Shown in pieces: positions 1 through 58,805 of a stretch of DNA of 58,805 nucleotides (its first letter is position 1; the number at the start of each line of letters is the position of its first letter). The stretch covers positions 1-58,805 of the forward strand of contig JBAXUY010000006.1 in the NCBI GenBank assembly GCA_037129475.1, in the 5' to 3' direction. The notes under the pieces were generated by a model, which saw only the letters and a list, made by a program, of their open reading frames with translations, searched no databases and was not told where the DNA came from. Source of the stretch: Planctomycetia bacterium (lineage in GTDB: Bacteria; Planctomycetota; Planctomycetia; Pirellulales; UBA1268). The translations under genes were made by a program, and so were the position numbers.

Positions 1-809
1 GCCGTGCCTGGCTCGGCGCCCATCGGGGGCGGGGCGTCGAAGGCCTTGCGGTCCACGCCCGTCGTGCCCCAGCTCGAGCGGAAGACGTCGTTGGCGCAGA
101 TGTCGCAGTTCTCCATCCCCTTGTCGAGCCGGGGGTCGGTGTAGCCCCACTTGGCCTTGAGGTCGAGCAGTTCCTTCGTCTCCTGCTTCGTGAGAAACGT
201 GACGCGGCCGAGGTCCTTGGCGAGCATCAGGATCCGGCAGTAGGCGTCGAGGATCTCGGTCCACCAGTAGGCCTTCTCGACCGTTTCGCCGAAGCTGACG
301 GTGCCGTGGTTGGCGAGGATCACGACGTTCGACTGCTTCACGAACGGCTTGACCGTGTCGGCGAACTTCTGGCCACCGGGGGTCTCGTAGCGCGTGATCG
401 GCACGTCGCCGAGAAACACCTCCACCTCCGGCAACACGCACTGTGGAATCGGCTCGCGGGCCACGGCGAACGCGGTGGCGTGCGGCGGATGGCAGTGCAC
501 GACCGACTTGATGTCGGGCCGCTCCTTCATGATCGTGAGGTGGAGGAGGATCTCGCTCGACCGCTTGCGGTTGCCGGCGATCTGCTTGCCCTCCATGTCG
601 ACGATGCACAGGTCGGAGGGCTTCATGAACCCCTTCGAGATCATCGTCGGCGTGCAGAGCACCTCGTTGGGGCCGAGCCGGAACGAGATGTTGCCGTCGT
701 TGCCGGCCGCGAAGCCCTTGTTGTAGATGCGACGGCCGATGTCGCAGATTTCTTCCTTGAGCTGGTTGAGCGGCTTGCTGCTGGTGGTGCCCTGAACCTT
801 GGTGGCCAT
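1..809 (-). CDS. pvmN: Class II aldolase/adducin family protein (PV-BMC fuculose/rhamnulose-1-phosphate aldolase); 3' end runs off the window
   Basis: Not in the ORF track; translated by hand from ATG at 809 (RBS CAGGAG upstream): MATKVQG...KGFAAGNDGNIS...RSSEILLH...VVHCHPPHATAF...ILANHG, which has the class II aldolase Zn-binding HxH and NHG motifs; sits at the end of the BMC operon. Confidence 0.9.
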   Translation of the reverse strand, partial: MATKVQGTTSSKPLNQLKEEICDIGRRIYNKGFAAGNDGNISFRLGPNEVLCTPTMISKGFMKPSDLCIVDMEGKQIAGNRKRSSEILLHLTIMKERPDIKSVVHCHPPHATAFAVAREPIPQCVLPEVEVFLGDVPITRYETPGGQKFADTVKPFVKQSNVVILANHGTVSFGETVEKAYWWTEILDAYCRILMLAKDLGRVTFLTKQETKELLDLKAKWGYTDPRLDKGMENCDICANDVFRSSWGTTGVDRKAFDAPPPMGAEPGT

Positions 810-946
810 GATTGCTCCTGCGGGAAAACCTGGGTGACGTGCTGGGTGACGGACTGTTTGAATCGCCGGGTATCTGTATTGATTCTGACCCACTTTTCGG
901 GTCGCGGTCGGACTGCGGAAGTTTCGTGTCGGAGGGGTTGTGCGGC

Positions 947-1237
947 TTATCGGGCCTGCGATCCGAGGTCGAGGTGGTCGATCAGGGCCGCGATGTAGGC
1001 GTCGACCGGCTTGTCGAGCGGGCGGAAGGGCTGCGCGGCCTCGCCCCCCTCGCTGAAGGCCACGAGCTGGCCGTCGCCGGCACCGAGGTCGTCCCAGGCC
1101 ACGAGCGGCTCGGCAGGGCCGTCGCCCCGGGCGAGGTCGGCGCCGGAGAGCGGCACGACGAGCTTGAGCACGCCGCCGCGCATCGTGGGATGGGGCTCGA
1201 CGAGCGTCACGGTGCCGATCGTTTTTCCGAGTCGCAT
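947..1237 (-). CDS. EutN/CcmL family BMC pentamer (vertex) protein
   Basis: MRLGKTIGTVT...VAWDDLGAGDGQLV...AYIAALID is the BMC-P pattern; 96 aa. Confidence 0.9.
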   Translation of the reverse strand: MRLGKTIGTVTLVEPHPTMRGGVLKLVVPLSGADLARGDGPAEPLVAWDDLGAGDGQLVAFSEGGEAAQPFRPLDKPVDAYIAALIDHLDLGSQAR

Positions 1238-1246
1238 GGCTGGGGC

Positions 1247-1984
1247 TCAGTGGGTGTGGGTCTTGCAGGCGCAGGGCGTCGGGGCGGCGGCGAGTTCCGT
1301 GGGCGGAACGCCGAGATCGCGGCGCGAGAAGTCGCCGCAGACTCGGTCGAGGCTGACGGCCGAAAACGCCTTCGGGTCGACGACGAGCAGGTTGGCGCCG
1401 CACTCGGCGGCGGCGGCCAGGAGGCCCGCCGCGTCGCGGGCGGTCACTGCCCGGAGGCCTGCGGAGCGATTGGCGAGGACGACGGCCACGGCGGGCCGGC
1501 CGGCGAGCAGGATCGCGCGGGCGCCGTCGCGGGAGGCGTGGAGAGCGATCGCGGCCACGACGTCGGCGAGGCCGGTGGCGGGGAGTTGCTGCGCGGCCGG
1601 GATGCCGCGTGCGAGCGACGCACACCGGGCGGCAGCGTCGCCGCCACACTCGGCATGGGCGATGATGAATGGCCGTGTGGACGCCGGGCCCGCCGGCGTC
1701 GCCTGGCCGCGGACGATTTCGATGCCGGCATCGCGGGCGTGCTCACGGGCCGACGGCGTGACGACGGCCCCGGCAGTCACGACGACGCGGGTCGTGCCGG
1801 TGGGGAGCCGCTCGAGGGCGGCGAGCGTGACCACCTTGTCTGCGACCGCAACACCGCTGGTGCCCTGCGGCTGGCCGTACGACGAGACGGCCGCGGGCGT
1901 CGGGGCTGGGGATGCTGCAGTCACGCCGAGGCGGGCGATCACCTCGGCGACCAGGCGGCGGATGGTTGCGGGATCGTGATTCAT
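1247..1984 (-). CDS. PV-BMC conserved hypothetical protein with N-terminal encapsulation-peptide-like helix and degenerate RpiB/LacAB-like C-terminal domain
   Basis: Start moved to ATG 1984 (overlaps the upstream stop); IRRLVAEVIARLG helix; ...AVVLANRSAGLRAV...GANLLVV resembles the RpiB ANKxxGIRAA...NANVL segment. Confidence 0.7.
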   Translation of the reverse strand: MNHDPATIRRLVAEVIARLGVTAASPAPTPAAVSSYGQPQGTSGVAVADKVVTLAALERLPTGTTRVVVTAGAVVTPSAREHARDAGIEIVRGQATPAGPASTRPFIIAHAECGGDAAARCASLARGIPAAQQLPATGLADVVAAIALHASRDGARAILLAGRPAVAVVLANRSAGLRAVTARDAAGLLAAAAECGANLLVVDPKAFSAVSLDRVCGDFSRRDLGVPPTELAAAPTPCACKTHTH

Positions 1985-2250
1985 GTGGTGACGGTGTCGA
2001 TGAGGGCCACGGTGCTCCACCGGGCCGGCGTGGCGTCGGACTTGAGCACGTCGCGCAGGAGGCGCCCGTCGCTCGTGATCATCACGAGATCGCCGGTGGC
2101 AGCGGCGACGGTGTCGATGGCCAGTTGCGGGTCGCCGTCGGGCGTCGCGCGGTCGGCCATGAGGGGCTGCACGACGAACAGCGTCGCACCCGTGAGCGAC
2201 GGATGCTTCACGGTGGCGGTGGCGGTGCCGAGGATGCGGGCGAGTTGCAT
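1981..2250 (-). CDS. EutN/CcmL family BMC pentamer protein
   Basis: C-terminal 89 aa of track ORF 1981..2709: MQLARILGTATATVKHPSLTG...AIDTVAAATGDLVMITSDG...VALID. Confidence 0.9.
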   Translation of the reverse strand: MQLARILGTATATVKHPSLTGATLFVVQPLMADRATPDGDPQLAIDTVAAATGDLVMITSDGRLLRDVLKSDATPARWSTVALIDTVTT

Positions 2251-2252
2251 GG

Positions 2253-3716
2253 TCAAGTGCTCGCGCTGCCGAGGATGTGGAGGTCGTCGACGAGCGTGCA
2301 GCGGCGCTGACGCGTGAACGTGAGCGGCGTGGTCACGCCCTCGCCCGTGGGCGTGGCGATGGAGAACGACAAATACCCTTCGCCGCCGAGGCCGAGGCCG
2401 GCGACGCTCGGGCCGTTCTTCACGAACAGGGTCGTGTCGAGCAGCCGGCCCATCCGCGTCATCGTGCGGACGTTGTTGGAGTGGATGATCGCCGTGTGGC
2501 GGAAGCCGTGCTCGCTCTCGTGGGCCCGTGCGATGGCTTCGTCCACGTCCTTGCAACGCACGAAGGGCAGGAACGGCATCATCTGCTCGGTGGGCACGAA
2601 CGGGTTGTCGTTGTCCGTCTCGCCGAACACCAGCTCGAGCCCGTCGCGGGCCGGCGCGCCGGCGGCCTGCGCCAGGAGCGTCGCGTCCTTGCCGAGCAGA
2701 TCCTTGCACGGCACCCAGTGGCGATGGGCGCCTTCGCCCGTCATCACGATGGCCCGCTTCGTCAGGGCATCGACCTGCGAGGCCGAGAGCTGCAGGGCGC
2801 CGGCCTTCTCCATCGCGGCCATCATCCTGTCGAACACGCTCGCCACCACGAACACCTGCTTCTCGCCGATGCAGAGGAGATTGTTGTCATAGGCGGCACC
2901 CGCGATGATCGAACGGGCCGCGTTGTCGAGGTCGGCCGTGTCGTCCACGACGACCGGTGGGTTGCCGGGGCCGGCCACGATCGCTCGCTTGGGCGACTGG
3001 AGAGCCGCCTTTGCCACGGCGGGGCCGCCGGTGACGCAGATCAGCTTGATGCCGCGGTGGTTGAACAGGGCCCCCGCCGACTCGAGCGTGGGCTCCGCGA
3101 TCAGGCTGATCAGGTTGTCGATGCCGATGTCGCGATGGATCGCCTGGTTGAACCGGCGCACGCCCTCCGCGGCGATCTTCCGGCCGCTGGGGTGCGGATT
3201 GACCACCACCGTATTGCCGCCGGCGATCATGTTGATCGCGTTGCAGGCGATCGTGGGGAGCGAGTGGGTGACCGGGGTGATCGCGGCGATGGGGCCGAAC
3301 GGGGCGTGCTCGATCACGGCCAGGCCGCGGTCGCCGCTGAAGACCTCGCTCGTCATGAACTCCACGCCCGGCACCTTCTCGCCGAGCACTTTGAGCTTTT
3401 CGATCTTGTGGTCGAGCCGGCCGATCTTCGTCTCCGCAAACTCCATCCGGCCGAGTTCCTCGGCGTCGTCGATGGCGATCCGGCGGATGTGGGCGATGGC
3501 CTTCTTGCGGCCTTCGATGCCGAGCTTCTCCAACTGCTCGAAGGCTTCCTGGGCCGCGCGAACGGCCTCGTCGACGCTGCCATGCACGCCGTGCGCCCCG
3601 GTGAACGAGCCGGTCTGGCTGGATGCGTGAGAGGCGGGCGGAGCCGAGGCGTTGACGGCCAGTTCGGCGATGACTTGGCGGACTATTTGAGCGATATCGG
3701 GGGTGGCGGTGGACAT
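2253..3716 (-). CDS. pvmJ: CoA-acylating aldehyde dehydrogenase (EutE/PduP type), BMC core enzyme
   Basis: PFGPIAAITPVT, TGGPAV, AGPGNPPVVVD, FDNN-like YDNNLLCIGEK, EQMMP and TPTGEG motifs; N-terminal encapsulation peptide IAQIVRQVIAEL. Confidence 0.95.
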   Translation of the reverse strand: MSTATPDIAQIVRQVIAELAVNASAPPASHASSQTGSFTGAHGVHGSVDEAVRAAQEAFEQLEKLGIEGRKKAIAHIRRIAIDDAEELGRMEFAETKIGRLDHKIEKLKVLGEKVPGVEFMTSEVFSGDRGLAVIEHAPFGPIAAITPVTHSLPTIACNAINMIAGGNTVVVNPHPSGRKIAAEGVRRFNQAIHRDIGIDNLISLIAEPTLESAGALFNHRGIKLICVTGGPAVAKAALQSPKRAIVAGPGNPPVVVDDTADLDNAARSIIAGAAYDNNLLCIGEKQVFVVASVFDRMMAAMEKAGALQLSASQVDALTKRAIVMTGEGAHRHWVPCKDLLGKDATLLAQAAGAPARDGLELVFGETDNDNPFVPTEQMMPFLPFVRCKDVDEAIARAHESEHGFRHTAIIHSNNVRTMTRMGRLLDTTLFVKNGPSVAGLGLGGEGYLSFSIATPTGEGVTTPLTFTRQRRCTLVDDLHILGSAST

Positions 3717-3739
3717 GAGGGTGTGGGTTCCGGGGATCT

Positions 3740-3761
3740 GACAGGCTGAAGCCCGTCCTAC
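3740..3761 (-). repeat. GTAG-type REP-like hairpin whose TAG is the stop codon of the upstream eutN-like gene
   Basis: Minus strand reads GTAG-GACGGGC-TTCA-GCCTGTC. Confidence 0.65.
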
Positions 3762-4063
3762 TTCTTGAAGATTTCTTTGCCTTCGATGCGGACGGTGTCG
3801 ACGAGGCCGATGACCACGGCGTCGATCGGCAGGGACTTCGTTTCGGGCGTGAGCCGGGCGCTCGAGCCCTGCGTGACGAGGACGAACTGCCCCTCGCCGG
3901 CGCCGAGCGTGTCGACGGCGATGAACGTGCGGCCGGTCGAGACGAACCGGTCGCGGTTCTTCTCATCGAGCCGGTAGGGCTCGACGACGAGCATCTTGTG
4001 ACCCGTCATCGACGCGGTCTTCTGCGTGGCCACGACCGATCCGGTCACCAGGGCGACGAACAT
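3758..4063 (-). CDS. EutN/CcmL family BMC pentamer protein
   Basis: MFVALVTGSVVATQK...AVDTLGAGEGQFVLVTQGSSAR...PIDAVVIGLVD; its ATG overlaps the ackA stop (TGATG). Confidence 0.95.
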   Translation of the reverse strand: MFVALVTGSVVATQKTASMTGHKMLVVEPYRLDEKNRDRFVSTGRTFIAVDTLGAGEGQFVLVTQGSSARLTPETKSLPIDAVVIGLVDTVRIEGKEIFKK

Positions 4064-5307
4064 CAGCCACCATTCCTTTCCGAGTGCAAACCTGTTGCGG
4101 AGCCGGCCAGCAGATCGCGCGTCTGCCGGGCCACGATCAGCTCTTCGTTCGTGGGAATCACCCACACCTTCACCCGTGCGGACGCGGCGCCGATCGCGCG
4201 CTCGCCGCCGGTCTTCACCTCGTTGGCCGCGGCATCGATCACAATCCCGAGATCAGCCAGGCCCGCGAGCACCGCCGCCCGGGTCAGCCGCGAGTTTTCG
4301 CCGATACCTCCCGCGAACGCGATGCAATCGAGCCCGCCGAGCTCCACGATGCCGGCCCCCAGCCAGTGCCGGATCGACGCCACGTAGACGTCGATGGCCG
4401 TCTGTGCCCGGCGGTTCCCGGCCGCGGCAGCCTCCTCGAGATCCCGCATGTCGCCCGACGTGCCCGACATTCCGGCAAGGCCGGCCTTGCCTGAGAGCTC
4501 CACGAGCAACTCCTCGAATCCCCGGCCCGTCTGCTTGGCGACGTGCAGGAGCGCGAAGGGGTCGAAGTCGCCGGCCCGGTTGTTCTGGGGCAGGCCCGAC
4601 TGCGGGCTCATCCCCATCGACGTGCCCACGCTCTTGCCATCCCTGATCCAGCACACGCTGCTCGAGCCGCCCAAGTGGCAGGAGATCGCCCGCAGCGGCT
4701 GCTTCGCCGCCACGAGCTCCGTCACCCTGGTCGCCACGAACCGATGGCTCGCCCCGTGAAAGCCCCACCGCCGCACGAGATGCTTCTCCACCCAGTCGGT
4801 CGGCACCGCGTAGAGCGCGTTGCGTTCCGGAATGGTGGCGTGGAAGCCGGTCTCGAACGCCGCCACGAGAGGCACCTGCGGGAGGCGTTCCCCCAGGAGC
4901 CGCATCGCCTTCACATAGGGCGGGTTGTGGGCCGGGGCCACCGCCGCCATCTCCTCCATCGCGGCGAGGACATCCGGGCCGACCCGCACGACGCCGCTCA
5001 CGCGGCCACCGTGCACGGCCTTGAAGCCCACCGCCGCCACCTCGTCGACGCTCGTCAGGGGACCGCCCTCCGCCGTCAGTTGCTCGAGCGCCGCCGTGAG
5101 GGCCACGGCGTGGTCGGGCACAGGCATCACGGTTTCCAGGTTCGCGGAGCCGGCCGTGGCATAGACGCGGCTTTCCGCCGCGCCGATGCGTTCGACGCCC
5201 CCCCGCGCAAGCTCCCGTTCACCGCCGGTCGAGCCCGCCGTTGCAGGCAGGTCGAACAGCCGGTACTTGAAGCTCGTGGACCCGAGATTTGCGACGAGGA
5301 CTTTCAC
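4063..5307 (-). CDS. ackA: Acetate/propionate family kinase
   Basis: VANLGSTSFKY, AVHGG, APAHNP, WGFHGASH, HLGGSSS and FAGGIGEN motifs; GGAG lies 5 nt before GTG 5307 (alternative start 5313). Confidence 0.92.
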   Translation of the reverse strand: MKVLVANLGSTSFKYRLFDLPATAGSTGGERELARGGVERIGAAESRVYATAGSANLETVMPVPDHAVALTAALEQLTAEGGPLTSVDEVAAVGFKAVHGGRVSGVVRVGPDVLAAMEEMAAVAPAHNPPYVKAMRLLGERLPQVPLVAAFETGFHATIPERNALYAVPTDWVEKHLVRRWGFHGASHRFVATRVTELVAAKQPLRAISCHLGGSSSVCWIRDGKSVGTSMGMSPQSGLPQNNRAGDFDPFALLHVAKQTGRGFEELLVELSGKAGLAGMSGTSGDMRDLEEAAAAGNRRAQTAIDVYVASIRHWLGAGIVELGGLDCIAFAGGIGENSRLTRAAVLAGLADLGIVIDAAANEVKTGGERAIGAASARVKVWVIPTNEELIVARQTRDLLAGSATGLHSERNGG

Positions 5308-5367
5308 AATCACTCCAAACGTTTCCGGCCACCCCCCACACCATGGATGGCTGGGGAAGGCGTGAAA

Positions 5368-5637
5368 CTAGCTAAAAAAGGCTGCGACGAGCGAGTCGGC
5401 CGGCCGCGGGATGACGTGGCTGGCGACGAGCTCGCCCACCTGCTGGGCCGCGTTGGCACCGGCCTCGACGGCCGCCCGCACGCTGCCCACGTCACCCTGC
5501 ACGACCGTCGCCACGTAGGCGTTGCCGATGCTGACGCGCTTCAGAATCTTCACGTTGGCCGCCTTGGCCATCGCGTCGGTGGCCTCGACGAGGCCCACGA
5601 GTCCCTTGGTTTCCAGAAGTCCGATCGCCGTATTCAT
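5368..5637 (-). CDS. BMC hexamer shell protein (PF00936)
   Basis: MNTAIGLLETKG...DAMAKAANV...GDVGSVRAAVEAG...HVIPRP; 89 aa. Confidence 0.95.
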   Translation of the reverse strand: MNTAIGLLETKGLVGLVEATDAMAKAANVKILKRVSIGNAYVATVVQGDVGSVRAAVEAGANAAQQVGELVASHVIPRPADSLVAAFFS

Positions 5638-5733
5638 GAAATGGTCCTGTGAAAAAGAGGTTGAACTATCGATCCGTGTCGCAAGAGGTTTCGCGACCCG
5701 TTTTGCACTCCGTGTTGTTCTGCTGCGAGCCAT

Positions 5734-6027
5734 TTACGCCTGGGCGGGCAGGACGATGCCGATGTCCTCGTGCGGACGGGCGATCACCTGCACGCTCACC
5801 ACATCACCGATCCGGCCGCCGGCCGCCGCACCCGCGTCGGTCGCCGCCTTCACCGCGGCCACGTCGCCCGAGACGAACGCCGTCACGAGTCCGCTGCCGA
5901 TCTTGTCCCAGCCGATGAAGGTGACGTTCGCCGCCTTCATCATCGCGTCGACCGCTTCGACGAGCGTGACGAACCCCTTCACCTCGATCATGCCGAGGGC
6001 TTCCACGTTCTTCGCCATCTGTTGCAT
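5734..6027 (-). CDS. BMC hexamer shell protein (PF00936)
   Basis: ALGMIEVKG...DAMMKAANV...[13 protein letters not shown]...VIARPH; RBS CAGGAG. Confidence 0.95.
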
Positions 6028-6144
6028 CGCTCCTGTTTTCGTTCTCCATCATCCGCCGCAGGCTGCCCCGCGGTGACCGCACCGGCACGCGCCGGCAGGA
6101 CGGTCGAATGTCTTTCGTGGCGAGCGTGAGGCTCGCCACCCGTG

Positions 6145-6879
6145 TCATGTCTGTTTCAAAAGTTCGACACCTTCCGCATGATCGAGGTCGGCCGCGTTTC
6201 CCTCATCGGTGTCGATGTGCACCTCGAGCTTGCTCGTGGCATCGGCCCGCACGAGCAGGTTGCGAAACACCGTGCCGCACGAGCCCTTGATCAGGAGGCT
6301 CATGCGGTCGCCGTCCTTGACGCCGAAGTGCTCGGCGTCGGCAAAGCTCATATGCACGTGCCGCTCGGCCCGGATCACACCCTCGGCAAGCTCGACGGCG
6401 CCGGCAGGGCCTACGAGCACGCAGCCGGGGGTGCCGGTGATCTTGCCGCTGGGCCGCACCGGCAGGTCGATGCCGAGCGAAATGCCGTCCGTGAAGGCGA
6501 GTTCCACCTGCGACGCCTTGCGGGTCGGCCCGAGCACACGCACGGTTGGCAGCATCTTCCGCTTGGGGCCGACGAGCATCACGGTCTGCTCGGCGGCATA
6601 GAAGCCGTCTTGGTAAAGATTTTTGTGTGGCGTGAGCTTCTGCCCCGGCCCGAAGAGCCGCTCGACGTGCTCGTCGGTGAGATGACAGTGCCGGGCGGAA
6701 ATGCTGACGACGAGTTTTGGCTCGGCGCCGCGTGTCTGTCCCGGGCTGGCAGCCTGCGACGGCGGCACACCATGCGAGCGCAGCACGATTTCGCGGACGA
6801 TCCGCTCGACACCCGTGCGGTCGAGGCCGGCGGGCAGAGCGAGCGATGCGGAACTGGTGGAAGACAAAATGGTGGTCAT
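6145..6879 (-). CDS. pduL: Phosphate propanoyltransferase (PduL-type phosphotransacylase)
   Basis: SARHCHL, VRVLGP.R..SQVE, RHVHM and HIDTDEGNA motifs; N-terminal helix [10 protein letters not shown]. Confidence 0.95.
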
Positions 6880-7691
6880 GCAGGACGATTCCGGCGAGGA
6901 AGAGACGCGGGCGGCATGGCATCGGCGTCGGGCACGGGCGTGACGACGAGCTGGGCCCCGGCCTTGGCGATCGTGTCGCGCCAGGCGGGGGAGAGTCCGT
7001 CATCGGAAACGAACACGTTGATCGAGGAGAGCCCCGACACGAGGGTCAGGCTCTTGCGGCCAAACTTGGAGCTGTCGGCGACGACGATCACGCGGCCGGC
7101 CGCCTTGAGCATCGCCTGCTCGGTTTCCGCGAGCAGGAGGTGGGCGTTGAAGAGGCCCTCTTCGGAGATGCCGGCCGCCGAGAGCACCGTGGTGGTGACG
7201 TGGAGCCGGCCGAGCAGCTCGTTGGCGTAAGGGCCGAGGCACACGCCGGTGCGGGGCGAGACGTAGCCACCGAGGAGCACGAGGTCGGTACGGGCTTCCG
7301 ATGCGAACAGATTCGCGACGGGCAGGCTGTTGGTGACGACCTGGAGCGAGCGGCCGACGAGCAGTCGCGCTACCTCGTATGTGGTCGTGCCGCCGTCGAG
7401 GAGCACCGTCTCGCCGTCGCCGACGATCTCGGCTGCCTTGGCCGCGATCGCGCGTTTGGCAGCCCAGTTCGCCGGCTGCCGCTCGTCGAATTCGGCGAGC
7501 CTGGGCATGCCTCCGGAATAGAGGACGCCACCATGCGTGCGCTTCGCCGAGCCCTGTTCTTCGAGGGCGTCGAGGTCGCGCCGGACCGTCGACTCCGACA
7601 CGCCCAGTTCTCGCACGAGTTCGTCCAGGGCCGCGAATCCGCGGATCCGGATGAGGTCGAGAAGGCGGCTGCGGCGTTCATGGTTTTGCAC
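6876..7691 (-). CDS. DeoR/GlpR family transcriptional regulator, first gene of the BMC operon
   Basis: [41 protein letters not shown]. Confidence 0.95.
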
Positions 7692-7713
7692 GGTTCAGCT
7701 TCCTGCGTGCCCT

Positions 7714-7741
7714 ATTATGATCAAAACCCTATCGTTTTCAA
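7714..7741 (-). promoter_or_regulatory. Putative sigma70 promoter of the BMC operon with an overlapping imperfect palindrome (candidate DeoR operator)
   Basis: Minus strand TTGAAA-16 nt-CATAAT; plus strand TCAAAAC-N6-GTTTTCA at 7721-7740. Confidence 0.45.
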
Positions 7742-7899
7742 GCGTTTCGTAAGTGGTTTGTGGCAACTATCTGTCAATCCGCGATCGCTCAGGGAGCGGA
7801 AACGCGCAAGTCCATGCGGGCCATGAACTTGTGGCGATTGCGGGGAATTTGCGGCCGCGGCACGCAGGTGGCTAACGGCTGATCGCCTCCCCCCGCCGC

Positions 7900-8054
7900 G
7901 TACGTCCAGACTGGTAGTCCGCATCCGTTAGCCATCTAGCCATCCCGCAGAGTGCAACTCTGCGGCTACGGGCTGGAGGCCGCCTCTGCCGTGTAGGTGC
8001 AGACTGGTAGTCTGCACCCGGTAGCGGTCCCGCAGAGTGCCACTTTGCCGCTAC
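7900..8054. repeat. Two tandem convergent REP pairs (BIME/REPIN-like): type A GTAG-GTGCAGACT-N3-AGTCTGCAC on plus, type B GTAG-CCGCAGAGT-N3-ACTCTGCGG on minus
   Basis: Unit 1 at 7900-7969 (A degenerate, B perfect); unit 2 at 7993-8054 (A perfect, B near-perfect). Confidence 0.7.
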
Positions 8055-8085
8055 AAAGGTCGGCAATGGTTGTCATGGAGGAGAC

Positions 8086-8622
8086 GTGGGTGTCTGGCGA
8101 TTTTCCCTTCCCGTTGGTTGTTTTGCGGCAGCGAACTGCCCGGGATCGCGCGTGGACGTGGCAGACCCGGTGGCGGACAGGGCGGCCTGCGCCGATCTCT
8201 GCGACCGCTGCGCCGCCCATCCGTGCAGTGGGGAGCCGGTGCCCAAGAGCCTGGCAGCAGAGCTCCGCTCGCGGCCCGGTCGAGCCGTGCTGGGCTGGGT
8301 GGCACGTCCGGTTGCCCCGTCCGACGGGCGGCTCGTGCTGGGGTTCGTCACGCTGGTGATCGTGTCGGGGCCGCCCGCGGAGCGATTCTCGCTTGGCTGG
8401 CTCGTCGTGGATCCCGCGTTCAGGCACCGAGGTGTCGGGCGGGCGCTCGTCGCCCGGGCGATGCATGAGGCGAGCGGCTTGGGCGCCGCCGAGATTCACG
8501 TCGAAACGCTCGACAGCTGGCCTGCGGCAGTGGCCTTCTGGCAGGCGACGCAGTTGGCGGCCCAGCAGGCGGTGGCTAGACTTCAAGCGTCAGGAGAGAG
8601 TCGCAAGACCGCCGAAGGCTGA
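8086..8622 (+). CDS. GNAT family N-acetyltransferase, possibly altered at the C-terminus
   Basis: Acetyl-CoA motif [18 protein letters not shown]; GGAGGAG RBS before GTG; the last ~11 codons overlap the riboswitch. Confidence 0.7.
8554..8582 (+). promoter_or_regulatory. Putative sigma70 promoter for the riboswitch-gcvP transcript
   Basis: TTGGCG-17 nt-TAGACT; the predicted start (~8588) coincides with the first base of aptamer 1. Confidence 0.55.
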
Positions 8623-8750
8623 ACGCTCAGGCAAAAGTACTGACGACACACACTGTTGGAGAGTGACGCGGTCCTCCGGAATCGCGTCCACCGAAGGGGC
8701 AACCCGCGAATTGGAGTTCGCGGCGAATCTCTCAGGTTCCAGGACAACAG
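8588..8750 (+). ncRNA. Tandem glycine riboswitch (two aptamers)
   Basis: Aptamer 1 at 8588-8645: CGTCAG/GGAGAG...CGCCGAAGG...CTCAGGCAAAAGTA/CTGACG. Aptamer 2 at 8653-8750: CTGTT-GGAGAG...CACCGAAGGGGCAA...CTCTCAGG...ACAACAG. Directly upstream of gcvP. Confidence 0.92.
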
Positions 8751-8800
8751 GGTTCCAAGGGCGCCGGCTTTGTCGGCGCCGCCATCGCGGAGCCCTCCCC

Positions 8801-11725
<2,925 letters not shown>

Positions 11726-11745
11726 CAGCGCCTGCCTCTCCCCTC

Positions 11746-11826
11746 GTAGGTGCAGACTGCCAGTCTGCACACGGCGGCGCGCGGTGGAGCCTGGCCGAAT
11801 TCTGCGGAGTACCACTCTACGGCTAA
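11746..11826. repeat. Third A/B REP pair, between convergent gcvP and rhamnosidase genes
   Basis: GTAG-GTGCAGACTG-C-CAGTCTGCAC at 11746-11770; degenerate B copy at 11802-11826 whose TTAG contains the rhamnosidase stop. Confidence 0.65.
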
Positions 11827-14800
11827 GGAGTTGTCCACGAAAATTCGTGGTCGCCCGCCCCTGCCTCTTTGCGGTGGCCATCGGGGAGGATGACGGTCGC
11901 CGTCGTGTGCTGTGGCACCGTGAACCTCGCCACGTAGCTGCCGTCCGGCCTGCGCTCCCAGGCTGCGCGAACCATGCCGTGTGGTGAGCGGTGTTCGGCT
12001 CGAACGTACGTGAGATCGCCCGCCGGCATCGGCTGCAACACGAAGTGTTTGAAGCCCGGCTGATCCGGGTCGGGTCGGATTCCGGCCAGGTATTCGTAGA
12101 ACCATGCGCCGATGTCGCCGAACATGATGTGGTTGTGGGAGCCGCCGCCCCACCAGTCTTCGGTAAGCGTCGTGCAGCCTTTCTCGATCATCCACCCGTA
12201 GCCGGGCGCCGTCTTCTGGCACACGACGCGCATGGCCTGCTCGTGATGGCCATGGTCGGAGAGCGCGCGAAAAAGGGCCTTCGCGCCGAGAATCCCCACG
12301 TCGACATGATCCTTGGCCGCCGTCACCGCCGCCGAGAGCTTGCCGGCTGCGGGTTTCCGCAGATGCTCGGGCAGGAGCCCGAAATGGAGCGCGCATGCCT
12401 GGGCGGCCTGGCTACCCGCGCCGACCGTGCCGTCGGGCTGCACGAACGCCTTCACGAAAGCTTCTCGCACCGAAGCAGCCAGGGCCCGATAGCGGGCCGC
12501 ATCGTCTGTCTTGCCGAGGACATCCGCCATGCGCGCGAGCCGTTCGAGAGCCCCGTGGTAGAAGCATGTGGACGTGATCTCGCGCGGCGTGCGGGTCTTG
12601 GCCGGGCTCCAGTCGCTGACGCCGTCCTTGATGATGAAGTCGGTGGCCGTGCGGGCATGGTAGTTGGCCCACTTCTGCATCATCGGATAGGAGGCAGCCA
12701 CGACCGTGCGGTCGGCCGTAAACTCGTACACGGTCCACGGGATGACGACCGCGGCCACGTTCCAGTCGCTTGCCTCGCCGCCCCAGCCGGCCGTGGGGCA
12801 GACGACCTTCAGCCGGCCCTCCTTGTCCTGCACGTCGAGAAAGTCGCCCATCCACTTTCGATAGCCGGCGGCGTTGTCGAAGTTGAACATGGCCTGCGCA
12901 CACGCCAGGTGCGCGTCGCCCGTCCAGCCCTTCTTCTCGCGCGTCGGGCAGTCGGTCGGGAACCCGTGGAAGTTGCCCCGGTAGCTGCGCCGGATCGCGG
13001 CATGGATCGCGTTCACGAGCGGATCGGAGCACTCGAACGATCCGGCCGACGGAAAATCGGTGTGCACGAACCGGGCCTCGACCGACGACGGCTCCGGTGT
13101 GCCGGGCCAGCCCTCGACCTCCACGTAGCGAAAGCCATGATACGTGAACCGCGGTTCCCACTCCTCCAGGCTGCCGTCGCCGCGCAGCGTGTAACGGTCT
13201 TGCTGGAACCAGCCACTCCAGATCAGGCCTCCGAGTTCGCGTTCGATCCGTCCGTCGCGAAGTTGCTCGCCGAACCGCAGGCGGATCTCCGTGCCCGCCG
13301 GCCCCCGCACGCGGAGCCGCGCCCAGCCTGAGATGTTCTCGCCGAAGTCGTAAAGCCAGACGCCGGGCCGCGTTTGGGTAAGTTTCACGGCAGGCAGCGT
13401 CGCGGTGACGCGCATCGGTGCCAGCGCTTCCGGCCGTAGCATGCCGGCCGGAGGCTTCATCCGCTCCGCGTATGCCCAGGCCGAGTCGTCGAATGCCGGC
13501 GTGTCCCACCCGCGCCATTCCTTCCGCGCATCGTAGACCTCGCCATTCATGAAGGCATCGACGAGCACAGGGCCATAGGCGGCCCGCCACGACTCGTCGC
13601 TCGTGATCGTCTGCTCCGAGCCGTCCGCATATTCGATGCGGAGCGTGACCAGGAGCTTCGGCCGGTCTTTCCAGGGCGACTGATCGAAGTTCCAGGCCGT
13701 TTTCACGGTCTCCGCGAACCAGCCATGGCCGAGCATTACGCCGATCGCGTTGCGGCCCGGCTGCACGAGTCGCGTGACATCTCGCTCCGTGTAGAGCACC
13801 GTCTTGTCGTATTGCGTCATTGCCGGACCGAGCACGGCATCGTCCAACGGCGTGCCGTTCATCGATACGACGTGGCAGCCGAGGCCGCTGCTCTGCAGCG
13901 TGGCCTGCTTCACGGGCTTGTCGACGGTGAAGGTCTTGCGCAGCAGTGGCGCGGGCGCCGACTGATTGCTCCCCGGAAAAAAGCCGCCGGGAGCGACGGA
14001 GCCCCAGGGAGCGATCCCGACGTCGCCGAGCCGCACCGCAGACTTCCAGCTCGCGATGGGCGTCTCCGGCGCCGCCCATTTCCCATCGGCGTCCGCCGAG
14101 TCGGTCCAGAGCACGTCACCCGCGCCCGGCGTCAGTTCCTGCACGAAGCCGTCGTCGAATTCGATGACGATCTTGAGTGCCCAGCCTGCGGGCCCCCCGC
14201 CGTTGCGGCCTGCGATGCCGATCACGTTCGGCCCTGGCCGCAGGTATTCGGTCACTTCGCGCTCGACTGGTTTCGCCCAGTTCGTCGCCTCGCACCGCCT
14301 GTGTCCGTTGATGAACAGGTCGGCTCGGTCGTCGCCGGTGAGCCGCACCCAGGCAGTGCGGATCGTGACCGCGCGTGCGTCGGGCAGTCGCACGTTCCAG
14401 CGGAAGACACGCTGCCCTGCGGCCGCCGGATCGGTCGCGCTCCGTGCCTCGCCAGTCCAGATCCACCCAACGCCCTTCCAGTCGAGCTTGCTCTCGGCAC
14501 CCTGTAAGGACTGCTGCCGCTCGACCGGCTGGTTGAAGCCGATCCATGCGCCCTCGGGCTTTTTCGGCACACGCTTCGCGAGGGCGGCGAGTTGCGTGGG
14601 CGTGACGAAGACGACGTGGTCGGGCTTCTGGGCCACGAGTTGCCTGAGCGGCTCCTTCTTCCATTCCCAGCAGGAGATCACGCTCGACACGAGCACCGGC
14701 TCGCCGGCTGCGAGCTTCCGGCCCACCAGCAGATCGAGGTCGGTGTAAAAGGCCCGCGCCATCGCCGCGCCACCATCTTCCGTCGCAGGCGGATGAAACG

Positions 14801-17105
14801 TTAGCGTGCCGGGTGTGCTGCTCCAGAACGCCGGCTTCCCGCTCGGCAGCCGCTCGACGAGGCCCTCGGGATCGTCGCCCCGCCGGTTCCAACTATTGAT
14901 TATGCTGTGGCAAAAAGGGAGTGCGCGGGCGTAGCGATCAGCGAGCGGCTCGCCCCGCGGAGAGATGTTGAGCGTGGCGAGGCCGAGCGCCGTCATCGAG
15001 CGCGTCGTATCGGCAAAGAAGATGTTCCAGGCGGCCTCGCGGTCGGCCAGCCGGGTGCCGAACACCTCCGGGCTCACGTAGGTCGCTCCGCTCACGCCGC
15101 ACACGAACTCGACGCCGGCGCGGGCCTGCTCGAAATACCAGCGGGTGGCGGCGGGCATCGCCTCGCGAATCGTCGGTCCGACCGTGATCCCGAGGGGGAG
15201 CTCGGGCGAGTCAGGGGCGAAGTAGTGCTGCCGGAAGTAATCCATCCAGGGCGAGAGGTTGTCGCCATCGGAGATGACGAGGCTCGCGTAGATCTTCCCA
15301 GCCTCGAGCGAAGGCGCTGCGGGCTGGGCGGGCTGCCGCACTGGCGGCAGCGGTGCGCCGGCCATCACGCTCATGTTCGCGAGGCCGTCGCTTGGCACGT
15401 AGCCGTGCGAGTAGGGCGTGGCCTGCATGACGGCGATGTATTCGTCGACGCCGAGCCGGGGGCCGAACGATGGCCAGCCCATCACGACCGAGTGCGTGTC
15501 CATCGCAGCGAGCATCCGCGCCACGAGGTCGTGTTCGCGGGCCGGGTCGGCTCCCTTGGCGAAGGCATCGTCCTTGTAGGCGGTCCATACCAGCGGGATC
15601 CGCCACTGGTAGCACTGGTCGACGTTGCCCCAGGCGAGCCGCGCGGGATGAAAGTAGTTGAGCGCATGCCGGCTGAACCGATCGCGATAGGTCTGCCAGA
15701 CCCACTCCATACCGTCGAGATACGTGGCGAACCGTCCCCGCAGGTCGACCTTCACCGGGAGGCCGAGCTTCTCGGCGAGCGCGGGCGTGCAGAGCAGGAG
15801 ATCCTCGCAGGCAGCCAAGTTCATGGCGATCACGTCGCCGCGGTCGCAGGCCGGGTCGGCGACGATGGCTCCTTTGATCTCGGCGGCGTGCGTCTTCACA
15901 AGCTGCGCCCAGTCGGCTACAAGGTCGTAGCCATCGATCGCGCCCTGCCGCACGTGCTCGTCGAGCCAGAAGCGGTCTTGGTCGTGCGGCGCTCCGGATC
16001 GCAGCAGCCAGATCGAGGGCTGGCGGCGGCTCGTCAGACCTTGCAGGCAGCACAACGCCGCGCGCTCGTCCGGCGGAAGCTTCGAGAGATCGACGGCGGC
16101 CAGACGCGATGCAGGGGCGGGGGAACGCGGCACAAGCGAGTCGCCCCACGGGCGCGGCGACCGCTCGATCGGCAGATTCGCGGGCAGCGCGTCGGGCTTC
16201 GGAAGGGAGTCGAGCTTCGCATCGGCCGCTGCCACATCGGTCGGGGGCAGGATTCGCTTCTCCTGAAGACACCAGAGCACGCCACGCACGAGCAGTTGTT
16301 CGGCAAACCAGCGTTCGCGAGTGTCGAGGTTCCAGCATGTCTGGCCTAGCCAGACGTCGCATGCGCCATTGGCCTCGGGGCACCGCCGCTTGATCGCCGC
16401 GGCGATCGGCAGGGCGGGGCCGGCGCCCTCTTGCTCCACCGTCACGAGCGGGATCAGCTGATCACCGGCCGGCAGTGACTTCGGGTCGAGCCGCTGCTGG
16501 TTTGGAAGGCTGCTCGCGAGCATCGCCGGCGTGATGCCGAGCGGATTCTGCGGCACGGTCCGCGTGCAGGGGCGGTCGTGCCGAACGGTGCCGGCCGTGC
16601 GCAGGAGGAGGATGCCTGCGGCATCGGCTCGCTGGGCCTCCGTCGCGGGTGACGTGGTCCATCGTGGCTGATCAGGCGACCCAGCCGCGGCGCGTGTGGC
16701 CACCTTCGCGAGCGGTTCTCGAAACCAGACGAGGCATCCCCCCGCGCGGCGAAACGCCTGGAGGGCGGGAAGAGCGGCTTCCGGCAGGGCGTCGGTGTCG
16801 GGCAGCACGAGCACGGGGAGCTTCGTGGCGTCGAGCCGCGCCGGGTCGGCGAGTCCTTCGGCCGAGAGCCGTGTCACGGCCATGTGTGCCCCGAGGATGT
16901 CGGCTATCAACGGCGCCGGGACGACGTCGTTGCGCGAGAGCGTGGACCAGTCGGGATCGACGAACACGGCCACCTGGCCATGGGCCGTGTGCAGGGAAAG
17001 CGCGACTGCGAGCGCGCCCAGGCAGCCGAACACGCTGGCTTGGCGGTGGGGGTGATGGATGGGCGGGAAACTCATGTGCGGCGTGCGAGTGGCGGATGAT
17101 GGCAT
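11823..17105 (-). CDS. Secreted multidomain glycoside hydrolase: GATase-like domain + GxGYxYP-family domains + beta-sandwich + GH78 alpha-L-rhamnosidase
   Basis: Signal peptide (..SLHTAHG-Q); CLQGLTSRRQPSIWL and ISDGDNL (GxGYxYP N/C); APLLRKTF, GEVYDAR, YDFGENISGW, FTYHGFRYVEV, PTDCPTREKKGWTGD, SHNHIMFG (GH78); alternative start 17075. Confidence 0.85.
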   Translation of the reverse strand: MPSSATRTPHMSFPPIHHPHRQASVFGCLGALAVALSLHTAHGQVAVFVDPDWSTLSRNDVVPAPLIADILGAHMAVTRLSAEGLADPARLDATKLPVLVLPDTDALPEAALPALQAFRRAGGCLVWFREPLAKVATRAAAGSPDQPRWTTSPATEAQRADAAGILLLRTAGTVRHDRPCTRTVPQNPLGITPAMLASSLPNQQRLDPKSLPAGDQLIPLVTVEQEGAGPALPIAAAIKRRCPEANGACDVWLGQTCWNLDTRERWFAEQLLVRGVLWCLQEKRILPPTDVAAADAKLDSLPKPDALPANLPIERSPRPWGDSLVPRSPAPASRLAAVDLSKLPPDERAALCCLQGLTSRRQPSIWLLRSGAPHDQDRFWLDEHVRQGAIDGYDLVADWAQLVKTHAAEIKGAIVADPACDRGDVIAMNLAACEDLLLCTPALAEKLGLPVKVDLRGRFATYLDGMEWVWQTYRDRFSRHALNYFHPARLAWGNVDQCYQWRIPLVWTAYKDDAFAKGADPAREHDLVARMLAAMDTHSVVMGWPSFGPRLGVDEYIAVMQATPYSHGYVPSDGLANMSVMAGAPLPPVRQPAQPAAPSLEAGKIYASLVISDGDNLSPWMDYFRQHYFAPDSPELPLGITVGPTIREAMPAATRWYFEQARAGVEFVCGVSGATYVSPEVFGTRLADREAAWNIFFADTTRSMTALGLATLNISPRGEPLADRYARALPFCHSIINSWNRRGDDPEGLVERLPSGKPAFWSSTPGTLTFHPPATEDGGAAMARAFYTDLDLLVGRKLAAGEPVLVSSVISCWEWKKEPLRQLVAQKPDHVVFVTPTQLAALAKRVPKKPEGAWIGFNQPVERQQSLQGAESKLDWKGVGWIWTGEARSATDPAAAGQRVFRWNVRLPDARAVTIRTAWVRLTGDDRADLFINGHRRCEATNWAKPVEREVTEYLRPGPNVIGIAGRNGGGPAGWALKIVIEFDDGFVQELTPGAGDVLWTDSADADGKWAAPETPIASWKSAVRLGDVGIAPWGSVAPGGFFPGSNQSAPAPLLRKTFTVDKPVKQATLQSSGLGCHVVSMNGTPLDDAVLGPAMTQYDKTVLYTERDVTRLVQPGRNAIGVMLGHGWFAETVKTAWNFDQSPWKDRPKLLVTLRIEYADGSEQTITSDESWRAAYGPVLVDAFMNGEVYDARKEWRGWDTPAFDDSAWAYAERMKPPAGMLRPEALAPMRVTATLPAVKLTQTRPGVWLYDFGENISGWARLRVRGPAGTEIRLRFGEQLRDGRIERELGGLIWSGWFQQDRYTLRGDGSLEEWEPRFTYHGFRYVEVEGWPGTPEPSSVEARFVHTDFPSAGSFECSDPLVNAIHAAIRRSYRGNFHGFPTDCPTREKKGWTGDAHLACAQAMFNFDNAAGYRKWMGDFLDVQDKEGRLKVVCPTAGWGGEASDWNVAAVVIPWTVYEFTADRTVVAASYPMMQKWANYHARTATDFIIKDGVSDWSPAKTRTPREITSTCFYHGALERLARMADVLGKTDDAARYRALAASVREAFVKAFVQPDGTVGAGSQAAQACALHFGLLPEHLRKPAAGKLSAAVTAAKDHVDVGILGAKALFRALSDHGHHEQAMRVVCQKTAPGYGWMIEKGCTTLTEDWWGGGSHNHIMFGDIGAWFYEYLAGIRPDPDQPGFKHFVLQPMPAGDLTYVRAEHRSPHGMVRAAWERRPDGSYVARFTVPQHTTATVILPDGHRKEAGAGDHEFSWTTP

Positions 17106-17142
17106 GCGTTCGATCGTCCGCTCGGCCGCAGCGCACTGCCAG

Positions 17143-17158
17143 TCAACAGAATTGCCGA
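17143..17158. promoter_or_regulatory. Degenerate TCGGCA-N4-TGCCGA site upstream of the rhamnosidase
   Basis: TCAACA-GAAT-TGCCGA, 38 nt upstream of ATG 17105. Confidence 0.5.
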
Positions 17159-17431
17159 CGCGCGGGCGGTCCTTCAGGATCGGTCCACCGCGAGTGTGCC
17201 GACCGCGCAGACCACGCGGGCCCGTCGAGGCCAGGCTGGAAGAGAAAGGTCAACAAGGAATATCCTCTTTTTTGCTGATAACCGCGTAACCTTCCCGATG
17301 CAATAAAAGAGATCCGATGGAACTGCCGGATTGACGTCGGCGCGACTGTCTTCTCGCGGAACTCGGGGCTTCACGTGCGGATGTGTGCCGTGCAACAGAG
17401 CGAGCGATAAACTGGGCCACTCGGTAGCCAC

Positions 17432-20400
17432 ATGCACTCGGCACGAATCATGTCCCTGATCCTTGCATTGCTGTTGCATGGCGTCGCACTGTTGATGCCA
17501 GGCGTCGCTGCGGCCGCTGGCCCGGACTTCGCTCGGGACGTGCGGTCAATCCTTTCGAATCGGTGCTTCAAGTGCCACGGCCCCGACGAGGGGAACCGCG
17601 AGGCCGGGCTGCGGCTTGACCATCGTGACGTTGCGATCGGCGAGCTCGACAGCGGCCGCCGCGCGATTGTTCCGGGGCATCCTGGCGACAGTGAATTGGT
17701 GGCCCGGATCGTGAGCGACGACCCCGATCTGGTGATGCCACCGCCGCACACGAAGTCCACACTGACGCCGGACGAGAAGCGGATTCTGACCGAGTGGATC
17801 GCCGTCGGTGCGCCCTATGCCCCACATTGGGCATTCGTGACACCGGAGCAGCCTGCGGTTCCGGAACTCGCGTCCGCGCCAGCAGGCTGGCACAGAAACC
17901 CGATCGACGCTTTCGTGCTTCAACGGCTCCAGGACGAGGCGATTGCCCCGAGCCCGGAGGCAGACAAGGCGACGCTGTGCCGCCGCGTGTATCTCGACCT
18001 GGTCGGCCTTTCGCCGTCGCCAGCCGAATTGGATGCGTTCCTCGCGGATCCGGCGCCGGACGCCTATGAGCGGCTGGTCGACAGGTTGCTGGCGAGCCCG
18101 CGCTACGGCGAGCGCTGGGCGCGTCGGTGGCTCGACCTCGCCCGCTACGCCGATACCAATGGCTACGAAAAGGACCGCGATCGCTCGATCTGGCCGTACC
18201 GCGACTGGGTGATTCGCGCCCTGAACGACGACATGCCGTTTGACGAGTTCACGATCAAGCAGCTCGCCGGCGATCTGCTGCCTGACCCCACGGCGAACGA
18301 CATCATCGCTACGGGCTTCCACCGCAACACGATGATCAACGAGGAAGGGGGCATCGATCCGCTCGAGTTTCGCTACCTCGCCATCGTGGATCGCGTGAAT
18401 ACGACCGGCGCCGCGTGGCTGGGCCTCACGTTCGCCTGCGCCCAGTGCCACACGCACAAGTTCGATCCCATCACCCACACCGACTATTTCGGTGTCTTCG
18501 CGATGCTCAACAACGCCGACGAGCCGGAGTGGCTGATCCCGGGGCCGGACTTGGACCAACGACGGGCTTCGCTCGCCCGCCAGCTCGACGAGGCCTGGAA
18601 GACAATTCCTGACAAGTGGCCGGCGAAGGCCGTGGCGGCTCCGGAGCAGGTGGCAGGATCCGGCGAGCCGGGCATGGCGATCGACGTCGAGCCGACGGCA
18701 GCGGAGCAGCTCGCACGGCGGTTCGAGGAGTGGCAGCGCGAAGAGGCCGCGCGGGCGGTCGCCTGGGGCGTCTTGCGACCTGCTGCCATGCAGGCGAATG
18801 TGCCGCGTCTCACAAGTCGCGATGACGGGACGATCGTTGCCAGCGGCGACTTCACGAAGAGCGACACGTACGAGATCGAGCTGCCTCCGTCGCCGAAGCC
18901 GGTGCGTGCGATCCGGCTCGAGGTGCTTCCCGACGAAAGCCTTCCGAATCACGGCCCCGGGGTCACTTGGTATGAGGGGCTGCCAGGATCGTTCTTCCTG
19001 TCGGAGTTCAAGGTGGCCGTCGGCGGGCGCGGCCGGCAGGTTGCCTCGGCAACCCACTCGTTCGCGTGGGAAAAAGACACGGCCGCAGCCGCCATCGACG
19101 GCGAGATGTCGACCGGTTGGAGCACGCACTCGGAGCAGGGCCAGCCACACGCCGCCGTGTTCGTGCTGGCAGAGCCAGTGATGCCGGGCGAGCCGATTAC
19201 GGTTTCACTTTTGTTCGAGCGACATTTTTCCGCGGCGCTCGGCTGCTTTCGACTGTCGGTCACCGACGAAGAGTCGGCCGAGTCACGGGGCCTGACCGCC
19301 GCCGAAGAACGGATCATGCTCAAGGACGTATCGGAACGGACTCTCGAAGAGAGGCAGGCCGTCTTCCGTCGGTTCCTGGCGCGGGCACCGGAACTGGCGG
19401 AGCCCATGAAGTCGATTCGGTGGCTCGAAGGATCGATGCGCAGCGGCACCCGTTCGCTCGTCCTCAAGGAGCGACCGGCAGACAATCCCCGCAAGACTTT
19501 TCGCCACCATCGCGGCGAATACACGCAGCCGAAAGAGGAGGTGCAACCCGCCACGCCGTCGTTCCTGCCTCCCTTGCCTCCGGGTGTGCCACCCACACGG
19601 CTCGGCCTCGCGAAGTGGCTCGTCGCGCCGGACAACCCGCTCACCGCCCGCGTCGCCGTCAACCGACACTGGCAGGCGTTCTTTGGCCGCGGGTTCGTTC
19701 CATCGCTCGAGGATCTGGGCCATCAAAGCGAAACCCCAAGCCATCAGGATCTGCTCGACTGGCTAGCGACGACGTATTCCCGGGATCTCGCCTGGTCCAC
19801 CAAGAAACTCCATCGCCTCATCGTGGCCAGCGCGACCTACCGGCAGGTGTCGGCTGTGACGCCTGCCCTCGCCGAGCGCGATCCCAAGAACGTGCTCCTG
19901 GCCCGGGGCCCGCGGATCCGGTTGGAGGCCGAGGTGATCCGGGACTCCCTCCTGAAGGCGGCCGGCCTCCTGTCGGAAAAGATGTACGGCCCCGGCGTTC
20001 GCCCGCCGCAGCCGGCGGGTGTTACGGAAGTGGCCTACGGCGAGCCCAAGTGGGTGCCGAGCGGCGGGGAAGACCGGTATCGCCGCAGCATCTACACGTT
20101 CCAGAAACGCACGGCTCCGTTCGCGATGACGACCACGTTTGACGGCCCGACGGGCGAGGCATGCGTGCCGCGTCGCGACGTCTCGAACTCCGCGCTCCAG
20201 TCGCTCACCCTTCTCAACGATCCGATGTTCGTCGAGGCGGCGCAATCGCTGGGCCGTGTCGTCGCAGTGGCCGGTTCCGACGACGACACTCGGCTTCGGG
20301 ACCTCGCGAGGCGAGTCCTCTCCCGCGAATTCGACGACGCGGAAACGTCGTTCATGAGGGCCTTTCTCGACACGCAGCGGCAGCGGGTGGCGGCCGGTGA

Positions 20401-20515
20401 ACTCGACGCCAAACGGCTCGCCGGAACCGATGGCCCTGACGCCCAGGAACGGGCGGTGTGGATGCTGACGGGCCGCATCGTCATGAATCTCGATGAGACG
20501 GTCGTGAAAAAATAG
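17432..20515 (+). CDS. PSD1 and planctomycete cytochrome c domain protein (PSCyt1/DUF1549/DUF1553)
   Basis: Signal peptide; CFKCH and CAQCHTHKFDPI heme motifs; NPIDAFV, YGERWARRWLDLARYADT, NPLTARVAVNRHWQ. Confidence 0.93.
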   Translation: MHSARIMSLILALLLHGVALLMPGVAAAAGPDFARDVRSILSNRCFKCHGPDEGNREAGLRLDHRDVAIGELDSGRRAIVPGHPGDSELVARIVSDDPDLVMPPPHTKSTLTPDEKRILTEWIAVGAPYAPHWAFVTPEQPAVPELASAPAGWHRNPIDAFVLQRLQDEAIAPSPEADKATLCRRVYLDLVGLSPSPAELDAFLADPAPDAYERLVDRLLASPRYGERWARRWLDLARYADTNGYEKDRDRSIWPYRDWVIRALNDDMPFDEFTIKQLAGDLLPDPTANDIIATGFHRNTMINEEGGIDPLEFRYLAIVDRVNTTGAAWLGLTFACAQCHTHKFDPITHTDYFGVFAMLNNADEPEWLIPGPDLDQRRASLARQLDEAWKTIPDKWPAKAVAAPEQVAGSGEPGMAIDVEPTAAEQLARRFEEWQREEAARAVAWGVLRPAAMQANVPRLTSRDDGTIVASGDFTKSDTYEIELPPSPKPVRAIRLEVLPDESLPNHGPGVTWYEGLPGSFFLSEFKVAVGGRGRQVASATHSFAWEKDTAAAAIDGEMSTGWSTHSEQGQPHAAVFVLAEPVMPGEPITVSLLFERHFSAALGCFRLSVTDEESAESRGLTAAEERIMLKDVSERTLEERQAVFRRFLARAPELAEPMKSIRWLEGSMRSGTRSLVLKERPADNPRKTFRHHRGEYTQPKEEVQPATPSFLPPLPPGVPPTRLGLAKWLVAPDNPLTARVAVNRHWQAFFGRGFVPSLEDLGHQSETPSHQDLLDWLATTYSRDLAWSTKKLHRLIVASATYRQVSAVTPALAERDPKNVLLARGPRIRLEAEVIRDSLLKAAGLLSEKMYGPGVRPPQPAGVTEVAYGEPKWVPSGGEDRYRRSIYTFQKRTAPFAMTTTFDGPTGEACVPRRDVSNSALQSLTLLNDPMFVEAAQSLGRVVAVAGSDDDTRLRDLARRVLSREFDDAETSFMRAFLDTQRQRVAAGELDAKRLAGTDGPDAQERAVWMLTGRIVMNLDETVVKK

Positions 20516-20547
20516 GGCGAGCATCCATTCCGGATCGGAGCGAAACG

Positions 20548-21981
20548 ATGACCAGTCTCGACATCACCCGCCGTCATTTCTTCAATGATTGCGGCATCGG
20601 GGTCGGCAAACTCGCGCTGGCCGGCCTGCTCGCTGAGGCCTTGCCCGCTCGGCCGGCAGCCGGCGGATCGTCGGCGTCTCTCTCGCCGCTGGCGGCTCGG
20701 GCCGGACATTTTCCCGGCCGTGCGCAGGCGGTGATCCAGCTCTTCATGGCCGGGGCCCCGAGCCAGCTCGACATGTTCGACTACAAGCCGAAACTTGCGG
20801 CGATCGAGGGCAAGCCGATTCCCCCGGAGGTGATCGGCGGCCAGCGGTACGCGTTCATCCGGCCCGACGCGGCGGTGCTCGGGCCGCAGTTTCGGTTCGG
20901 CCGGCACGGGCAGTGCGGTGCCGACATCTCGGAGGCCCTGCCCCATCTGGCCCGCGTAGTCGACGAGATCGCGATCGTGCGCAGTTGCCGCACAGACCAG
21001 TTCAATCATGCGCCGGCCCAGATTTTCATGAACTGCGGCTTCGCGCAGCCGGGGCGGCCGAGCATGGGTTCGTGGGTGACGTATGGCCTTGGCAGCGAAA
21101 GCGACGACCTGCCAGCCTTCATCGTGATGAGCACCGGGGGCGGGGTGAGCGGCGGCAGCGCCAACTGGTCAAGCGGCTTTCTCCCGAGCGTCTACAGCGG
21201 TACACGGTTTCGCAAGGCGGGCTCTCCGATCCTGAACGTCGAGATGCCCGACGGGGCGGATCGGCGCCTGGAATTCGACACGCTCCGGGCGATCACCGCG
21301 CTCAACCGCCAGCGGCTTGCGATCGACGGCGACCCGGAGATCGCCACGCGGATCGCCAGCTACGAGATGGCCCATCGGCTCCAGACGTCGGCCCCGAACC
21401 TCATGAATCTTGCCGATGAGTCGGCCGAAACGCTCGCGCTCTATGGCTGCAAGCCCGAGGAGGCAAGTTTCGCACGCGCCTGCCTGATCGCCCGGCGGCT
21501 CGTCGAGCGGGGTGTGCGGTTCATCACGATCTACCACGAGGGCTGGGATGGCCACTCGGACGTGGCCGGCAACGTCCGCGGCAACTGCGGCGCCACCGAT
21601 CGGGGCAGCGCCGCCCTAATCCTCGATCTCAAGCGGCGCGGGCTGCTCGACAGCACGCTCGTGGTCTGGGGTGGTGAATTCGGCCGCACGCCGATGGTAG
21701 AGGCCAGCGCCGTGCTCAAGCGGTCGAAGGGCCGCGATCATCACCCCAACGCGTTCACGATGTGGCTTGCCGGCGGCGGCATCAAGGGAGGCATCAGCTA
21801 CGGCGAGACCGATGAGTTGGGCTTCCACGTGGCCCGCGACGAGGTGCACGTGCACGACCTCCAAGCCACGATCATGCACTGTCTCGGCCTCGATCACGAG
21901 CGGCTGACGTATCGCTACCAGGGGCGCGACTTCCGGCTCACCGACGTCCACGGGCATGTCGTCAGCCGTCTCCTGGCGTAA
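20548..21981 (+). CDS. DUF1501 domain protein (Tat-exported, sulfatase-like fold)
   Basis: TRRHFF Tat motif; LFMAGAPSQLDMFDYKP, GRPSMGSWVTYGLG, WGGEFGRTP, GRDHHP. Confidence 0.92.
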   Translation: MTSLDITRRHFFNDCGIGVGKLALAGLLAEALPARPAAGGSSASLSPLAARAGHFPGRAQAVIQLFMAGAPSQLDMFDYKPKLAAIEGKPIPPEVIGGQRYAFIRPDAAVLGPQFRFGRHGQCGADISEALPHLARVVDEIAIVRSCRTDQFNHAPAQIFMNCGFAQPGRPSMGSWVTYGLGSESDDLPAFIVMSTGGGVSGGSANWSSGFLPSVYSGTRFRKAGSPILNVEMPDGADRRLEFDTLRAITALNRQRLAIDGDPEIATRIASYEMAHRLQTSAPNLMNLADESAETLALYGCKPEEASFARACLIARRLVERGVRFITIYHEGWDGHSDVAGNVRGNCGATDRGSAALILDLKRRGLLDSTLVVWGGEFGRTPMVEASAVLKRSKGRDHHPNAFTMWLAGGGIKGGISYGETDELGFHVARDEVHVHDLQATIMHCLGLDHERLTYRYQGRDFRLTDVHGHVVSRLLA

Positions 21982-22021
21982 GGCTCAAGACAAACTGAGG
22001 ACACGTGGAGATGGTCTTGCC

Positions 22022-22687
22022 ATGCGGATGTCGATGCCTTGGATTTTCATGATTGTTGCCATCGCATCAGGATCGGCTGCCGAGGCCGCCGATTCGGTCG
22101 ATCTTCTCTCGAACGGCCTCCAAGGCTGGGTCGTCGAGGGAACAAGAGATTTTGACAACCGGGGGGATCGTGTGCCGGTGTGGACGTTCGCCGAGGGAGT
22201 TGTGCGATCGAGCGGCCATGGCTTCGGATTCCTGCGGAATAAAAGACAGGTTTCCGATTTTCGTCTCGAGCTGGAATATCGGTTCGCCAAAAACGGCAAC
22301 AGCGGCGTTGGCATTCGCACCTGCCCGTATGTCGACACCGTGGACTCGAGGCCCAGTCAGGCGGGCTATGAGGTGCAGCTGCTTTCGGATTCTGGACAAC
22401 GCCCCAGCCTGACCTCGGGCGGTTCGCTCTATGCCCACGCCATCCCGTCCCAAAACACGTCGCGTGCGATCGGCGAATGGAACTCGCTTGCCGTCGAGTG
22501 TCGTGGGCCCCGCATTCGGGTCATCCACAACGGAGTGGACGTGGTCGATTTCGACCAATCGACGCAGCCGACTGCTGAGCAAAAGCCTCTGCGGGGCAGC
22601 GTGTGTCTGCAGAACCACGGCAGCGCGGTGGAGTTTCGCTGCATTCTGCTGACCGATCTGTCGCCTGACGACGTCCTGCGGGACTGA
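22022..22687 (+). CDS. DUF1080 / 3-keto-disaccharide hydrolase family protein
   Basis: Signal peptide; DFRLELEY..GNSGVGIR, GYEVQL, GEWN, LQNHG.VEFR motifs; start uncertain (22022-22034). Confidence 0.85.
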   Translation: MRMSMPWIFMIVAIASGSAAEAADSVDLLSNGLQGWVVEGTRDFDNRGDRVPVWTFAEGVVRSSGHGFGFLRNKRQVSDFRLELEYRFAKNGNSGVGIRTCPYVDTVDSRPSQAGYEVQLLSDSGQRPSLTSGGSLYAHAIPSQNTSRAIGEWNSLAVECRGPRIRVIHNGVDVVDFDQSTQPTAEQKPLRGSVCLQNHGSAVEFRCILLTDLSPDDVLRD

Positions 22688-22739
22688 TTCTGGGGCCCCT
22701 CGTGTGGGAGGTGCGAGGGGCTCGGCCGTGACGATGCCT

Positions 22740-22867
22740 GTCGGCAATTCTGCCGACGGCGGTCGGCGAGGCCCCGAAATAGCCTGGAATCCAGGGCAAC
22801 AAATTTTCCCCGCTTGCTTGCGTCAGCAGATTTGCCGATTTCGCTCGGCGGAACGGTGACCTACTTT
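22740..22867 (+). promoter_or_regulatory. Activator-dependent promoter of the PEP-CTERM/DUF1559 operon with two TCGGCA-N4-TGCCGA palindromes
   Basis: Perfect site at 22741-22756; one-mismatch site at 22823-22838 abutting TTTCGC(-35)-17 nt-TACTTT(-10). Confidence 0.6.
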
Positions 22868-22919
22868 TCAAGCGATGGGGGATACCCACAGAGCCCAGCA
22901 TGTGGTTGGAGAAACGTGG

Positions 22920-25900
22920 ATGAGACGCTCACTCCTGCAATCTGCAACGGTGTTCGTGCGGCGTGCCGTGATCGGCATCGCGTGTGGCTTCGTATGCATG
23001 GCAGTCACCCACGCGCAGTCGATCACGTGGAGTGGCAGCACGAGCCCGCTGTGGAATGTGACAGGCAACTGGTTCGGGGGCGTTCAGCCCGGGGCGTCGA
23101 ACATCATCGTCTTCGGCACCGCCAGCACGGTCAATCTCTCAGGCACGCTCGGGGCGAATTTCTCCGTCGCCGGGCTCACTGTCGGCAGCACGCCGGGCAA
23201 CGTCTCGATCAGCGGTAACACGCTGACGCTCGGTACCAACGGCATCGATATGTCGAGCGCAGCAAATTCGACCAACAGTCTCACGATTGGCTCAACGCTG
23301 AACTTCAACGCAACGTCGAATGTCAACGTGGCATCTGGGCGCTCGCTGACCTGGAATGCCTCGGGTGCAAACTTCAATTCCGGCACCGTCACGTTCTCTG
23401 GCGCTGGGACGGTAGCGGCGAACATCGCAACGAATATCGCAAACACCTCGGGCTCCAATGCGACCGTCGTGCTTCAAAGCGGTACGTTTTCGATCGGGAA
23501 CGGCCCGAATCTCATGATCGGGAATGCAAGTAATACGCTTGGCTCGTTTATCAATAATGGTGGCACAATCACGCACCAATTCGGGGCATTTCAGATTGGT
23601 TTTTCCGGTTCGGGCGCTTTCTTACAGACGGCCGGATTGACGCAGGTCTCTGTCTTGCGGTTCAAGACGGGCGATCTCCGCATCTCAGGTGGCACTTTTT
23701 CAGCGAACACCTTCGATGAGATGGCGAATAGCGCGAGCAATGTTGCGTCCATCACGCTTACTGGCGGCACAACGACGCTCCCCGCCTTTCCGACGACCCG
23801 CGGCACAGGCGCCACGGCCACTGTCACGTTTGATGGCGGCGTGCTGCGGCCGAGGGCCACGAGTTCCGCCTATCTGCAAGGACTGACCAACGCCTACCTC
23901 ACCAACAACGGTGCGTTCCTCGACACCAACGGCAACGACATCACGATCGCCCAGGTCCTGCAGGACGGCACTGCCGCAGGGACGGCTGGTCGGCTCACTA
24001 AATCCGGCGCTGGAACTTTGACGTTGACCGGATCGAACTCGTACAGCGGTGGCACCGTGATCAACGCCGGAGCGATTCAGGTCAAAGGCGAATCGCTTCC
24101 GAACGCCGGCCTCGGCACCGGCGCGCTCAACATCGCGAACGATGCGGCCGGACTGATTGTCTGGTGGAACACGGCCAACAGCACCGGAACGATTGCGAAC
24201 AATGTCACGATCAACAGCAGCGTGAGTCCCACTGCGACCAAGGAGGCCATCTTCCTCGACGGCGGGAACGGCGGAAACCTCCTGCTTTCGGGTTCGGTGA
24301 CGCTGTCAAACGCTGCGAGTTCACTCGGTTCGTATCAAAGTCAAATGATCACGATCACCGGAAAGGTGACGGGGACAGGCGGCCTCAACAAGGGCATGGG
24401 AGCGGCGAACAACACGGGGAGCCTCGTGCTGTCCAACACGGCAAATGACTATTCCGGCAACACCACAGTCGTTTCGGGTGTTCTCCGACTCGGTGCGTCG
24501 AACGCGGTGCCGTTTGGGGCTGGCAAGGGCAACCTCGTCCTCAACGGAGGTGCGAACAGTTTCCAAGCAGGAACGTTCGATCTAAATGGTTTTAATCAAA
24601 CGGTCAATGGACTGAGCGGAACTGCGAACACAAATCTTGGCCGGGTGGTGAACAATGCGTCGGGCACGAGCACGCTCACCATCGGAGCCAACAACACGAC
24701 GAGCAGTTTTGCCGGCCAGTTGGCCGACGGCGGCGTCGGCAAGGTGCTCGCGCTCAGCAAAACCGGCAGCGGCACCCTCACGATTTCAGGTAGCAACACC
24801 TACACGGGCACGACGACGCTCTCGGGCGGTGCTCTTTCCTTGGGCGGATCGTCGGCACTCGCCGGCGGTGGAAGCATCACATTCAACGGCGGAACGCTTC
24901 AACTGACTGCCAGTAATGTGCTCGACTATTCGGTAAGGATCGTTGGCAGCGGAAGCGCGATTTCGCTCGACACGAATTCGCAGAATGTCACGCTCGCGAG
25001 TGCGCTGGCAAGTTCCAATGTCGGGGGGCTCTCGGTTCTTGGGAGCGGGACGGTCACGCTGCAAGGCGCCAATGCGTATGGCGGCGCGACGGCGCTCCAA
25101 AATGGCGTCATGATGCTCGACTCGGGAAACGACAGGCTGCCGACTGCCACCACCCTGACGCTGGGCGCTGCGGGATCATCGGCGAAGCTCGTTCTCGGAG
25201 CATTGGGAGTCGCCCGAAACCAGACGCTTGCCGGCTTGCTTGCGACCGGCAGTGGAGGAAGCGTCGTGGGCCATGCAGCGGCGAATTCCACGCTTACGTT
25301 GAACATTGCCGCATCCAATACGTTTGCGGGCCAACTCGGGGGCGGCAGTACGAACGAAAATAATCTTGCCCTGGTCAAGTCTGGAGCGGGAACGCTCAAC
25401 CTCACGGGAACGAATTCCTTCAGCGGTGGAACGACCGTTAACGCGGGTATGCTCGGACTGTCGAATCTCGCCGTGACGAACATCGGGCTCGGCGGCGGGA
25501 ACCTGAACATCGCAACTGACGGCGCTGGCCTAAGGGTGTGGTATTCGGCGGTCGGTAGCGGGACAATCGCGAACAACATCACGCTCAATAGCTCGGTCAG
25601 CACCGACCCCGCCAAGGAGGCGATCTTTGTCGATGGTGGCGGTGCCAACAGCCTCACGCTTTCCGGAACGGTGACGCTTTCGAATGCCGCCAGTTCGATC
25701 GGTTCGTACTGGACAAACTCCGTGGCGATCACAGGCAAAGTTACCGGAGTAGGCGGTCTCTCGAAGGGCATGGGAGCAGCAAACAACACGGGCATGCTCA
25801 CGCTTTCAAACGCCGGAAATGATTATTCTGGAAATACGGCTGTCGTGTCTGGAACGCTTCGGCTCGGGGTGACGAACGCGGTGCCGTTCGGCACCGGCAA

Positions 25901-27623
25901 GGGGAACCTCGTATTGAACGGCGGCACCGCGAGTTTTCGGGCAGGATCGTTCGATCTAAACGGCTTCGATCAGACGATCAATGGCTTGAGCGGAACCTCG
26001 AACACGTTTCTGGGCCAGGTGGTCAATAACGCCACCGGCACAAGCACTCTCACAGCGGGTGCCAACGACACGACGAGCAGCTTTGCAGGCCAGCTGTCCG
26101 ACGGCGGCGTCGGCAGAGTGCTTGCGGTCACAAAAACCGGCGCGGGCACACTCACGCTTTCTGGAAGCAGCAACTTCACCGGTGCCACGACGATCGCGGG
26201 CGGTGTTCTTTCCGTCGCCTCGGGCGGCATGCTCGCGGGATCGACGGGAGCAATCGTGATCAATGGCGGAGAGTTGAAGTACAACTCTTCATCCACACTC
26301 TCGCGGTCGATCACGTTCACGGCCGGCACGATCTCCGGCACCGGCTCGATCGGTACGGCGGTGACGGTCAACACCGGTGACGTTCTTTCCCCAGGCAACT
26401 CCCCTGGCGTGCAGAACTACACGAACGGCCTCACGTTCGGCTCCGGCGGCCAATACATCTGGGAGATCAACAACTGGGCCGGCTCCCCAGGTACGGGATA
26501 CGACCAACTCGCCGTGGCGGGAAGCGCGCTCAATATCACGGCCACGAGCGGCAGCACGTTCACTGTCGCTGTGACCGGGCTTACGGCGGGCAACGCATCA
26601 GGTGCCGTGCCCGGCTTCTCCGCGACGTCGGGCACCGGCACGTCTTTCACGATCGCCACGTCGTCGGCCGGGATCACCGGCTTTGACAAGACGAAGTTCG
26701 CCGTCGATACGAGCGGCTTCACGAACAATAACGCGCTCCCCGCCAGCGCTGGCTTCTGGGTGTCGCAGTCGGGCAGCAACATGCTTCTGAATTACGCGCC
26801 GTCGGCGACGCGTTCGCTCTCCGCCGCCACAAGCGCTGCCCAGATCATCGTGGGCGGCACGGCCACGATCTCGGCCAGTGTGATCAATGCCGGTGTTCCG
26901 GCGAGCAATCCTGATGCGCTGAGCTATACGGGGCTTTCCGTCGGCAACGGCGTGACGCTTGGATCGACGAGTGGCGCTGGCGTCACGGCGGGCGGGACGA
27001 GCACGACCTCCGGGGCGTTCAGCACCGTCACGGCCGGCACGTACACGTTTACGCCGAGCGTGGCCACGGCGACCAACACCAACATCGGCACCAATGCCCT
27101 CGTCGGCTCCACCGGCGCGGCCACCGTGACCGTGCTCGACCACGCCACGTCGAGCCTCTCGGGGACCGGCGCTGTCCTGAGCGCGGTGCTGAATCTTGGC
27201 ACCTGGGACTACGGCGTCGGGGCGTGGACGGTCGGCACGAACACCGGCACATTCTCGGTCTTCAACCTCGCAAGCCTCGCGGGGGCGTCGCTCACGGCCG
27301 ACCTGTCGCTGAACGGCTACACCGCGAATGGCGGCGGCTTCTCCACGAATCTGAATGCCTACTCCGACATCCTCGGTGGACAGTCGTCGCCCTTCACGAT
27401 CACCGTCGATCCCTCATCGTTCCTGACGTCGGGCACGCAGTCGAAGACGTTCACCCTCACGATGGCGGATAAGACGGGGCTCTCGGGTGGCGCGGCCACC
27501 AACACGCTCACGGTGACGGCGAATGTCGTCGTGGTGCCGGAGCCGAGTGCCGCGATGCTCGCCGGGCTTGCGGTCTTTACGGCCTGCTGGGTCGCGTGGA
27601 GACGGCGATGCCCTGACGCCTGA
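22920..27623 (+). CDS. Autotransporter-associated beta-strand repeat protein with PEP-CTERM sorting signal
   Basis: Many LTKSGAGTLTLTGSNSYSGGT repeats; LSPGNSPG; C-terminus VPEPSAAMLAGLAVFTACWVAWRRR; signal peptide; no autotransporter barrel seen. Confidence 0.9.
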   Translation: MRRSLLQSATVFVRRAVIGIACGFVCMAVTHAQSITWSGSTSPLWNVTGNWFGGVQPGASNIIVFGTASTVNLSGTLGANFSVAGLTVGSTPGNVSISGNTLTLGTNGIDMSSAANSTNSLTIGSTLNFNATSNVNVASGRSLTWNASGANFNSGTVTFSGAGTVAANIATNIANTSGSNATVVLQSGTFSIGNGPNLMIGNASNTLGSFINNGGTITHQFGAFQIGFSGSGAFLQTAGLTQVSVLRFKTGDLRISGGTFSANTFDEMANSASNVASITLTGGTTTLPAFPTTRGTGATATVTFDGGVLRPRATSSAYLQGLTNAYLTNNGAFLDTNGNDITIAQVLQDGTAAGTAGRLTKSGAGTLTLTGSNSYSGGTVINAGAIQVKGESLPNAGLGTGALNIANDAAGLIVWWNTANSTGTIANNVTINSSVSPTATKEAIFLDGGNGGNLLLSGSVTLSNAASSLGSYQSQMITITGKVTGTGGLNKGMGAANNTGSLVLSNTANDYSGNTTVVSGVLRLGASNAVPFGAGKGNLVLNGGANSFQAGTFDLNGFNQTVNGLSGTANTNLGRVVNNASGTSTLTIGANNTTSSFAGQLADGGVGKVLALSKTGSGTLTISGSNTYTGTTTLSGGALSLGGSSALAGGGSITFNGGTLQLTASNVLDYSVRIVGSGSAISLDTNSQNVTLASALASSNVGGLSVLGSGTVTLQGANAYGGATALQNGVMMLDSGNDRLPTATTLTLGAAGSSAKLVLGALGVARNQTLAGLLATGSGGSVVGHAAANSTLTLNIAASNTFAGQLGGGSTNENNLALVKSGAGTLNLTGTNSFSGGTTVNAGMLGLSNLAVTNIGLGGGNLNIATDGAGLRVWYSAVGSGTIANNITLNSSVSTDPAKEAIFVDGGGANSLTLSGTVTLSNAASSIGSYWTNSVAITGKVTGVGGLSKGMGAANNTGMLTLSNAGNDYSGNTAVVSGTLRLGVTNAVPFGTGKGNLVLNGGTASFRAGSFDLNGFDQTINGLSGTSNTFLGQVVNNATGTSTLTAGANDTTSSFAGQLSDGGVGRVLAVTKTGAGTLTLSGSSNFTGATTIAGGVLSVASGGMLAGSTGAIVINGGELKYNSSSTLSRSITFTAGTISGTGSIGTAVTVNTGDVLSPGNSPGVQNYTNGLTFGSGGQYIWEINNWAGSPGTGYDQLAVAGSALNITATSGSTFTVAVTGLTAGNASGAVPGFSATSGTGTSFTIATSSAGITGFDKTKFAVDTSGFTNNNALPASAGFWVSQSGSNMLLNYAPSATRSLSAATSAAQIIVGGTATISASVINAGVPASNPDALSYTGLSVGNGVTLGSTSGAGVTAGGTSTTSGAFSTVTAGTYTFTPSVATATNTNIGTNALVGSTGAATVTVLDHATSSLSGTGAVLSAVLNLGTWDYGVGAWTVGTNTGTFSVFNLASLAGASLTADLSLNGYTANGGGFSTNLNAYSDILGGQSSPFTITVDPSSFLTSGTQSKTFTLTMADKTGLSGGAATNTLTVTANVVVVPEPSAAMLAGLAVFTACWVAWRRRCPDA

Positions 27624-27709
27624 CCAGCCGCGCCGGAGTTCTCGGCGTAGGATTGGGCTGGGCTGGCGATGATGCGGGGGATTCGAGCCCCGCTCTCAAG
27701 GAGGCAGCG

Positions 27710-28696
27710 GTGCAGACATCTCTGGTTTTGCTGTGGCGTCGACGGGCCGCGTTTACGTTGATCGAACTGCTCGTGGTGATCGCGATCATCGGGCTGCTCG
27801 TTGCGCTCTTGATTCCGGCGGTGCAGGCTGCGCGGGAGGCGGCCAGACGCAATGCGTGCACGAACAACCTGAAGCAGTGGGGACTCGCCATGCACGAGCA
27901 CCACGACGCCTTCCGGGCCCTGCCGTACGGCACGAACCGGGTGTATCCGCTCGGCAAGGAATCCGAGACCGCAGGGTGGACGCAGCGGCGCACGTTCGTC
28001 GTGTCGCTCTGGCCGTTCCTCGAACAGACAGGCCTCGCGAATGCCTACGATCCGACGCGAGGCTTCTACGACACGCGGTCCAATGCATCGGGCCGCTCGA
28101 ATCTGCAGCTCGTTGCGACTCCAATCGCTTCCTACTACTGTCCGAGTGATCGGCCCGGCGCGATGTGGAAAGGTGATGGATTTGTCCGGTGTCGCCTGAA
28201 CTACGTTTCAAACTGGGGGCCACAATATATCTTTAATTCCACGCCAAGCGTCATCCGCACGGCTCCGTTTGGCTTGTTGTCGGTCGGATCCGGCGGCTTC
28301 GCGACGTGTGTGCCATACCGCACGAAGTTCGGCGAGATCACCGACGGGCTCTCCAAGACGTTGATGCTGTCAGAAATGCGCACTCCGATACAAGACACAA
28401 CGACCGACTCAAGGGCGGATGGCATGAGCGACGGAGGCTGCTCATGGTTCATGACCGGGAACACGCCTAATTCCGGGATCGACAACACCCCCGGGTGCGA
28501 CCAGTCGCTCGATCAGGCCACGATGCCCTGTGTGACCACGGCCCATTCATGGCTGACAGCGCGCAGCAGACACGCCGATGGAGTGAATGCCGTGTTTTGC
28601 GACGGCGCCGTGGCATTCGTGAAGGATTCGGTCACGTTGGTGACCTGGCGATCGCTGAGCACCATGAATACCGCAGACACGATCAATGCCTACTGA
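27710..28696 (+). CDS. DUF1559 family prepilin-type N-terminal cleavage/methylation protein with H-X9-DG motif
   Basis: [40 protein letters not shown]; YCPSD; ITDGLSKT; RSRHADGVNAVFCDG; AGGAGG before GTG 27710. Confidence 0.92.
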   Translation: MQTSLVLLWRRRAAFTLIELLVVIAIIGLLVALLIPAVQAAREAARRNACTNNLKQWGLAMHEHHDAFRALPYGTNRVYPLGKESETAGWTQRRTFVVSLWPFLEQTGLANAYDPTRGFYDTRSNASGRSNLQLVATPIASYYCPSDRPGAMWKGDGFVRCRLNYVSNWGPQYIFNSTPSVIRTAPFGLLSVGSGGFATCVPYRTKFGEITDGLSKTLMLSEMRTPIQDTTTDSRADGMSDGGCSWFMTGNTPNSGIDNTPGCDQSLDQATMPCVTTAHSWLTARSRHADGVNAVFCDGAVAFVKDSVTLVTWRSLSTMNTADTINAY

Positions 28697-28708
28697 ATTG
28701 TTGCCCCG

Positions 28709-29137
28709 ATGAAAAAGTGTGTCGAAAAATCATCATGGACTCGGCTGTGGCCGGCAGTCGTGTTAGCCGCAATGTGCGGATGCGGTCGGCCGCCGACGAC
28801 GGTTGGCGGTGTGATCACGTGCAACGGCAGCCCGCTCGCGAATGCAGCCGTACAGTTCATTCCGGCCGATGGAGATGGCCAGGTTAGCCACGCATTCACC
28901 GATGCGGAAGGACGCTACGTTGCCAAGGTGTCGCCCACCCGTTTGATCGTGACGGTCAACGCACCAGTCCCCGCCGGCAGGCGAAAGGCCTATGACATGC
29001 CCGACAGTCCGATGGTGGATGTGATGGTCGAGTCGCTCCCGGAACACTTCAGTGATCGAGACCGTTCCGAGCTCGTCGTGTCGGCGGTCGAAGGGCGGCA
29101 CACGCTGGCGGATTTTGCGCTCGAGCGGAAGCCGTAG
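28709..29137 (+). CDS. Lipoprotein with carboxypeptidase-regulatory-like (transthyretin-like) domain, DUF1559 partner
   Basis: Lipobox-like LAAMCGC; VGGVITCNGSPLANAAVQF.P, TDAEGRY, LPEHFS..S.L. Confidence 0.75.
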   Translation: MKKCVEKSSWTRLWPAVVLAAMCGCGRPPTTVGGVITCNGSPLANAAVQFIPADGDGQVSHAFTDAEGRYVAKVSPTRLIVTVNAPVPAGRRKAYDMPDSPMVDVMVESLPEHFSDRDRSELVVSAVEGRHTLADFALERKP

Positions 29138-29153
29138 CGCGTGCTTCTGTCAG

Positions 29154-29879
29154 TCATGCATCCGAACGCGGGCCGTAGATCTTTGCCACGGCCTGGGCCC
29201 GGGACCGGACGTGGAGCTTTTGGTAGATCCGCTCGATGTGCGTGTGCACCGTCGAGTAGCTCACCTTGAAGTGGGAAGCGATCTCCTTGTACAGGTAGCC
29301 TCGGGCGAGGAGGTCGAGCACGTCCCGCTCGCGCGGCGAGAGAGCCGCCTCAATCAGCTCCCGCTGCGGGTTGGCTTCACGGACGGCTGGTTTGGCCGGC
29401 TGTGTTGTAGGTTCTGCGAAGGCCTGAACGAGCTTTCTCGCGATATTGCTCGTGAGCGGGGCGCCTCCGCCGATCACGTCGCGAACAGCCGATAGCAACT
29501 GTGCGGCGCGAATCGGCTTGAGCAGGTAACCCTTGGCCCCGGCTGCCAGCGACTGATAGAGCACATCTGTGTTGTCATACACCGTGAGCATCACCACTTG
29601 CACGTCCGGCAGCAGGCCTACCAACTCGCGCACACACTGCACACCGTCCATCTTCGGCAGGTTGACGTCCATGATCACCACGTTGGGCCGCCGCTCGGCC
29701 ATCTCGCGCAGGGCCTCCTCGGCGGAACCAAACGTGCCGACGCACTCGATCTCCGGGTCGCCCTGAAGAAAGCCGGCCAAGGCCTGGCGGGTGGCCTTGT
29801 CGTCTTCCACGATGGCGACGCGGATGAGATCGCTGGTGCTCGTCCGTGTGGTGCGCACGATCGGGGTGGTCTTGGTCAT
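29154..29879 (-). CDS. NarL/FixJ family response regulator (REC + LuxR HTH)
   Basis: VAIVEDD, MDVNLPKMDG, GAKGYLLK; LSPRERDVL..LARGYLYKEIA...TVHTHIERIYQKLHV. Confidence 0.95.
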   Translation of the reverse strand: MTKTTPIVRTTRTSTSDLIRVAIVEDDKATRQALAGFLQGDPEIECVGTFGSAEEALREMAERRPNVVIMDVNLPKMDGVQCVRELVGLLPDVQVVMLTVYDNTDVLYQSLAAGAKGYLLKPIRAAQLLSAVRDVIGGGAPLTSNIARKLVQAFAEPTTQPAKPAVREANPQRELIEAALSPRERDVLDLLARGYLYKEIASHFKVSYSTVHTHIERIYQKLHVRSRAQAVAKIYGPRSDA

Positions 29880-29903
29880 GGGGATGAACTCTCGTCGGGC
29901 TTT

Positions 29904-31619
29904 TCAGGACGTTGAAACCGGAACCGATAGCTGGATGGATGTGCCCTTGCCAGGCTGGCTCTCGCAGGAATACGTACCGCCCACCTGCTGCATGCGGCGT
30001 TGCATGTTGGCGAGTCCTTTGCCACTGGAGGAGCCGCGGGCGGCCTCGGCCGGCATGCCGTCGCCGTCGTCCTCGACGAGAATCCGCAGCCGGTTGTCGA
30101 CCACGGCGAGCCGCAGCGTGATCGTGGTGGCGCGGGCATGTTTGACGGCGTTGTGGAGCGCCTCTTTGGCGGCGAGGAACAGGTTGTGGCGAACGTTGGA
30201 AGGTAGCGGGACGTCGGGCAGCCGGGGCGGAAGGTCGATTCGGCAGCACCCACCGCTGGAGGCCACGAAGTCCTGAGCATATTTGCAGAGATAGGCTGAA
30301 AACGGCTCGAGGGCGTCGTTGTGGGGGCTGATCGCCCAGACGATCTCGTTGAGATGCTTCGCCAGCCCCATGGCGTTGTCGAAGATCTGGTCGAGAAACC
30401 GGCGGCTCTCGTCGGGCGTGATCGCTGGGCTGCGGACGAGGTCGCTGAGCATGCCGATGCGGGTGAGGTTTGCCCCGAGGTCGTCGTGAAGGTCCTGGGC
30501 GATCCGCATCCTATCGGCGGCGAGCATCCGCTGCTGCTCGGCCGCGGCGAGCTGCCGCTGCATGCGCTGGCGGGCGACCTGCCGGATCCCGAGGGCGACG
30601 AGCCCGGTGCCGCCAGCCGCCGAGGCGGCCCAAAACCAGGGCCGCGCCCAGACGGGCGGAGGCACCTCGATGACGGCTGTGTATTCGGGGCTCTGGGGGA
30701 CGCCGAGGGCCGAACACTCGCTTATCCGGAAGCGATATTCGCCGGGTGGCAGATCGTCGTAGGTCACGGAATACGCATCGCCAACGCCCACCGCATAGAG
30801 TTCGCTCCATTCGACGAGCAAGTCGTCGCCCGGCGTGACTGCCGGCGAGATCGTCGACGTGGTGATCCACCCGCCAAGGCCTCGGGGGTCGTCGTCGATG
30901 AGCGCGAGCGCGTGCCGCACCGGCGGCCCAGGAAGGCGAACCACCCGTCCGACACCGGGCCGCGTGCCGTCTCGCGCCCAGCCTTCTGGGACGCCGAACG
31001 GGTCGTCGAGATCTTCGCCGTCTTCAAAATCGCTCTGGAAGATCTGTCGGTCGGGAACGCCTTGCTTTCCGACGACGGAGATTCGAATCGACTCGAACAC
31101 GCGCACGCCCGTCGTCTGCTCCGGCCCGGCCGAGATCAGCCAGAGCATCAGCTTCGCGGCCCGTGGCGGCACCGAGATCCGCTTGCTGTGTTTCTGGAAG
31201 GGAGACGTCTCGATCTGCCCGGTCCAGCCCTGTGAGCGGCCTTTGACAAGGCTTTCGTCGCCATCGACGGGCTGGTTGTTCGCATCTATGAAGCGGACCT
31301 GGAATCGCATCAGGCCGTGGTCGGGATCGCGCCAGTTGTCATCGCGGCCGTCGAGCCGATACCGGAGCTGCACCGGCACTCTGTCAAGCCGCACTGGGTC
31401 ACCGAAGGTCATCTTCAGCCGCGAAGGTCGGTCGGGCAGCAGGTAGATGTCTTCAGTGCCACGTCTGCCGGAAGGGGCAATGACGCGGTCGTCAGCGATC
31501 AGGCGGTCGAGGGTCACCGGTGCGACTGCCGAGTCGCTCGCAACGGTCGGACGAAGCGAGCAAGCGGCTGAACAAAGCGTTCCCGCCAGCCCCGCAGCGA
31601 CGACCGTGTACAGCCTCAT
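29904..31619 (-). CDS. Sensor histidine kinase (HisKA_3 + HATPase) with extracytoplasmic Y_Y_Y domain containing a CBM-like insertion
   Basis: RIAQDLHDDLG, EALHNAVKHA, DDGDG, GKGLANM; LRYRLDG...W and YDDLPPGEYRFRI; TM segment after PPVWARPWF. Confidence 0.9.
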   Translation of the reverse strand: MRLYTVVAAGLAGTLCSAACSLRPTVASDSAVAPVTLDRLIADDRVIAPSGRRGTEDIYLLPDRPSRLKMTFGDPVRLDRVPVQLRYRLDGRDDNWRDPDHGLMRFQVRFIDANNQPVDGDESLVKGRSQGWTGQIETSPFQKHSKRISVPPRAAKLMLWLISAGPEQTTGVRVFESIRISVVGKQGVPDRQIFQSDFEDGEDLDDPFGVPEGWARDGTRPGVGRVVRLPGPPVRHALALIDDDPRGLGGWITTSTISPAVTPGDDLLVEWSELYAVGVGDAYSVTYDDLPPGEYRFRISECSALGVPQSPEYTAVIEVPPPVWARPWFWAASAAGGTGLVALGIRQVARQRMQRQLAAAEQQRMLAADRMRIAQDLHDDLGANLTRIGMLSDLVRSPAITPDESRRFLDQIFDNAMGLAKHLNEIVWAISPHNDALEPFSAYLCKYAQDFVASSGGCCRIDLPPRLPDVPLPSNVRHNLFLAAKEALHNAVKHARATTITLRLAVVDNRLRILVEDDGDGMPAEAARGSSSGKGLANMQRRMQQVGGTYSCESQPGKGTSIQLSVPVSTS

Positions 31620-31669
31620 GACACCCTGGATCGTACCAAACGACCGGGTGCCGGACCGAGCGCCACGCC

Positions 31670-31685
31670 TCGGCAGTTTTGCCGA
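31670..31685. promoter_or_regulatory. Perfect TCGGCA-N4-TGCCGA palindrome upstream of the kinase/regulator operon (candidate autoregulatory site)
   Basis: TCGGCA-GTTT-TGCCGA; -10-like TACGAT on minus at 31630-31635. Confidence 0.6.
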
Positions 31686-31694
31686 CAGGCTGCT

Positions 31695-32249
31695 TCAGCC
31701 AAGCGAACGGCGGAGCCAGAGGCCGGCGGCGACGAACGCGATGCCGCTGGAGAGCAGGTTGATCCCAATGAGCACCCCGAGATAAACGCCCGCCTGTGTG
31801 GCCGGGCTCGTGAGCAGGATGCCCCCGAGGAGCGCCGTCACGATTCCGTCGAAGAGGATCCAGCCCCAGGGGAATCCCGGCGGCGCCGAGAAGGCGGCGG
31901 TGAGCTTCGCGGCCGCCTGGAAGAGAATCACGAGACCCAGGAATGTGACGAGGGCGTGGATGCCCTCGACGGGGATGGCGAGCATGGCCGTGCCGGCCAC
32001 GATCGAGAGCACGCCGCAGAGGAGCGTGAGCCAGAAGCCGCGCCAGGTCCACGTGGCGGCCGTCATGCCGAGCTGCGATACCCCGGCGGCGATGAGCGTG
32101 CCGGCGCAGACGTAGTCGATCACGGTCGATGCCGCCCACGGCGCAGCGAGCGCGAGGAGGCCAAGGATGGAAAGCACCGCTCCGAGCCCGAGCGTCCAGG
32201 TTGGGAGCGATGCGACAGCGTCGGCAGGAAGATTGGAGCGTGTCGTCAT
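31695..32249 (-). CDS. HdeD/DUF308 family membrane protein
   Basis: About six hydrophobic helices with the two-repeat pattern G.LSI..G..L..P. Confidence 0.8.
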   Translation of the reverse strand: MTTRSNLPADAVASLPTWTLGLGAVLSILGLLALAAPWAASTVIDYVCAGTLIAAGVSQLGMTAATWTWRGFWLTLLCGVLSIVAGTAMLAIPVEGIHALVTFLGLVILFQAAAKLTAAFSAPPGFPWGWILFDGIVTALLGGILLTSPATQAGVYLGVLIGINLLSSGIAFVAAGLWLRRSLG

Positions 32250-32274
32250 GGTCGTATTGTATCTCGTTCAGGCG

Positions 32275-32796
32275 TCAGGCGGCGCCGAGGCCTTCCATGC
32301 GGCGCCACGCGCTCGCCTGGCCGAGGTGCATCATCATGTGGCCGCCGCAGTAGAAGGCCTGCACCGAGCCGATCGTGGGGAAGAGTTCCTTCATCCGCCC
32401 CTCGGCGGGATTGGGCCGCTGGAAGACGTCGTCAGGCGTGCTGCGGAGAGCTCCCGTCACCATCCGGTGTCCTTCGTGGAAAAACGTGACGATCTCGTCC
32501 ATCGACGGATAGAGGTCGAGGTCGGGATCGTCGACACACTTCGCGTCCTTCGAAAACCGGATCTCGAAGTGCTCGGGCACCGGGGGGGCCGGGGAACCGA
32601 TTTGGTGCAGAATTTTCGGCGCGTAGAGGCTCAGGTGGCCGTAGACGAAGGCCGGGTGGTTCGACTCCACGGTCTGGCCGCCCACGACCGCGAACCGTGC
32701 GAACCGCTCGGCCGGCACGCCCTTCAGGAGCCGGTCGGCGTAGCCGAGCGAGAGCTGGAGTGAATCCGCGATCACGTTGCCGAGCGAGCGGGCCAT
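32275..32796 (-). CDS. DinB family protein
   Basis: Start ATG 32796 (GAGG RBS); NHPAFVYGHL and HMMMHLGQ metal-binding His pattern. Confidence 0.8.
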   Translation of the reverse strand: MARSLGNVIADSLQLSLGYADRLLKGVPAERFARFAVVGGQTVESNHPAFVYGHLSLYAPKILHQIGSPAPPVPEHFEIRFSKDAKCVDDPDLDLYPSMDEIVTFFHEGHRMVTGALRSTPDDVFQRPNPAEGRMKELFPTIGSVQAFYCGGHMMMHLGQASAWRRMEGLGAA

Positions 32797-32809
32797 GATG
32801 TGCCTCGTG

Positions 32810-33385
32810 TCAGGAAGGGATGAATTGGGCGATCGCCTCGGGGAGGGCGTGGCATTCGACGGCGAAGACGCGGGCGGCGAGCGATTCGGGCGTGTCGTCC
32901 GGCAGCACCGGCACGGTCTTCTGGAGCAGGATCCGACCGTGATCGTACTCGTTGTCCACGAGGTGCACCGTGCAGCCGGAAACGGTGCAGCCGCGGGCGA
33001 GCACGGCCCGATGCACGTGCATTCCGTGAAATCCCTGGCCACCGAAGGCGGGGAGCAGGGCAGGGTGGATGTTGATCACCCGGCCCGCGAAGTCGGCGGG
33101 AATCTCGACGAGCTTGAGAAAGCCCGCCATGACGACGAGATCGGCCTTGGCCGCCCGACAGGCGGCAAAAATCCCGGCACTCCAGGTGGCTGTCGATCGC
33201 GTCCCCTGCGGCAGCACGTGGGTGGAGACGGCCGCGCGGCGGCTGACCTCGACTCCGCGGACGTCGCCCCGGCTGGCGATCACGACCTCCACGGTGGCAG
33301 CGAGCCTGCCGTCAGCGATCCACTCGAGCAGGTTCTCGAGCGTGCGGCCGGACCCGGAGAGGAGAATGGCGAGGCGGAGTGGCAT
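32810..33385 (-). CDS. purN: Phosphoribosylglycinamide formyltransferase
   Basis: LLSGSGRTL, LVVMAGF, INIHPALLPAFGG, SGCTVH.V...YDHG.I. Confidence 0.95.
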   Translation of the reverse strand: MPLRLAILLSGSGRTLENLLEWIADGRLAATVEVVIASRGDVRGVEVSRRAAVSTHVLPQGTRSTATWSAGIFAACRAAKADLVVMAGFLKLVEIPADFAGRVINIHPALLPAFGGQGFHGMHVHRAVLARGCTVSGCTVHLVDNEYDHGRILLQKTVPVLPDDTPESLAARVFAVECHALPEAIAQFIPS

Positions 33386-33397
33386 GGGAGGATCGTT

Positions 33398-36300
33398 TTA
33401 CGACAGGCCTGGAGGCCTGTCGCTACGCGGTGCCGACGTGGATGGTGAGGGGGTGGCCGTCGAGGTCGAGCGACTCGCTCGTGGCGCCGGCGAGGGGGCC
33501 GACCTGGATTCGGTGCCAGGCACCGTTTTCAGGTGGATGGTGAGGGGGTGGCCGTCGAGGTCGAGCGACTCGCTCGTGGCGCCGGCGAGGGGGCCGAACG
33601 TCGCGGTCGTGGCGAGAGTCTCGCCCGCCACGTAGGCGAGGTGCGTTTCCAAAGCGGCATGCAGCTCGGCGGAAGAGGTTTCAAAGCCGAGCGTGATCCG
33701 GTCGGTGAAGTCGAGGTCGAGCGACTTCCGCTGCGACTGCACGGCGTGAACCACCTCACGGACGAGCCCCTCGGCGACGAGTTCGGGCGTGAGATCCTTC
33801 GAGATCACCACCACCGCGAGCGGGCTCTCGGCCGCCGCCCAGCCCTCCTTTGCCGTCGTGCGGATGAGGACGTCGTCGTTCTCGATCACCGCTGTGCCAC
33901 CGCCGGCGAGCGACAACGTGGCCTGCCCAGCGCGCGTGAGCGTCGCCAGCAGGGCTGCTGCATCGGCCTTGGCCAGAGCGTCGCGGGCCTTGGGGAGGTC
34001 CTTGCCGAGCTTGGGGCCGAGCTTCTTGAGGTCGGGCAACACACTCCGCGTGATGTAGCGGTCGGGCTCACGGCAGATTTCAAACTGCTTCACGTTGAGT
34101 TCGTCGCACACGAGGTCGGCGTGGGCCGCAAGCCAGTCGGCGTCGGCGGCGTCCGTGAGGATCACCTCCACCTTCGCGAGCGGCTGACGGACCTTGAGCT
34201 TTTCGGCGGCCCGGGCCGCGCGACCGAGCGACGAGACATCGCGCACGACCGCCATCCGGCGGACGAGATCACGATCGACGAGGCGTGCATCCCCTGCGGG
34301 ATAGTCGGTGAGATGCACGCTTTCGGGCACCGTGTCGCCGAACGAGGCGACGGCGAGGTTTTGCCAGATCGCCTCGGTCGTGAATGGCACGAACGGCGCG
34401 GCGAGCTTCGCCACGGTCACGAGCGTCTCGTAGAGCGTCCAGTAGGCGTCGAGCTTTTCCTGGTTCGTCTCCGATCCGCCGTCGGCCCGGCCCGATGCCC
34501 AGAACCGGTCGCGGCTGCGACGCACGAACCAGTTGCTCACCGCGTCGACGAGTGTCGACAGCCGTTGGGCTGCCGCGAAGTGATCGAAAGCATCCATGCG
34601 GTCGACGATGTCGGCAGCCGTCGCATGCAGTTCCGAGAGCATCCAGCGGTCGAGCTCGCTCCGCTCGGCCACAAGCGTCCAGCCCTTCGCCCGCATGAGA
34701 TCGGCATGGTCGAGGCTGCCCGGCGAGGCCAGCAACGCCGCCGGATCGAAGCCGTCGATTCGGGCGTAGATCGTGAAGAACGAATAGACATTCCAGAGCC
34801 TGAGCAAAAACTCGGGCACGCTCTCGCGGATCGCCCGTTCGCTGTAGCGGATGCTGTTCCAGGGCGGCTGCCCCGCGAGGAAGAACCAGCGCAGGGCGTC
34901 GGCGCCGTACGTGTCGAAGATGACCGCCGGCTCCTTGTAGTTGCGCTTGCTTTTGCTCATCTTCTGCCCGTCCTCGCCGAGCATGTGGCCGAGGACGATG
35001 CAGGTCTTGAACGGATGGGGGTAGGGCCGCGCGGTGTCGCTGGACCGTTCTCCAAACAGGAGCGTGCTGATCGCGAGCTGGCTGTAGAACCAGCCGCGGG
35101 TCTGATCGATCGCCTCGGAGATGAAGTCGGCCGGGAACTGGGCCTTGAACTCCGCATCGCCCGTGTGCGGCCAGCCCCACTGGGCGAACGGCATCGCGCC
35201 CGAGTCGAACCAGCAATCGATCACCTCGCTCACCCGCCGCATGCGTGCTTTCGGCGCGAACGGCGAGTCGTATGTGACGGCGTCGATGTAAGGCTTGTGC
35301 ACCTTGAGATCGTCGGAAAGATTCGGATTCGCCGCTTTCGCCTTGTCAAAAACGTCGGTGCCCTGCACACCCGGCTTTGCGAGGAGAGCCGCGTACGAAG
35401 GCACGGCCTCCATCTTCCCGGTTTGCTCGCACACCCAGATCGGCAGCGGCGTGCCCCAGTAGCGTTCGCGGGAGAGGGCCCAGTCGACATTCGTCTCGAG
35501 GAAGTTGCCGAACCGACCGTCCTTGATGTGCTCGGGCAGCCAGTTGATCCGGGAGTTGTTGGCGAGCATCGCGTCGCGAAACTGGCTCGTGCGGATGAAC
35601 CAGCTCTGCCGCGGATACTGGATGAGCGGGTCGTTGTCGGCCCGCCAGCAGAATGGATAGTCGTGGACGTATTGTTCCTGGTGCACGAGCAGGCCGCGGG
35701 CTTTGATGTCGCGGGTGATGTCGCGGTCGCAGTCCTTCACGAACCGGCCGCTGCCCATGCCGAAGGCGTCGGTGAACGTGCCGTCGGGGGCCACGCAGTT
35801 GATGAGAACGGGGCCTTTTCCCTGGGCGAACCGAGCCTGCTCCGCGATGAGCACCGTGTAGTCGACCTCGCCGAAGGCCGGTGCGATGTGGACGATGCCC
35901 GTGCCGGAGTCGGTCGTGACGAAGTCGGCTGCGACGACCCGCCAGGCGACGGGCGCTGTGCCACCAGCGGCGAGCGGAGCTGTCGCGGGCGGCCCGGAGG
36001 GGCGGAATGTATCGAAGGGCGGCAGATAGGAGCGGCCGACGAGAGCCGAGCCCTCGAGGCGATCGACGACCTCGAAATGTTTTTTCGTTTTCTCGCCGAG
36101 GGCGGCCGCGAGCGGCTCCGCGACGACGTATTCCGTCGCATCGGCGACTCCCACCTCGCGGAGGACGACGTAATCGAGGTCGAACTTCACCGCGGCGAAC
36201 TGGTTCGATGGCAGCGTCCAGGGCGTGGTCGTCCAGGCAACGAGACTCCGGTGCGTCGGCTGGCCCGCATCGTCGAGCAGCGGGAAGGCCACGTAGACGC

Positions 36301-36913
36301 TCGGGTCGGCCACCTGCTTGTAGCCTTGGCCGACCTCGCCGCTGGAGAGCGCCGTGCCACCCTGGGCCCACCACCACACGATCTTGTGGCCCTGATAGAG
36401 GAGGCCTTTGTCAAAAAGCGTCGCCAGCGCCCACCACACGCTCTCCACGAACGAACGGTGATACGTGACGTAGGCCTGGGAGAGGTCGATCCAGAACCCG
36501 ATCCGCTCGGTAAGCGTTTCCCACTCCTTCATGTAGCGCCAGACCGATTCCTGGCACTTGTGGATGAAGGGTTCGACGCCGTAGGCCTCGATCTCGGCCT
36601 TCGAATGGATGCCGAGTTCCTTGCACACCTCCACCTCGACGGGCAGACCGTGCGTGTCCCAGCCCGCTTTCCGCTCGCAGTATTCGCCGCGCATCGTGCG
36701 GTACCGCGGATAGAGATCCTTGATCGTGCGGGTCAGGCAGTGGCCCGGATGGGGCATCCCATTGGCCGTTGGCGGCCCTTCGAAGAACACGAACCGCTGT
36801 TTCCCCCGCCTGCGTTCGAGGGATTTTGCATAGGTACCCCGCTCGCGCCAGAGGGCTGCGATCGATTTCTCGAGGGCCGGAAAGTCGGGCTTGCCGCGAA
36901 CGGGGTCGAACAT
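33398..36913 (-). CDS. ileS: Isoleucine--tRNA ligase (IleRS2 type) with a frameshifted C-terminal extension
   Basis: [59 protein letters not shown]; start ATG 36913. Confidence 0.96.
33401..33426 (-). repeat. GTAG-type REP-like hairpin; its TAG is the apparent ancestral ileS stop codon
   Basis: GTAG-CGACAGGCCT-CC-AGGCCTGTCG, a perfect 10-bp stem. Confidence 0.65.
33438..33597. repeat. Perfect 65-bp direct repeat of the ileS 3' end separated by a 30-bp palindromic spacer
   Basis: 33438-33502 is identical to 33533-33597; the spacer contains CGGTGCC-A-GGCACCG. Confidence 0.9.
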
Positions 36914-37013
36914 GCCCAAAATCGTACCGCGACGGGCACGGGCACTACAGGGGATGGCTTAGGCACCGAAGTTGATGGCCGTCGAGGCGTGCCGCATCAA
37001 CGATGCCTTCGAG

Positions 37014-37214
37014 TCATGGCGCAGTATGCGTTGGAGCGACCGGCGTATCGCGGGCCGCCCCGTCACCCTGCGCCCACGCCTTTTGAAACGCATCGATGGT
37101 GGCTTTTTCCTCCTCCGGGCTCAAGGGTTTTGCCAATTGCAACGTGGGTGTCGAGAAGCCGCAGCCAGAAGCTGCCAGAAGCAGCCAGACGCTCAAAAGC
37201 CAGACGTGGTTCAT
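37014..37214 (-). CDS. Small putative lipoprotein downstream of DUF1559
   Basis: [18 protein letters not shown] lipobox-like signal; start overlaps the DUF1559 stop; 66 aa. Confidence 0.6.
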
Positions 37215-38143
37215 AGGTCGTTCATGGAAAACGTCTTGCCGTCGCGCCGCCCGCCGGCAGCCACGTAGGGTGTCGCGGACACGTTGAAACTCACGACCCG
37301 TACCGCTCCGTCCCCCATGACGAAGACCATGCCGCCGGGATGCGATGAACCAAACGTTCGGAACGACGTGGTGCTTCCGGTCGTGACGTCCGCCTGGGGC
37401 ATCCAGCTCGCGTTACAGACTCGCGTCGTGTCGAAATCTCCGGCGCCGGTGGCAACGTAAGGCTCGTTGTCGTTGGCACACAGTTCCGGGGGCAGAAACA
37501 TCGTTTTCTCACCGACGAGAAACGTATGCGACGTTCCGTCAGGCACGCCGCCGTCGAGCGAGACTCGAGCCACGCCCGTCGGGACGAACAGGCCGTCGAA
37601 TTGCGAGTATTTTGTCGGATCGTTGTAGATCGTGACCGTGCCGAACGTCCCCACGCAGCCTGCGTAGTCCGTGCGGGCACCGAGGCCGCCGACGCCATTC
37701 TGCACCCCCGCAGGCCGCCGCGATGGACAATAAAACTGTGGCACCGGCGTGCGGAAGATCATCAGGTCATTCGCATCGGGAAACCCTGTGAGGTCGGGGA
37801 GATCCCGAAGTATGCCGGCATCGAGAAAGGGCAAGATGAACCACGGCCAATCGTAGTCGCTGCGATCAGACGGGCCGCCGACGTACGACGCGCCGTTGGG
37901 CATGGTCACAGGGATGTCGGCCCCGTTTTTTCCAGCTCCCGGCAGACACCGAAAGGCTCCCTGGTGGAGGTGAAGCGCGAGCCCGATCTGCTTGAGGTTG
38001 TTGGAGCAACTGCTCCGACGGGCCGACTCCCGGGCCGCCTGGACTGCCGGCAGCAGCAGGGCGATGAGCAAGCCGATGATCGCGATCACCACCAGCAACT
38101 CGACGAGCGTAAACCCATCCCGGGAACGCCGTCGAAAACGCAT
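37211..38143 (-). CDS. DUF1559 family prepilin-type protein
   Basis: [34 protein letters not shown]; YCPSR; [12 protein letters not shown]; [14 protein letters not shown]; start ATG 38143. Confidence 0.92.
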
Positions 38144-38165
38144 GGTACGTACTTCCGCGGAAGCC

Positions 38166-41100
38166 TCAGCGGGCGGCCCGACGCCGGACAGCTGCTGCAC
38201 AGGCCATCACCAGACCACTGATGGCAAGGACAACGACGCCTGGTTCGGGAACGATCACATACTCGATGACGAGATCTCCGCCGGCTGCTCCGACGCTGAA
38301 GGAGGCTCCTGAACGCTTCGATTCCAGCGTCGCGCCCGTCGAGTCTGTTCCGACCAAAAGGGTGTCGAACAGGCTGCCGGCCCATGAGCCCGATCCTGTC
38401 ACGTCCACGAACGTCCACGTGTGGCTTGCGTCCCAGAACGGATCGGTCCAGTCGACCGTCGAGGTCACGGCCGTGCCGAAATCAAGCTGGAGCGTCGCAC
38501 CGGCCTGGATGGAAAGGGCCCCGCCTGTGAGGTTGATGCCGTCGTAGAGCGACCCACGAGCGTTGGCAGCGTCGGTGTTGCTCCAGAGTTCCCAGACGGT
38601 GGTCGATGTGCCGTTGAGATCGATTCCGGCGGTCTGAGTGAGGACGCCGGGAGAGTTGCCCGGGGCGTAGATGCCGTTCACGACCGTCCGGCCGGCGATC
38701 GTTCCCGAGCCGCCCAGGCTGGCTCCCGACGCAACGGTCAGCGTGCCGCTTCCCAGGGCACCGTTGACCACGAGCCGGCCAGCGTCCACTGACGTTGCCC
38801 CCGAGTACGTGTTCGAGCCCGAGAGCGTCAGGCTACCGGTCCCAGCCTTGCGAAGCCCGCCGGCACCGGTGATTCCCACGGAGAGCGCTGTATCAAAACC
38901 ATTGGTGTCGATCCGACCGCCTCCAGAGCCAAGTTCGAATCGCACCGGAGCCGCCGCTCCAGAGGAGAGCGCCGCGATATTGTCGGTGAGTCGAACGGTT
39001 CCGCTCCCACTCACGAGTAGGCGTCCGTAGCCTGTGTTCGGCGTCGTCGTCTGCTCGAAGCCCCGCCTCGTTACAAGCGTGCCTCCAGCGATCTCGAGGG
39101 TCGCGGTTCCATTGTTCGACGGGGCCCCGTTTATTTGAATCGTCGAGGTCCCATCGTATGTCAACGTGGCTCCGGATCGAACGGACACCGTTGGTAGATA
39201 GTTGCCGCCAGAGCTCTGCACGGTGAACGAGCCGCTCTGAGTCCAGTTTGCACCCGCGTTCATCGTTACCGCCCCGCCGCGCCCCACGTAGAACGTACCG
39301 GCGTTCGAGCCACTGCCCTGTATGACCAGTGTTTGAATGGCCTGCGTCTGACCCAACGAGCTGCCGACCTGCAAGGACTTGCCCGCTGCGACAGCGATGG
39401 TAGAGCCGACGTCGAATGTCACAGTGCGCGCTACTGTTGAACTCGTGCCGATGAGCCAGCCGCCACTTGCCGCCGACTGGTCGCCCTGGACGAGGATGCT
39501 GCCAGTTCCCGTATCGGCCGTACTCACGCCAACCTGCGTGCCGCCCGTGTAGGAGTTGGAGCCGCTGATCGTCAACGGTCCGTTACCAAACTGGATGACG
39601 GAGCCCGTGCCACTGATCGCGTTTGCAAAAACGAACGCGTCTGAGCGGTTGAAGGACAGCGAGGCGTTGTTGACGATCGGGCCTGCCATGGAGCCCGCGG
39701 TGCCGCCATCGCCGAGAGCGAACCGGCCGCCGGAGAGCGTGGTCGGGCGGGTGGAGGTACTCGATCCCACGAATGTGAACGTACCGGAGCCGACTTTCGT
39801 CAGGGAACCGTTTCCGGAGAACACACCCGAGTAGCTTGTCGAGGTGTTGGCGGCACCGACCGTGAGCGACGAAGACACGAGGTCGATCGATGCCGCTCCG
39901 GCCAATGACCCGAAGGCCTCGTCGCCGCCGAGTACGAGGCCTGCGCCGCTCGAGCCGGTGACGGCCACCGTGGCAGCGGTAAACCGGCCGCCCGAGCCAA
40001 GCGTGACCGTACCGGTGTTCAGGTTCACCACCGTCGCATCGGAGGTGCCGTAGAGAGATGTGTTGCCCGTTACAGACAGCGTGTTGCCACCCAGATTTGC
40101 GGCCACACTGCCGCCGCCGAGCACATACGTAGCGGCCGTGAGTTTGCCCGTGCCGGCGAGCGACCCACTCGTGATCACAAAACTCGCCACTGAGTCGCTG
40201 TTGGCTGCCAGATCGAGGCCGCCATTCGTGATCGTAACGGCCGTCGTATCGGCGAGCAGGTTCGATGCCAAGAGGCCGAGCGTGCCCGCCTCGATGGTCG
40301 TAGGTCCCGAGTAGCTGTTCGTTCCACCCAGCGAGAGCCGGCCGCTGCCGAGTTTCGTCAGGCCGCCGCTGCCGCTTATACCGACGGAAAGGGTCGTGTC
40401 AAAGCCGTTCGTGTCAATCTTGCCGCCACCGGCGCCGAGTTCGAATCGAACCGAAGCCGCCGTGCCGGAGGAGAGCGCGGCGATGTTGTCTGTGAGCCGA
40501 AGCGTGCCGCTGCCACTCATGAGCACGCGGCCATACCCGGTGCTCGATGAGACGATCGTCTGCTCGAAGCCACGCCCTGTCACGAGCGTTCCTCCGGCCA
40601 CTTCGAGGGTTGCATAGCCTGATCCGTCCACGGCGCCATTCACCCGAATCGTGGAGGTGCCGGTGTACGTCAACGTGGCACCATTTTTTACCGACACGAG
40701 GGTTGCAGTATTGCCGCCTTGGCTTTGCACGGTGAACAAGCCGCTCTGATTCCAACTCGCACCCGAGTTCATCGTGAGCGTCCCGTTTCGCCCCACGTAG
40801 AGCGAACCCGCGTTCGTTCCGCTCCCTTGCATGACCAAAGCCTGAAGGGCCGCGGTCTGGGATGACGTGCTTCCGACTTGCATCGACTTGCCCGCGGCGA
40901 TGGCAATCGCTGAGCCAACGTCGAACGTGACGGTATGCACAACCGGCGAATTCGTGCCGATGAGCCAGCCGCCGTTCGCCGCCGACTGGTCGCCCTGGAC
41001 GACAATGCTTCCCGTCCCCGTCTCGGTCGAGGTTACGCCCACCTGCGTGCCGCCCGTGTGAGAATTTGCCCCGCTGATCGTCACGGCACCGTTGCCGAGC

Positions 41101-44100
41101 TGAACGACCGAGCCGGTGCCGCTGACGGCATTGGCGAAGACGAATGCGTCAGACCGGTTGAATGCCAGTGCACCGGCATTTGTGATCGAGCCGGCTACGG
41201 AGCCCGATGAACCGCCGTTACCGAGCGTCAGGCGACCGGCGCTGATCGTCGTGGTGCCGCCGTAGGTGTTGCCGCCGGCGAGTACCAGCGTGCCGGAGCC
41301 GAGTTTCGCAAGGCCAGCGGTGTTGGTGCTGTCGATGCCGCTGCCGAATGTGACGGTTTGGGAGCCGGTGTCGAGCGAGATGGCACTGCTGCTGCTCTTG
41401 ATAGCACTGGCGTAATCCTGTGTGTTGCTCGCGGAGAACTGGAGGGTGCCGCCCGCAAACGTGATGTTTCCGCCGCCCGCAAGGGCGCCGGCGTTGCCGA
41501 GCGCCAGAACACCGGCATTGATGCTCGTCGTGCCGGTGTAGGCGTTGGAGCCAGAAAGGGTGAGCGTGCCGGAGCCGAGCTTCGTAAGGCCGCCGATATT
41601 CGTGTTGTCGATGGTGCTGCCGAACGTGACGGGGCGGGCATTCGTGTCGATCACAATCGCACTCGCACTGCTCTTGATTCGGCCCGAATAGTCCTGCGTG
41701 TTGCCCGCGGAGAACTGCAGCGTGCCACCGCTGAACGTGATGGTTCCCCCGCCGGCCAGGGCGCTGGACGTTCCGAGGGCCAGAATGCCGGCGTTGACAC
41801 TCGTCACGCCTGTGTAGGTGTTGGAGCCGGAGAGTGTCAGCGTGCCGACGCCCAGTTTCGTGAGGCCGCCAGAGTTGGTGTTGTCGATGCTCGTCCCGAA
41901 CGTGACCGTCTGAGAGTTCGTGTCGAGCGCGATCGCGGCCCCGCTACTCTTGATCCGGCTCGAATAGTCCTGCGTGTTGCCCGCGGAGAACTGCAGCGTG
42001 CCGCCGCCGAACGCGATGTTTCCCCCGCCGGCCAGGGCGCTGGAGGTGCCGAGAGCGAGAATGCCGGCGCTGATGCTCGTCACGCCGGTGAATGTGTTGG
42101 AGCCGGAGAGTGTCAGCGTGCCGGTGCCCAGTTTCGTGAGGCCGCCGGTATTGGTGTTGTCGATCGTGCTCCCAAACGTGAAGCTCTGGGAGTTCGTATC
42201 GATCGCGATCGCACTTCCGCTGCTCTTGAGTCGTGCCGAGTAATCCTGCGAGTTATTTGCGGAAAACTGCAACGTTCCGCCGCCGAATGTGATGTTGCCG
42301 CCGCCAGCCAGGGCGTTCGCATCGCCAAGGGCGAGAACGCCCGCGTTGATGCTCGTCGCGCCTGTGTACGCATTGCCGGTTGCAAGCGTGAGCGTGCCGG
42401 CTCCCAGTTTCGCGAGGCCGCCGGTGTTGGTGCTGTCGAGGGCGCTTCCAAACGTCACGGGCTGGGAGTTCGTATCGATCGAGACCGCACTGCCGCTGCT
42501 CTTGATTCTCCCGGAGTAGTCCTGCGTATTGCTCGCGGAGAAGCGGAGGGAGCCACCGCTGAACGCGATGTTGCCGCCGCCGGCCAAGGCGCTCGATGTG
42601 CCGAGAGAGAGAATGCCGGCGTTGATGCTGGTTACGCCGGTATAGGAGTTTGATCCGGAGAGTGTGAGTACGTTCGGACCAAGCTTCACGAGGGCCAGCG
42701 AGCCATTCGATGTGTCGGCGATCGCCGTCGAGGAGGTGCGGTCGCCGGCCGACGTGTCGAAGCCGACTCGGGCGTTGGCGGCGAGATTCGTCGTGCCAAG
42801 GATCGTCGCGACGCTGCCATCGCTCACCGCGTTGCCGACGGCGAGTATCGCGCCGGAGGCTACCGAAAATCTGCCATTCGTGTTCCAGCCGGGGAGGGCA
42901 TCGGTGGAGGATATGGACAGTGCGCCCGTGCTTACCGTCGTGGTACCGGAGTAGGTGTTCGTGCCACTGAGAACGAGCGTGCCCGAGCCGGTCTTCGTGA
43001 TTGAGCGGCCGACACCAGACATGCCTCCGCTGATCGTGACCGAGCTGGCGTTGTTATTCACGATGACGGCCAGATCGCTGGCCAGCGTTAGCGGAACGCC
43101 AATGGTGTGGCTACCGGCCCCGTTGCTCGAATCGGTGATCTGGGTCGTGGCCGCAGTCGCAGCGTTGGTCATGAGGTTGGTCGTGTTGCGCGGGCTGGCG
43201 TCGAGCGTGAGGCCACTGCCGTTCGAGCTGCTGAGCGTGTACTGACGGGACGCACTCGAGAATTGAATCCCCTGGATCGTGAGGTTGTTCGCGAGATTCA
43301 CCGAATTCGCGCCGGCCGCGGAGGCCTGGTCGGCAAATCGGGCGATGAACGCGCTCGTATTGGCTGCCATCGCGGTCCAGTTGCCGGCCGTATTCCAGTC
43401 GGCGCTAGTTGCCCCCCTCCACTCGTTCGCCGTGCCGCTGCCGAGCGTCACGCCACCAGTGGAGGCGGTGTAGTCATAGGTGATCGCAAACGCCGTCAGG
43501 CCATCGGTCGCAATCACCTTGCCGCCGGCCACATTGTTTCCGGAGAACGTGCCGCTGTTGGTCGCCCCGGCGCCAGTGAACGTCATGATCTTGAACGTTT
43601 GGGCGCCTGTCGGCGCGAACGTCGTGCCGGCAGTCCCGTTGATCAGATTGACGAAGAGGTTGCCACCCAGCGTGTTCGTGCCCGTACCGTTGATCGCGAC
43701 AGTGCTGAACTTGCCGCTGTTTGCCGAGTCCTGGAACGCCGTGGATGCAGTGTTTCCGCTGATGTTCACTGCGAGCGCGCTATTCGCGTTACTGACGACG
43801 TAGTTGCCACTAATCGACGTTTTGCCAGAGACAGGCGTCGCCGTGATCGATGAGTTGCCGTAAGTGTCACTCGTAAACGACAGAGCATCGCCGCCGGGGG
43901 CGAGGATGCCCCCATAATTCACGAATGTGCCTACGTTGTCCGAGGAAGTCGCCTGATTTGACGTCGCGGTGGCGGTTCCGCTCGAACCGAGGTTGGTGGC
44001 GGTAATCGTGCCCACGGTGAGCGTGCCGCCCATGAAGTTGAAGTTGCTGACGCCATTACTGCCTGCAGCCGGCGCATTGCCTTGCAAGCTTCCAGCCACC

Positions 44101-45323
44101 AAAAGGCGACCGCTGCTCAACGTGTATGCCGCCTTGACGCCCGTTCCAGAGCCGCCAACCGAGCCGATGTACAGATTGTTGAGCGTGTTCGCGTTGGTGA
44201 CACCCGTGAAAACATCGGCACCGGTGGTCACACCGAACTGCGCCACACCGCCGGTCTGGTTCATGAGTACGCTGGGCGGCGTGGCTGTCGCCACTGCAAT
44301 TGCCCCAATCTGGTTGTTCGACCCTACGCCCTTGGCGACATCGACGAGCCCGCTCTTGAGGTTGAAGTTCGCGACAGGCGAAGACGTCGTACCGCTGCCC
44401 GCCCCTTCAAGCTGAAACGAAGCGCCATTCGAAATCACGCTGGAGCCCGTGATTTTGAGCGTGCCTCCGTCAACGATCCACGATCCAACCGCCGTACCGT
44501 TGACGGTGAGGAGATAGCGACCGCCACCGGCTGCGAGCGTACCGCCGTAGATGCGAACGTCGCCCGCCATCGCAGAACCACTGTTTCGCCCGATATCGTT
44601 GGTCTGCCAGAGACCGGAATTGACCGTCAACGAACCGCCGTTGGCAACTGAGATACCGCCGCCCGTTGCGTGCGAGATGACATTTGTGCCGGACGACGTG
44701 TTCAAGCCAGAGCCAAACGCAGTTGCCTTGTTGATCGTGAGGGCTTGGTTCGCCGCTGTCGAGTAGATGGCGAGGTTGTTGCCGGCCGACGGGTCAAACA
44801 TCACCGTACCGTTGTTGCTGCCGGCACCGATCGTGAACGCACTCGCGCTCGGCGAGCCGGCGCTGCCCTGTAATACTCTGCCTGCGATGCGAAGCGTGCC
44901 GCCGGTACCGATTTGCCACGTTTGTGTTCCACCGATCGCAAGATTCGCCGAGATCGTATTGGTGCCACTCGTCTGACCGGCGGTGGTGATCCCGCTCGTC
45001 CCGAGCGTGAGCAGGTTGGCCGAGTTGTTGCTCCCGAGCGTCCACCCGCCGCCGGTCGTGGTGAACGAAAGCCCGGTGATCGAACCGCTCGCCGTGAGCT
45101 GCGGTTGATTGGCGGTCACCGTGCCCGCGAACACGCCGGTGTCGGTCGTGAGGTCACTGACCGGAGCTGTGCCCCCGACCCAGTTGCCGTTCAACCAGAA
45201 GTCGGTGCTGGTGGTGCCGTTCCACGTTCTCGGGGCGGCAGTGGCGACGGCCGGCAGGAGAGCCGCCGCTACAGTACAGAGCAGAACCGAGCCATGCTGT
45301 CGTCGTGACGTATACGAGATCAT
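38166..45323 (-). CDS. Giant autotransporter-associated beta-strand repeat protein with PEP-CTERM (2385 aa)
   Basis: Signal peptide; numerous [19 protein letters not shown] repeats; YAPGNSPG; C-terminus [29 protein letters not shown]. Confidence 0.9.
41302..42687 (-). repeat. Five tandem 276-bp (92-aa) coding repeats
   Basis: Anchor AG(T/C)TTC recurs at 41302, 41578, 41854, 42130, 42406 and 42682, an exact 276-nt period. Confidence 0.9.
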
Positions 45324-45379
45324 GGATCCCCGTCCCCCGAAGAGCGCTACCTGCCGAGCACCTTGAACTTCTTCTTCGA

Positions 45380-45488
45380 AGCGTAGCTCTCATCTCCGCG
45401 GAGCGGAATGAGTTTTTGGGAACCTCAGCGTGAAAATTCATCGGCTTGTGTTTGTGGGAACTCTCCTCGTCTTGAGTTTTTGGGAAGT
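45380..45488 (-). promoter_or_regulatory. Putative activator-dependent promoter of the giant PEP-CTERM operon with three TTCCC-N5-C(T/A)CA sites
   Basis: Minus strand TTCCCAAAAACTCA-TTCCGC-17 nt-TACGCT; extra copies at about 45446-45462 and 45472-45488. Confidence 0.6.
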
Positions 45489-45628
45489 GCCTTTGGCGAT
45501 CCCCAGCCTGCCGAATTTCCGGGATTCCAATCACGTTATCACCCACGAGCGTGCCTGGTTCGGCGAAGGGTCCTTGTCGATAAGGTCCTACGCGGCATTG
45601 TCGCACCGCACAACCACGAATCCTGCCG

Positions 45629-46141
45629 CTACTTGGCGGGAGGTGTCTTCAATCCAGACGTCATTTCGAAGCGATAGACGCCAACGCCACCGCCGCCGGT
45701 TTTTACGATGATGCGAAGCGGTGAAGTGTCCTTCTTCGTGTAGACGTCGGGGACGAAACTGCGCACGGGTACCTCGGTCGTCGTGTCATCTTCGGCAGGC
45801 GGGGGTTTTCCTCCGAAGTCGTATCCTGTTTTCATGACCGTCATCACGTATTCGCCGGCCACCGCACCAGCCAACGGTCGTCCGCCCCGTGTGGAAGTGA
45901 GGTGAAACACACCGCGCGAATCCGATCTCCCCACGGCCGGCAGTCCCTGTTCACCGATCGGCGAGATGGCCACGGTCGCGTTGTCCAACGGCTTCCCGTC
46001 CAGAAGTACTATTCCTTCAACATACTCCACGTTCGGTCCCTGCTTGCCGCACCCCACGACAGCGAGTGCGCAGATCAAACCACACCAGGCATCGACCCAA
46101 GGAGAAGACGTCCGACGTGAATGGAAACGAGAAGGAGTCAT
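45629..46141 (-). CDS. Lipoprotein with carboxypeptidase-regulatory-like domain, DUF1559 partner
   Basis: Lipobox LAVVGC; VEGIVLLDGKPLDNATV..P, SDSRGVFHL, GAVAGEYVMTV, VPDVYT...SPL. Confidence 0.8.
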   Translation of the reverse strand: MTPSRFHSRRTSSPWVDAWCGLICALAVVGCGKQGPNVEYVEGIVLLDGKPLDNATVAISPIGEQGLPAVGRSDSRGVFHLTSTRGGRPLAGAVAGEYVMTVMKTGYDFGGKPPPAEDDTTTEVPVRSFVPDVYTKKDTSPLRIIVKTGGGGVGVYRFEMTSGLKTPPAK

Positions 46142-46187
46142 GAGACCCGTCTTTCACAGCAGTCGACTGCAAGGAACAGAGCAACCG

Positions 46188-47357
46188 TCATTGATCACGG
46201 TACGTGTCTGCCCCGCGCGCCGAGCCCATCGCGCCCCAGACGCCGAATACTGACGTCCCTTTGAAATTGACGGCAGGCGTCTGGTTCGGGTCGCCTGCAT
46301 CGATAGTCTCGTTCACGAATCTGACGGACCCATCGCACATGGCCACGGTCACACCGCCCGGGTGGTAACTGCTGGCCGTCATGGCAACCACGGCTGCGTT
46401 ACTGCCGACTGAGGTGTCAAGCGAACTTGATCCACTCGCCCGAGTGCAAGCGGCAGAATTTGGCGGGAGAACGGCGTAGAAACCACAAAACCCCGCCGTG
46501 CCGTCGTACCACCGTTGGCCTTTATTTCCATCGGACTTGTTCGTGACACTGTTCGCGTAAACATCTCCTGCGAGTTCAGCCATGCAAAGGGACGCATTCG
46601 GTGACGGACCAGCTGATGTCACGGCCGGCCACGCGATGTCCGAAGCCAAGCCTGAGCGAATTCGCTTGTCACCATTTACGCCGACGGCGGCCTCGGCAAA
46701 CATGATCGTCTTCGAAGTGCCATCTGTCATCCGACCGCTCGTCATAAAATCCTGAACCGTAAACGGCGTGTTTGAAATAGCTCCCATGCCGAAGGGCCCG
46801 CGCCAAGTACCCCCCGTGTTCTTGGCAGCGTAGACATCACCGCGGTTGCAGTGGTAGTTGGTGTCTCCAAGCACGCCATTTCCCGATGCCCCGAAACCGC
46901 CGTCGGACGGGCACTGCAGAATCTTGGGCTGCTGCCGCATCGGGTTGTCGGTGGCCGACGAGCTGCCGCCCCAGCCAGCGACGGCTTTCACGCAGATGGC
47001 GTCATATAAAGCCGTTTCTTCGCAGAACGGCATGACCCGCGGCAAACAACCGAAATACCACCAGTTGCTGTCCGATGACGTTCCAGACATCCCGTTGGCG
47101 ATGTATTGATTTCTCCAGCGGATATCGCCGATTCCAGGCGGGAACTGCCGTGAGGCAGATTCGAGGCTCAAAACGCCGAGCGAGATTTGCTTCAAATTGC
47201 TCGAACACTTCGCGCGTCGGCCCGCTTCACGGGCCGACTGCACTGCGGGCAGCAACAGTCCGACAAGCACGCCGATGATCGCAATCACGACGAGGAGCTC
47301 CACCAACGTGAACCCCGTAGGCGCACCCCGGAAACGAGTCGTGGGACGACAGAGCAT
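46188..47357 (-). CDS. DUF1559 family prepilin-type protein
   Basis: [34 protein letters not shown]; QCPSD; [12 protein letters not shown]; [18 protein letters not shown]; start ATG 47357. Confidence 0.93.
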
Positions 47358-47454
47358 GGCCAATTCCCTGATGGCGAGCGATACGAACACAATGGCCGGA
47401 AGGGGGTGCAAAACCACAGCCTCTCCGAGTTCACCGCTCCACCCAACCAATTCG

Positions 47455-47497
47455 AATCTAGACTGAACCTCGCCACAGCGGAATGAGAAATTGGGAA
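47455..47497 (-). promoter_or_regulatory. Putative activator-dependent promoter of the DUF1559-lipoprotein operon, same architecture as 45380-45422
   Basis: Minus strand TTCCCAATTTCTCA-TTCCGC-17 nt-TAGATT. Confidence 0.6.
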
Positions 47498-47572
47498 GTG
47501 CGTCACGGATTCGGCAGGGGCGTTCCTGTGCGAAGGACCCCGTGAACCGCGGGCATGGCGTAGGATGACGGC

Positions 47573-49786
47573 ATGCGGCCCGCCGGCTTTCTGTATGTTG
47601 TCATCATCTTGTCTTGCGCTGTGGCACCGGCGGCCGATCCGACCGCCGAGTGGCACGTCGCCCCGACCGGTGACGACGCCAACCCGGGCACGAAGGAGGC
47701 ACCGTTTGCCACGCTCGAGCGGGCCCGGTCGGTAGCCCGGGACCACGACCGCTCCGCGGACGACGCCCAGCCGGCGACGATCTGGCTCGCCTCAGGCATT
47801 CACCAGCGCACGAAGCCATTCGTTCTCGGGAGCCGCGACACAAAACTCGTGATCCGGGGGCCGGCCGATCGATCTGCCCGCATCCACGCGGGGCGAATCG
47901 TCGATCACTCGCTGTTGCGAAAGCCTTCCGCGCCGCTGCTCGATCGGCTGACTGCCGCTGCGCGCGAGCAGGTGCTGGCCATCGACCTAGCGGCCATCGG
48001 CCTCGCCGAACTTCCCACACTCCCTGAGATCTTCAATGACGGCGGCGGCCTTCCCGATCTCACCGTGGACGACATGCCGCTGCCACTCTCCCGCTGGCCG
48101 AACGAAGGTCCGACGACGATCGAGAAGGTGATCGACCGCGGCGAAGGGGTGGGCGGGACGCGCCGCGGCGGCGTGTTCATCGCCGGCGACGACCGCGTGG
48201 GCCGCTGGCCGGTGGCCGAGGGCGTGTGGCTCGAGGGCTATTGGAGGGTGCCATGGGATCCGGCCACGATCCGCGTGGCGGCGATCGATCCGGCCACGCG
48301 ACGGATCGACCTCACCGCAGCAGTGCAGGGGGGCATCGGGTCGAAGTACGCACCGAAGGGCGAGCTCGGCGACGGCAAGGAGCCGTGGTGGGCCGTGAAT
48401 CTGCCGGAGGAGATCGACCTCCCCGGCGAATGGTGCATTCACTTTCCTACGAAGACGCTTCTCCTCCTGCCGCCCCCTGGGTTCGGGCCGCAGTCGGTGG
48501 TGCGGCTCGCCGTGCAGCGAGAACCGCTCGTGGTGATCGAAGAGAGCTCGATGGTGGCACTGCAGTCTCTTACCCTCGAAGGCGGGCTCGGCGACGGCGT
48601 CGCGATCACCGGCGGCTGCAAGGCGCTCGTGCTCGGCTGCCTGATCCGCAACCTCGGCGGCAACGGGGTGACGGCGATCGGCGGTACGCGGCACGCGATC
48701 CGTGGCTGCGACATGCATTCGCTCGGCGAGGCGGGCGTCATTCTGGCCGGGGGTGATCGAGCGACACTCGCACCCTGTGCCCATGCCGCCCTCAACAACG
48801 ACATTCATCACGTGGGGATGCGGCGGAAAACCTGGGCCGCCGCGATCCACGTGGGCCGGACGTCGAAGGAAAGCCGTCCAATCGACGCCGTCGGCTGCCG
48901 CGTGGCCCACAACTTCCTCCATGATCTTCCCCACTCGGCCGTACTCTATACCGGCAATGAAAACATTTTCGAGGCCAACGAAGTGTGTCGCGTGGCCCTG
49001 ACCTCAGGCGACGTTGGGGCTTTTTACACGTCGCACGACTGGACGAGCCATGGCAACGTGCTGCGGCACAACTTCGTGCACGACTGCCCCAGGGCCAACG
49101 CGTTCTATCTCGACGATGGCGACAGCGGCGACACGGTCGAGGAAAACGTCATCGTTCGTGCCGCCTGTGGCCCGTTCATCGGCGGCGGCCACGACAACAT
49201 CGTGCAGCACAACCTGATCGTGGAGTGCCCGATCGGGATCCACATCGACTCGCGGGGCGTCTCACGCGGCTACGCGACCAACAAGAACCTGCGGAACCGG
49301 CTGGCCGAGACGCCGATCGAGAGCGAGGTGTGGCGGAAGAAATATCCCGCGATCCCTGCGCTGCTCGATTCGAAACACGACGCAGGTGTGCCCCACGGCA
49401 ACGTGATCGTAGGCAACGTTACGGTCCGCTGCGGAACGCCTTACCGCAAGTCTGGCAAGCCGGCCGAATTGGTCGGCGTGAAGGAGGGGCTCAACTTGGA
49501 CCTTGGCACGGGCTCGGGCGCAAACGATCCCGCGTTCGCGAATCCAGGCCAACTCGACTATGCGATCGAGCCGACCTCGCCGATCTTCCGTCGCCTGAAG
49601 GACTTTCCTCAGATACCCTTCGCATCGATCGGCCTTCGGATGGATGCGTATCGCGCCGTGCTGGCCGACCCGTCAGTGCGTGTGCGGGCCAGCGATGGAG
49701 TGTCGGGCGGCGTGGAGGCGATCTCATCGCAAATCGACATCGATACCACCAACCAGCAATCCGAACGCGGGGTCAATGGTTCCTGA
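47573..49786 (+). CDS. Secreted right-handed parallel beta-helix protein (pectate-lyase/GH141-like fold), probable carbohydrate-active enzyme
   Basis: Signal peptide; [22 protein letters not shown]; SRWPN; [12 protein letters not shown]; DVGAFY; FYLDD; repeated N.I/HN beta-helix coils. Confidence 0.8.
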
Positions 49787-49876
49787 TGCTGCGTTCAGTG
49801 GCAGGCGGGATAGTTTCCCAGTCACGCTGGATGGCCTGGATGTGATGCCCGTCGGACACGAGCCCGGAGTGCGAGG

Positions 49877-50278
49877 TCAGCCGATCCGCGCGTGGCCAAC
49901 GCTGCTCAGGGTCTGGCGACGTCGCCGGCGCCACTGACTCGGCGGGATGCCGTAGCGCCGGGTGAAGGCGACGCTCATGTATTCACCATGCCGGAAGCCG
50001 CACCGGGTGGCGATGTCAGCGAGGGTGAGGTCGGATTCGATGAGAAAACGTTCGACCCGAGCGAATCTCGCGCGCACGATCTCTTCGTGGGGCGACCGGC
50101 CCAGCCGCGTCGCAAACAGGATGCACAGCCAGCGTCGGCTCATGCCGAAGGCCTTCGCCACCTCGTTGACCTTGAGCGACTTTTCGGCGTGATCGTGTAC
50201 GTAGCGGACGACCCGCTCGAGGAGGAGACCGTCTTTTTCTCCCGGCTGCCCGGAGTTGTAGGTTGTACCCATGATCAT
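49877..50278 (-). CDS. Stand-alone AraC/XylR-type DNA-binding domain protein
   Basis: LKVNEVAKAFGMSRR..F...GRSP..I..R; LADIATRCGF...YMS.AF...GIPPSQWR; no effector domain; 133 aa. Confidence 0.88.
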   Translation of the reverse strand: MIMGTTYNSGQPGEKDGLLLERVVRYVHDHAEKSLKVNEVAKAFGMSRRWLCILFATRLGRSPHEEIVRARFARVERFLIESDLTLADIATRCGFRHGEYMSVAFTRRYGIPPSQWRRRRRQTLSSVGHARIG

Positions 50279-51291
50279 GGTTCACCTCCCGCCCCGGCCG
50301 GGGCTTTCCGTGGGCTGATTGGATCCGTTCTTCCGTTCACGGACAGACGAATGTCGTCGATGTATTGACCAGAGGGCTTCCAGTTCCCGTCGCCGGAATG
50401 CGGACGACCCTCGACGTGGCAGTGAAGAATCAGGTACCGCGCGCCGGCGGGCACGGTCACCATCGCGGACAGTTTCTGCCACGTGGCCGGAGCGTCGTCG
50501 ATCACTTCCTCCGCGTGGGCGACCGCCAGATTTCGCGAGCCCGACGCCGCAGCAGAAAACTGCTCGAGCCACGGTTGCTCGAGCGTGTCGGGATCGACGT
50601 CGGTGGCCACGATCGCCACGCCGCACGCGGGGATGGTGCGGTCCGTCACGACGACGCCATTGAAAAAGGCGGACAACTCGAAGATGTGCCCTTCCGGACG
50701 AGCCGGGAGGCCGAGCGACGTGAGATCCACGATCCGCCAAATCTCCGAGGACTCGCCGGCGTACGTGTTTTGCCGTGGGTGGCAACTGTCGAAACGCAGC
50801 ATCTTGCGGCCGGAATGCGGCCGGATACCCGCCTCGTCGCCGAGGACCCGCGTTTCGTCGCCGCTCCAGATGCCCGGCACGGTGGGCACGTAGTCTGTTT
50901 CCGGCGCCGGGGGCACTTCAAAACCCTCCTCATGGCAGACCACGCTGGCCTGCGGTGCGAGGCTGGACCAGGCCATCGTCGTCACGATCGACGCTACGCC
51001 GCACCCGCCGATCAGAAGCACCGGCGCGGCCAGCATGAGCGACCGCCGTATCCACGAGGCTCGGACCGGTTCGATGGCTGCCGGCCTGCGCTCCACGGTC
51101 CCAGTGGGACCGGCATCGAAACGCATCTTGGCCGCCTCACGAATGAGCCCGTGAAAGGTGGCCTGATCCCAGAAATCGCGGCGCGCATCTGCGGATTCGA
51201 GGAGCAAGGCCTCCAAATCGCCGACGCCGGCGTCATCCAGCACGCCGTCGAGCCAGCTCGCGATCAGGTCGTTTGTCCTGTCCGTGTTCAT
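50275..51291 (-). CDS. Transmembrane anti-sigma factor with C-terminal CBM-like beta-sandwich (no FecR domain evident)
   Basis: N-terminus LIASWLDG.L....LEALL...ARRDF; one TM helix; GFE...W.GD...PHSGRKMLRF...WQKLS..VPAGARYL...YIDDIRL; ATGA-coupled to the sigma gene. Confidence 0.75.
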   Translation of the reverse strand: MNTDRTNDLIASWLDGVLDDAGVGDLEALLLESADARRDFWDQATFHGLIREAAKMRFDAGPTGTVERRPAAIEPVRASWIRRSLMLAAPVLLIGGCGVASIVTTMAWSSLAPQASVVCHEEGFEVPPAPETDYVPTVPGIWSGDETRVLGDEAGIRPHSGRKMLRFDSCHPRQNTYAGESSEIWRIVDLTSLGLPARPEGHIFELSAFFNGVVVTDRTIPACGVAIVATDVDPDTLEQPWLEQFSAAASGSRNLAVAHAEEVIDDAPATWQKLSAMVTVPAGARYLILHCHVEGRPHSGDGNWKPSGQYIDDIRLSVNGRTDPISPRKAPAGAGGEP

Positions 51292-51809
51292 CCACGAACC
51301 TCCCCGACGTCGCCAGCGTGGAGCGCGAGCCGCACGCACTCCCGGAGAACCTCACGGGTCTTCACCAGGGTTGCATTCACCCCGGCAGTCGACCGACCCA
51401 GGATTTGGGCGATTTCCCCAAGTCCATGCTCGGAGAAGTAGCGCAGGCGGATCACCTCGCGGGCCTTCGGCGGTAGTTTGTCGATGCAATGCAGGAGCGT
51501 TTCGAGTCGGTCCTGAAGCCCCGTATCCATCGGCGCCGATGCTGCCAGCGAGTCGACGAGTTCCTTGGAAAACCGCCGCTTGCCGCGCTCCAGTTCCAGC
51601 ACTTTGAACCGGGCGATCGTGCAGGCCCACGCGACGAAATTCGAGGCGGGCTGAAAGTCATCGGCCTTGGCCGACACCGTCAGAAATGTCTCTTGCACGA
51701 CGTCCTCGGCGAGCGCGAAATCTCCCGTGAGCCCGAGCGCGAAGGCCCGAATCGCCGGTTGATGCCGAACGAACAGCCTTTGCACGTGACTGACCGAAGA
51801 TTCAGCCAT
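51288..51809 (-). CDS. ECF RNA polymerase sigma-70 factor (Rhodopirellula/Verrucomicrobium-like family)
   Basis: AEDVVQETF, FVAWACTIARFKV, CIDKLPPKAREVIRLRY, EIAQILG...LRECV; start ATG 51809. Confidence 0.92.
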   Translation of the reverse strand: MAESSVSHVQRLFVRHQPAIRAFALGLTGDFALAEDVVQETFLTVSAKADDFQPASNFVAWACTIARFKVLELERGKRRFSKELVDSLAASAPMDTGLQDRLETLLHCIDKLPPKAREVIRLRYFSEHGLGEIAQILGRSTAGVNATLVKTREVLRECVRLALHAGDVGEVRG

Positions 51810-51944
51810 GCGGCGAGATCCTCTCCCGAGCCCCATGCCCGGCGACAACTAGGTATGACGCAGCCTCCCGGAAATAAACCAATGCCTGCGGAACGGGGCA
51901 TGGCCCGAACGGCGTGGGAGCATCGCCAGGCGGACGGGTGACGG

Positions 51945-53954
51945 TCAGGGTTCGCCGCGAATGGGGCGACTATCGGTGCGGAACGGTGTCGCTGGCAGGC
52001 CTGTATCGTCGGTCAGATTCGTGCCCGCCGTGTCGTTGATCCAGGCATACCGCAAGGCCTCGGGCGCGGAGACGCCGGCGGCCCTGACCACGACCGCATC
52101 CCCCTCGATCATGGCCTCGGCGTCCACGAACTGGCCGCCCTGCGGGGCCAGCGCGAACAATCGTGGCGGCTTGCCGTCACGCGTGCGAAGGGAACCTGTC
52201 GTCTTGAACGAAATCCGGAAAGCGTCGTTCTGAACGGCAGCATCGCGCATCACCGGCCCGGAACTGCGCACATCGCGTCCGTAGACCTGGGCGAGGGCGA
52301 CGAGCGCGAGCCGCTTTCCGATGTCGCGCTTGTTGGCGGGATGCACGTCGTCCGATTCGCCGATCTCGGTCGCCACCGAGAGCCCAACATTCGGCAAGCT
52401 CGTGGCGGTCATCGCCTGCGCTTCCCGCACCTCCGCCCACCCGGTGTCACGCGCGTTGCCGGCCTTCCAGTTTGGCAACTGCTGCACGATGAACGGCACC
52501 TCGCGGCCCCACGTCTGGCGCCACGAGGTAATCAGGAGCGGTAGGAGCGAGCGATAGTCGTACCCCCGGCTGCCGTCTCCTTCGCCTTGATACCAGAGCA
52601 CGCCTTTGAGTGCGGACGGCGCGAGAGGATGGATCATCCCGCAGTAGAGCGCGCCCGACGTGTGGGCGGCGTCGCCCTCCGGCGTTTTCGGCCGTGCGGC
52701 CCGGGCCTGCGCCGACAGTGGAGGATACGTGCGTTCGACGCGCACGTCGCAAGCGTCGTCCACTGGTGCGAGTGCCTTCAGGCCGATATCCCGAAACGAG
52801 CGGGTGAGCGGCGGCCGGTCGCCGAGATGCGTGGCGAACCTGAACACGAGCACATTGTCGCCCGCCCGGACGTCGGCGGCCGGCACGTCGAAGTGTGTGT
52901 ACGCCTTATAGAAAGCCGGTGGGGAGCGGCCAAAGTCGCCGAGCTTCTTTCCGTTCCAGGAGGCCGTGACGTACTGCTCATTGACTTGGCCCAGATCAAG
53001 GCGAAACCCCTTGCCGGCTTTTGCTGTCGGCACGGCAATCACCTTGCGGATCCACGCTACACCGCCGTCGGGCAGCCCGAGTTCGGACCACTTTTTGTTG
53101 ATAATGCCCGGCAGCCAGCCTTCACCCCGACCCGCCGCCCATTCGGCCGCCGCAGGTTCCGCTGCGATCCCCGCGCGGCCATTGGCTTCTTCCCAGGCAG
53201 CCACGCGAGCTGGAAATGAAGCGATCTCCTCTGGCAGCCGCCACAGGTTGGCACGCTGCTGTTCGGCCCGCGCCTTGAAACGCGGTACCGTATCGAGCGC
53301 CTGTGGGGCGATCCAACTCTCGGCCGACGTGCCGCCCCACGCCGACAGGATCAGCCCGACCGGCACGTTCTGGTCGGCGTGGATATCGCGCGCGAAGTAG
53401 AAGCCGGCCGCTGTGAACGCCTTCACGGTCGCCGGCGAGCACGTCGTCCACTTCACCGGCACGCTCGCCGCCGGCTCGAGCGCGGGCTCACGGGCGACGG
53501 TGCCCTGACGGACGAGCGGAAAGTGTGCGGTGACGAGATCATTCGCATAGTCCGGCTTCAGCTCGAGGGCTGCCATCGTGTAGGCCATGTTCGACTGGCC
53601 GGAGCAGAGCCAGACGTCACCGACGACGACGTCGTCGAACGTGAGCCTGTTCCTTCCCTCGATGACGAGCTGCTGTGGCTGCGAGGAGGATGTGAGTTCG
53701 GGCAGCGTGGCCTGCCAGCGGCCGTCGGAATCGGCGGTGGCCGTGGCGTTGGCTGCTCCGAACGTCACGCGAACCTGCTCGCCCGGGGCGGCCTTGCCCC
53801 ACACGGGCACGGGCATCCCACGCTGCAGCACCATGCCTGTGGAAAAGAGGCCGTTGGGCACGGCGTCCGCGGGTACCGTCCCGGCAAGCGATGCCAGCCA
53901 CAGTATTCCAACCGCCACGCCGCGTGTGATCCACAGGATTCGTGTTCTCGTCAT
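51945..53954 (-). CDS. Sialate O-acetylesterase (SASA) family carbohydrate esterase with inserted beta-sandwich
   Basis: MVLQRG.PVPVWG, GDVWLCSGQSNM, SAWGGTSAESW, GVLWYQGEG, DVHPANK, PFRTD; start ATG 53954 with signal peptide. Confidence 0.9.
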   Translation of the reverse strand: MTRTRILWITRGVAVGILWLASLAGTVPADAVPNGLFSTGMVLQRGMPVPVWGKAAPGEQVRVTFGAANATATADSDGRWQATLPELTSSSQPQQLVIEGRNRLTFDDVVVGDVWLCSGQSNMAYTMAALELKPDYANDLVTAHFPLVRQGTVAREPALEPAASVPVKWTTCSPATVKAFTAAGFYFARDIHADQNVPVGLILSAWGGTSAESWIAPQALDTVPRFKARAEQQRANLWRLPEEIASFPARVAAWEEANGRAGIAAEPAAAEWAAGRGEGWLPGIINKKWSELGLPDGGVAWIRKVIAVPTAKAGKGFRLDLGQVNEQYVTASWNGKKLGDFGRSPPAFYKAYTHFDVPAADVRAGDNVLVFRFATHLGDRPPLTRSFRDIGLKALAPVDDACDVRVERTYPPLSAQARAARPKTPEGDAAHTSGALYCGMIHPLAPSALKGVLWYQGEGDGSRGYDYRSLLPLLITSWRQTWGREVPFIVQQLPNWKAGNARDTGWAEVREAQAMTATSLPNVGLSVATEIGESDDVHPANKRDIGKRLALVALAQVYGRDVRSSGPVMRDAAVQNDAFRISFKTTGSLRTRDGKPPRLFALAPQGGQFVDAEAMIEGDAVVVRAAGVSAPEALRYAWINDTAGTNLTDDTGLPATPFRTDSRPIRGEP

Positions 53955-53993
53955 GGTGCGGCATATCCCCCACAGGCCCGCGGTCCTGTCCCG

Positions 53994-54023
53994 AGCGTAC
54001 CCGATCCATGACACCGATGTCAC
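53994..54023 (-). promoter_or_regulatory. Putative sigma70 promoter of the esterase gene with a TGACA-N4-TGTCA palindrome over the -35
   Basis: Minus strand GTGACA-18 nt-TACGCT; palindrome at 54009-54022. Confidence 0.45.
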
Positions 54024-54147
54024 GACAGTCCGTGCATCGCCGTGGTTGCCGCCCGGCATCCCGTTGGAAACTTTCTGGATCTCGGCCCGTTTCATGTTTC
54101 CGGATGCTCGCACCCGCGGTATCCTCGGCTTCTGCTGGAGGTGAACC

Positions 54148-54900
54148 ATGGCATCGATGGCTGACAAACGACGACAAGCAGCCGCGCTGGCGGCTGAGCG
54201 CAACCGGCAGGGGGCGGGCGGGCGGATCGTGAAGCGAGGACTTGCCGTCCTGCTCGTGCTCTTGCTGCTCGCCCTGCCCACGCTCTGGGCGCTCGGTTTT
54301 TTCTCGTCGCCCCAGGCTGTTGCCGAAGTGAAGCAACTCGTCGACCAGCAGGTGGCGGAGTATGACCGCGTGGCCCGCGGCGAGGTGCCGTTCGCGTCGG
54401 CTCCGAGCTTCGGAGCGATGATGGAGACGATGCGCGACGTGCCGCGGGAATACCGCGACCAGGTCGGCCAGCAGATGGGACGGCTGTGGGAAGCCCGGGA
54501 ACGGGCAGAACTGATGTCGTATTTCAAGCTGCCGCCGGCGCAGCGGCAGGCGGAACTCGATCGGCGGATCAAGGCCGACGAGGCGCGACGCAAGGCGTGG
54601 CAGGCGGAGCGTGATAAACGTGATCAGGCCCGTGCTGCGGAGAACCCGCAGGCCGCCGGCTCCGCGCAGGGAGGCGACCGCGGTGGTCGGGGCCCCGGAG
54701 GTGGCGGGCAGGGTGGAGGACAGGGCGGCGGCGGTCAGCCGGGCGGTGGACGCACGGAAGACGGCCGCAATGCGCGCAGCAAGGGACGAATCGATCGCAC
54801 GACCCCGGAGCAGCGGGCCCAGCAGGCCGAGTATCGTCGGGCGATGGATGCACGACGCAAGGAACTCGGGCTTCCGACCGGCGGCCGTCGCGGCGGCTGA
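54148..54900 (+). CDS. Hypothetical membrane-anchored R/E/Q-rich helical protein with Gly-rich linker
   Basis: GGAGG RBS; one hydrophobic segment; fills the gap between divergent and convergent neighbours. Confidence 0.7.
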   Translation: MASMADKRRQAAALAAERNRQGAGGRIVKRGLAVLLVLLLLALPTLWALGFFSSPQAVAEVKQLVDQQVAEYDRVARGEVPFASAPSFGAMMETMRDVPREYRDQVGQQMGRLWEARERAELMSYFKLPPAQRQAELDRRIKADEARRKAWQAERDKRDQARAAENPQAAGSAQGGDRGGRGPGGGGQGGGQGGGGQPGGGRTEDGRNARSKGRIDRTTPEQRAQQAEYRRAMDARRKELGLPTGGRRGG

Positions 54901-54930
54901 GCGGGAGGGCCGGCACCGCGACACCGCACG

Positions 54931-55761
54931 TCACGAGCGCGGCGCCGACGTCACAGCCTGCGTCACAATGGCCCGGAGCTTCGGTTCGGCGGCCCTGGCG
55001 ACGGCGAGGATTTTCTCGACCGTCGCCACCTCGAGCGCGTCGGGCAGGCACATGTCGGTGATCACGGAAATGCCGAGCACTTCGAGGCCGGCGTGCACCG
55101 CCACGATCACCTCGGGCACCGTCGACATGCCCACGACGTCCGCCCCGATCCCGCGGAGAAAGCGGTATTCCGCCCGCGTCTCCAGGTTCGGGCCCGTCAC
55201 GGCCACGTAGACGCCGCGGTGGGCGACGAAGTTCTCACGGCGGGCGACCTCGAGCGCCTGGTCGACGAGGCTGGGGGTGTAGGGGGCCGACATGTCGGGG
55301 AAGCGGGGCCCGAGCCGCTCGTCGTTGATGCCGACCAGCGGATTGTCGTTCATCAGGTTGATGTGATCGTCGATCATCATCAGGTCGCCGGTGCGGTAGA
55401 GCGGATTGAGCCCGCCGCAGGCGTTGGTGACCACGAGGCGGCGGGCCCCGAGCCGCTTCACGACCCGCACCGGGAACGTGATCTGCGCGAGCGGGTAGCC
55501 CTCGTAGGCGTGTTGCCGCCCCTCCATCACGACCACCGGCACGCCCTCGAGCAGCCCGCACACGAGCTGGCCGGAGTGGCCATGGGCGGTCGAACGGGCG
55601 AAGTGCGGGATCGCGTCGTAGGGGATCGTCACCTTGTCGGTGATCGCACCGGTGACGCCGCCCAGGCCGCTGCCCAGGATGACGCCGACGGCCGGCTCGT
55701 GCGGCCACTTCCCCGCGATCGCCGCGCAGGCCTCGGTGATCTTGTCGAATTGGTCGAGCAT
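54931..55761 (-). CDS. punA: Purine-nucleoside phosphorylase (trimeric class I type)
   Basis: VILGSGLG, GRQHAYEG, TNACGG, DHINL, GPNLET.AE, GADVVGMSTVPE; start ATG 55761. Confidence 0.93.
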   Translation of the reverse strand: MLDQFDKITEACAAIAGKWPHEPAVGVILGSGLGGVTGAITDKVTIPYDAIPHFARSTAHGHSGQLVCGLLEGVPVVVMEGRQHAYEGYPLAQITFPVRVVKRLGARRLVVTNACGGLNPLYRTGDLMMIDDHINLMNDNPLVGINDERLGPRFPDMSAPYTPSLVDQALEVARRENFVAHRGVYVAVTGPNLETRAEYRFLRGIGADVVGMSTVPEVIVAVHAGLEVLGISVITDMCLPDALEVATVEKILAVARAAEPKLRAIVTQAVTSAPRS

Positions 55762-55795
55762 GCGTGCCCTCGCGAGTGCCGGGCGCGTCCGCGGT

Positions 55796-56179
55796 TCACT
55801 CGTGGCCGAGCAGTGCCCGGAAGTCGGGCCGGCCCCGCAACGAGTCGAGATCGGGATCGACCTCGAGATGCGCCAAGTCGTCGTAGCCCAGGAGGATGGC
55901 CGACGCGAGCGAATCGATCGCCTCGTCGGGCCGCCCGGCCAGGGCCTGCGAACAGGCGAGATTGTAGCGGGCCAAGAAGTCGTTGGGCAGTCGCTCGACG
56001 AGTCGGCGGTCGAGTTCCACCGCCCGGTGCACGTCACCCTTTTTGGAGACCAGTTCGCCGAGCGTCCGCAGCACCTCGACCGAGTCGCCGTTGCGGGCGA
56101 GGAGTTTCTCGAAGAAGTCGATGTCGAAGTCGAGTTGGCTCAGCTTCCCGAACCAGTCGCTCGTGCGGGTGCCTGTCAT
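55796..56179 (-). CDS. TPR-like protein (YNLAC...DPDL C-terminal type)
   Basis: ARYNLACSQAL.G...AI..L..A...GY......DPDLDSLR; start ATG 56179. Confidence 0.8.
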   Translation of the reverse strand: MTGTRTSDWFGKLSQLDFDIDFFEKLLARNGDSVEVLRTLGELVSKKGDVHRAVELDRRLVERLPNDFLARYNLACSQALAGRPDEAIDSLASAILLGYDDLAHLEVDPDLDSLRGRPDFRALLGHE

Positions 56180-56201
56180 CGGGCTCTCCGATCGTCGATC
56201 G

Positions 56202-56450
56202 CTACTTCTTCTTTCCCGGACCCTTTGCCGGGGGCGGCATCGGCTCGGCCTCGTCGGGGTGATCCCAGTCGGGGTCGTTCGTCTCCTCCTCGAAGTCGTC
56301 GTCGAAGTCGTCGTCGAAGTCGTCGAAACTCGACTCCTCGTCGGGCAACGGCTGACCGACATCGAGGTCTTCGTCTTCCTCGAGTTCGTCGTCATCGACA
56401 TCGGGGTCGGCTGCCACGATTCTGGACCGGGATGCAAGCGCGGTTGGCAT
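56202..56450 (-). CDS. Small highly acidic hypothetical protein
   Basis: 82 aa, D/E-rich with DDF repeats and basic tail GKKK; co-oriented between argJ and the TPR gene. Confidence 0.6.
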   Translation of the reverse strand: MPTALASRSRIVAADPDVDDDELEEDEDLDVGQPLPDEESSFDDFDDDFDDDFEEETNDPDWDHPDEAEPMPPPAKGPGKKK

Positions 56451-56560
56451 CGGCTGGGAGGGGGCTCCGGGGAGAGGCTTCGAGACAAAGAAAACAGGTT
56501 CCGGCCGGCCGAGTCAAGGCGTCTGCCACCGCATGCCCGGCTCGGGAAAGTATAGGCCGG

Positions 56561-57784
56561 TCAGGTGTGGTAGTCGGCGTTCAGGTGGACGTATTCGGCC
56601 GTCAGGTCGCTCGAGTAGAACCGGATCGACGCCGGACCGGTGTGGACAGCCAATTCGATGAGCGTCTCCCGGGCGGCCTTGATCGATGCCGAAACCCGGT
56701 CGGCGTCGAACGCCACGGGCTGGCCGTGCTCGAACAACAGCGTGCCATTGAGCCTGAGGACGAGCCTGTCGGGGTCGAATGCCACGCCGGAGTAGCCGGC
56801 CGCCGACACGATCCGGCCCCAGTTCGGGTCGGCTCCGTGGATGGCCGTTTTCACCAGCGGGCTGTCGGCCACGGTGCGGGCGATCTGCCGCGCCTCGTCG
56901 CGGGTGCGGCAGCCGGTCACCTCGACGCGGAGCACGTGCGTGGCCCCTTCGCCGTCGTCGGCGATCTCACGGGCGAGCGCCTCGCAGGCGTCGTTGAGCG
57001 CGCGGGCGAAGGCGTCGAGGCCGGCACCGGTGAGCGGTTTCCCCCCCGCGGCCCCGTTGGCGAGCAGGAGCACCGTGTCGTTGGTGCTCGTGTGCCCGTC
57101 GACGCTCACACAGTTGAACGTCTGCTCGGTCGCCTCGCCGAGGAGTCGTTGGGCGTCGGCCGGCGCGATTGCCGCATCGGTGAGGATCACGCCGAGCATC
57201 GTGGCCATGCGCGGGCCCACCATCGCCGCTCCCTTCGCCATGCCGAAGAGCGTGTAGCTCGTGCCGTCGGCGCGGAACGTCGAGCCCGAGAGCTTGGGCC
57301 GCGTGTCGGTGGTCATCATGCCGCGGGCGGCAGTCACCACCGCGTCGGCGTCGCTCCCAAGCCTGTCGGACACCATGGTGATGCCGGCCGTGATCTTCTC
57401 GAGCGGGAGGAACTCGCCGATGATGCCGGTCGAGAGCACGAGCACGCCCGCCTCGGGCACGGCGAGCGTGACCGCGGCTGCCCGGGCCATCGCGGCGGCG
57501 TCGTCGAGGCCGCGGGTGCCGGTGCACGCGTTGGCATTGCCCGAATTGATGGCGACCGCGCGAAAGCCGTGTCCGGGCGTGCGGGCACGGTCGAACGCCA
57601 CGGGAGCGGCGAACACGAGGTTCGTCGTGTAGACCCCGGCCGCGGTCGCCGGCAGGTCCGACACGACGAGCGAGATGTCTTCGCGGGTGGGGTTGCGCTT
57701 GAGGCCCGCATGGGCCCCGGCGACGCGAAAACCCTTCGGCAGCGGCGGAATCGGCAGGCGGACGGGTGTTTCGGTGATGCTCAT
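56561..57784 (-). CDS. argJ: Bifunctional glutamate N-acetyltransferase/amino-acid acetyltransferase
   Basis: INSGNANACTG, MTTDT, KGAAMVGPRMATML autoproteolysis motif, DGHTSTND, DGEGAT, DPNWGR. Confidence 0.97.
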   Translation of the reverse strand: MSITETPVRLPIPPLPKGFRVAGAHAGLKRNPTREDISLVVSDLPATAAGVYTTNLVFAAPVAFDRARTPGHGFRAVAINSGNANACTGTRGLDDAAAMARAAAVTLAVPEAGVLVLSTGIIGEFLPLEKITAGITMVSDRLGSDADAVVTAARGMMTTDTRPKLSGSTFRADGTSYTLFGMAKGAAMVGPRMATMLGVILTDAAIAPADAQRLLGEATEQTFNCVSVDGHTSTNDTVLLLANGAAGGKPLTGAGLDAFARALNDACEALAREIADDGEGATHVLRVEVTGCRTRDEARQIARTVADSPLVKTAIHGADPNWGRIVSAAGYSGVAFDPDRLVLRLNGTLLFEHGQPVAFDADRVSASIKAARETLIELAVHTGPASIRFYSSDLTAEYVHLNADYHT

Positions 57785-57793
57785 CGGTGGGGT

Positions 57794-58804
57794 TCAGGGC
57801 AGGCCTGCCGTTTCGGGAAGCCCGAACACGCAGTTGAAGTTCTGGACGGCGGCGCCGGCGGCGCCTTTGACGAGGTTGTCGAGGCAGCTGATCAGGAGCA
57901 CGCGGCCGCGGACCACGCGGGCCGTGATGTCGCAGAAGTTGGTGTCGACCGTGTCTTTCGTGGCGGGCAGGTGGTCGACGACGCGCACGAACCGCTCGCC
58001 GGCATAGGCGTCGCGGAGCAGCTGCATGACGGCGGCCTCGGTGATCGGCTGCTTCGGCCGGACGTAGATCGTGGAGAGGATGCCGCGGTCCATCGGCGCG
58101 AGCTGCGGCGTGAAGATCACCTCGGGCCGCGTGCCGGCGTGCCGGCCGATCACCTGCTCGATCTCCGGCGTGTGCCGATGCCGGCCCACGTTGTAGGCCG
58201 ACATGCTCTCGTTGCATTCGGGAAAGTGCGTCATCAATTTCGGCGACCGGCCCGCACCGCTCACCCCGCTCTTGGAATCGATGATCACGTCATCGAGATG
58301 GAAGAGCCCGCTCTTTACGAGCGGGGCGAGTGGCAGAATCGCCGACGTCGAGTAGCACCCGGGGTTGGCGACGAGGCTCGCCCCCGCGATCCGGGAGCGG
58401 AAGAGCTCGGGCAGGCCATACACCGTGGCCCCGAGCCGCGCGGCATCGGGATGCTCGTGGCCATACCATTCGAGATAGGTGGCGGCGTCGTCGAGCCGGT
58501 AGTCGGCGCTGAAGTCGATCACCTTCGCCCCGGCGGCGAGCACCTGGGGCACGATCTCCGCGCTCGCGCAGTGCGGTAGGCAGGAAAACACGCAGTCGGC
58601 CCGCTTCCCGACCTCGTCAGGCCCGAGATCCTCGAGCGGCAGCTCGAGCCGGCCGACGAGGCTCGGGTGGATCGTGGAGATCGGGGGACGGCCCTCCTGC
58701 CGGCTCGTGACCGCCACGATCTTCGCATCGGGGTGGCGCAGCAGAAGCTTGATCGCCTCGAGGGCGGTGTAGCCGGTGGCTCCGAGAATGGCGACGGTGA
58801 TCAT
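57794..58804 (-). CDS. argC: N-acetyl-gamma-glutamyl-phosphate reductase
   Basis: GATGYT, DFSADYRL, YGLPE, ANPGCY, SGVSGAGR, HRHTPEI, DNLVKGAAG. Confidence 0.97.
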   Translation of the reverse strand: MITVAILGATGYTALEAIKLLLRHPDAKIVAVTSRQEGRPPISTIHPSLVGRLELPLEDLGPDEVGKRADCVFSCLPHCASAEIVPQVLAAGAKVIDFSADYRLDDAATYLEWYGHEHPDAARLGATVYGLPELFRSRIAGASLVANPGCYSTSAILPLAPLVKSGLFHLDDVIIDSKSGVSGAGRSPKLMTHFPECNESMSAYNVGRHRHTPEIEQVIGRHAGTRPEVIFTPQLAPMDRGILSTIYVRPKQPITEAAVMQLLRDAYAGERFVRVVDHLPATKDTVDTNFCDITARVVRGRVLLISCLDNLVKGAAGAAVQNFNCVFGLPETAGLP

Positions 58805-58805
58805 G

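Follow-up and report, generated by a model that had tools for sequence, protein, structure and literature searches.

A 16-base palindrome, TCGGCA-N4-TGCCGA, precedes three adjacent groups of genes in the 58,805-nt stretch of planctomycete DNA analysed here (the window), and raises the question of which protein recognises it and what the genes behind it have in common. The palindrome is probably the operator of the adjacent NarL/FixJ-type response regulator (29154-29879, minus strand), which we infer binds it, and the regulon so defined is probably small, local, self-regulated and glycan-responsive. On this reading the sensor system appears to be controlled jointly with a rhamnosidase and with a giant surface protein and its pilin-like partner.

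A pattern search of the window confirmed the positions and mismatch counts of the four copies originally predicted. Two are perfect, TCGGCAATTCTGCCGA at 22741-22756 and TCGGCAGTTTTGCCGA at 31670-31685, each with a weight matrix score of 25.3; the copy on the plus strand, TCAGCAGATTTGCCGA at 22823-22838, has one mismatch (score 23.5) and TCAACAGAATTGCCGA at 17143-17158 has two (20.7). The two perfect matches compare with 0.02 expected, and the 16 window matches with at most two mismatches compare with 6.5 expected; none of 100 shuffles reached either count. Against a genomic G+C content of 68%, three of the four spacer bases are A or T in each site, and all four sites are intergenic on the ORF and Pfam map, as the original prediction had also held. 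The extended consensus of the putative operator is tGTCGGCA-N4-TGCCGACa. The copy at 31670-31685, 51 bp upstream of the kinase ATG, is a putative autoregulation site of the kinase-regulator operon. That at 22823-22838 abuts the -35 position of the promoter of the PATR-repeat protein gene and is the proximal member of a pair, the distal copy lying 82 bp further upstream, while the copy at 17143-17158 lies between the divergent genes for the GxGYxYP-rhamnosidase (ATG 17105, minus strand) and a PSCyt protein (ATG 17432).

The gene labels first given to this region proved right by Pfam and NCBIfam, with one reservation concerning the PEP-CTERM assignment. The enzyme (11823-17105, minus strand) is a 1760-aa fusion of GxGYxYP and alpha-L-rhamnosidase domains (PF17389 at 1.2e-93, PF08531, PF05592, PF14323; NF041573). 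On the other side of the divergent region, 17432-22687 (plus strand) encodes a PSCyt/DUF1549/DUF1553 protein, a DUF1501 protein and a 3-keto-disaccharide hydrolase (Pfam); these genes, which lie between sites, are probably further members of the unit. The giant surface protein (22875-27623, plus strand) carries PATR repeats in seven stretches (PF12951, E = 3.9e-35; TIGR02601), and the true start of its gene is probably the ATG at 22920, which has GGAGAA before it and a signal-peptide-like sequence after it. Its C-terminus (VVVPEPS, a hydrophobic stretch, RRR) is PEP-CTERM-like by eye only, none of the PEP-CTERM models of NCBIfam having matched the protein. Downstream on the plus strand are a DUF1559 protein with a prepilin-type N-terminus and an HX9DG C-terminus (27653-28696; PF07596 at 1.1e-43, PF07963; TIGR04294) and, as the third gene of the cassette, a small protein of 142 aa (28709-29137) with a weak CarboxypepD_reg-like match (PF13620, 6.8e-6) below the curated cut-off.

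The regulator consists of a receiver (PF00072, 2.3e-26) and a GerE domain (PF00196, 1.6e-16), and among solved structures its closest relatives are DevR (E = 9e-30), VraR, DesR and NarL. Its NCBIfam equivalog scores all fall far under their cut-offs (111.6 against 250 for NarL), so none of the named regulators is its orthologue. Four orthologues have the same recognition helix, VSYSTVHTHIERIY. Next to it lies a sensor histidine kinase with HisKA_3 and HATPase_c domains (29904-31619, minus strand; Pfam), whose extracytoplasmic sensor of about 320 aa is all-beta in a structure model with pLDDT 88. Structurally, this model comes closest to the Y_Y_Y domains of hybrid two-component sensors from Bacteroides, namely BT3049, BT4663 and BT4673 (Z 11.2, 10.7 and 9.9, at 20-22% identity over about 110 residues), and an insertion in the domain resembles a glucanase or lectin jelly roll (Z about 7). 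Such a sensor, whose Y_Y_Y core recurs in glycan-sensing hybrid two-component systems, would probably detect a glycan that contains rhamnose and may be sulfated, or a product of its breakdown; the kinase would then phosphorylate the regulator, a dimer of which would bind the palindromes. The signal, the transcription starts and the preference for activation over repression are inferred.

Across the whole genome the bare pattern has six perfect copies and 105 with at most one mismatch, 94 of them inside ORFs picked by a crude GC3-based procedure that visibly missed some genes and underlies the coding/intergenic calls. The bare half-site pattern is thus not rare in the coding DNA of this G+C-rich genome; the four window sites stand out by their A/T-rich spacers and by lying between genes. 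A weight matrix trained on seven sites from two other genomes only (G002 and L060) ranked the four window sites 1 to 4 among 3,661,458 genome positions, although its training sites were found with the half-site consensus of the original prediction, so that only the spacer and the tolerated substitutions are tested independently. Just four genome positions, all within 14.5 kb, score at least 20, and the fifth match (19.1) is in a coding region. Given spacer information from other genomes, the four sites are therefore the genome's four best, which bears out the expectation that the motif is not generic to coding DNA or other promoters. In a second PATR/DUF1559 cassette of the same window (37211-47450) no such site was found.

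Equivalent promoters of three related planctomycete assemblies carry the sites as well, also in cases where the genes have become scattered. The motif is conserved together with the regulator, as had been proposed, in assemblies that are kin and therefore do not represent four independent events: of the orthologous loci, 4 of 5 have the operator before the kinase gene, 4 of 4 have it at the proximal PATR position and 3 of 4 at the distal one, and 3 of 3 have it before the rhamnosidase gene. The orthologous kinase lacking a site, in L061, begins about 40 bp after another gene. In G002 the genes are split between two contigs and lie as much as 45 kb from one another, yet the sites are kept: one precedes the kinase (L021 15079), two perfect copies precede the PATR gene (L058 11915 and 11989, the former a 16-mer identical to the distal 22741 copy), one precedes the rhamnosidase (L059 1302), and further sites stand before a 3-keto-disaccharide hydrolase gene and, in perfect form, before a second PSCyt-DUF1501 pair. 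The metagenome contig L060, with a one-mismatch copy at the distal PATR position (13210), and L068, with a site upstream of its rhamnosidase (19501), repeat the pattern. The distal PATR position of L068 is occupied by a sequence whose translation, judged by eye, is IS/transposase-like. In four-genome alignments the sites form islands of invariant columns amid otherwise diverged DNA. The proximal PATR site lies in the invariant block GTC.GCA..TTTGCCGATTT, and the core promoter block ..CCTA..TTC is conserved. The kinase-promoter operator is conserved in L068, G002 and L060 with the invariant block GTCGGCA.AACTG..GA, and the aligned columns T.TG.TA...T are kept around the -10-like hexamer. The orthologous system is carried by only four related assemblies, and motif counts are raised in only 2 of 16 genomes of the genus (7 and 12; the others average 2.9), which are those with an 81-100% identical regulator; 7 of 8 matches examined in regulator-free genomes are in coding regions.

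The view of the 20 kb as one functional unit gains support from a paralogous locus (G000:C282) and its G002 orthologue, in both of which the gene set recurs: kinase, regulator, PATR protein, DUF1559 protein, small protein, GxGYxYP enzyme, PSCyt and DUF1501. An ORF of about the size of the small-protein gene, compared by position and size only, occupies the same place in the paralogous and orthologous cassettes. In both loci the PATR promoter and the enzyme promoter each carry one copy of TCGCCA-N4-TGGC(G/T)A; 0.14-0.17 matches would be expected per 20 kb, where 2 were found. In its symmetric form (TCGCCA-N4-TGGCGA) this variant departs from the window operator at symmetric positions 4 and 13, and the recognition helix of the paralogous regulators reads ...HTIHAHVRHIY against ...STVHTHIERIY in the window type. 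Operator and recognition helix change as a pair in the paralogue.

Promoter geometry bears on the direction of control. The putative PATR core promoter (22839-22867, plus strand), already noted in the original prediction, consists of TTTCGC at 22839-22844, a 17-nt spacer and TACTTT at 22862-22867, with a predicted transcription start near 22874. In 6 of 6 PATR promoters the palindrome is followed after exactly 23 nt by a TAnnnT hexamer, and this fixed gap places the palindrome centre near -43.5, in keeping with the position of about -42 first suggested. At the kinase gene, a -10-like TACGAT (31630-31635, minus strand) lies 10 nt before the ATG and 34 nt after the operator, a distance that varies among kinase promoters (34, 34, 39 and 40 nt). 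No consistent -10 was found at the rhamnosidase promoters. These assignments presume sigma-70-like promoters, which are poorly characterised in the phylum, and a consensus promoter scan called none of them.

These observations allow a different reading of the same regulator at the same sites, namely that it is a repressor or a dual regulator which sits over the PATR -35 and blocks RNA polymerase until the signal displaces it. The proximal site does overlap the -35 position, an overlap that could equally repress, and two sites 73-82 bp apart would allow looping; but the -35 hexamers are poor (TTTCGC, TTTCCG), and a poor -35 without a consensus promoter is typical of activator-dependent promoters. 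The constant centre near -43.5 is likewise the classical position of a class II activator, and repression is considered unlikely. The operator might instead belong to a factor encoded elsewhere, such as a sugar-responsive repressor, with the two-component system merely among its targets, as the distance of most G002 target genes from that system would allow. This seems distinctly improbable, given that the kinase and regulator are the only site-linked regulator genes in the four assemblies, that the paralogue pairs a recognition helix of its own with a symmetric operator variant of its own, that raised counts in the genus track the regulator orthologue, and that the 6-N4-6 layout suits the regulator's DNA-binding domain family.

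Action as RNA rather than DNA, through hairpins that terminate or stabilise transcripts after the 3-keto-disaccharide hydrolase and DUF308 genes, is suggested by the 6-bp stems (about -8 kcal/mol) of the perfect copies, which lie 54 nt (22741) and 10 nt (31670) after stop codons. It is nonetheless highly improbable: no T-run follows the sites, the 16 terminator-like calls in 17000-32400 include none of the four, compensated half-site deviations number 0 of 11 in 14 sites, several stems drop to between -0.5 and -3.7 kcal/mol, and both the L060 kinase site, with no gene ending upstream, and the 17143 site lie between divergent genes. A reading of the copies as chance matches favoured by G+C-rich composition draws on the many copies inside ORFs and on the 0-6 matches in each regulator-free genome of the genus, but the excess of perfect copies, the top four matrix ranks and the positional conservation across related assemblies refute that explanation as far as computation allows and leave it a negligible probability. 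All computable checks proposed with the original prediction were favourable, and that prediction is supported. Under regulator binding, the proximal site at the PATR/DUF1559/small-protein operon, centred near -43.5 and adjoining a poor -35, would most likely serve class II activation, with the second site some 7-8 helical turns upstream; the regulator would also act on its own operon, from a site centred at roughly -55 to -60, and on the divergent rhamnosidase / PSCyt-DUF1501 region.

Among known systems, the ComA box of Bacillus subtilis, TTGCGG-N4-CCGCAA, is a 6-N4-6 inverted repeat bound upstream of the RNA polymerase site by a regulator with a tetrahelical LuxR/GerE-type HTH (PMC4797271). 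ComA resembles the window system in its inverted hexamers with a 4-nt spacer upstream of the RNA polymerase site (PMC4797271), and in its small direct regulon and type of DNA-binding domain (PMC4797271; Pfam). Unlike ComA, the window system has the half-site TCGGCA, its probable signal is not a quorum peptide, and its host is an uncultured planctomycete. Like NarL, DevR (DosR), VraR and DesR, the regulator joins a receiver to a GerE domain beside a HisKA_3 kinase; autoregulation and palindromic operators are usual among NarL/DevR-type regulators. The sensor domains of NarX, DevS and VraS are of a different kind from that of the window kinase. In contrast to the Bacteroides hybrid two-component systems, the kinase and its regulator are not fused, GerE takes the place of AraC as output domain, and the sensor has a jelly-roll insertion in its Y_Y_Y domain and no beta-propellers. 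Where Bacteroides polysaccharide utilisation loci have a SusC/SusD pair, none being seen in the window locus by Pfam, there are instead the PATR/PEP-CTERM protein, the DUF1559 pseudopilin-like protein and the PSCyt/DUF1501 proteins. As in those loci (e.g. BT4663), a Y_Y_Y membrane sensor adjoins glycan-degrading enzymes and surface proteins, and the whole is duplicated as paralogous modules.

The palindrome TCGGCA-N4-TGCCGA occurs in two perfect copies in the window, against 0.02 expected by chance, on a contig that belongs to a 3.67-Mb assembly of 303 contigs with 68% G+C. One perfect copy (22741-22756) occupies the distal position before the operon of the giant PATR-repeat surface protein and the other (31670-31685) lies 51 bp before the kinase ATG; a copy with one mismatch (22823-22838) is proximal to the PATR operon, and a copy with two mismatches (17143-17158) lies 38 bp from the rhamnosidase ATG. 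All four had been correctly located in the original prediction, which had also described their spacers as A/T-rich, and at each site three of the four spacer bases are indeed A or T. The minus-strand genes of the locus encode a fusion of GxGYxYP and alpha-L-rhamnosidase (11823-17105), a receiver-GerE regulator (29154-29879), a HisKA_3 kinase (29904-31619) and a DUF308 protein (31695-32249). On the plus strand are genes for a PSCyt/DUF1549/DUF1553 protein (17432-20515), a DUF1501 protein (20548-21981), a 3-keto-disaccharide hydrolase (21956-22687), the PATR giant with a PEP-CTERM-like tail (22875-27623, with the start probably at 22920), a DUF1559 prepilin-like protein (27653-28696) and a small protein (28709-29137). 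PEP-CTERM proteins are defined by a C-terminal PEP motif, a transmembrane helix and a basic cluster; the tail VVVPEPSAAMLAGLAVFTACWVAWRRRCPDA is visible at the C-terminus of the PATR protein, and the NCBIfam PEP-CTERM models gave no match to it at E <= 0.01.

Two further elements of the window deserve mention. Between the distal and proximal sites, at 22776-22800, lies GAAATAGCCTGGAATCCAGGGCA, which on the opposite strand resembles the right half of the operator of a paralogous locus together with its ATTTCG flank, and which may be left over from promoters once arranged divergently or may serve in cross-talk. No TCGGCA palindrome is present in the window's other PATR/DUF1559 cassette (37211-47450); its 2385-aa PATR gene and its DUF1559 gene (46188-47450) are preceded by another element in three minus-strand copies, TTCCCAAAAACTCA(AGACG), TTCCCAAAAACTCATTCCGCTC and TTCCCAATTTCTCATTCCGCTG, at 45401-45486 and 47476-47497, which may mark a different regulon or promoters read by an alternative sigma factor.

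The composition of the window's genome favors the bare palindrome pattern. Six perfect copies are found genome-wide, and 94 of the 105 copies with at most one mismatch fall within ORFs, as delimited by our crude GC3-based gene caller; the bare pattern is common in coding DNA. With up to two mismatches there are 1107 copies, only 25 of which combine an intergenic position with an A/T-rich spacer, and among these 25 the only ones with zero or one mismatch are the three such sites of the window contig. A symmetric weight matrix, by comparison, does set the sites apart. Because circularity was to be avoided, the matrix was trained on seven sites taken solely from another genome of the genus (G002) and a metagenome contig (L060). 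Over the 3,661,458 positions of the window's genome it placed the four window sites at ranks 1-4 (25.3, 25.3, 23.5 and 20.7), a ranking that is independent only with respect to the spacer and the tolerated substitutions, since the training sites had themselves been found via the half-site pattern of the original prediction. Rank 5 (19.1) lies within a coding region, and a score of at least 20 was reached at only four positions. As a separate observation, shortening the spacer between the half-sites to 3 nt (TCGGCA-N3-TGCCGA) gives 29 occurrences in this genome, against 0-8 for each other spacer length from 0 to 12; coding sequence or codon usage probably accounts for this excess.

The phylogenetic distribution of the palindrome follows that of the regulator. 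True orthologues of the kinase are present in G002 (76% identity), in the metagenome contigs L060 (73%) and L061 (72%), and in a further related planctomycete assembly, L068 (81%). A site lies 50-55 bp before the kinase ATG at four of these five loci (the window, L068, G002 and L060); in L061, where the kinase starts about 40 bp behind another gene, none was found before it. The proximal PATR site is present at all four loci compared and the distal site at three of the four, and the rhamnosidase orthologue is preceded by a site at three of three. In G002 the genes are dispersed, with kinase and regulator on contig C21 and with rhamnosidase and PATR genes at about 29 kb and 82 kb of contig C55, and the sites have stayed with their genes despite this dispersal. 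In alignments of four genomes the sites stand out as invariant blocks amid otherwise diverged DNA. Within the genus, an orthologous regulator is found only in the window's genome, G000 (100%), and in G002 (81%), the next best being 58% identical, and counts of the A/T-spacer pattern are raised only in these two genomes (7 and 12) relative to a mean of 2.9 in the other 14 and to 0-4 for reversed-pattern controls. Of eight hits examined in four of those others (G008, G003, G010 and G004), seven fall within ORFs, and none has a homologue of a locus gene nearby. Conservation of the motif together with the regulator is borne out. When the 16 genomes of the genus were searched by BLAST with the intergenic segments 22688-22960 and 17080-17460, the hits were essentially short noise apart from a single informative one, a 21-nt exact match at G002:C55:81913 that leads to the PATR promoter of G002; divergence of the intergenic DNA is too great for such a search.

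Several additional features were seen in the relatives. In G002 a second PSCyt-DUF1501 pair is preceded, at a distance of about 150 bp, by a perfect site, TCGGCAGAAATGCCGA (L064 5231-5246, equivalent to G002:C55:57230), which itself follows a PA14/PKD protein gene; the regulon may be larger in G002 than in the window's genome. A site with one mismatch (L059 10185-10200, equivalent to G002:C55:38184) follows a 3-keto-disaccharide hydrolase and precedes a DUF4159-MoxR-DUF58 operon, and could be either what a rearrangement has left of the PATR promoter or a genuine additional target. In L068, the region upstream of the proximal PATR site (~17790-18000), which includes the distal position, has a translation that by eye is IS/transposase-like. 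The PATR leaders of G002 (L058 ~12030-12060) and L060 (~13080-13110) share TCGGCGGCCGGGGAA, which is absent from the window.

The regulator consists of a receiver domain (PF00072, E = 2.3e-26, residues 21-133) and a C-terminal GerE/LuxR tetrahelical helix-turn-helix (PF00196, E = 1.6e-16, residues 179-232), and its partner kinase (PF07730 and PF02518) is encoded 24 nt upstream on the same strand. Its VVIMDVNLP segment aligns with VAVLDVRLP of DevR, and we take the Asp in it to be the phospho-acceptor. The nearest solved structures are DevR, VraR, DesR and NarL, and all scores fall below the NCBIfam equivalog cut-offs (MctR 120.2 bits against 300, MadR 117 against 300, NarL 111.6 against 250); the protein is thus no orthologue of NarL, UhpA, MctR, MadR, GacA or another named regulator, the scores being far under the curated values. 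The strongest argument, albeit an indirect one, as to which protein would bind the palindrome is paralogy. Contig C282 of the window's genome and its orthologue, contig C77 of G002, repeat the whole gene set, with the small protein, DUF1559 and PATR genes in that order and, divergently, genes for kinase, regulator, sulfatase-GxGYxYP, PSCyt and DUF1501. The same PATR promoter position there carries the palindrome TCGCCAGTTCTGGCTA (L024 9729-9744; L025 11751-11766), and a second copy precedes the sulfatase-GxGYxYP gene (TCGCCACAATTGGCGA in the window's genome, L024 12274-12289; TAGCCACTTTTGGCGA in G002, L025 9236-9251). This variant, TCGCCA-N4-TGGC(G/T)A, matches twice in each 20-kb locus, where 0.14-0.17 matches would be expected, and departs from the window operator at positions 4 and 13, where G and C are exchanged symmetrically. 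All four window-type regulators have the recognition helix VSYSTVHTHIERIY and both C282-type regulators have VSYHTIHAHVRHIY, and a symmetric operator change accompanied by a helix change is what is expected of a dimeric binder encoded next door. More distant paralogues have different recognition helices and different upstream repeats. Together, the 6-N4-6 palindrome, the symmetric change in it and the changed helix lend indirect support to binding of the inverted repeat by a dimer of the regulator, and it appears improbable that a different transcription factor reads it. Two other candidates were set aside: TCAGCAGGTTTGCCGG, before the kinase of the paralogous locus (L024 9761), is not conserved in the G002 orthologue, has a matrix score of only 11.5 and was left unassigned, and GAAATAGCC, the flank of the paralogue's operator read from the opposite strand, was considered as a shared element but has 20 copies in the window's genome, only two of them at these loci and the rest mostly in ORFs. 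The PATR upstream regions of more distant modules (L052, L053 and L054 in G004, G015 and G012; L023 and L026 in G000:C212 and G004) carry other conserved repeats, among them TGTGGATAAATGTGGA(T/C)A, a direct repeat placed 33 nt upstream of TAnTTT, and TGTCCGCAAGTTTT(C/G)GACA.

Binding by the regulator is also consistent with the layout of the promoters. In six of six PATR promoters (the window, L068, G002:C55, L060 and the paralogues on G000:C282 and G002:C77) the proximal palindrome is followed after exactly 23 nt by TAnnnT (TACTTT, TATCTT, TAATCT, TATTTT, TAATTT and TACTCT). If this hexamer is the -10 element, the palindrome is centered near -43.5 beside a poor -35, and transcription of the PATR gene is predicted to start near 22874. 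Class II activators classically bind around -41.5, next to a weak -35 or across it; that the regulator represses rather than activates is accordingly judged unlikely, although somewhat less so than a different binding protein. At the kinase promoters TAnnnT is separated from the downstream ATG by 9-10 nt in the four orthologues and by 6-7 nt in three paralogues (TACGAT, TAGGAT, TAGTCT, TACGCT and TACAGT; window 31620-31635, L021 15134-15149, L060, L068, L052, L053 and L054), which suggests leaderless or near-leaderless mRNAs. The distance from operator to hexamer is 34, 34, 39 or 40 nt, suggesting a predicted activator position more distal than at the PATR promoter. A sigma-54 reading was rejected, as the GGCA-N4-TGC spacing is by eye 3 nt short of the -24/-12 consensus. 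It is scarcely credible that the palindromes act instead in RNA, as hairpins or terminators: no T-run follows the sites, none of the four drew a terminator-like call, none of 11 half-site deviations across 14 sites is compensated, and the L060 kinase site sits between divergent genes. Intrinsic termination was likewise dismissed, the four sites lacking the combination of G+C-rich stem and T-run and the stems not being maintained.

The extracytoplasmic part of the kinase was modeled from a 12-sequence alignment (pLDDT 88.1, pTM 0.79). Foldseek returned no match to this model in the PDB at E <= 0.001, while VIA-align matched it to the membrane-proximal Y_Y_Y domains of three Bacteroides thetaiotaomicron sensors, BT3049 (3v9f, Z 11.2), the heparin-sensing BT4663 (4a2l, Z 10.7) and BT4673 (3ott, Z 9.9), at rmsd 3.5-4.5 over 109-117 residues. 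The Pfam Y_Y_Y match is weak (4.3e-5, under its cut-off). An insertion at about residues 106-258 splits the Y_Y_Y domain and resembles a glucanase/lectin jelly-roll at Z ~7, a value within the noise band of the tool. From these sensor matches and the rhamnosidase and sulfatase partners it is reasonable to infer that the signal may be a glycan.

The sequence evidence supports the palindrome as the putative operator of a self-regulated two-component system of the ordinary kind. A self-regulated system with a palindromic operator is textbook in mechanism; what is new is the operator's sequence, the organism and the target genes, as well as the natural specificity switch between paralogues. The titles and opening lines of abstracts in the DUF1559 and DUF1501/DUF1553 literature held no earlier account of the motif. 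To our knowledge, information on promoters and operators in Planctomycetota is very thin, and here, in an uncultured organism, every base of a candidate operator is specified, together with a fixed promoter geometry and a natural switch in specificity between two paralogous systems. DUF1559, PSCyt and DUF1501 are among the phylum's most expanded protein families of unknown function. The link of DUF1559, PSCyt/DUF1549/DUF1553, DUF1501 and the PATR/PEP-CTERM giants with a rhamnosidase or sulfatase, and with a sensor that is related to those of glycan-sensing systems, points to their involvement in capturing polysaccharides.

A broader reading, which we regard as possible but doubtful, is that the loci are paralogous insulated modules, a planctomycete counterpart of polysaccharide utilisation loci. 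Each would combine a glycan-sensing two-component system, whose Y_Y_Y sensor resembles those of hybrid two-component systems (HTCS) and bears a lectin-like insertion, with an operator variant that fits the recognition helix of that module (the G/C swap at 4/13), with an enzyme specific to it (a rhamnosidase or a sulfatase), and with a capture and uptake set common to the modules, made up of PEP-CTERM PATR giant, DUF1559 pseudopilin, small lipoprotein-like protein and PSCyt/DUF1501. If this holds, DUF1559, PSCyt and DUF1501 would gain a first regulatory and functional handle and be assigned to glycan acquisition.

Among known systems, the window palindrome shares its 6-N4-6 layout with the canonical ComA site, as given in PMC4797271. 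With the HTCS of Bacteroides, the window kinase shares a periplasmic sensor with a membrane-proximal Y_Y_Y domain. However, HTCS fuse kinase, receiver and AraC-type output in one polypeptide and sense through beta-propeller domains, whereas the window system has separate genes for a kinase (571 aa), in which Pfam detects no propeller domains, and a regulator (241 aa) with a GerE output.

Follow-up and report, generated by a model that had tools for sequence, protein, structure and literature searches.

The stretch of DNA analysed here (the window; 58,805 nt) comes from a Pirellulales-like MAG of the Planctomycetota that is 94.8% complete. It contains three copies of a two-gene unit consisting of a gene for a prepilin-like DUF1559 protein followed by a gene for a small lipoprotein, and two of these copies lie directly behind the gene for a giant, beta-helical PATR protein with a PEP-CTERM anchor. 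For the first cassette, located on the + strand at 22875–29137, the order giant, DUF1559, lipoprotein given in the original prediction was borne out by Pfam and NCBIfam profile matches. Giant 1 (22875..27623, +; 1582 aa) has a likely start at 22920, consistent with its signal peptide, and carries PATR beta-strand repeats (Pfam, 3.9e-35 over seven stretches; NCBIfam TIGR02601, 2.6e-36) and a PEP-CTERM anchor (25.9 bits), its C-terminus running from VPEP through a hydrophobic stretch to RRR. The last sense codon of giant 1 is separated by 114 nt from DUF1559_1 (27653..28696, +; SBP_bac_10 1.1e-43 and N_methyl 8.2e-8 in Pfam, H-X9-DG 8.4e-8 in NCBIfam), whose mature part begins with FTLIELLVV (27752). 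After a further 12 nt starts LIPO_1 (28709..29137, +), a 142-aa lipoprotein of the DUF1559-partner family (family HMM 9.4e-35) with the lipobox MCGC and Cys25. A weak CarboxypepD_reg match of LIPO_1 remained under the Pfam cut-off (6.8e-6), and a PDB search returned transthyretin-like matches.

On the − strand, the order proposed for 45323–37014 held for giant 2 and DUF1559_2, but the lipoprotein at its end is a 66-aa protein without relationship to the other two. Giant 2 (38166..45323, −; 2385 aa) has a signal peptide, 12 PATR stretches (1e-60), a PEP-CTERM anchor (22.5 bits) and an internal tandem repeat (276 bp × 5.1) at 41262–42668; it shares 39% identity with giant 1 over 378 aa. DUF1559_2 (37211..38200, −; SBP_bac_10 2e-37 and N_methyl 4.6e-8 in Pfam, H-X9-DG 2.2e-5 in NCBIfam) probably starts at 38143, 38 nt downstream of giant 2, and overlaps by 4 nt with the gene for the 66-aa lipoprotein (37014..37214, −; lipobox AASGC). 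The latter was rejected as a member of the partner family, as it gave no match to the family HMM, unlike LIPO_1 and LIPO_3. The third pair was found as expected at 47450–45629 (−) with Pfam and the lipoprotein family HMM. It comprises DUF1559_3 (46188..47450, −; ATG at 47357; SBP_bac_10 2.3e-36 in Pfam, H-X9-DG 1.7e-9 in NCBIfam) and, 46 nt downstream, LIPO_3 (45629..46141, −; 170 aa, partner family, family HMM 6.2e-37, lipobox VVGC).

Secreted carbohydrate enzymes had been predicted beside the cassettes, and GH78/GxGYxYP, DUF1080, Beta_helix and SASA domains were all matched in Pfam. The flanking glycan enzyme of locus 1 is a secreted 1760-aa protein with GxGYxYP domains fused to a GH78 alpha-L-rhamnosidase (11823..17105, −; Bac_rhamnosid6H 1.2e-93, Bac_rhamnosid_N 6.9e-49, GxGYxYP_C 1.5e-25). 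Upstream of giant 1 on the same strand follow a PSCyt1/PSCyt2/PSD1 protein (17432..20515, +; PSCyt2 4.9e-88, PSD1 3.7e-86, Pfam) and a DUF1501 protein (20548..21981, +; 3.1e-151, Pfam), a planctomycete-type pair (17432–21981) that recurs at other DUF1559 blocks, but also in control regions. The end of the DUF1501 gene is overlapped by the gene for a 243-aa 3keto-disac_hyd (DUF1080) protein (21956..22687, +; 3e-36, Pfam), which lies 188 nt upstream of giant 1. At locus 2, a right-handed beta-helix protein of the pectate-lyase-like fold family (47573..49786, +; 737 aa; Beta_helix 7.6e-12, NosD 2.1e-6) is encoded divergently from DUF1559_3 with 122 nt between the genes, and an 882-aa protein with a SASA carbohydrate-esterase domain lies at 51945..54593 (−; 1.2e-18, Pfam). 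The two loci are separated by the conserved housekeeping genes for DUF308, DinB, a 191-aa protein and IleRS (31695–36919).

Each locus has its own regulators, whereas the predicted signal transducers with a CBM-like extracytoplasmic domain were not recovered. A two-component system (29154–31619, −) is convergent on cassette 1 and consists of a LuxR-type response regulator (29154..29879, −; Response_reg 2.3e-26, GerE 1.6e-16, Pfam) and a HisKA_3 histidine kinase (29904..31619, −; HATPase_c 6.7e-16, HisKA_3 3.4e-8, Pfam), which ahead of its membrane span has only a weak Y_Y_Y match below the cut-off (1.3e-5; 25.5 vs. 26.6 bits). Instead of such a transducer, locus 2 carries genes for an ECF sigma factor (51288..51848, −; Sigma70_r2 3.4e-14, Sigma70_r4_2 4.1e-11), a 354-aa protein with no Pfam family match (50275..51339, −), possibly an anti-sigma factor, and an AraC-type HTH protein (49877..50278, −; HTH_18 8.4e-21, Pfam). 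A similar trio is present upstream of another giant (C8) elsewhere in the MAG. Also the assumption of a separate promoter motif for each cassette was not confirmed: sigma-70-like sites occurred at the level of shuffled sequences (2 vs. 1.6 and 1 vs. 1.9), and 12 cassette upstream regions had no motif in common besides GC-rich k-mers. The sole standout upstream of cassette 1 was the palindrome CCTGGAATCCAGG at 22783. The predicted lack of a TonB-dependent receptor, SusD or ABC transporter was confirmed for the window, none being matched among its 29 ORFs (Pfam), and the whole MAG gave 0 matches to the TonB-dependent receptor family PF00593.

In the MAG, 44 PF07596 matches were detected, corresponding to about 41 DUF1559 genes. 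Directly after 17 of these a homologous lipoprotein gene (~130–170 aa) is located, compared with about 0.3 expected by chance; the gaps range from −35 to +47 nt and six of the 17 are 4-nt overlaps. When the MAG ORFs were searched with the lipoprotein family HMM, 19 of the 21 matches adjoined a DUF1559 gene. The DUF1559-lipoprotein unit has been duplicated about 17–20 times in this genome. A DUF1559 gene follows within 21–114 nt behind 9 of 23 evaluable giants (about 0.3 expected by chance), and the arrangement begins in the same way at two further giants located at contig ends. These numbers support the view that the cassette is a recurrent module and not a local coincidence. In 6 of 16 cases, the DUF1559 and lipoprotein paralogues of a pair agreed in their nearest relative (p = 4e-4), and no correlation was found between the distance matrices of the two families (Spearman −0.04, p = 0.64).

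The DUF1559 proteins are pilin-like at their N-termini, where N_methyl is present and E5 invariant; 40 of the 42 N_methyl matches found lie within DUF1559 genes. Top-residue frequency drops from 0.92 at residues 1–20 to 0.17–0.44 at residues 61–260. Matches to pilins in the PDB are confined to the N-terminal helix, and no recurrent weak Pfam family was detected in the head. With planctomycete GspG, hhalign gave 98% probability over 64 columns; the alignment ends at column 64, and no homology of the head to T2SSG was detected. The MAG encodes a single prepilin peptidase, T2SSF, one secretin and five T2SSE matches, as well as one exosortase gene. A canonical GspG/T2SSG domain, present in 71 of 81 genomes of the phylum, was not found in the MAG, and therefore DUF1559 proteins could take the role of GspG. 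Considering also the several GspE-like ATPases beside the one secretin and the operons shared with secreted proteins, the DUF1559 proteins might be alternative pseudopilins of a type II secretion-like system, the unit adapting the single secretin/ATPase machinery to the adjacent exoproteins (giants, beta-helix enzymes and esterases, either exported or surface-displayed) with no glycan binding. We consider this unlikely. PEP-CTERM proteins are expected to take the exosortase route, secreted neighbours are often missing from the pairs in other genera, and the GspG gene may merely be unassembled, because the MAG is 94.8% complete. Moreover, we know of no precedent for about 40 alternative major pseudopilins per one secretin.

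The Pfam name SBP_bac_10 hints at solute binding, and the class III signal peptides borne by this large group of paralogues have a precedent in the Bas system, which according to the available part of the source assembles sugar-binding proteins bearing such peptides (PMC3047682). The DUF1559 head could be a solute- or oligosaccharide-binding protein that its class III signal peptide keeps at the inner membrane or in a pilus-like array and that feeds a transporter, as in the Sulfolobus bindosome. Although MFS and sugar transporters lie near some DUF1559 blocks, this appears very improbable, with not even weak matches to other SBP families in any of 26 members and no ABC transporter beside the window units.

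Outside the MAG, the lipoprotein family was matched in 117 of 121 genomes of the class, and the lipoprotein adjoins DUF1559 in 19 of 20 other genera. In one draw of 151 genomes from the phylum, both families were strong only in the seven genomes of the class. A PATR/PEP-CTERM giant was found beside the pair in 0 of the 20 other genera, and in same-genus genomes the triad followed large PEP-CTERM proteins in 4 of 18 evaluable cases. The conserved core is the DUF1559-lipoprotein pair, and the giant is a facultative, lineage-restricted addition, so that the three genes do not form the one obligate system originally proposed. In other genera many pairs are flanked by housekeeping genes, namely those for tRNA synthetase, OTCase, TatC, YidC and DNA polymerase I. 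In relatives, 60 IleRS loci keep the backbone PNP-IleRS-191aa-DinB-DUF308, with PNP directly beside IleRS in five and any DUF1559 gene in only one; therefore, positions 36920–54930 and the 22–31 kb side of the window are lineage-specific. Their G+C content is 0.60–0.66, compared with 0.66–0.70 elsewhere. The window units thus sit in lineage-specific islands that also hold secreted glycan-active enzymes and regulators of their own, and consequently part of the co-location may be due to accessory secretome genes clustering together. Taken to its end, this would mean that the unit has a general role in the envelope or in adhesion, independent of its neighbours. The description of Tuwongella genes as 'evenly spread around the genome' (PMC8567305) and the essentiality of two P. 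limnophila paralogues in rich medium, as stated in the available part of PMC10632474, point in the same direction. We nevertheless regard this explanation as rather unlikely in view of the operon-tight spacing within the cassettes, the 4-nt overlap of a beta-helix gene with the DUF1559 start in another block (C1), and the recurrence of the same regulator types at different units. HisKA_3/LuxR pairs lie beside six DUF1559 blocks (cassette 1 and five others), and a regulator is adjacent in 8 of 12 triads; dedicated regulators are enriched among the genes next to DUF1559 blocks.

Also at odds with such independence from the neighbours, glycan enzymes were commoner at triads (6/12) than at other DUF1559 blocks (4/24; p = 0.05). 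In genes flanking DUF1559 blocks, 15 of 194 encode glycan-active enzymes compared with 0 of 196 control genes (Fisher p = 2e-5); these labels were assigned unblinded, and control regions were taken solely from contigs of 20 kb or more. Counted by block, a glycan enzyme is located within four genes in 8 of 36 DUF1559 blocks and in 0 of 20 control regions (p = 0.04). A statistical association of DUF1559 units with secreted glycan-active enzymes in this genome is supported by these data, but concerns only about a quarter of the blocks. From the enzyme side, DUF1559 genes lie within about 10 kb of four to five of ~16 Beta_helix and one to three of 15 DUF1080 ORFs, where about 16% would be expected from the sequence covered, and in other genera a recognisable glycan enzyme is present near four to five of 19 DUF1559-lipoprotein pairs. 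The idea of a PUL-like glycan-capture system is partly supported. Recurrence, enzyme association, regulators and the missing TonB receptor speak in its favour; the obligate trio is not supported. DUF1559-lipoprotein units may be part of polysaccharide capture that proceeds without the usual outer-membrane transporters.

As the best explanation we tentatively favour, short of calling it probable, that the DUF1559 proteins are the pilin repertoire of the organism and, behind giants, form substrate-inducible capture modules with lipoprotein, giant and enzymes. Cleavage of the prepilins would fall to the single prepilin peptidase, and the type-IV-filament machinery (GspE/PilB-like ATPases, GspF, one secretin) would assemble them into pseudopili or fibres. 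Assembly would depend on the invariant N-terminal helix, while the hypervariable 250-aa head could provide each paralogue with a separate ligand. The tightly coupled lipoprotein might serve the head as cognate periplasmic partner, be it chaperone, dock or co-receptor. Operons that begin with a giant would constitute a substrate-inducible surface module. In it, the exosortase-anchored giant may act as an adhesin for a polymer or particle, which would be captured or drawn in by the pilin unit and degraded by the neighbouring enzymes.

The DUF1559 proteins resemble type IV pilins and type II pseudopilins (GspG/PilA) in the class III signal peptide G/A-F-T-L-x-E, the invariant E5 and the long N-terminal helix, and prepilin peptidase, GspE/PilB-like ATPases, GspF and secretin of the type IV filament superfamily are all present in the MAG. 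They differ from them in the roughly 250-aa head without detectable similarity to T2SSG or solved pilins, and in the about 41 paralogues, about half of which have a dedicated lipoprotein gene, to our knowledge not a feature of known pilin loci. A pilin N-terminus with a bulky extra domain is also characteristic of modular type IV pilins such as PilB of Streptococcus sanguinis, for which the available part of the source gives a vWA-fold module and demonstrated adhesion (bioRxiv 10.1101/2021.01.27.428410); in contrast to this known fold and binding function, the module here is DUF1559, a putative ligand-binding head. The giants share PATR repeats, the VPEP-TM-RRR end and the one exosortase with PEP-CTERM/exosortase surface proteins and the passenger repeats of autotransporters (PATR, TIGR02601), but unlike autotransporters they gave no match to a beta-barrel domain in the Pfam scan of the window ORFs. 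In the literature searched for it, no description of a direct coupling of a PEP-CTERM/PATR giant to a pilin-like gene was found. With the archaeal Sulfolobus bindosome, the units have pilin-type signal peptides and, putatively, type-IV-filament-like assembly in common; the bindosome proteins, as far as the available text goes, are substrate-binding proteins, of ABC type and beside ABC transporters, neither of which was found here (PMC3047682). Bacteroidota PULs likewise comprise several parallel loci in which secreted glycan enzymes and surface proteins are grouped with a regulator of their own, and the weak Y_Y_Y-like match of the kinases recalls their hybrid two-component sensors. Unlike in PULs, a SusC-like receptor is missing from both region and MAG, and the presence of a DUF1559 unit does not reliably mark an enzyme locus. 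The crateriform structures of planctomycetes, members of the same class, have pilus-like 12-nm fibres that bind dextran (PMC5394234), and for these bacteria a 'fishing rods' hypothesis with uptake without TonB-dependent receptors was proposed (PMC12078418); in the available parts of both sources, the fibres have no assigned genes. We infer a link between the DUF1559 units and these fibres, and the proposed capture module would match the planctomycete 'fishing-rod' idea rather than SusCD.

The metagenome-assembled genome (MAG) containing the window comprises 3.67 Mb in 303 contigs and is 94.8% complete; its contigs are designated by C-numbers and loci fetched for comparison by L-numbers. The IleRS of the window shares 79-86% identity with the IleRS of MAGs labelled Pirellulales, Planctomycetaceae or Planctomycetota. 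The gene map originally drawn from the sequence was borne out by Pfam and NCBIfam scans. In locus 1, a GH78/GxGYxYP fusion (11823-17105, -) lies upstream of genes for a PSCyt/PSD1 protein (17432-20515, +), a DUF1501 protein (20548-21981, +) and a DUF1080/3-keto-disaccharide hydrolase (21956-22687, +). These are followed by giant 1 (22875-27623, +), a large protein with seven PATR stretches and a PEP-CTERM end, the prepilin-like protein DUF1559_1 (27653-28696, +) and a 142-aa lipoprotein (28709-29137, +), while a LuxR-type regulator and a HisKA_3 kinase (29154-31619) are convergent on this cassette. Housekeeping genes including that of IleRS (33398-36919) separate it from locus 2, which encodes on the minus strand DUF1559_3 (47450-46188), a 170-aa lipoprotein (46141-45629), giant 2 (45323-38166; 12 PATR stretches, PEP-CTERM end), DUF1559_2 (38200-37211) and a 66-aa lipoprotein (37214-37014). 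Its flank carries genes for a beta-helix protein (47573-49786), an AraC HTH protein, a 354-aa protein and an ECF sigma factor (together 49877-51848), and a SASA-domain protein (51945-54593). In the window, glycan-active enzymes (GH78/GxGYxYP, DUF1080, Beta_helix, SASA) are accompanied by a two-component system and an ECF sigma/AraC set, as had been noted from the sequence. The noted lack of a TonB-dependent transporter was also confirmed, since neither this family nor SusD was found among the 29 ORFs of the region and PF00593 had no match in the MAG. Apart from the two loci, a glycine riboswitch aptamer (RF00504, 60.8 bits; 8646-8757, +) was detected within the 5' part of the ORF for GcvP, glycine dehydrogenase (8393-11725); the true GcvP start is therefore probably near 8801, in agreement with a codon-usage caller.

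All three DUF1559 proteins of the window (PF07596/SBP_bac_10) and all 26 aligned paralogues have an N_methyl match, and the Glu at +5 of the class III prepilin signal peptide is invariant among them. PF07596 was found at 44 places in the MAG, corresponding to about 41 genes, and 40 of the 42 N_methyl matches lie within DUF1559 genes; the other two are located beside an ATPase gene (C140) and at a contig end after a giant (C269). Aligned by hhalign with 19 planctomycete GspG sequences, the DUF1559 alignment matched over its first 64 columns (probability 98.1%, E 1.1e-13), and matches to pilins of the PDB were limited to the N-terminal helix, from residues 1-25 up to 1-65. The score for Verru_Chthon cassette protein D (TIGR02596) stayed below the family cut-off (25.9-29.6 bits against 70), and only model positions 1-41 were covered. 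For the processing of such N-termini, the MAG encodes one prepilin peptidase (Peptidase_A24, C4); five T2SSE matches, a T2SSF protein (L144:13616-14716) and one secretin (C244) are also present. With a GspG-like helix, these components and no match in the MAG to T2SSG (PF08334), a domain present in 71 of 81 genomes of a phylum-wide draw, DUF1559 units could act as secretion adaptors, a role we regard as unlikely. Past column 64, hhalign gave no alignment of the DUF1559 head with GspG. The head is highly variable, yet two invariant Cys, a TDG...GE motif and a C-terminal H-X9-DG motif are kept. A solute-binding function resembling that of the archaeal bindosome would agree with the name SBP_bac_10; we consider it improbable, as the heads of the 26 members did not match SBP, T2SSG or any other family even weakly, and no ABC transporter adjoins the units of the window. 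Published reports give 68 DUF1559 copies for P. limnophila and 91 for T. immobilis, and report expansion, fractionation and two essential paralogues for DUF1559/SBP_bac_10.

A regular neighbor of DUF1559 is a small lipoprotein. Using a simple gene caller of our own (2953 genes in the MAG), we found 17 DUF1559 genes followed on the same strand by a gene for a lipoprotein of ~130-170 aa, where ~0.3 would be expected by chance. The gaps range from -35 to +47 nt, with a 4-nt overlap in six of the 17, and the lipobox Cys is invariant across the alignment of the 17 lipoproteins. An HMM built from them detected 21 ORFs in the six-frame translation of the MAG, 17 downstream of a DUF1559 gene, two directly upstream of one (C276 and, weakly, C90) and two elsewhere (C28, C223). 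The small lipoprotein originally assigned to each cassette is in part a common family: the 142-aa and 170-aa proteins are related (HMM 9e-35, 6e-37), but the 66-aa protein was missed by the HMM and is unrelated. Matches to the Pfam family CarboxypepD_reg (26.8 and 17.0 bits) were below the gathering cut-off of 32.3, the lipoprotein profile matched NOMO2 (1.3e-5) and a transthyretin-like protein (1.2e-4) in the PDB, and a CarboxypepD_reg cluster was among the structural neighbors in the Atlas. Judged by these comparisons, the partner lipoprotein is probably a transthyretin-like beta-sandwich. Among 1.84 billion representative sequences, the profile had 57,236 matches at E<=1e-3 and 28,091 at E<=1e-10, including many proteins of 130-170 aa and multi-repeat giants; 'hypothetical protein' is the sole source name of the relatives. 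In one place (C24:9666-10739), a 357-aa DUF4198 protein follows a DUF1559 gene in place of the small lipoprotein, and a lone partner lipoprotein (C223:49663-50250) adjoins a DUF1080 gene (C223:48970-49515).

This pairing extends far beyond the MAG. Of the class genomes sampled, 117 of 121 had a match to the lipoprotein profile, as did 24 of 151 genomes drawn from the phylum. Seven of these 24 are class members, in each of which the profile matched at least 13-25 times. In the remaining 17, it matched once or twice and weakly, within open frames of 677-1372 aa. Among the matches listed, full-length DUF1559 (E 1e-52 to 1e-69) occurs only in those seven class genomes of the 151, and 11 further genomes of the draw have weak, often N-terminal-only DUF1559 matches. 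When ~20 kb were fetched around the best lipoprotein match in each of 20 other genera, DUF1559 adjoined the lipoprotein in 19 (lipoprotein downstream in 15, upstream in 3, divergent in 1). In 6 of 16 pairs, the nearest paralogue was the same for both cognate partners (p=4e-4), consistent with joint duplication of the two genes; a Mantel-type test found no overall correlation between the distance matrices of the DUF1559 and lipoprotein paralogues.

The giants are a less constant component. In both giants of the window, Pfam and NCBIfam detected PATR and PEP-CTERM only, and no C-terminal beta-barrel translocator as in classical type V autotransporters. Their PEP-CTERM matches reached 25.9 and 22.5 bits in the whole-genome scan, above the cut-off of 20.7, and 18.5 and 17.6 bits in hmmscan of the whole proteins, below the cut-off. 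At the C-terminus, the PEP motif is followed by a hydrophobic stretch and basic residues (VPEPSAAMLAGLAVF...RRR), and the MAG has one exosortase (PF09721, 8.8e-62; C2:13685-14440). Giant 2 contains a tandem repeat of 276 bp (41262-42668, -; 5.1 copies, 76% identity, 92-aa unit); arrays of this kind can vary in copy number. PATR and/or PEP-CTERM occur in 26 ORFs of the MAG that are 800 aa or longer, and 23 of these ORFs have at least 600 nt of contig beyond. A DUF1559 gene follows 9 of these 23 (e.g. C282:12978), with the pilin motif beginning 21-114 nt past the giant and ~0.3 such cases expected by chance; a giant on C35 with two genes before the DUF1559 gene was left out of this count. At two contig-end giants (C8, C269), the pilin N-terminus is visible before the break. 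A variant operon (C1:14311-21854) encodes a giant, a 658-aa beta-helix protein, DUF1559 and a lipoprotein; here, the start of the DUF1559 gene shares 4 nt with the beta-helix gene, the tightest coupling of an enzyme to a unit that we saw. Inclusion of the giant in the conserved core was rejected, since in none of the 20 other genera did the fetched locus (~20 kb) contain a PATR or PEP-CTERM match. PEP-CTERM itself is common, being present in 15 of 15 genomes of the genus and 8 of 9 other families of the order. Within the genus, 20 large PEP-CTERM proteins were considered, and 4 of the 18 evaluable ones are followed by DUF1559 and the lipoprotein. The DUF1559-lipoprotein pair therefore forms the conserved core, to which this lineage has facultatively added the giant.

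Comparison of the window with 60 IleRS loci of relatives showed a kept order PNP-IleRS-191aa-DinB-DUF308, with PNP directly beside IleRS in five (L038, L040, L058, L068, L085) and any DUF1559 gene in only one (L090). In the window, ~18 kb containing all of locus 2 (36920-54930) lie between IleRS and the PNP-family gene (54931-56037), and for the genes of locus 1 beyond DUF308 none of the 60 loci aligned. The G+C content of both stretches is 0.60-0.66, compared to 0.66-0.70 elsewhere. Loci 1 and 2 are thus lineage-specific islands.

For the association with glycan enzymes, called genes of at least 100 aa were selected on either side of all DUF1559 blocks outside the window, four at most per side, and 194 of these 212 genes lay in fetched loci and were scanned. 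The control consisted of 20 random regions of 19.8 kb, each more than 12 kb away from DUF1559 genes and on a contig of 20 kb or longer; the ten genes in the middle of each region were taken (196 genes). Glycan enzymes (GH2, GH16, GH106, Beta_helix/Pect-lyase, SASA, GDSL_2, BD-FAE, Sulfatase, CBM96, Laminin_G_3+DUF4450), as labelled by ourselves and not blind, made up 15 of 194 flank genes and none of 196 control genes (p=2e-5). Sugar regulators, transporters and catabolic genes (GntR, AraC, PBP-AraC, MFS, FGGY, KDPG aldolase) likewise occurred in the flanks only. Counted per block, 8 of 36 blocks and none of 20 control regions had a glycan enzyme (p=0.04); by our own tally, triads of giant and pair had one more often (6/12) than other blocks (4/24; p=0.05). 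The predicted proximity of the cassettes to CAZymes therefore stands as an enrichment in this MAG, but it covers only those 8 of 36 blocks, and many flanks in other genera are housekeeping genes. There, in the two closest ORFs on either side, a glycan-related gene was found for 4-5 of 19 pairs, with 70 of 131 candidate ORFs scanned, and further flanking genes encode a tRNA synthetase, OTCase, TatC, YidC and DNA polymerase I. Seen from the enzymes, 4-5 of ~16 Beta_helix and 1-3 of 15 DUF1080 ORFs are within ~10 kb of a DUF1559 gene, with ~16% expected from the sequence covered. The housekeeping flanks in other genera and the island character of loci 1 and 2 would suit mere co-location in islands, with an unrelated envelope role of the DUF1559 units, an explanation we judge rather unlikely. 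Planctomycete-specific gene pairs also often adjoin DUF1559 units, namely PSD2-5/PSCyt3 with DUF1552 and PSCyt1/2-PSD1 with DUF1501 (C271:8377-12421, C258:13016-15739, C248, C212 and window 17432-21981); the latter type was found in 2 of 20 control regions as well.

Regulatory genes recur beside the blocks. A HisKA_3 kinase and a LuxR regulator adjoin six DUF1559 blocks (window, C212, C258, C282 twice, C57), with the regulator alone at the contig end in C258; an ECF sigma factor, an unknown protein and an AraC HTH protein are encoded beside giant 2 and the C8 giant, and GntR- or AraC-type sugar regulators beside blocks of C1, C223, C230 and C64. None of these regulator types was found among the 196 control genes. 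The CBM-like sensor domain proposed for the kinase could not be confirmed, since the kinase matched Y_Y_Y no more than weakly (1.3e-5), slightly below the cut-off. Y_Y_Y matches of the same kind (4.7e-6, 4e-3) were obtained for two of the four further kinases linked to cassettes. Nor did the proposed cassette-specific promoter hold up, since sigma-70-like sites occurred at shuffle level and the 12 cassette upstream regions shared no motif except GC-rich k-mers. The 354-aa protein (50275-51339, -), encoded between the ECF sigma and AraC HTH genes in an order similar to that upstream of the C8 giant, had no Pfam, NCBIfam or PADLOC match and may be an anti-sigma factor. A short palindrome, CCTG-N3-5-CAGG, precedes three giants with PATR and one partner lipoprotein that stands alone (window 22783, C258:10764, C269:3851, C28:2295). 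These are 4 of the 44 copies in intergenic sequence of the MAG, and either a regulator site or chance could account for them.

The reading we favor, with less than even confidence, is that of a type IV filament. DUF1559 proteins would be pilins assembled by a type-IV-filament apparatus and exposed at the surface, the variable head would be the ligand-specific part, and the coupled lipoprotein would contact the pilin as its periplasmic partner. Where a triad is present, its exosortase-anchored giant would, together with the enzymes encoded nearby, complete a substrate-inducible surface module. Two reports, on dextran-binding fibres (PMC5394234) and on a 'fishing-rod' idea (PMC12078418), are consistent with such a filament. 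A defence system was rejected, as none of nine cassette proteins belonged to a PADLOC family. A bolder version, which we hold to be unlikely, is that DUF1559-lipoprotein units are interchangeable substrate-specific heads of a TonB-independent planctomycetal fibre uptake apparatus that captures glycans by type IV filaments. Each genome would hold ~40 specificities, every one of them paired with a separate lipoprotein and often with a giant, enzymes and a sensor of its own. If true, the archaeal bindosome would have a counterpart in bacteria, and SusCD a functional alternative; polysaccharide uptake without TonB-dependent receptors is called an open question in the reviews consulted. Few paralogous families of Planctomycetia are larger than DUF1559, which has no assigned function; the pilin-lipoprotein pair as well as the subset wired to giants, enzymes and private regulators provide candidates at gene level. 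Genetic tools exist for P. limnophila, so that the prediction is open to direct test. None of the article texts searched describes the family of partner lipoproteins, a triad that includes a PEP-CTERM giant, or the enrichment near enzymes and regulators.

Compared to known systems, the DUF1559 loci of the window share enzymes and a dedicated regulator with SusCD loci but have no SusC-like receptor. The archaeal bindosome combines a periplasmic-binding-protein fold with an ABC transporter, whereas the DUF1559 units of the window have no adjacent ABC transporter. With the pilins of type IV filaments, DUF1559 proteins have the helix and the signal peptide in common, but not the T2SSG-type head.
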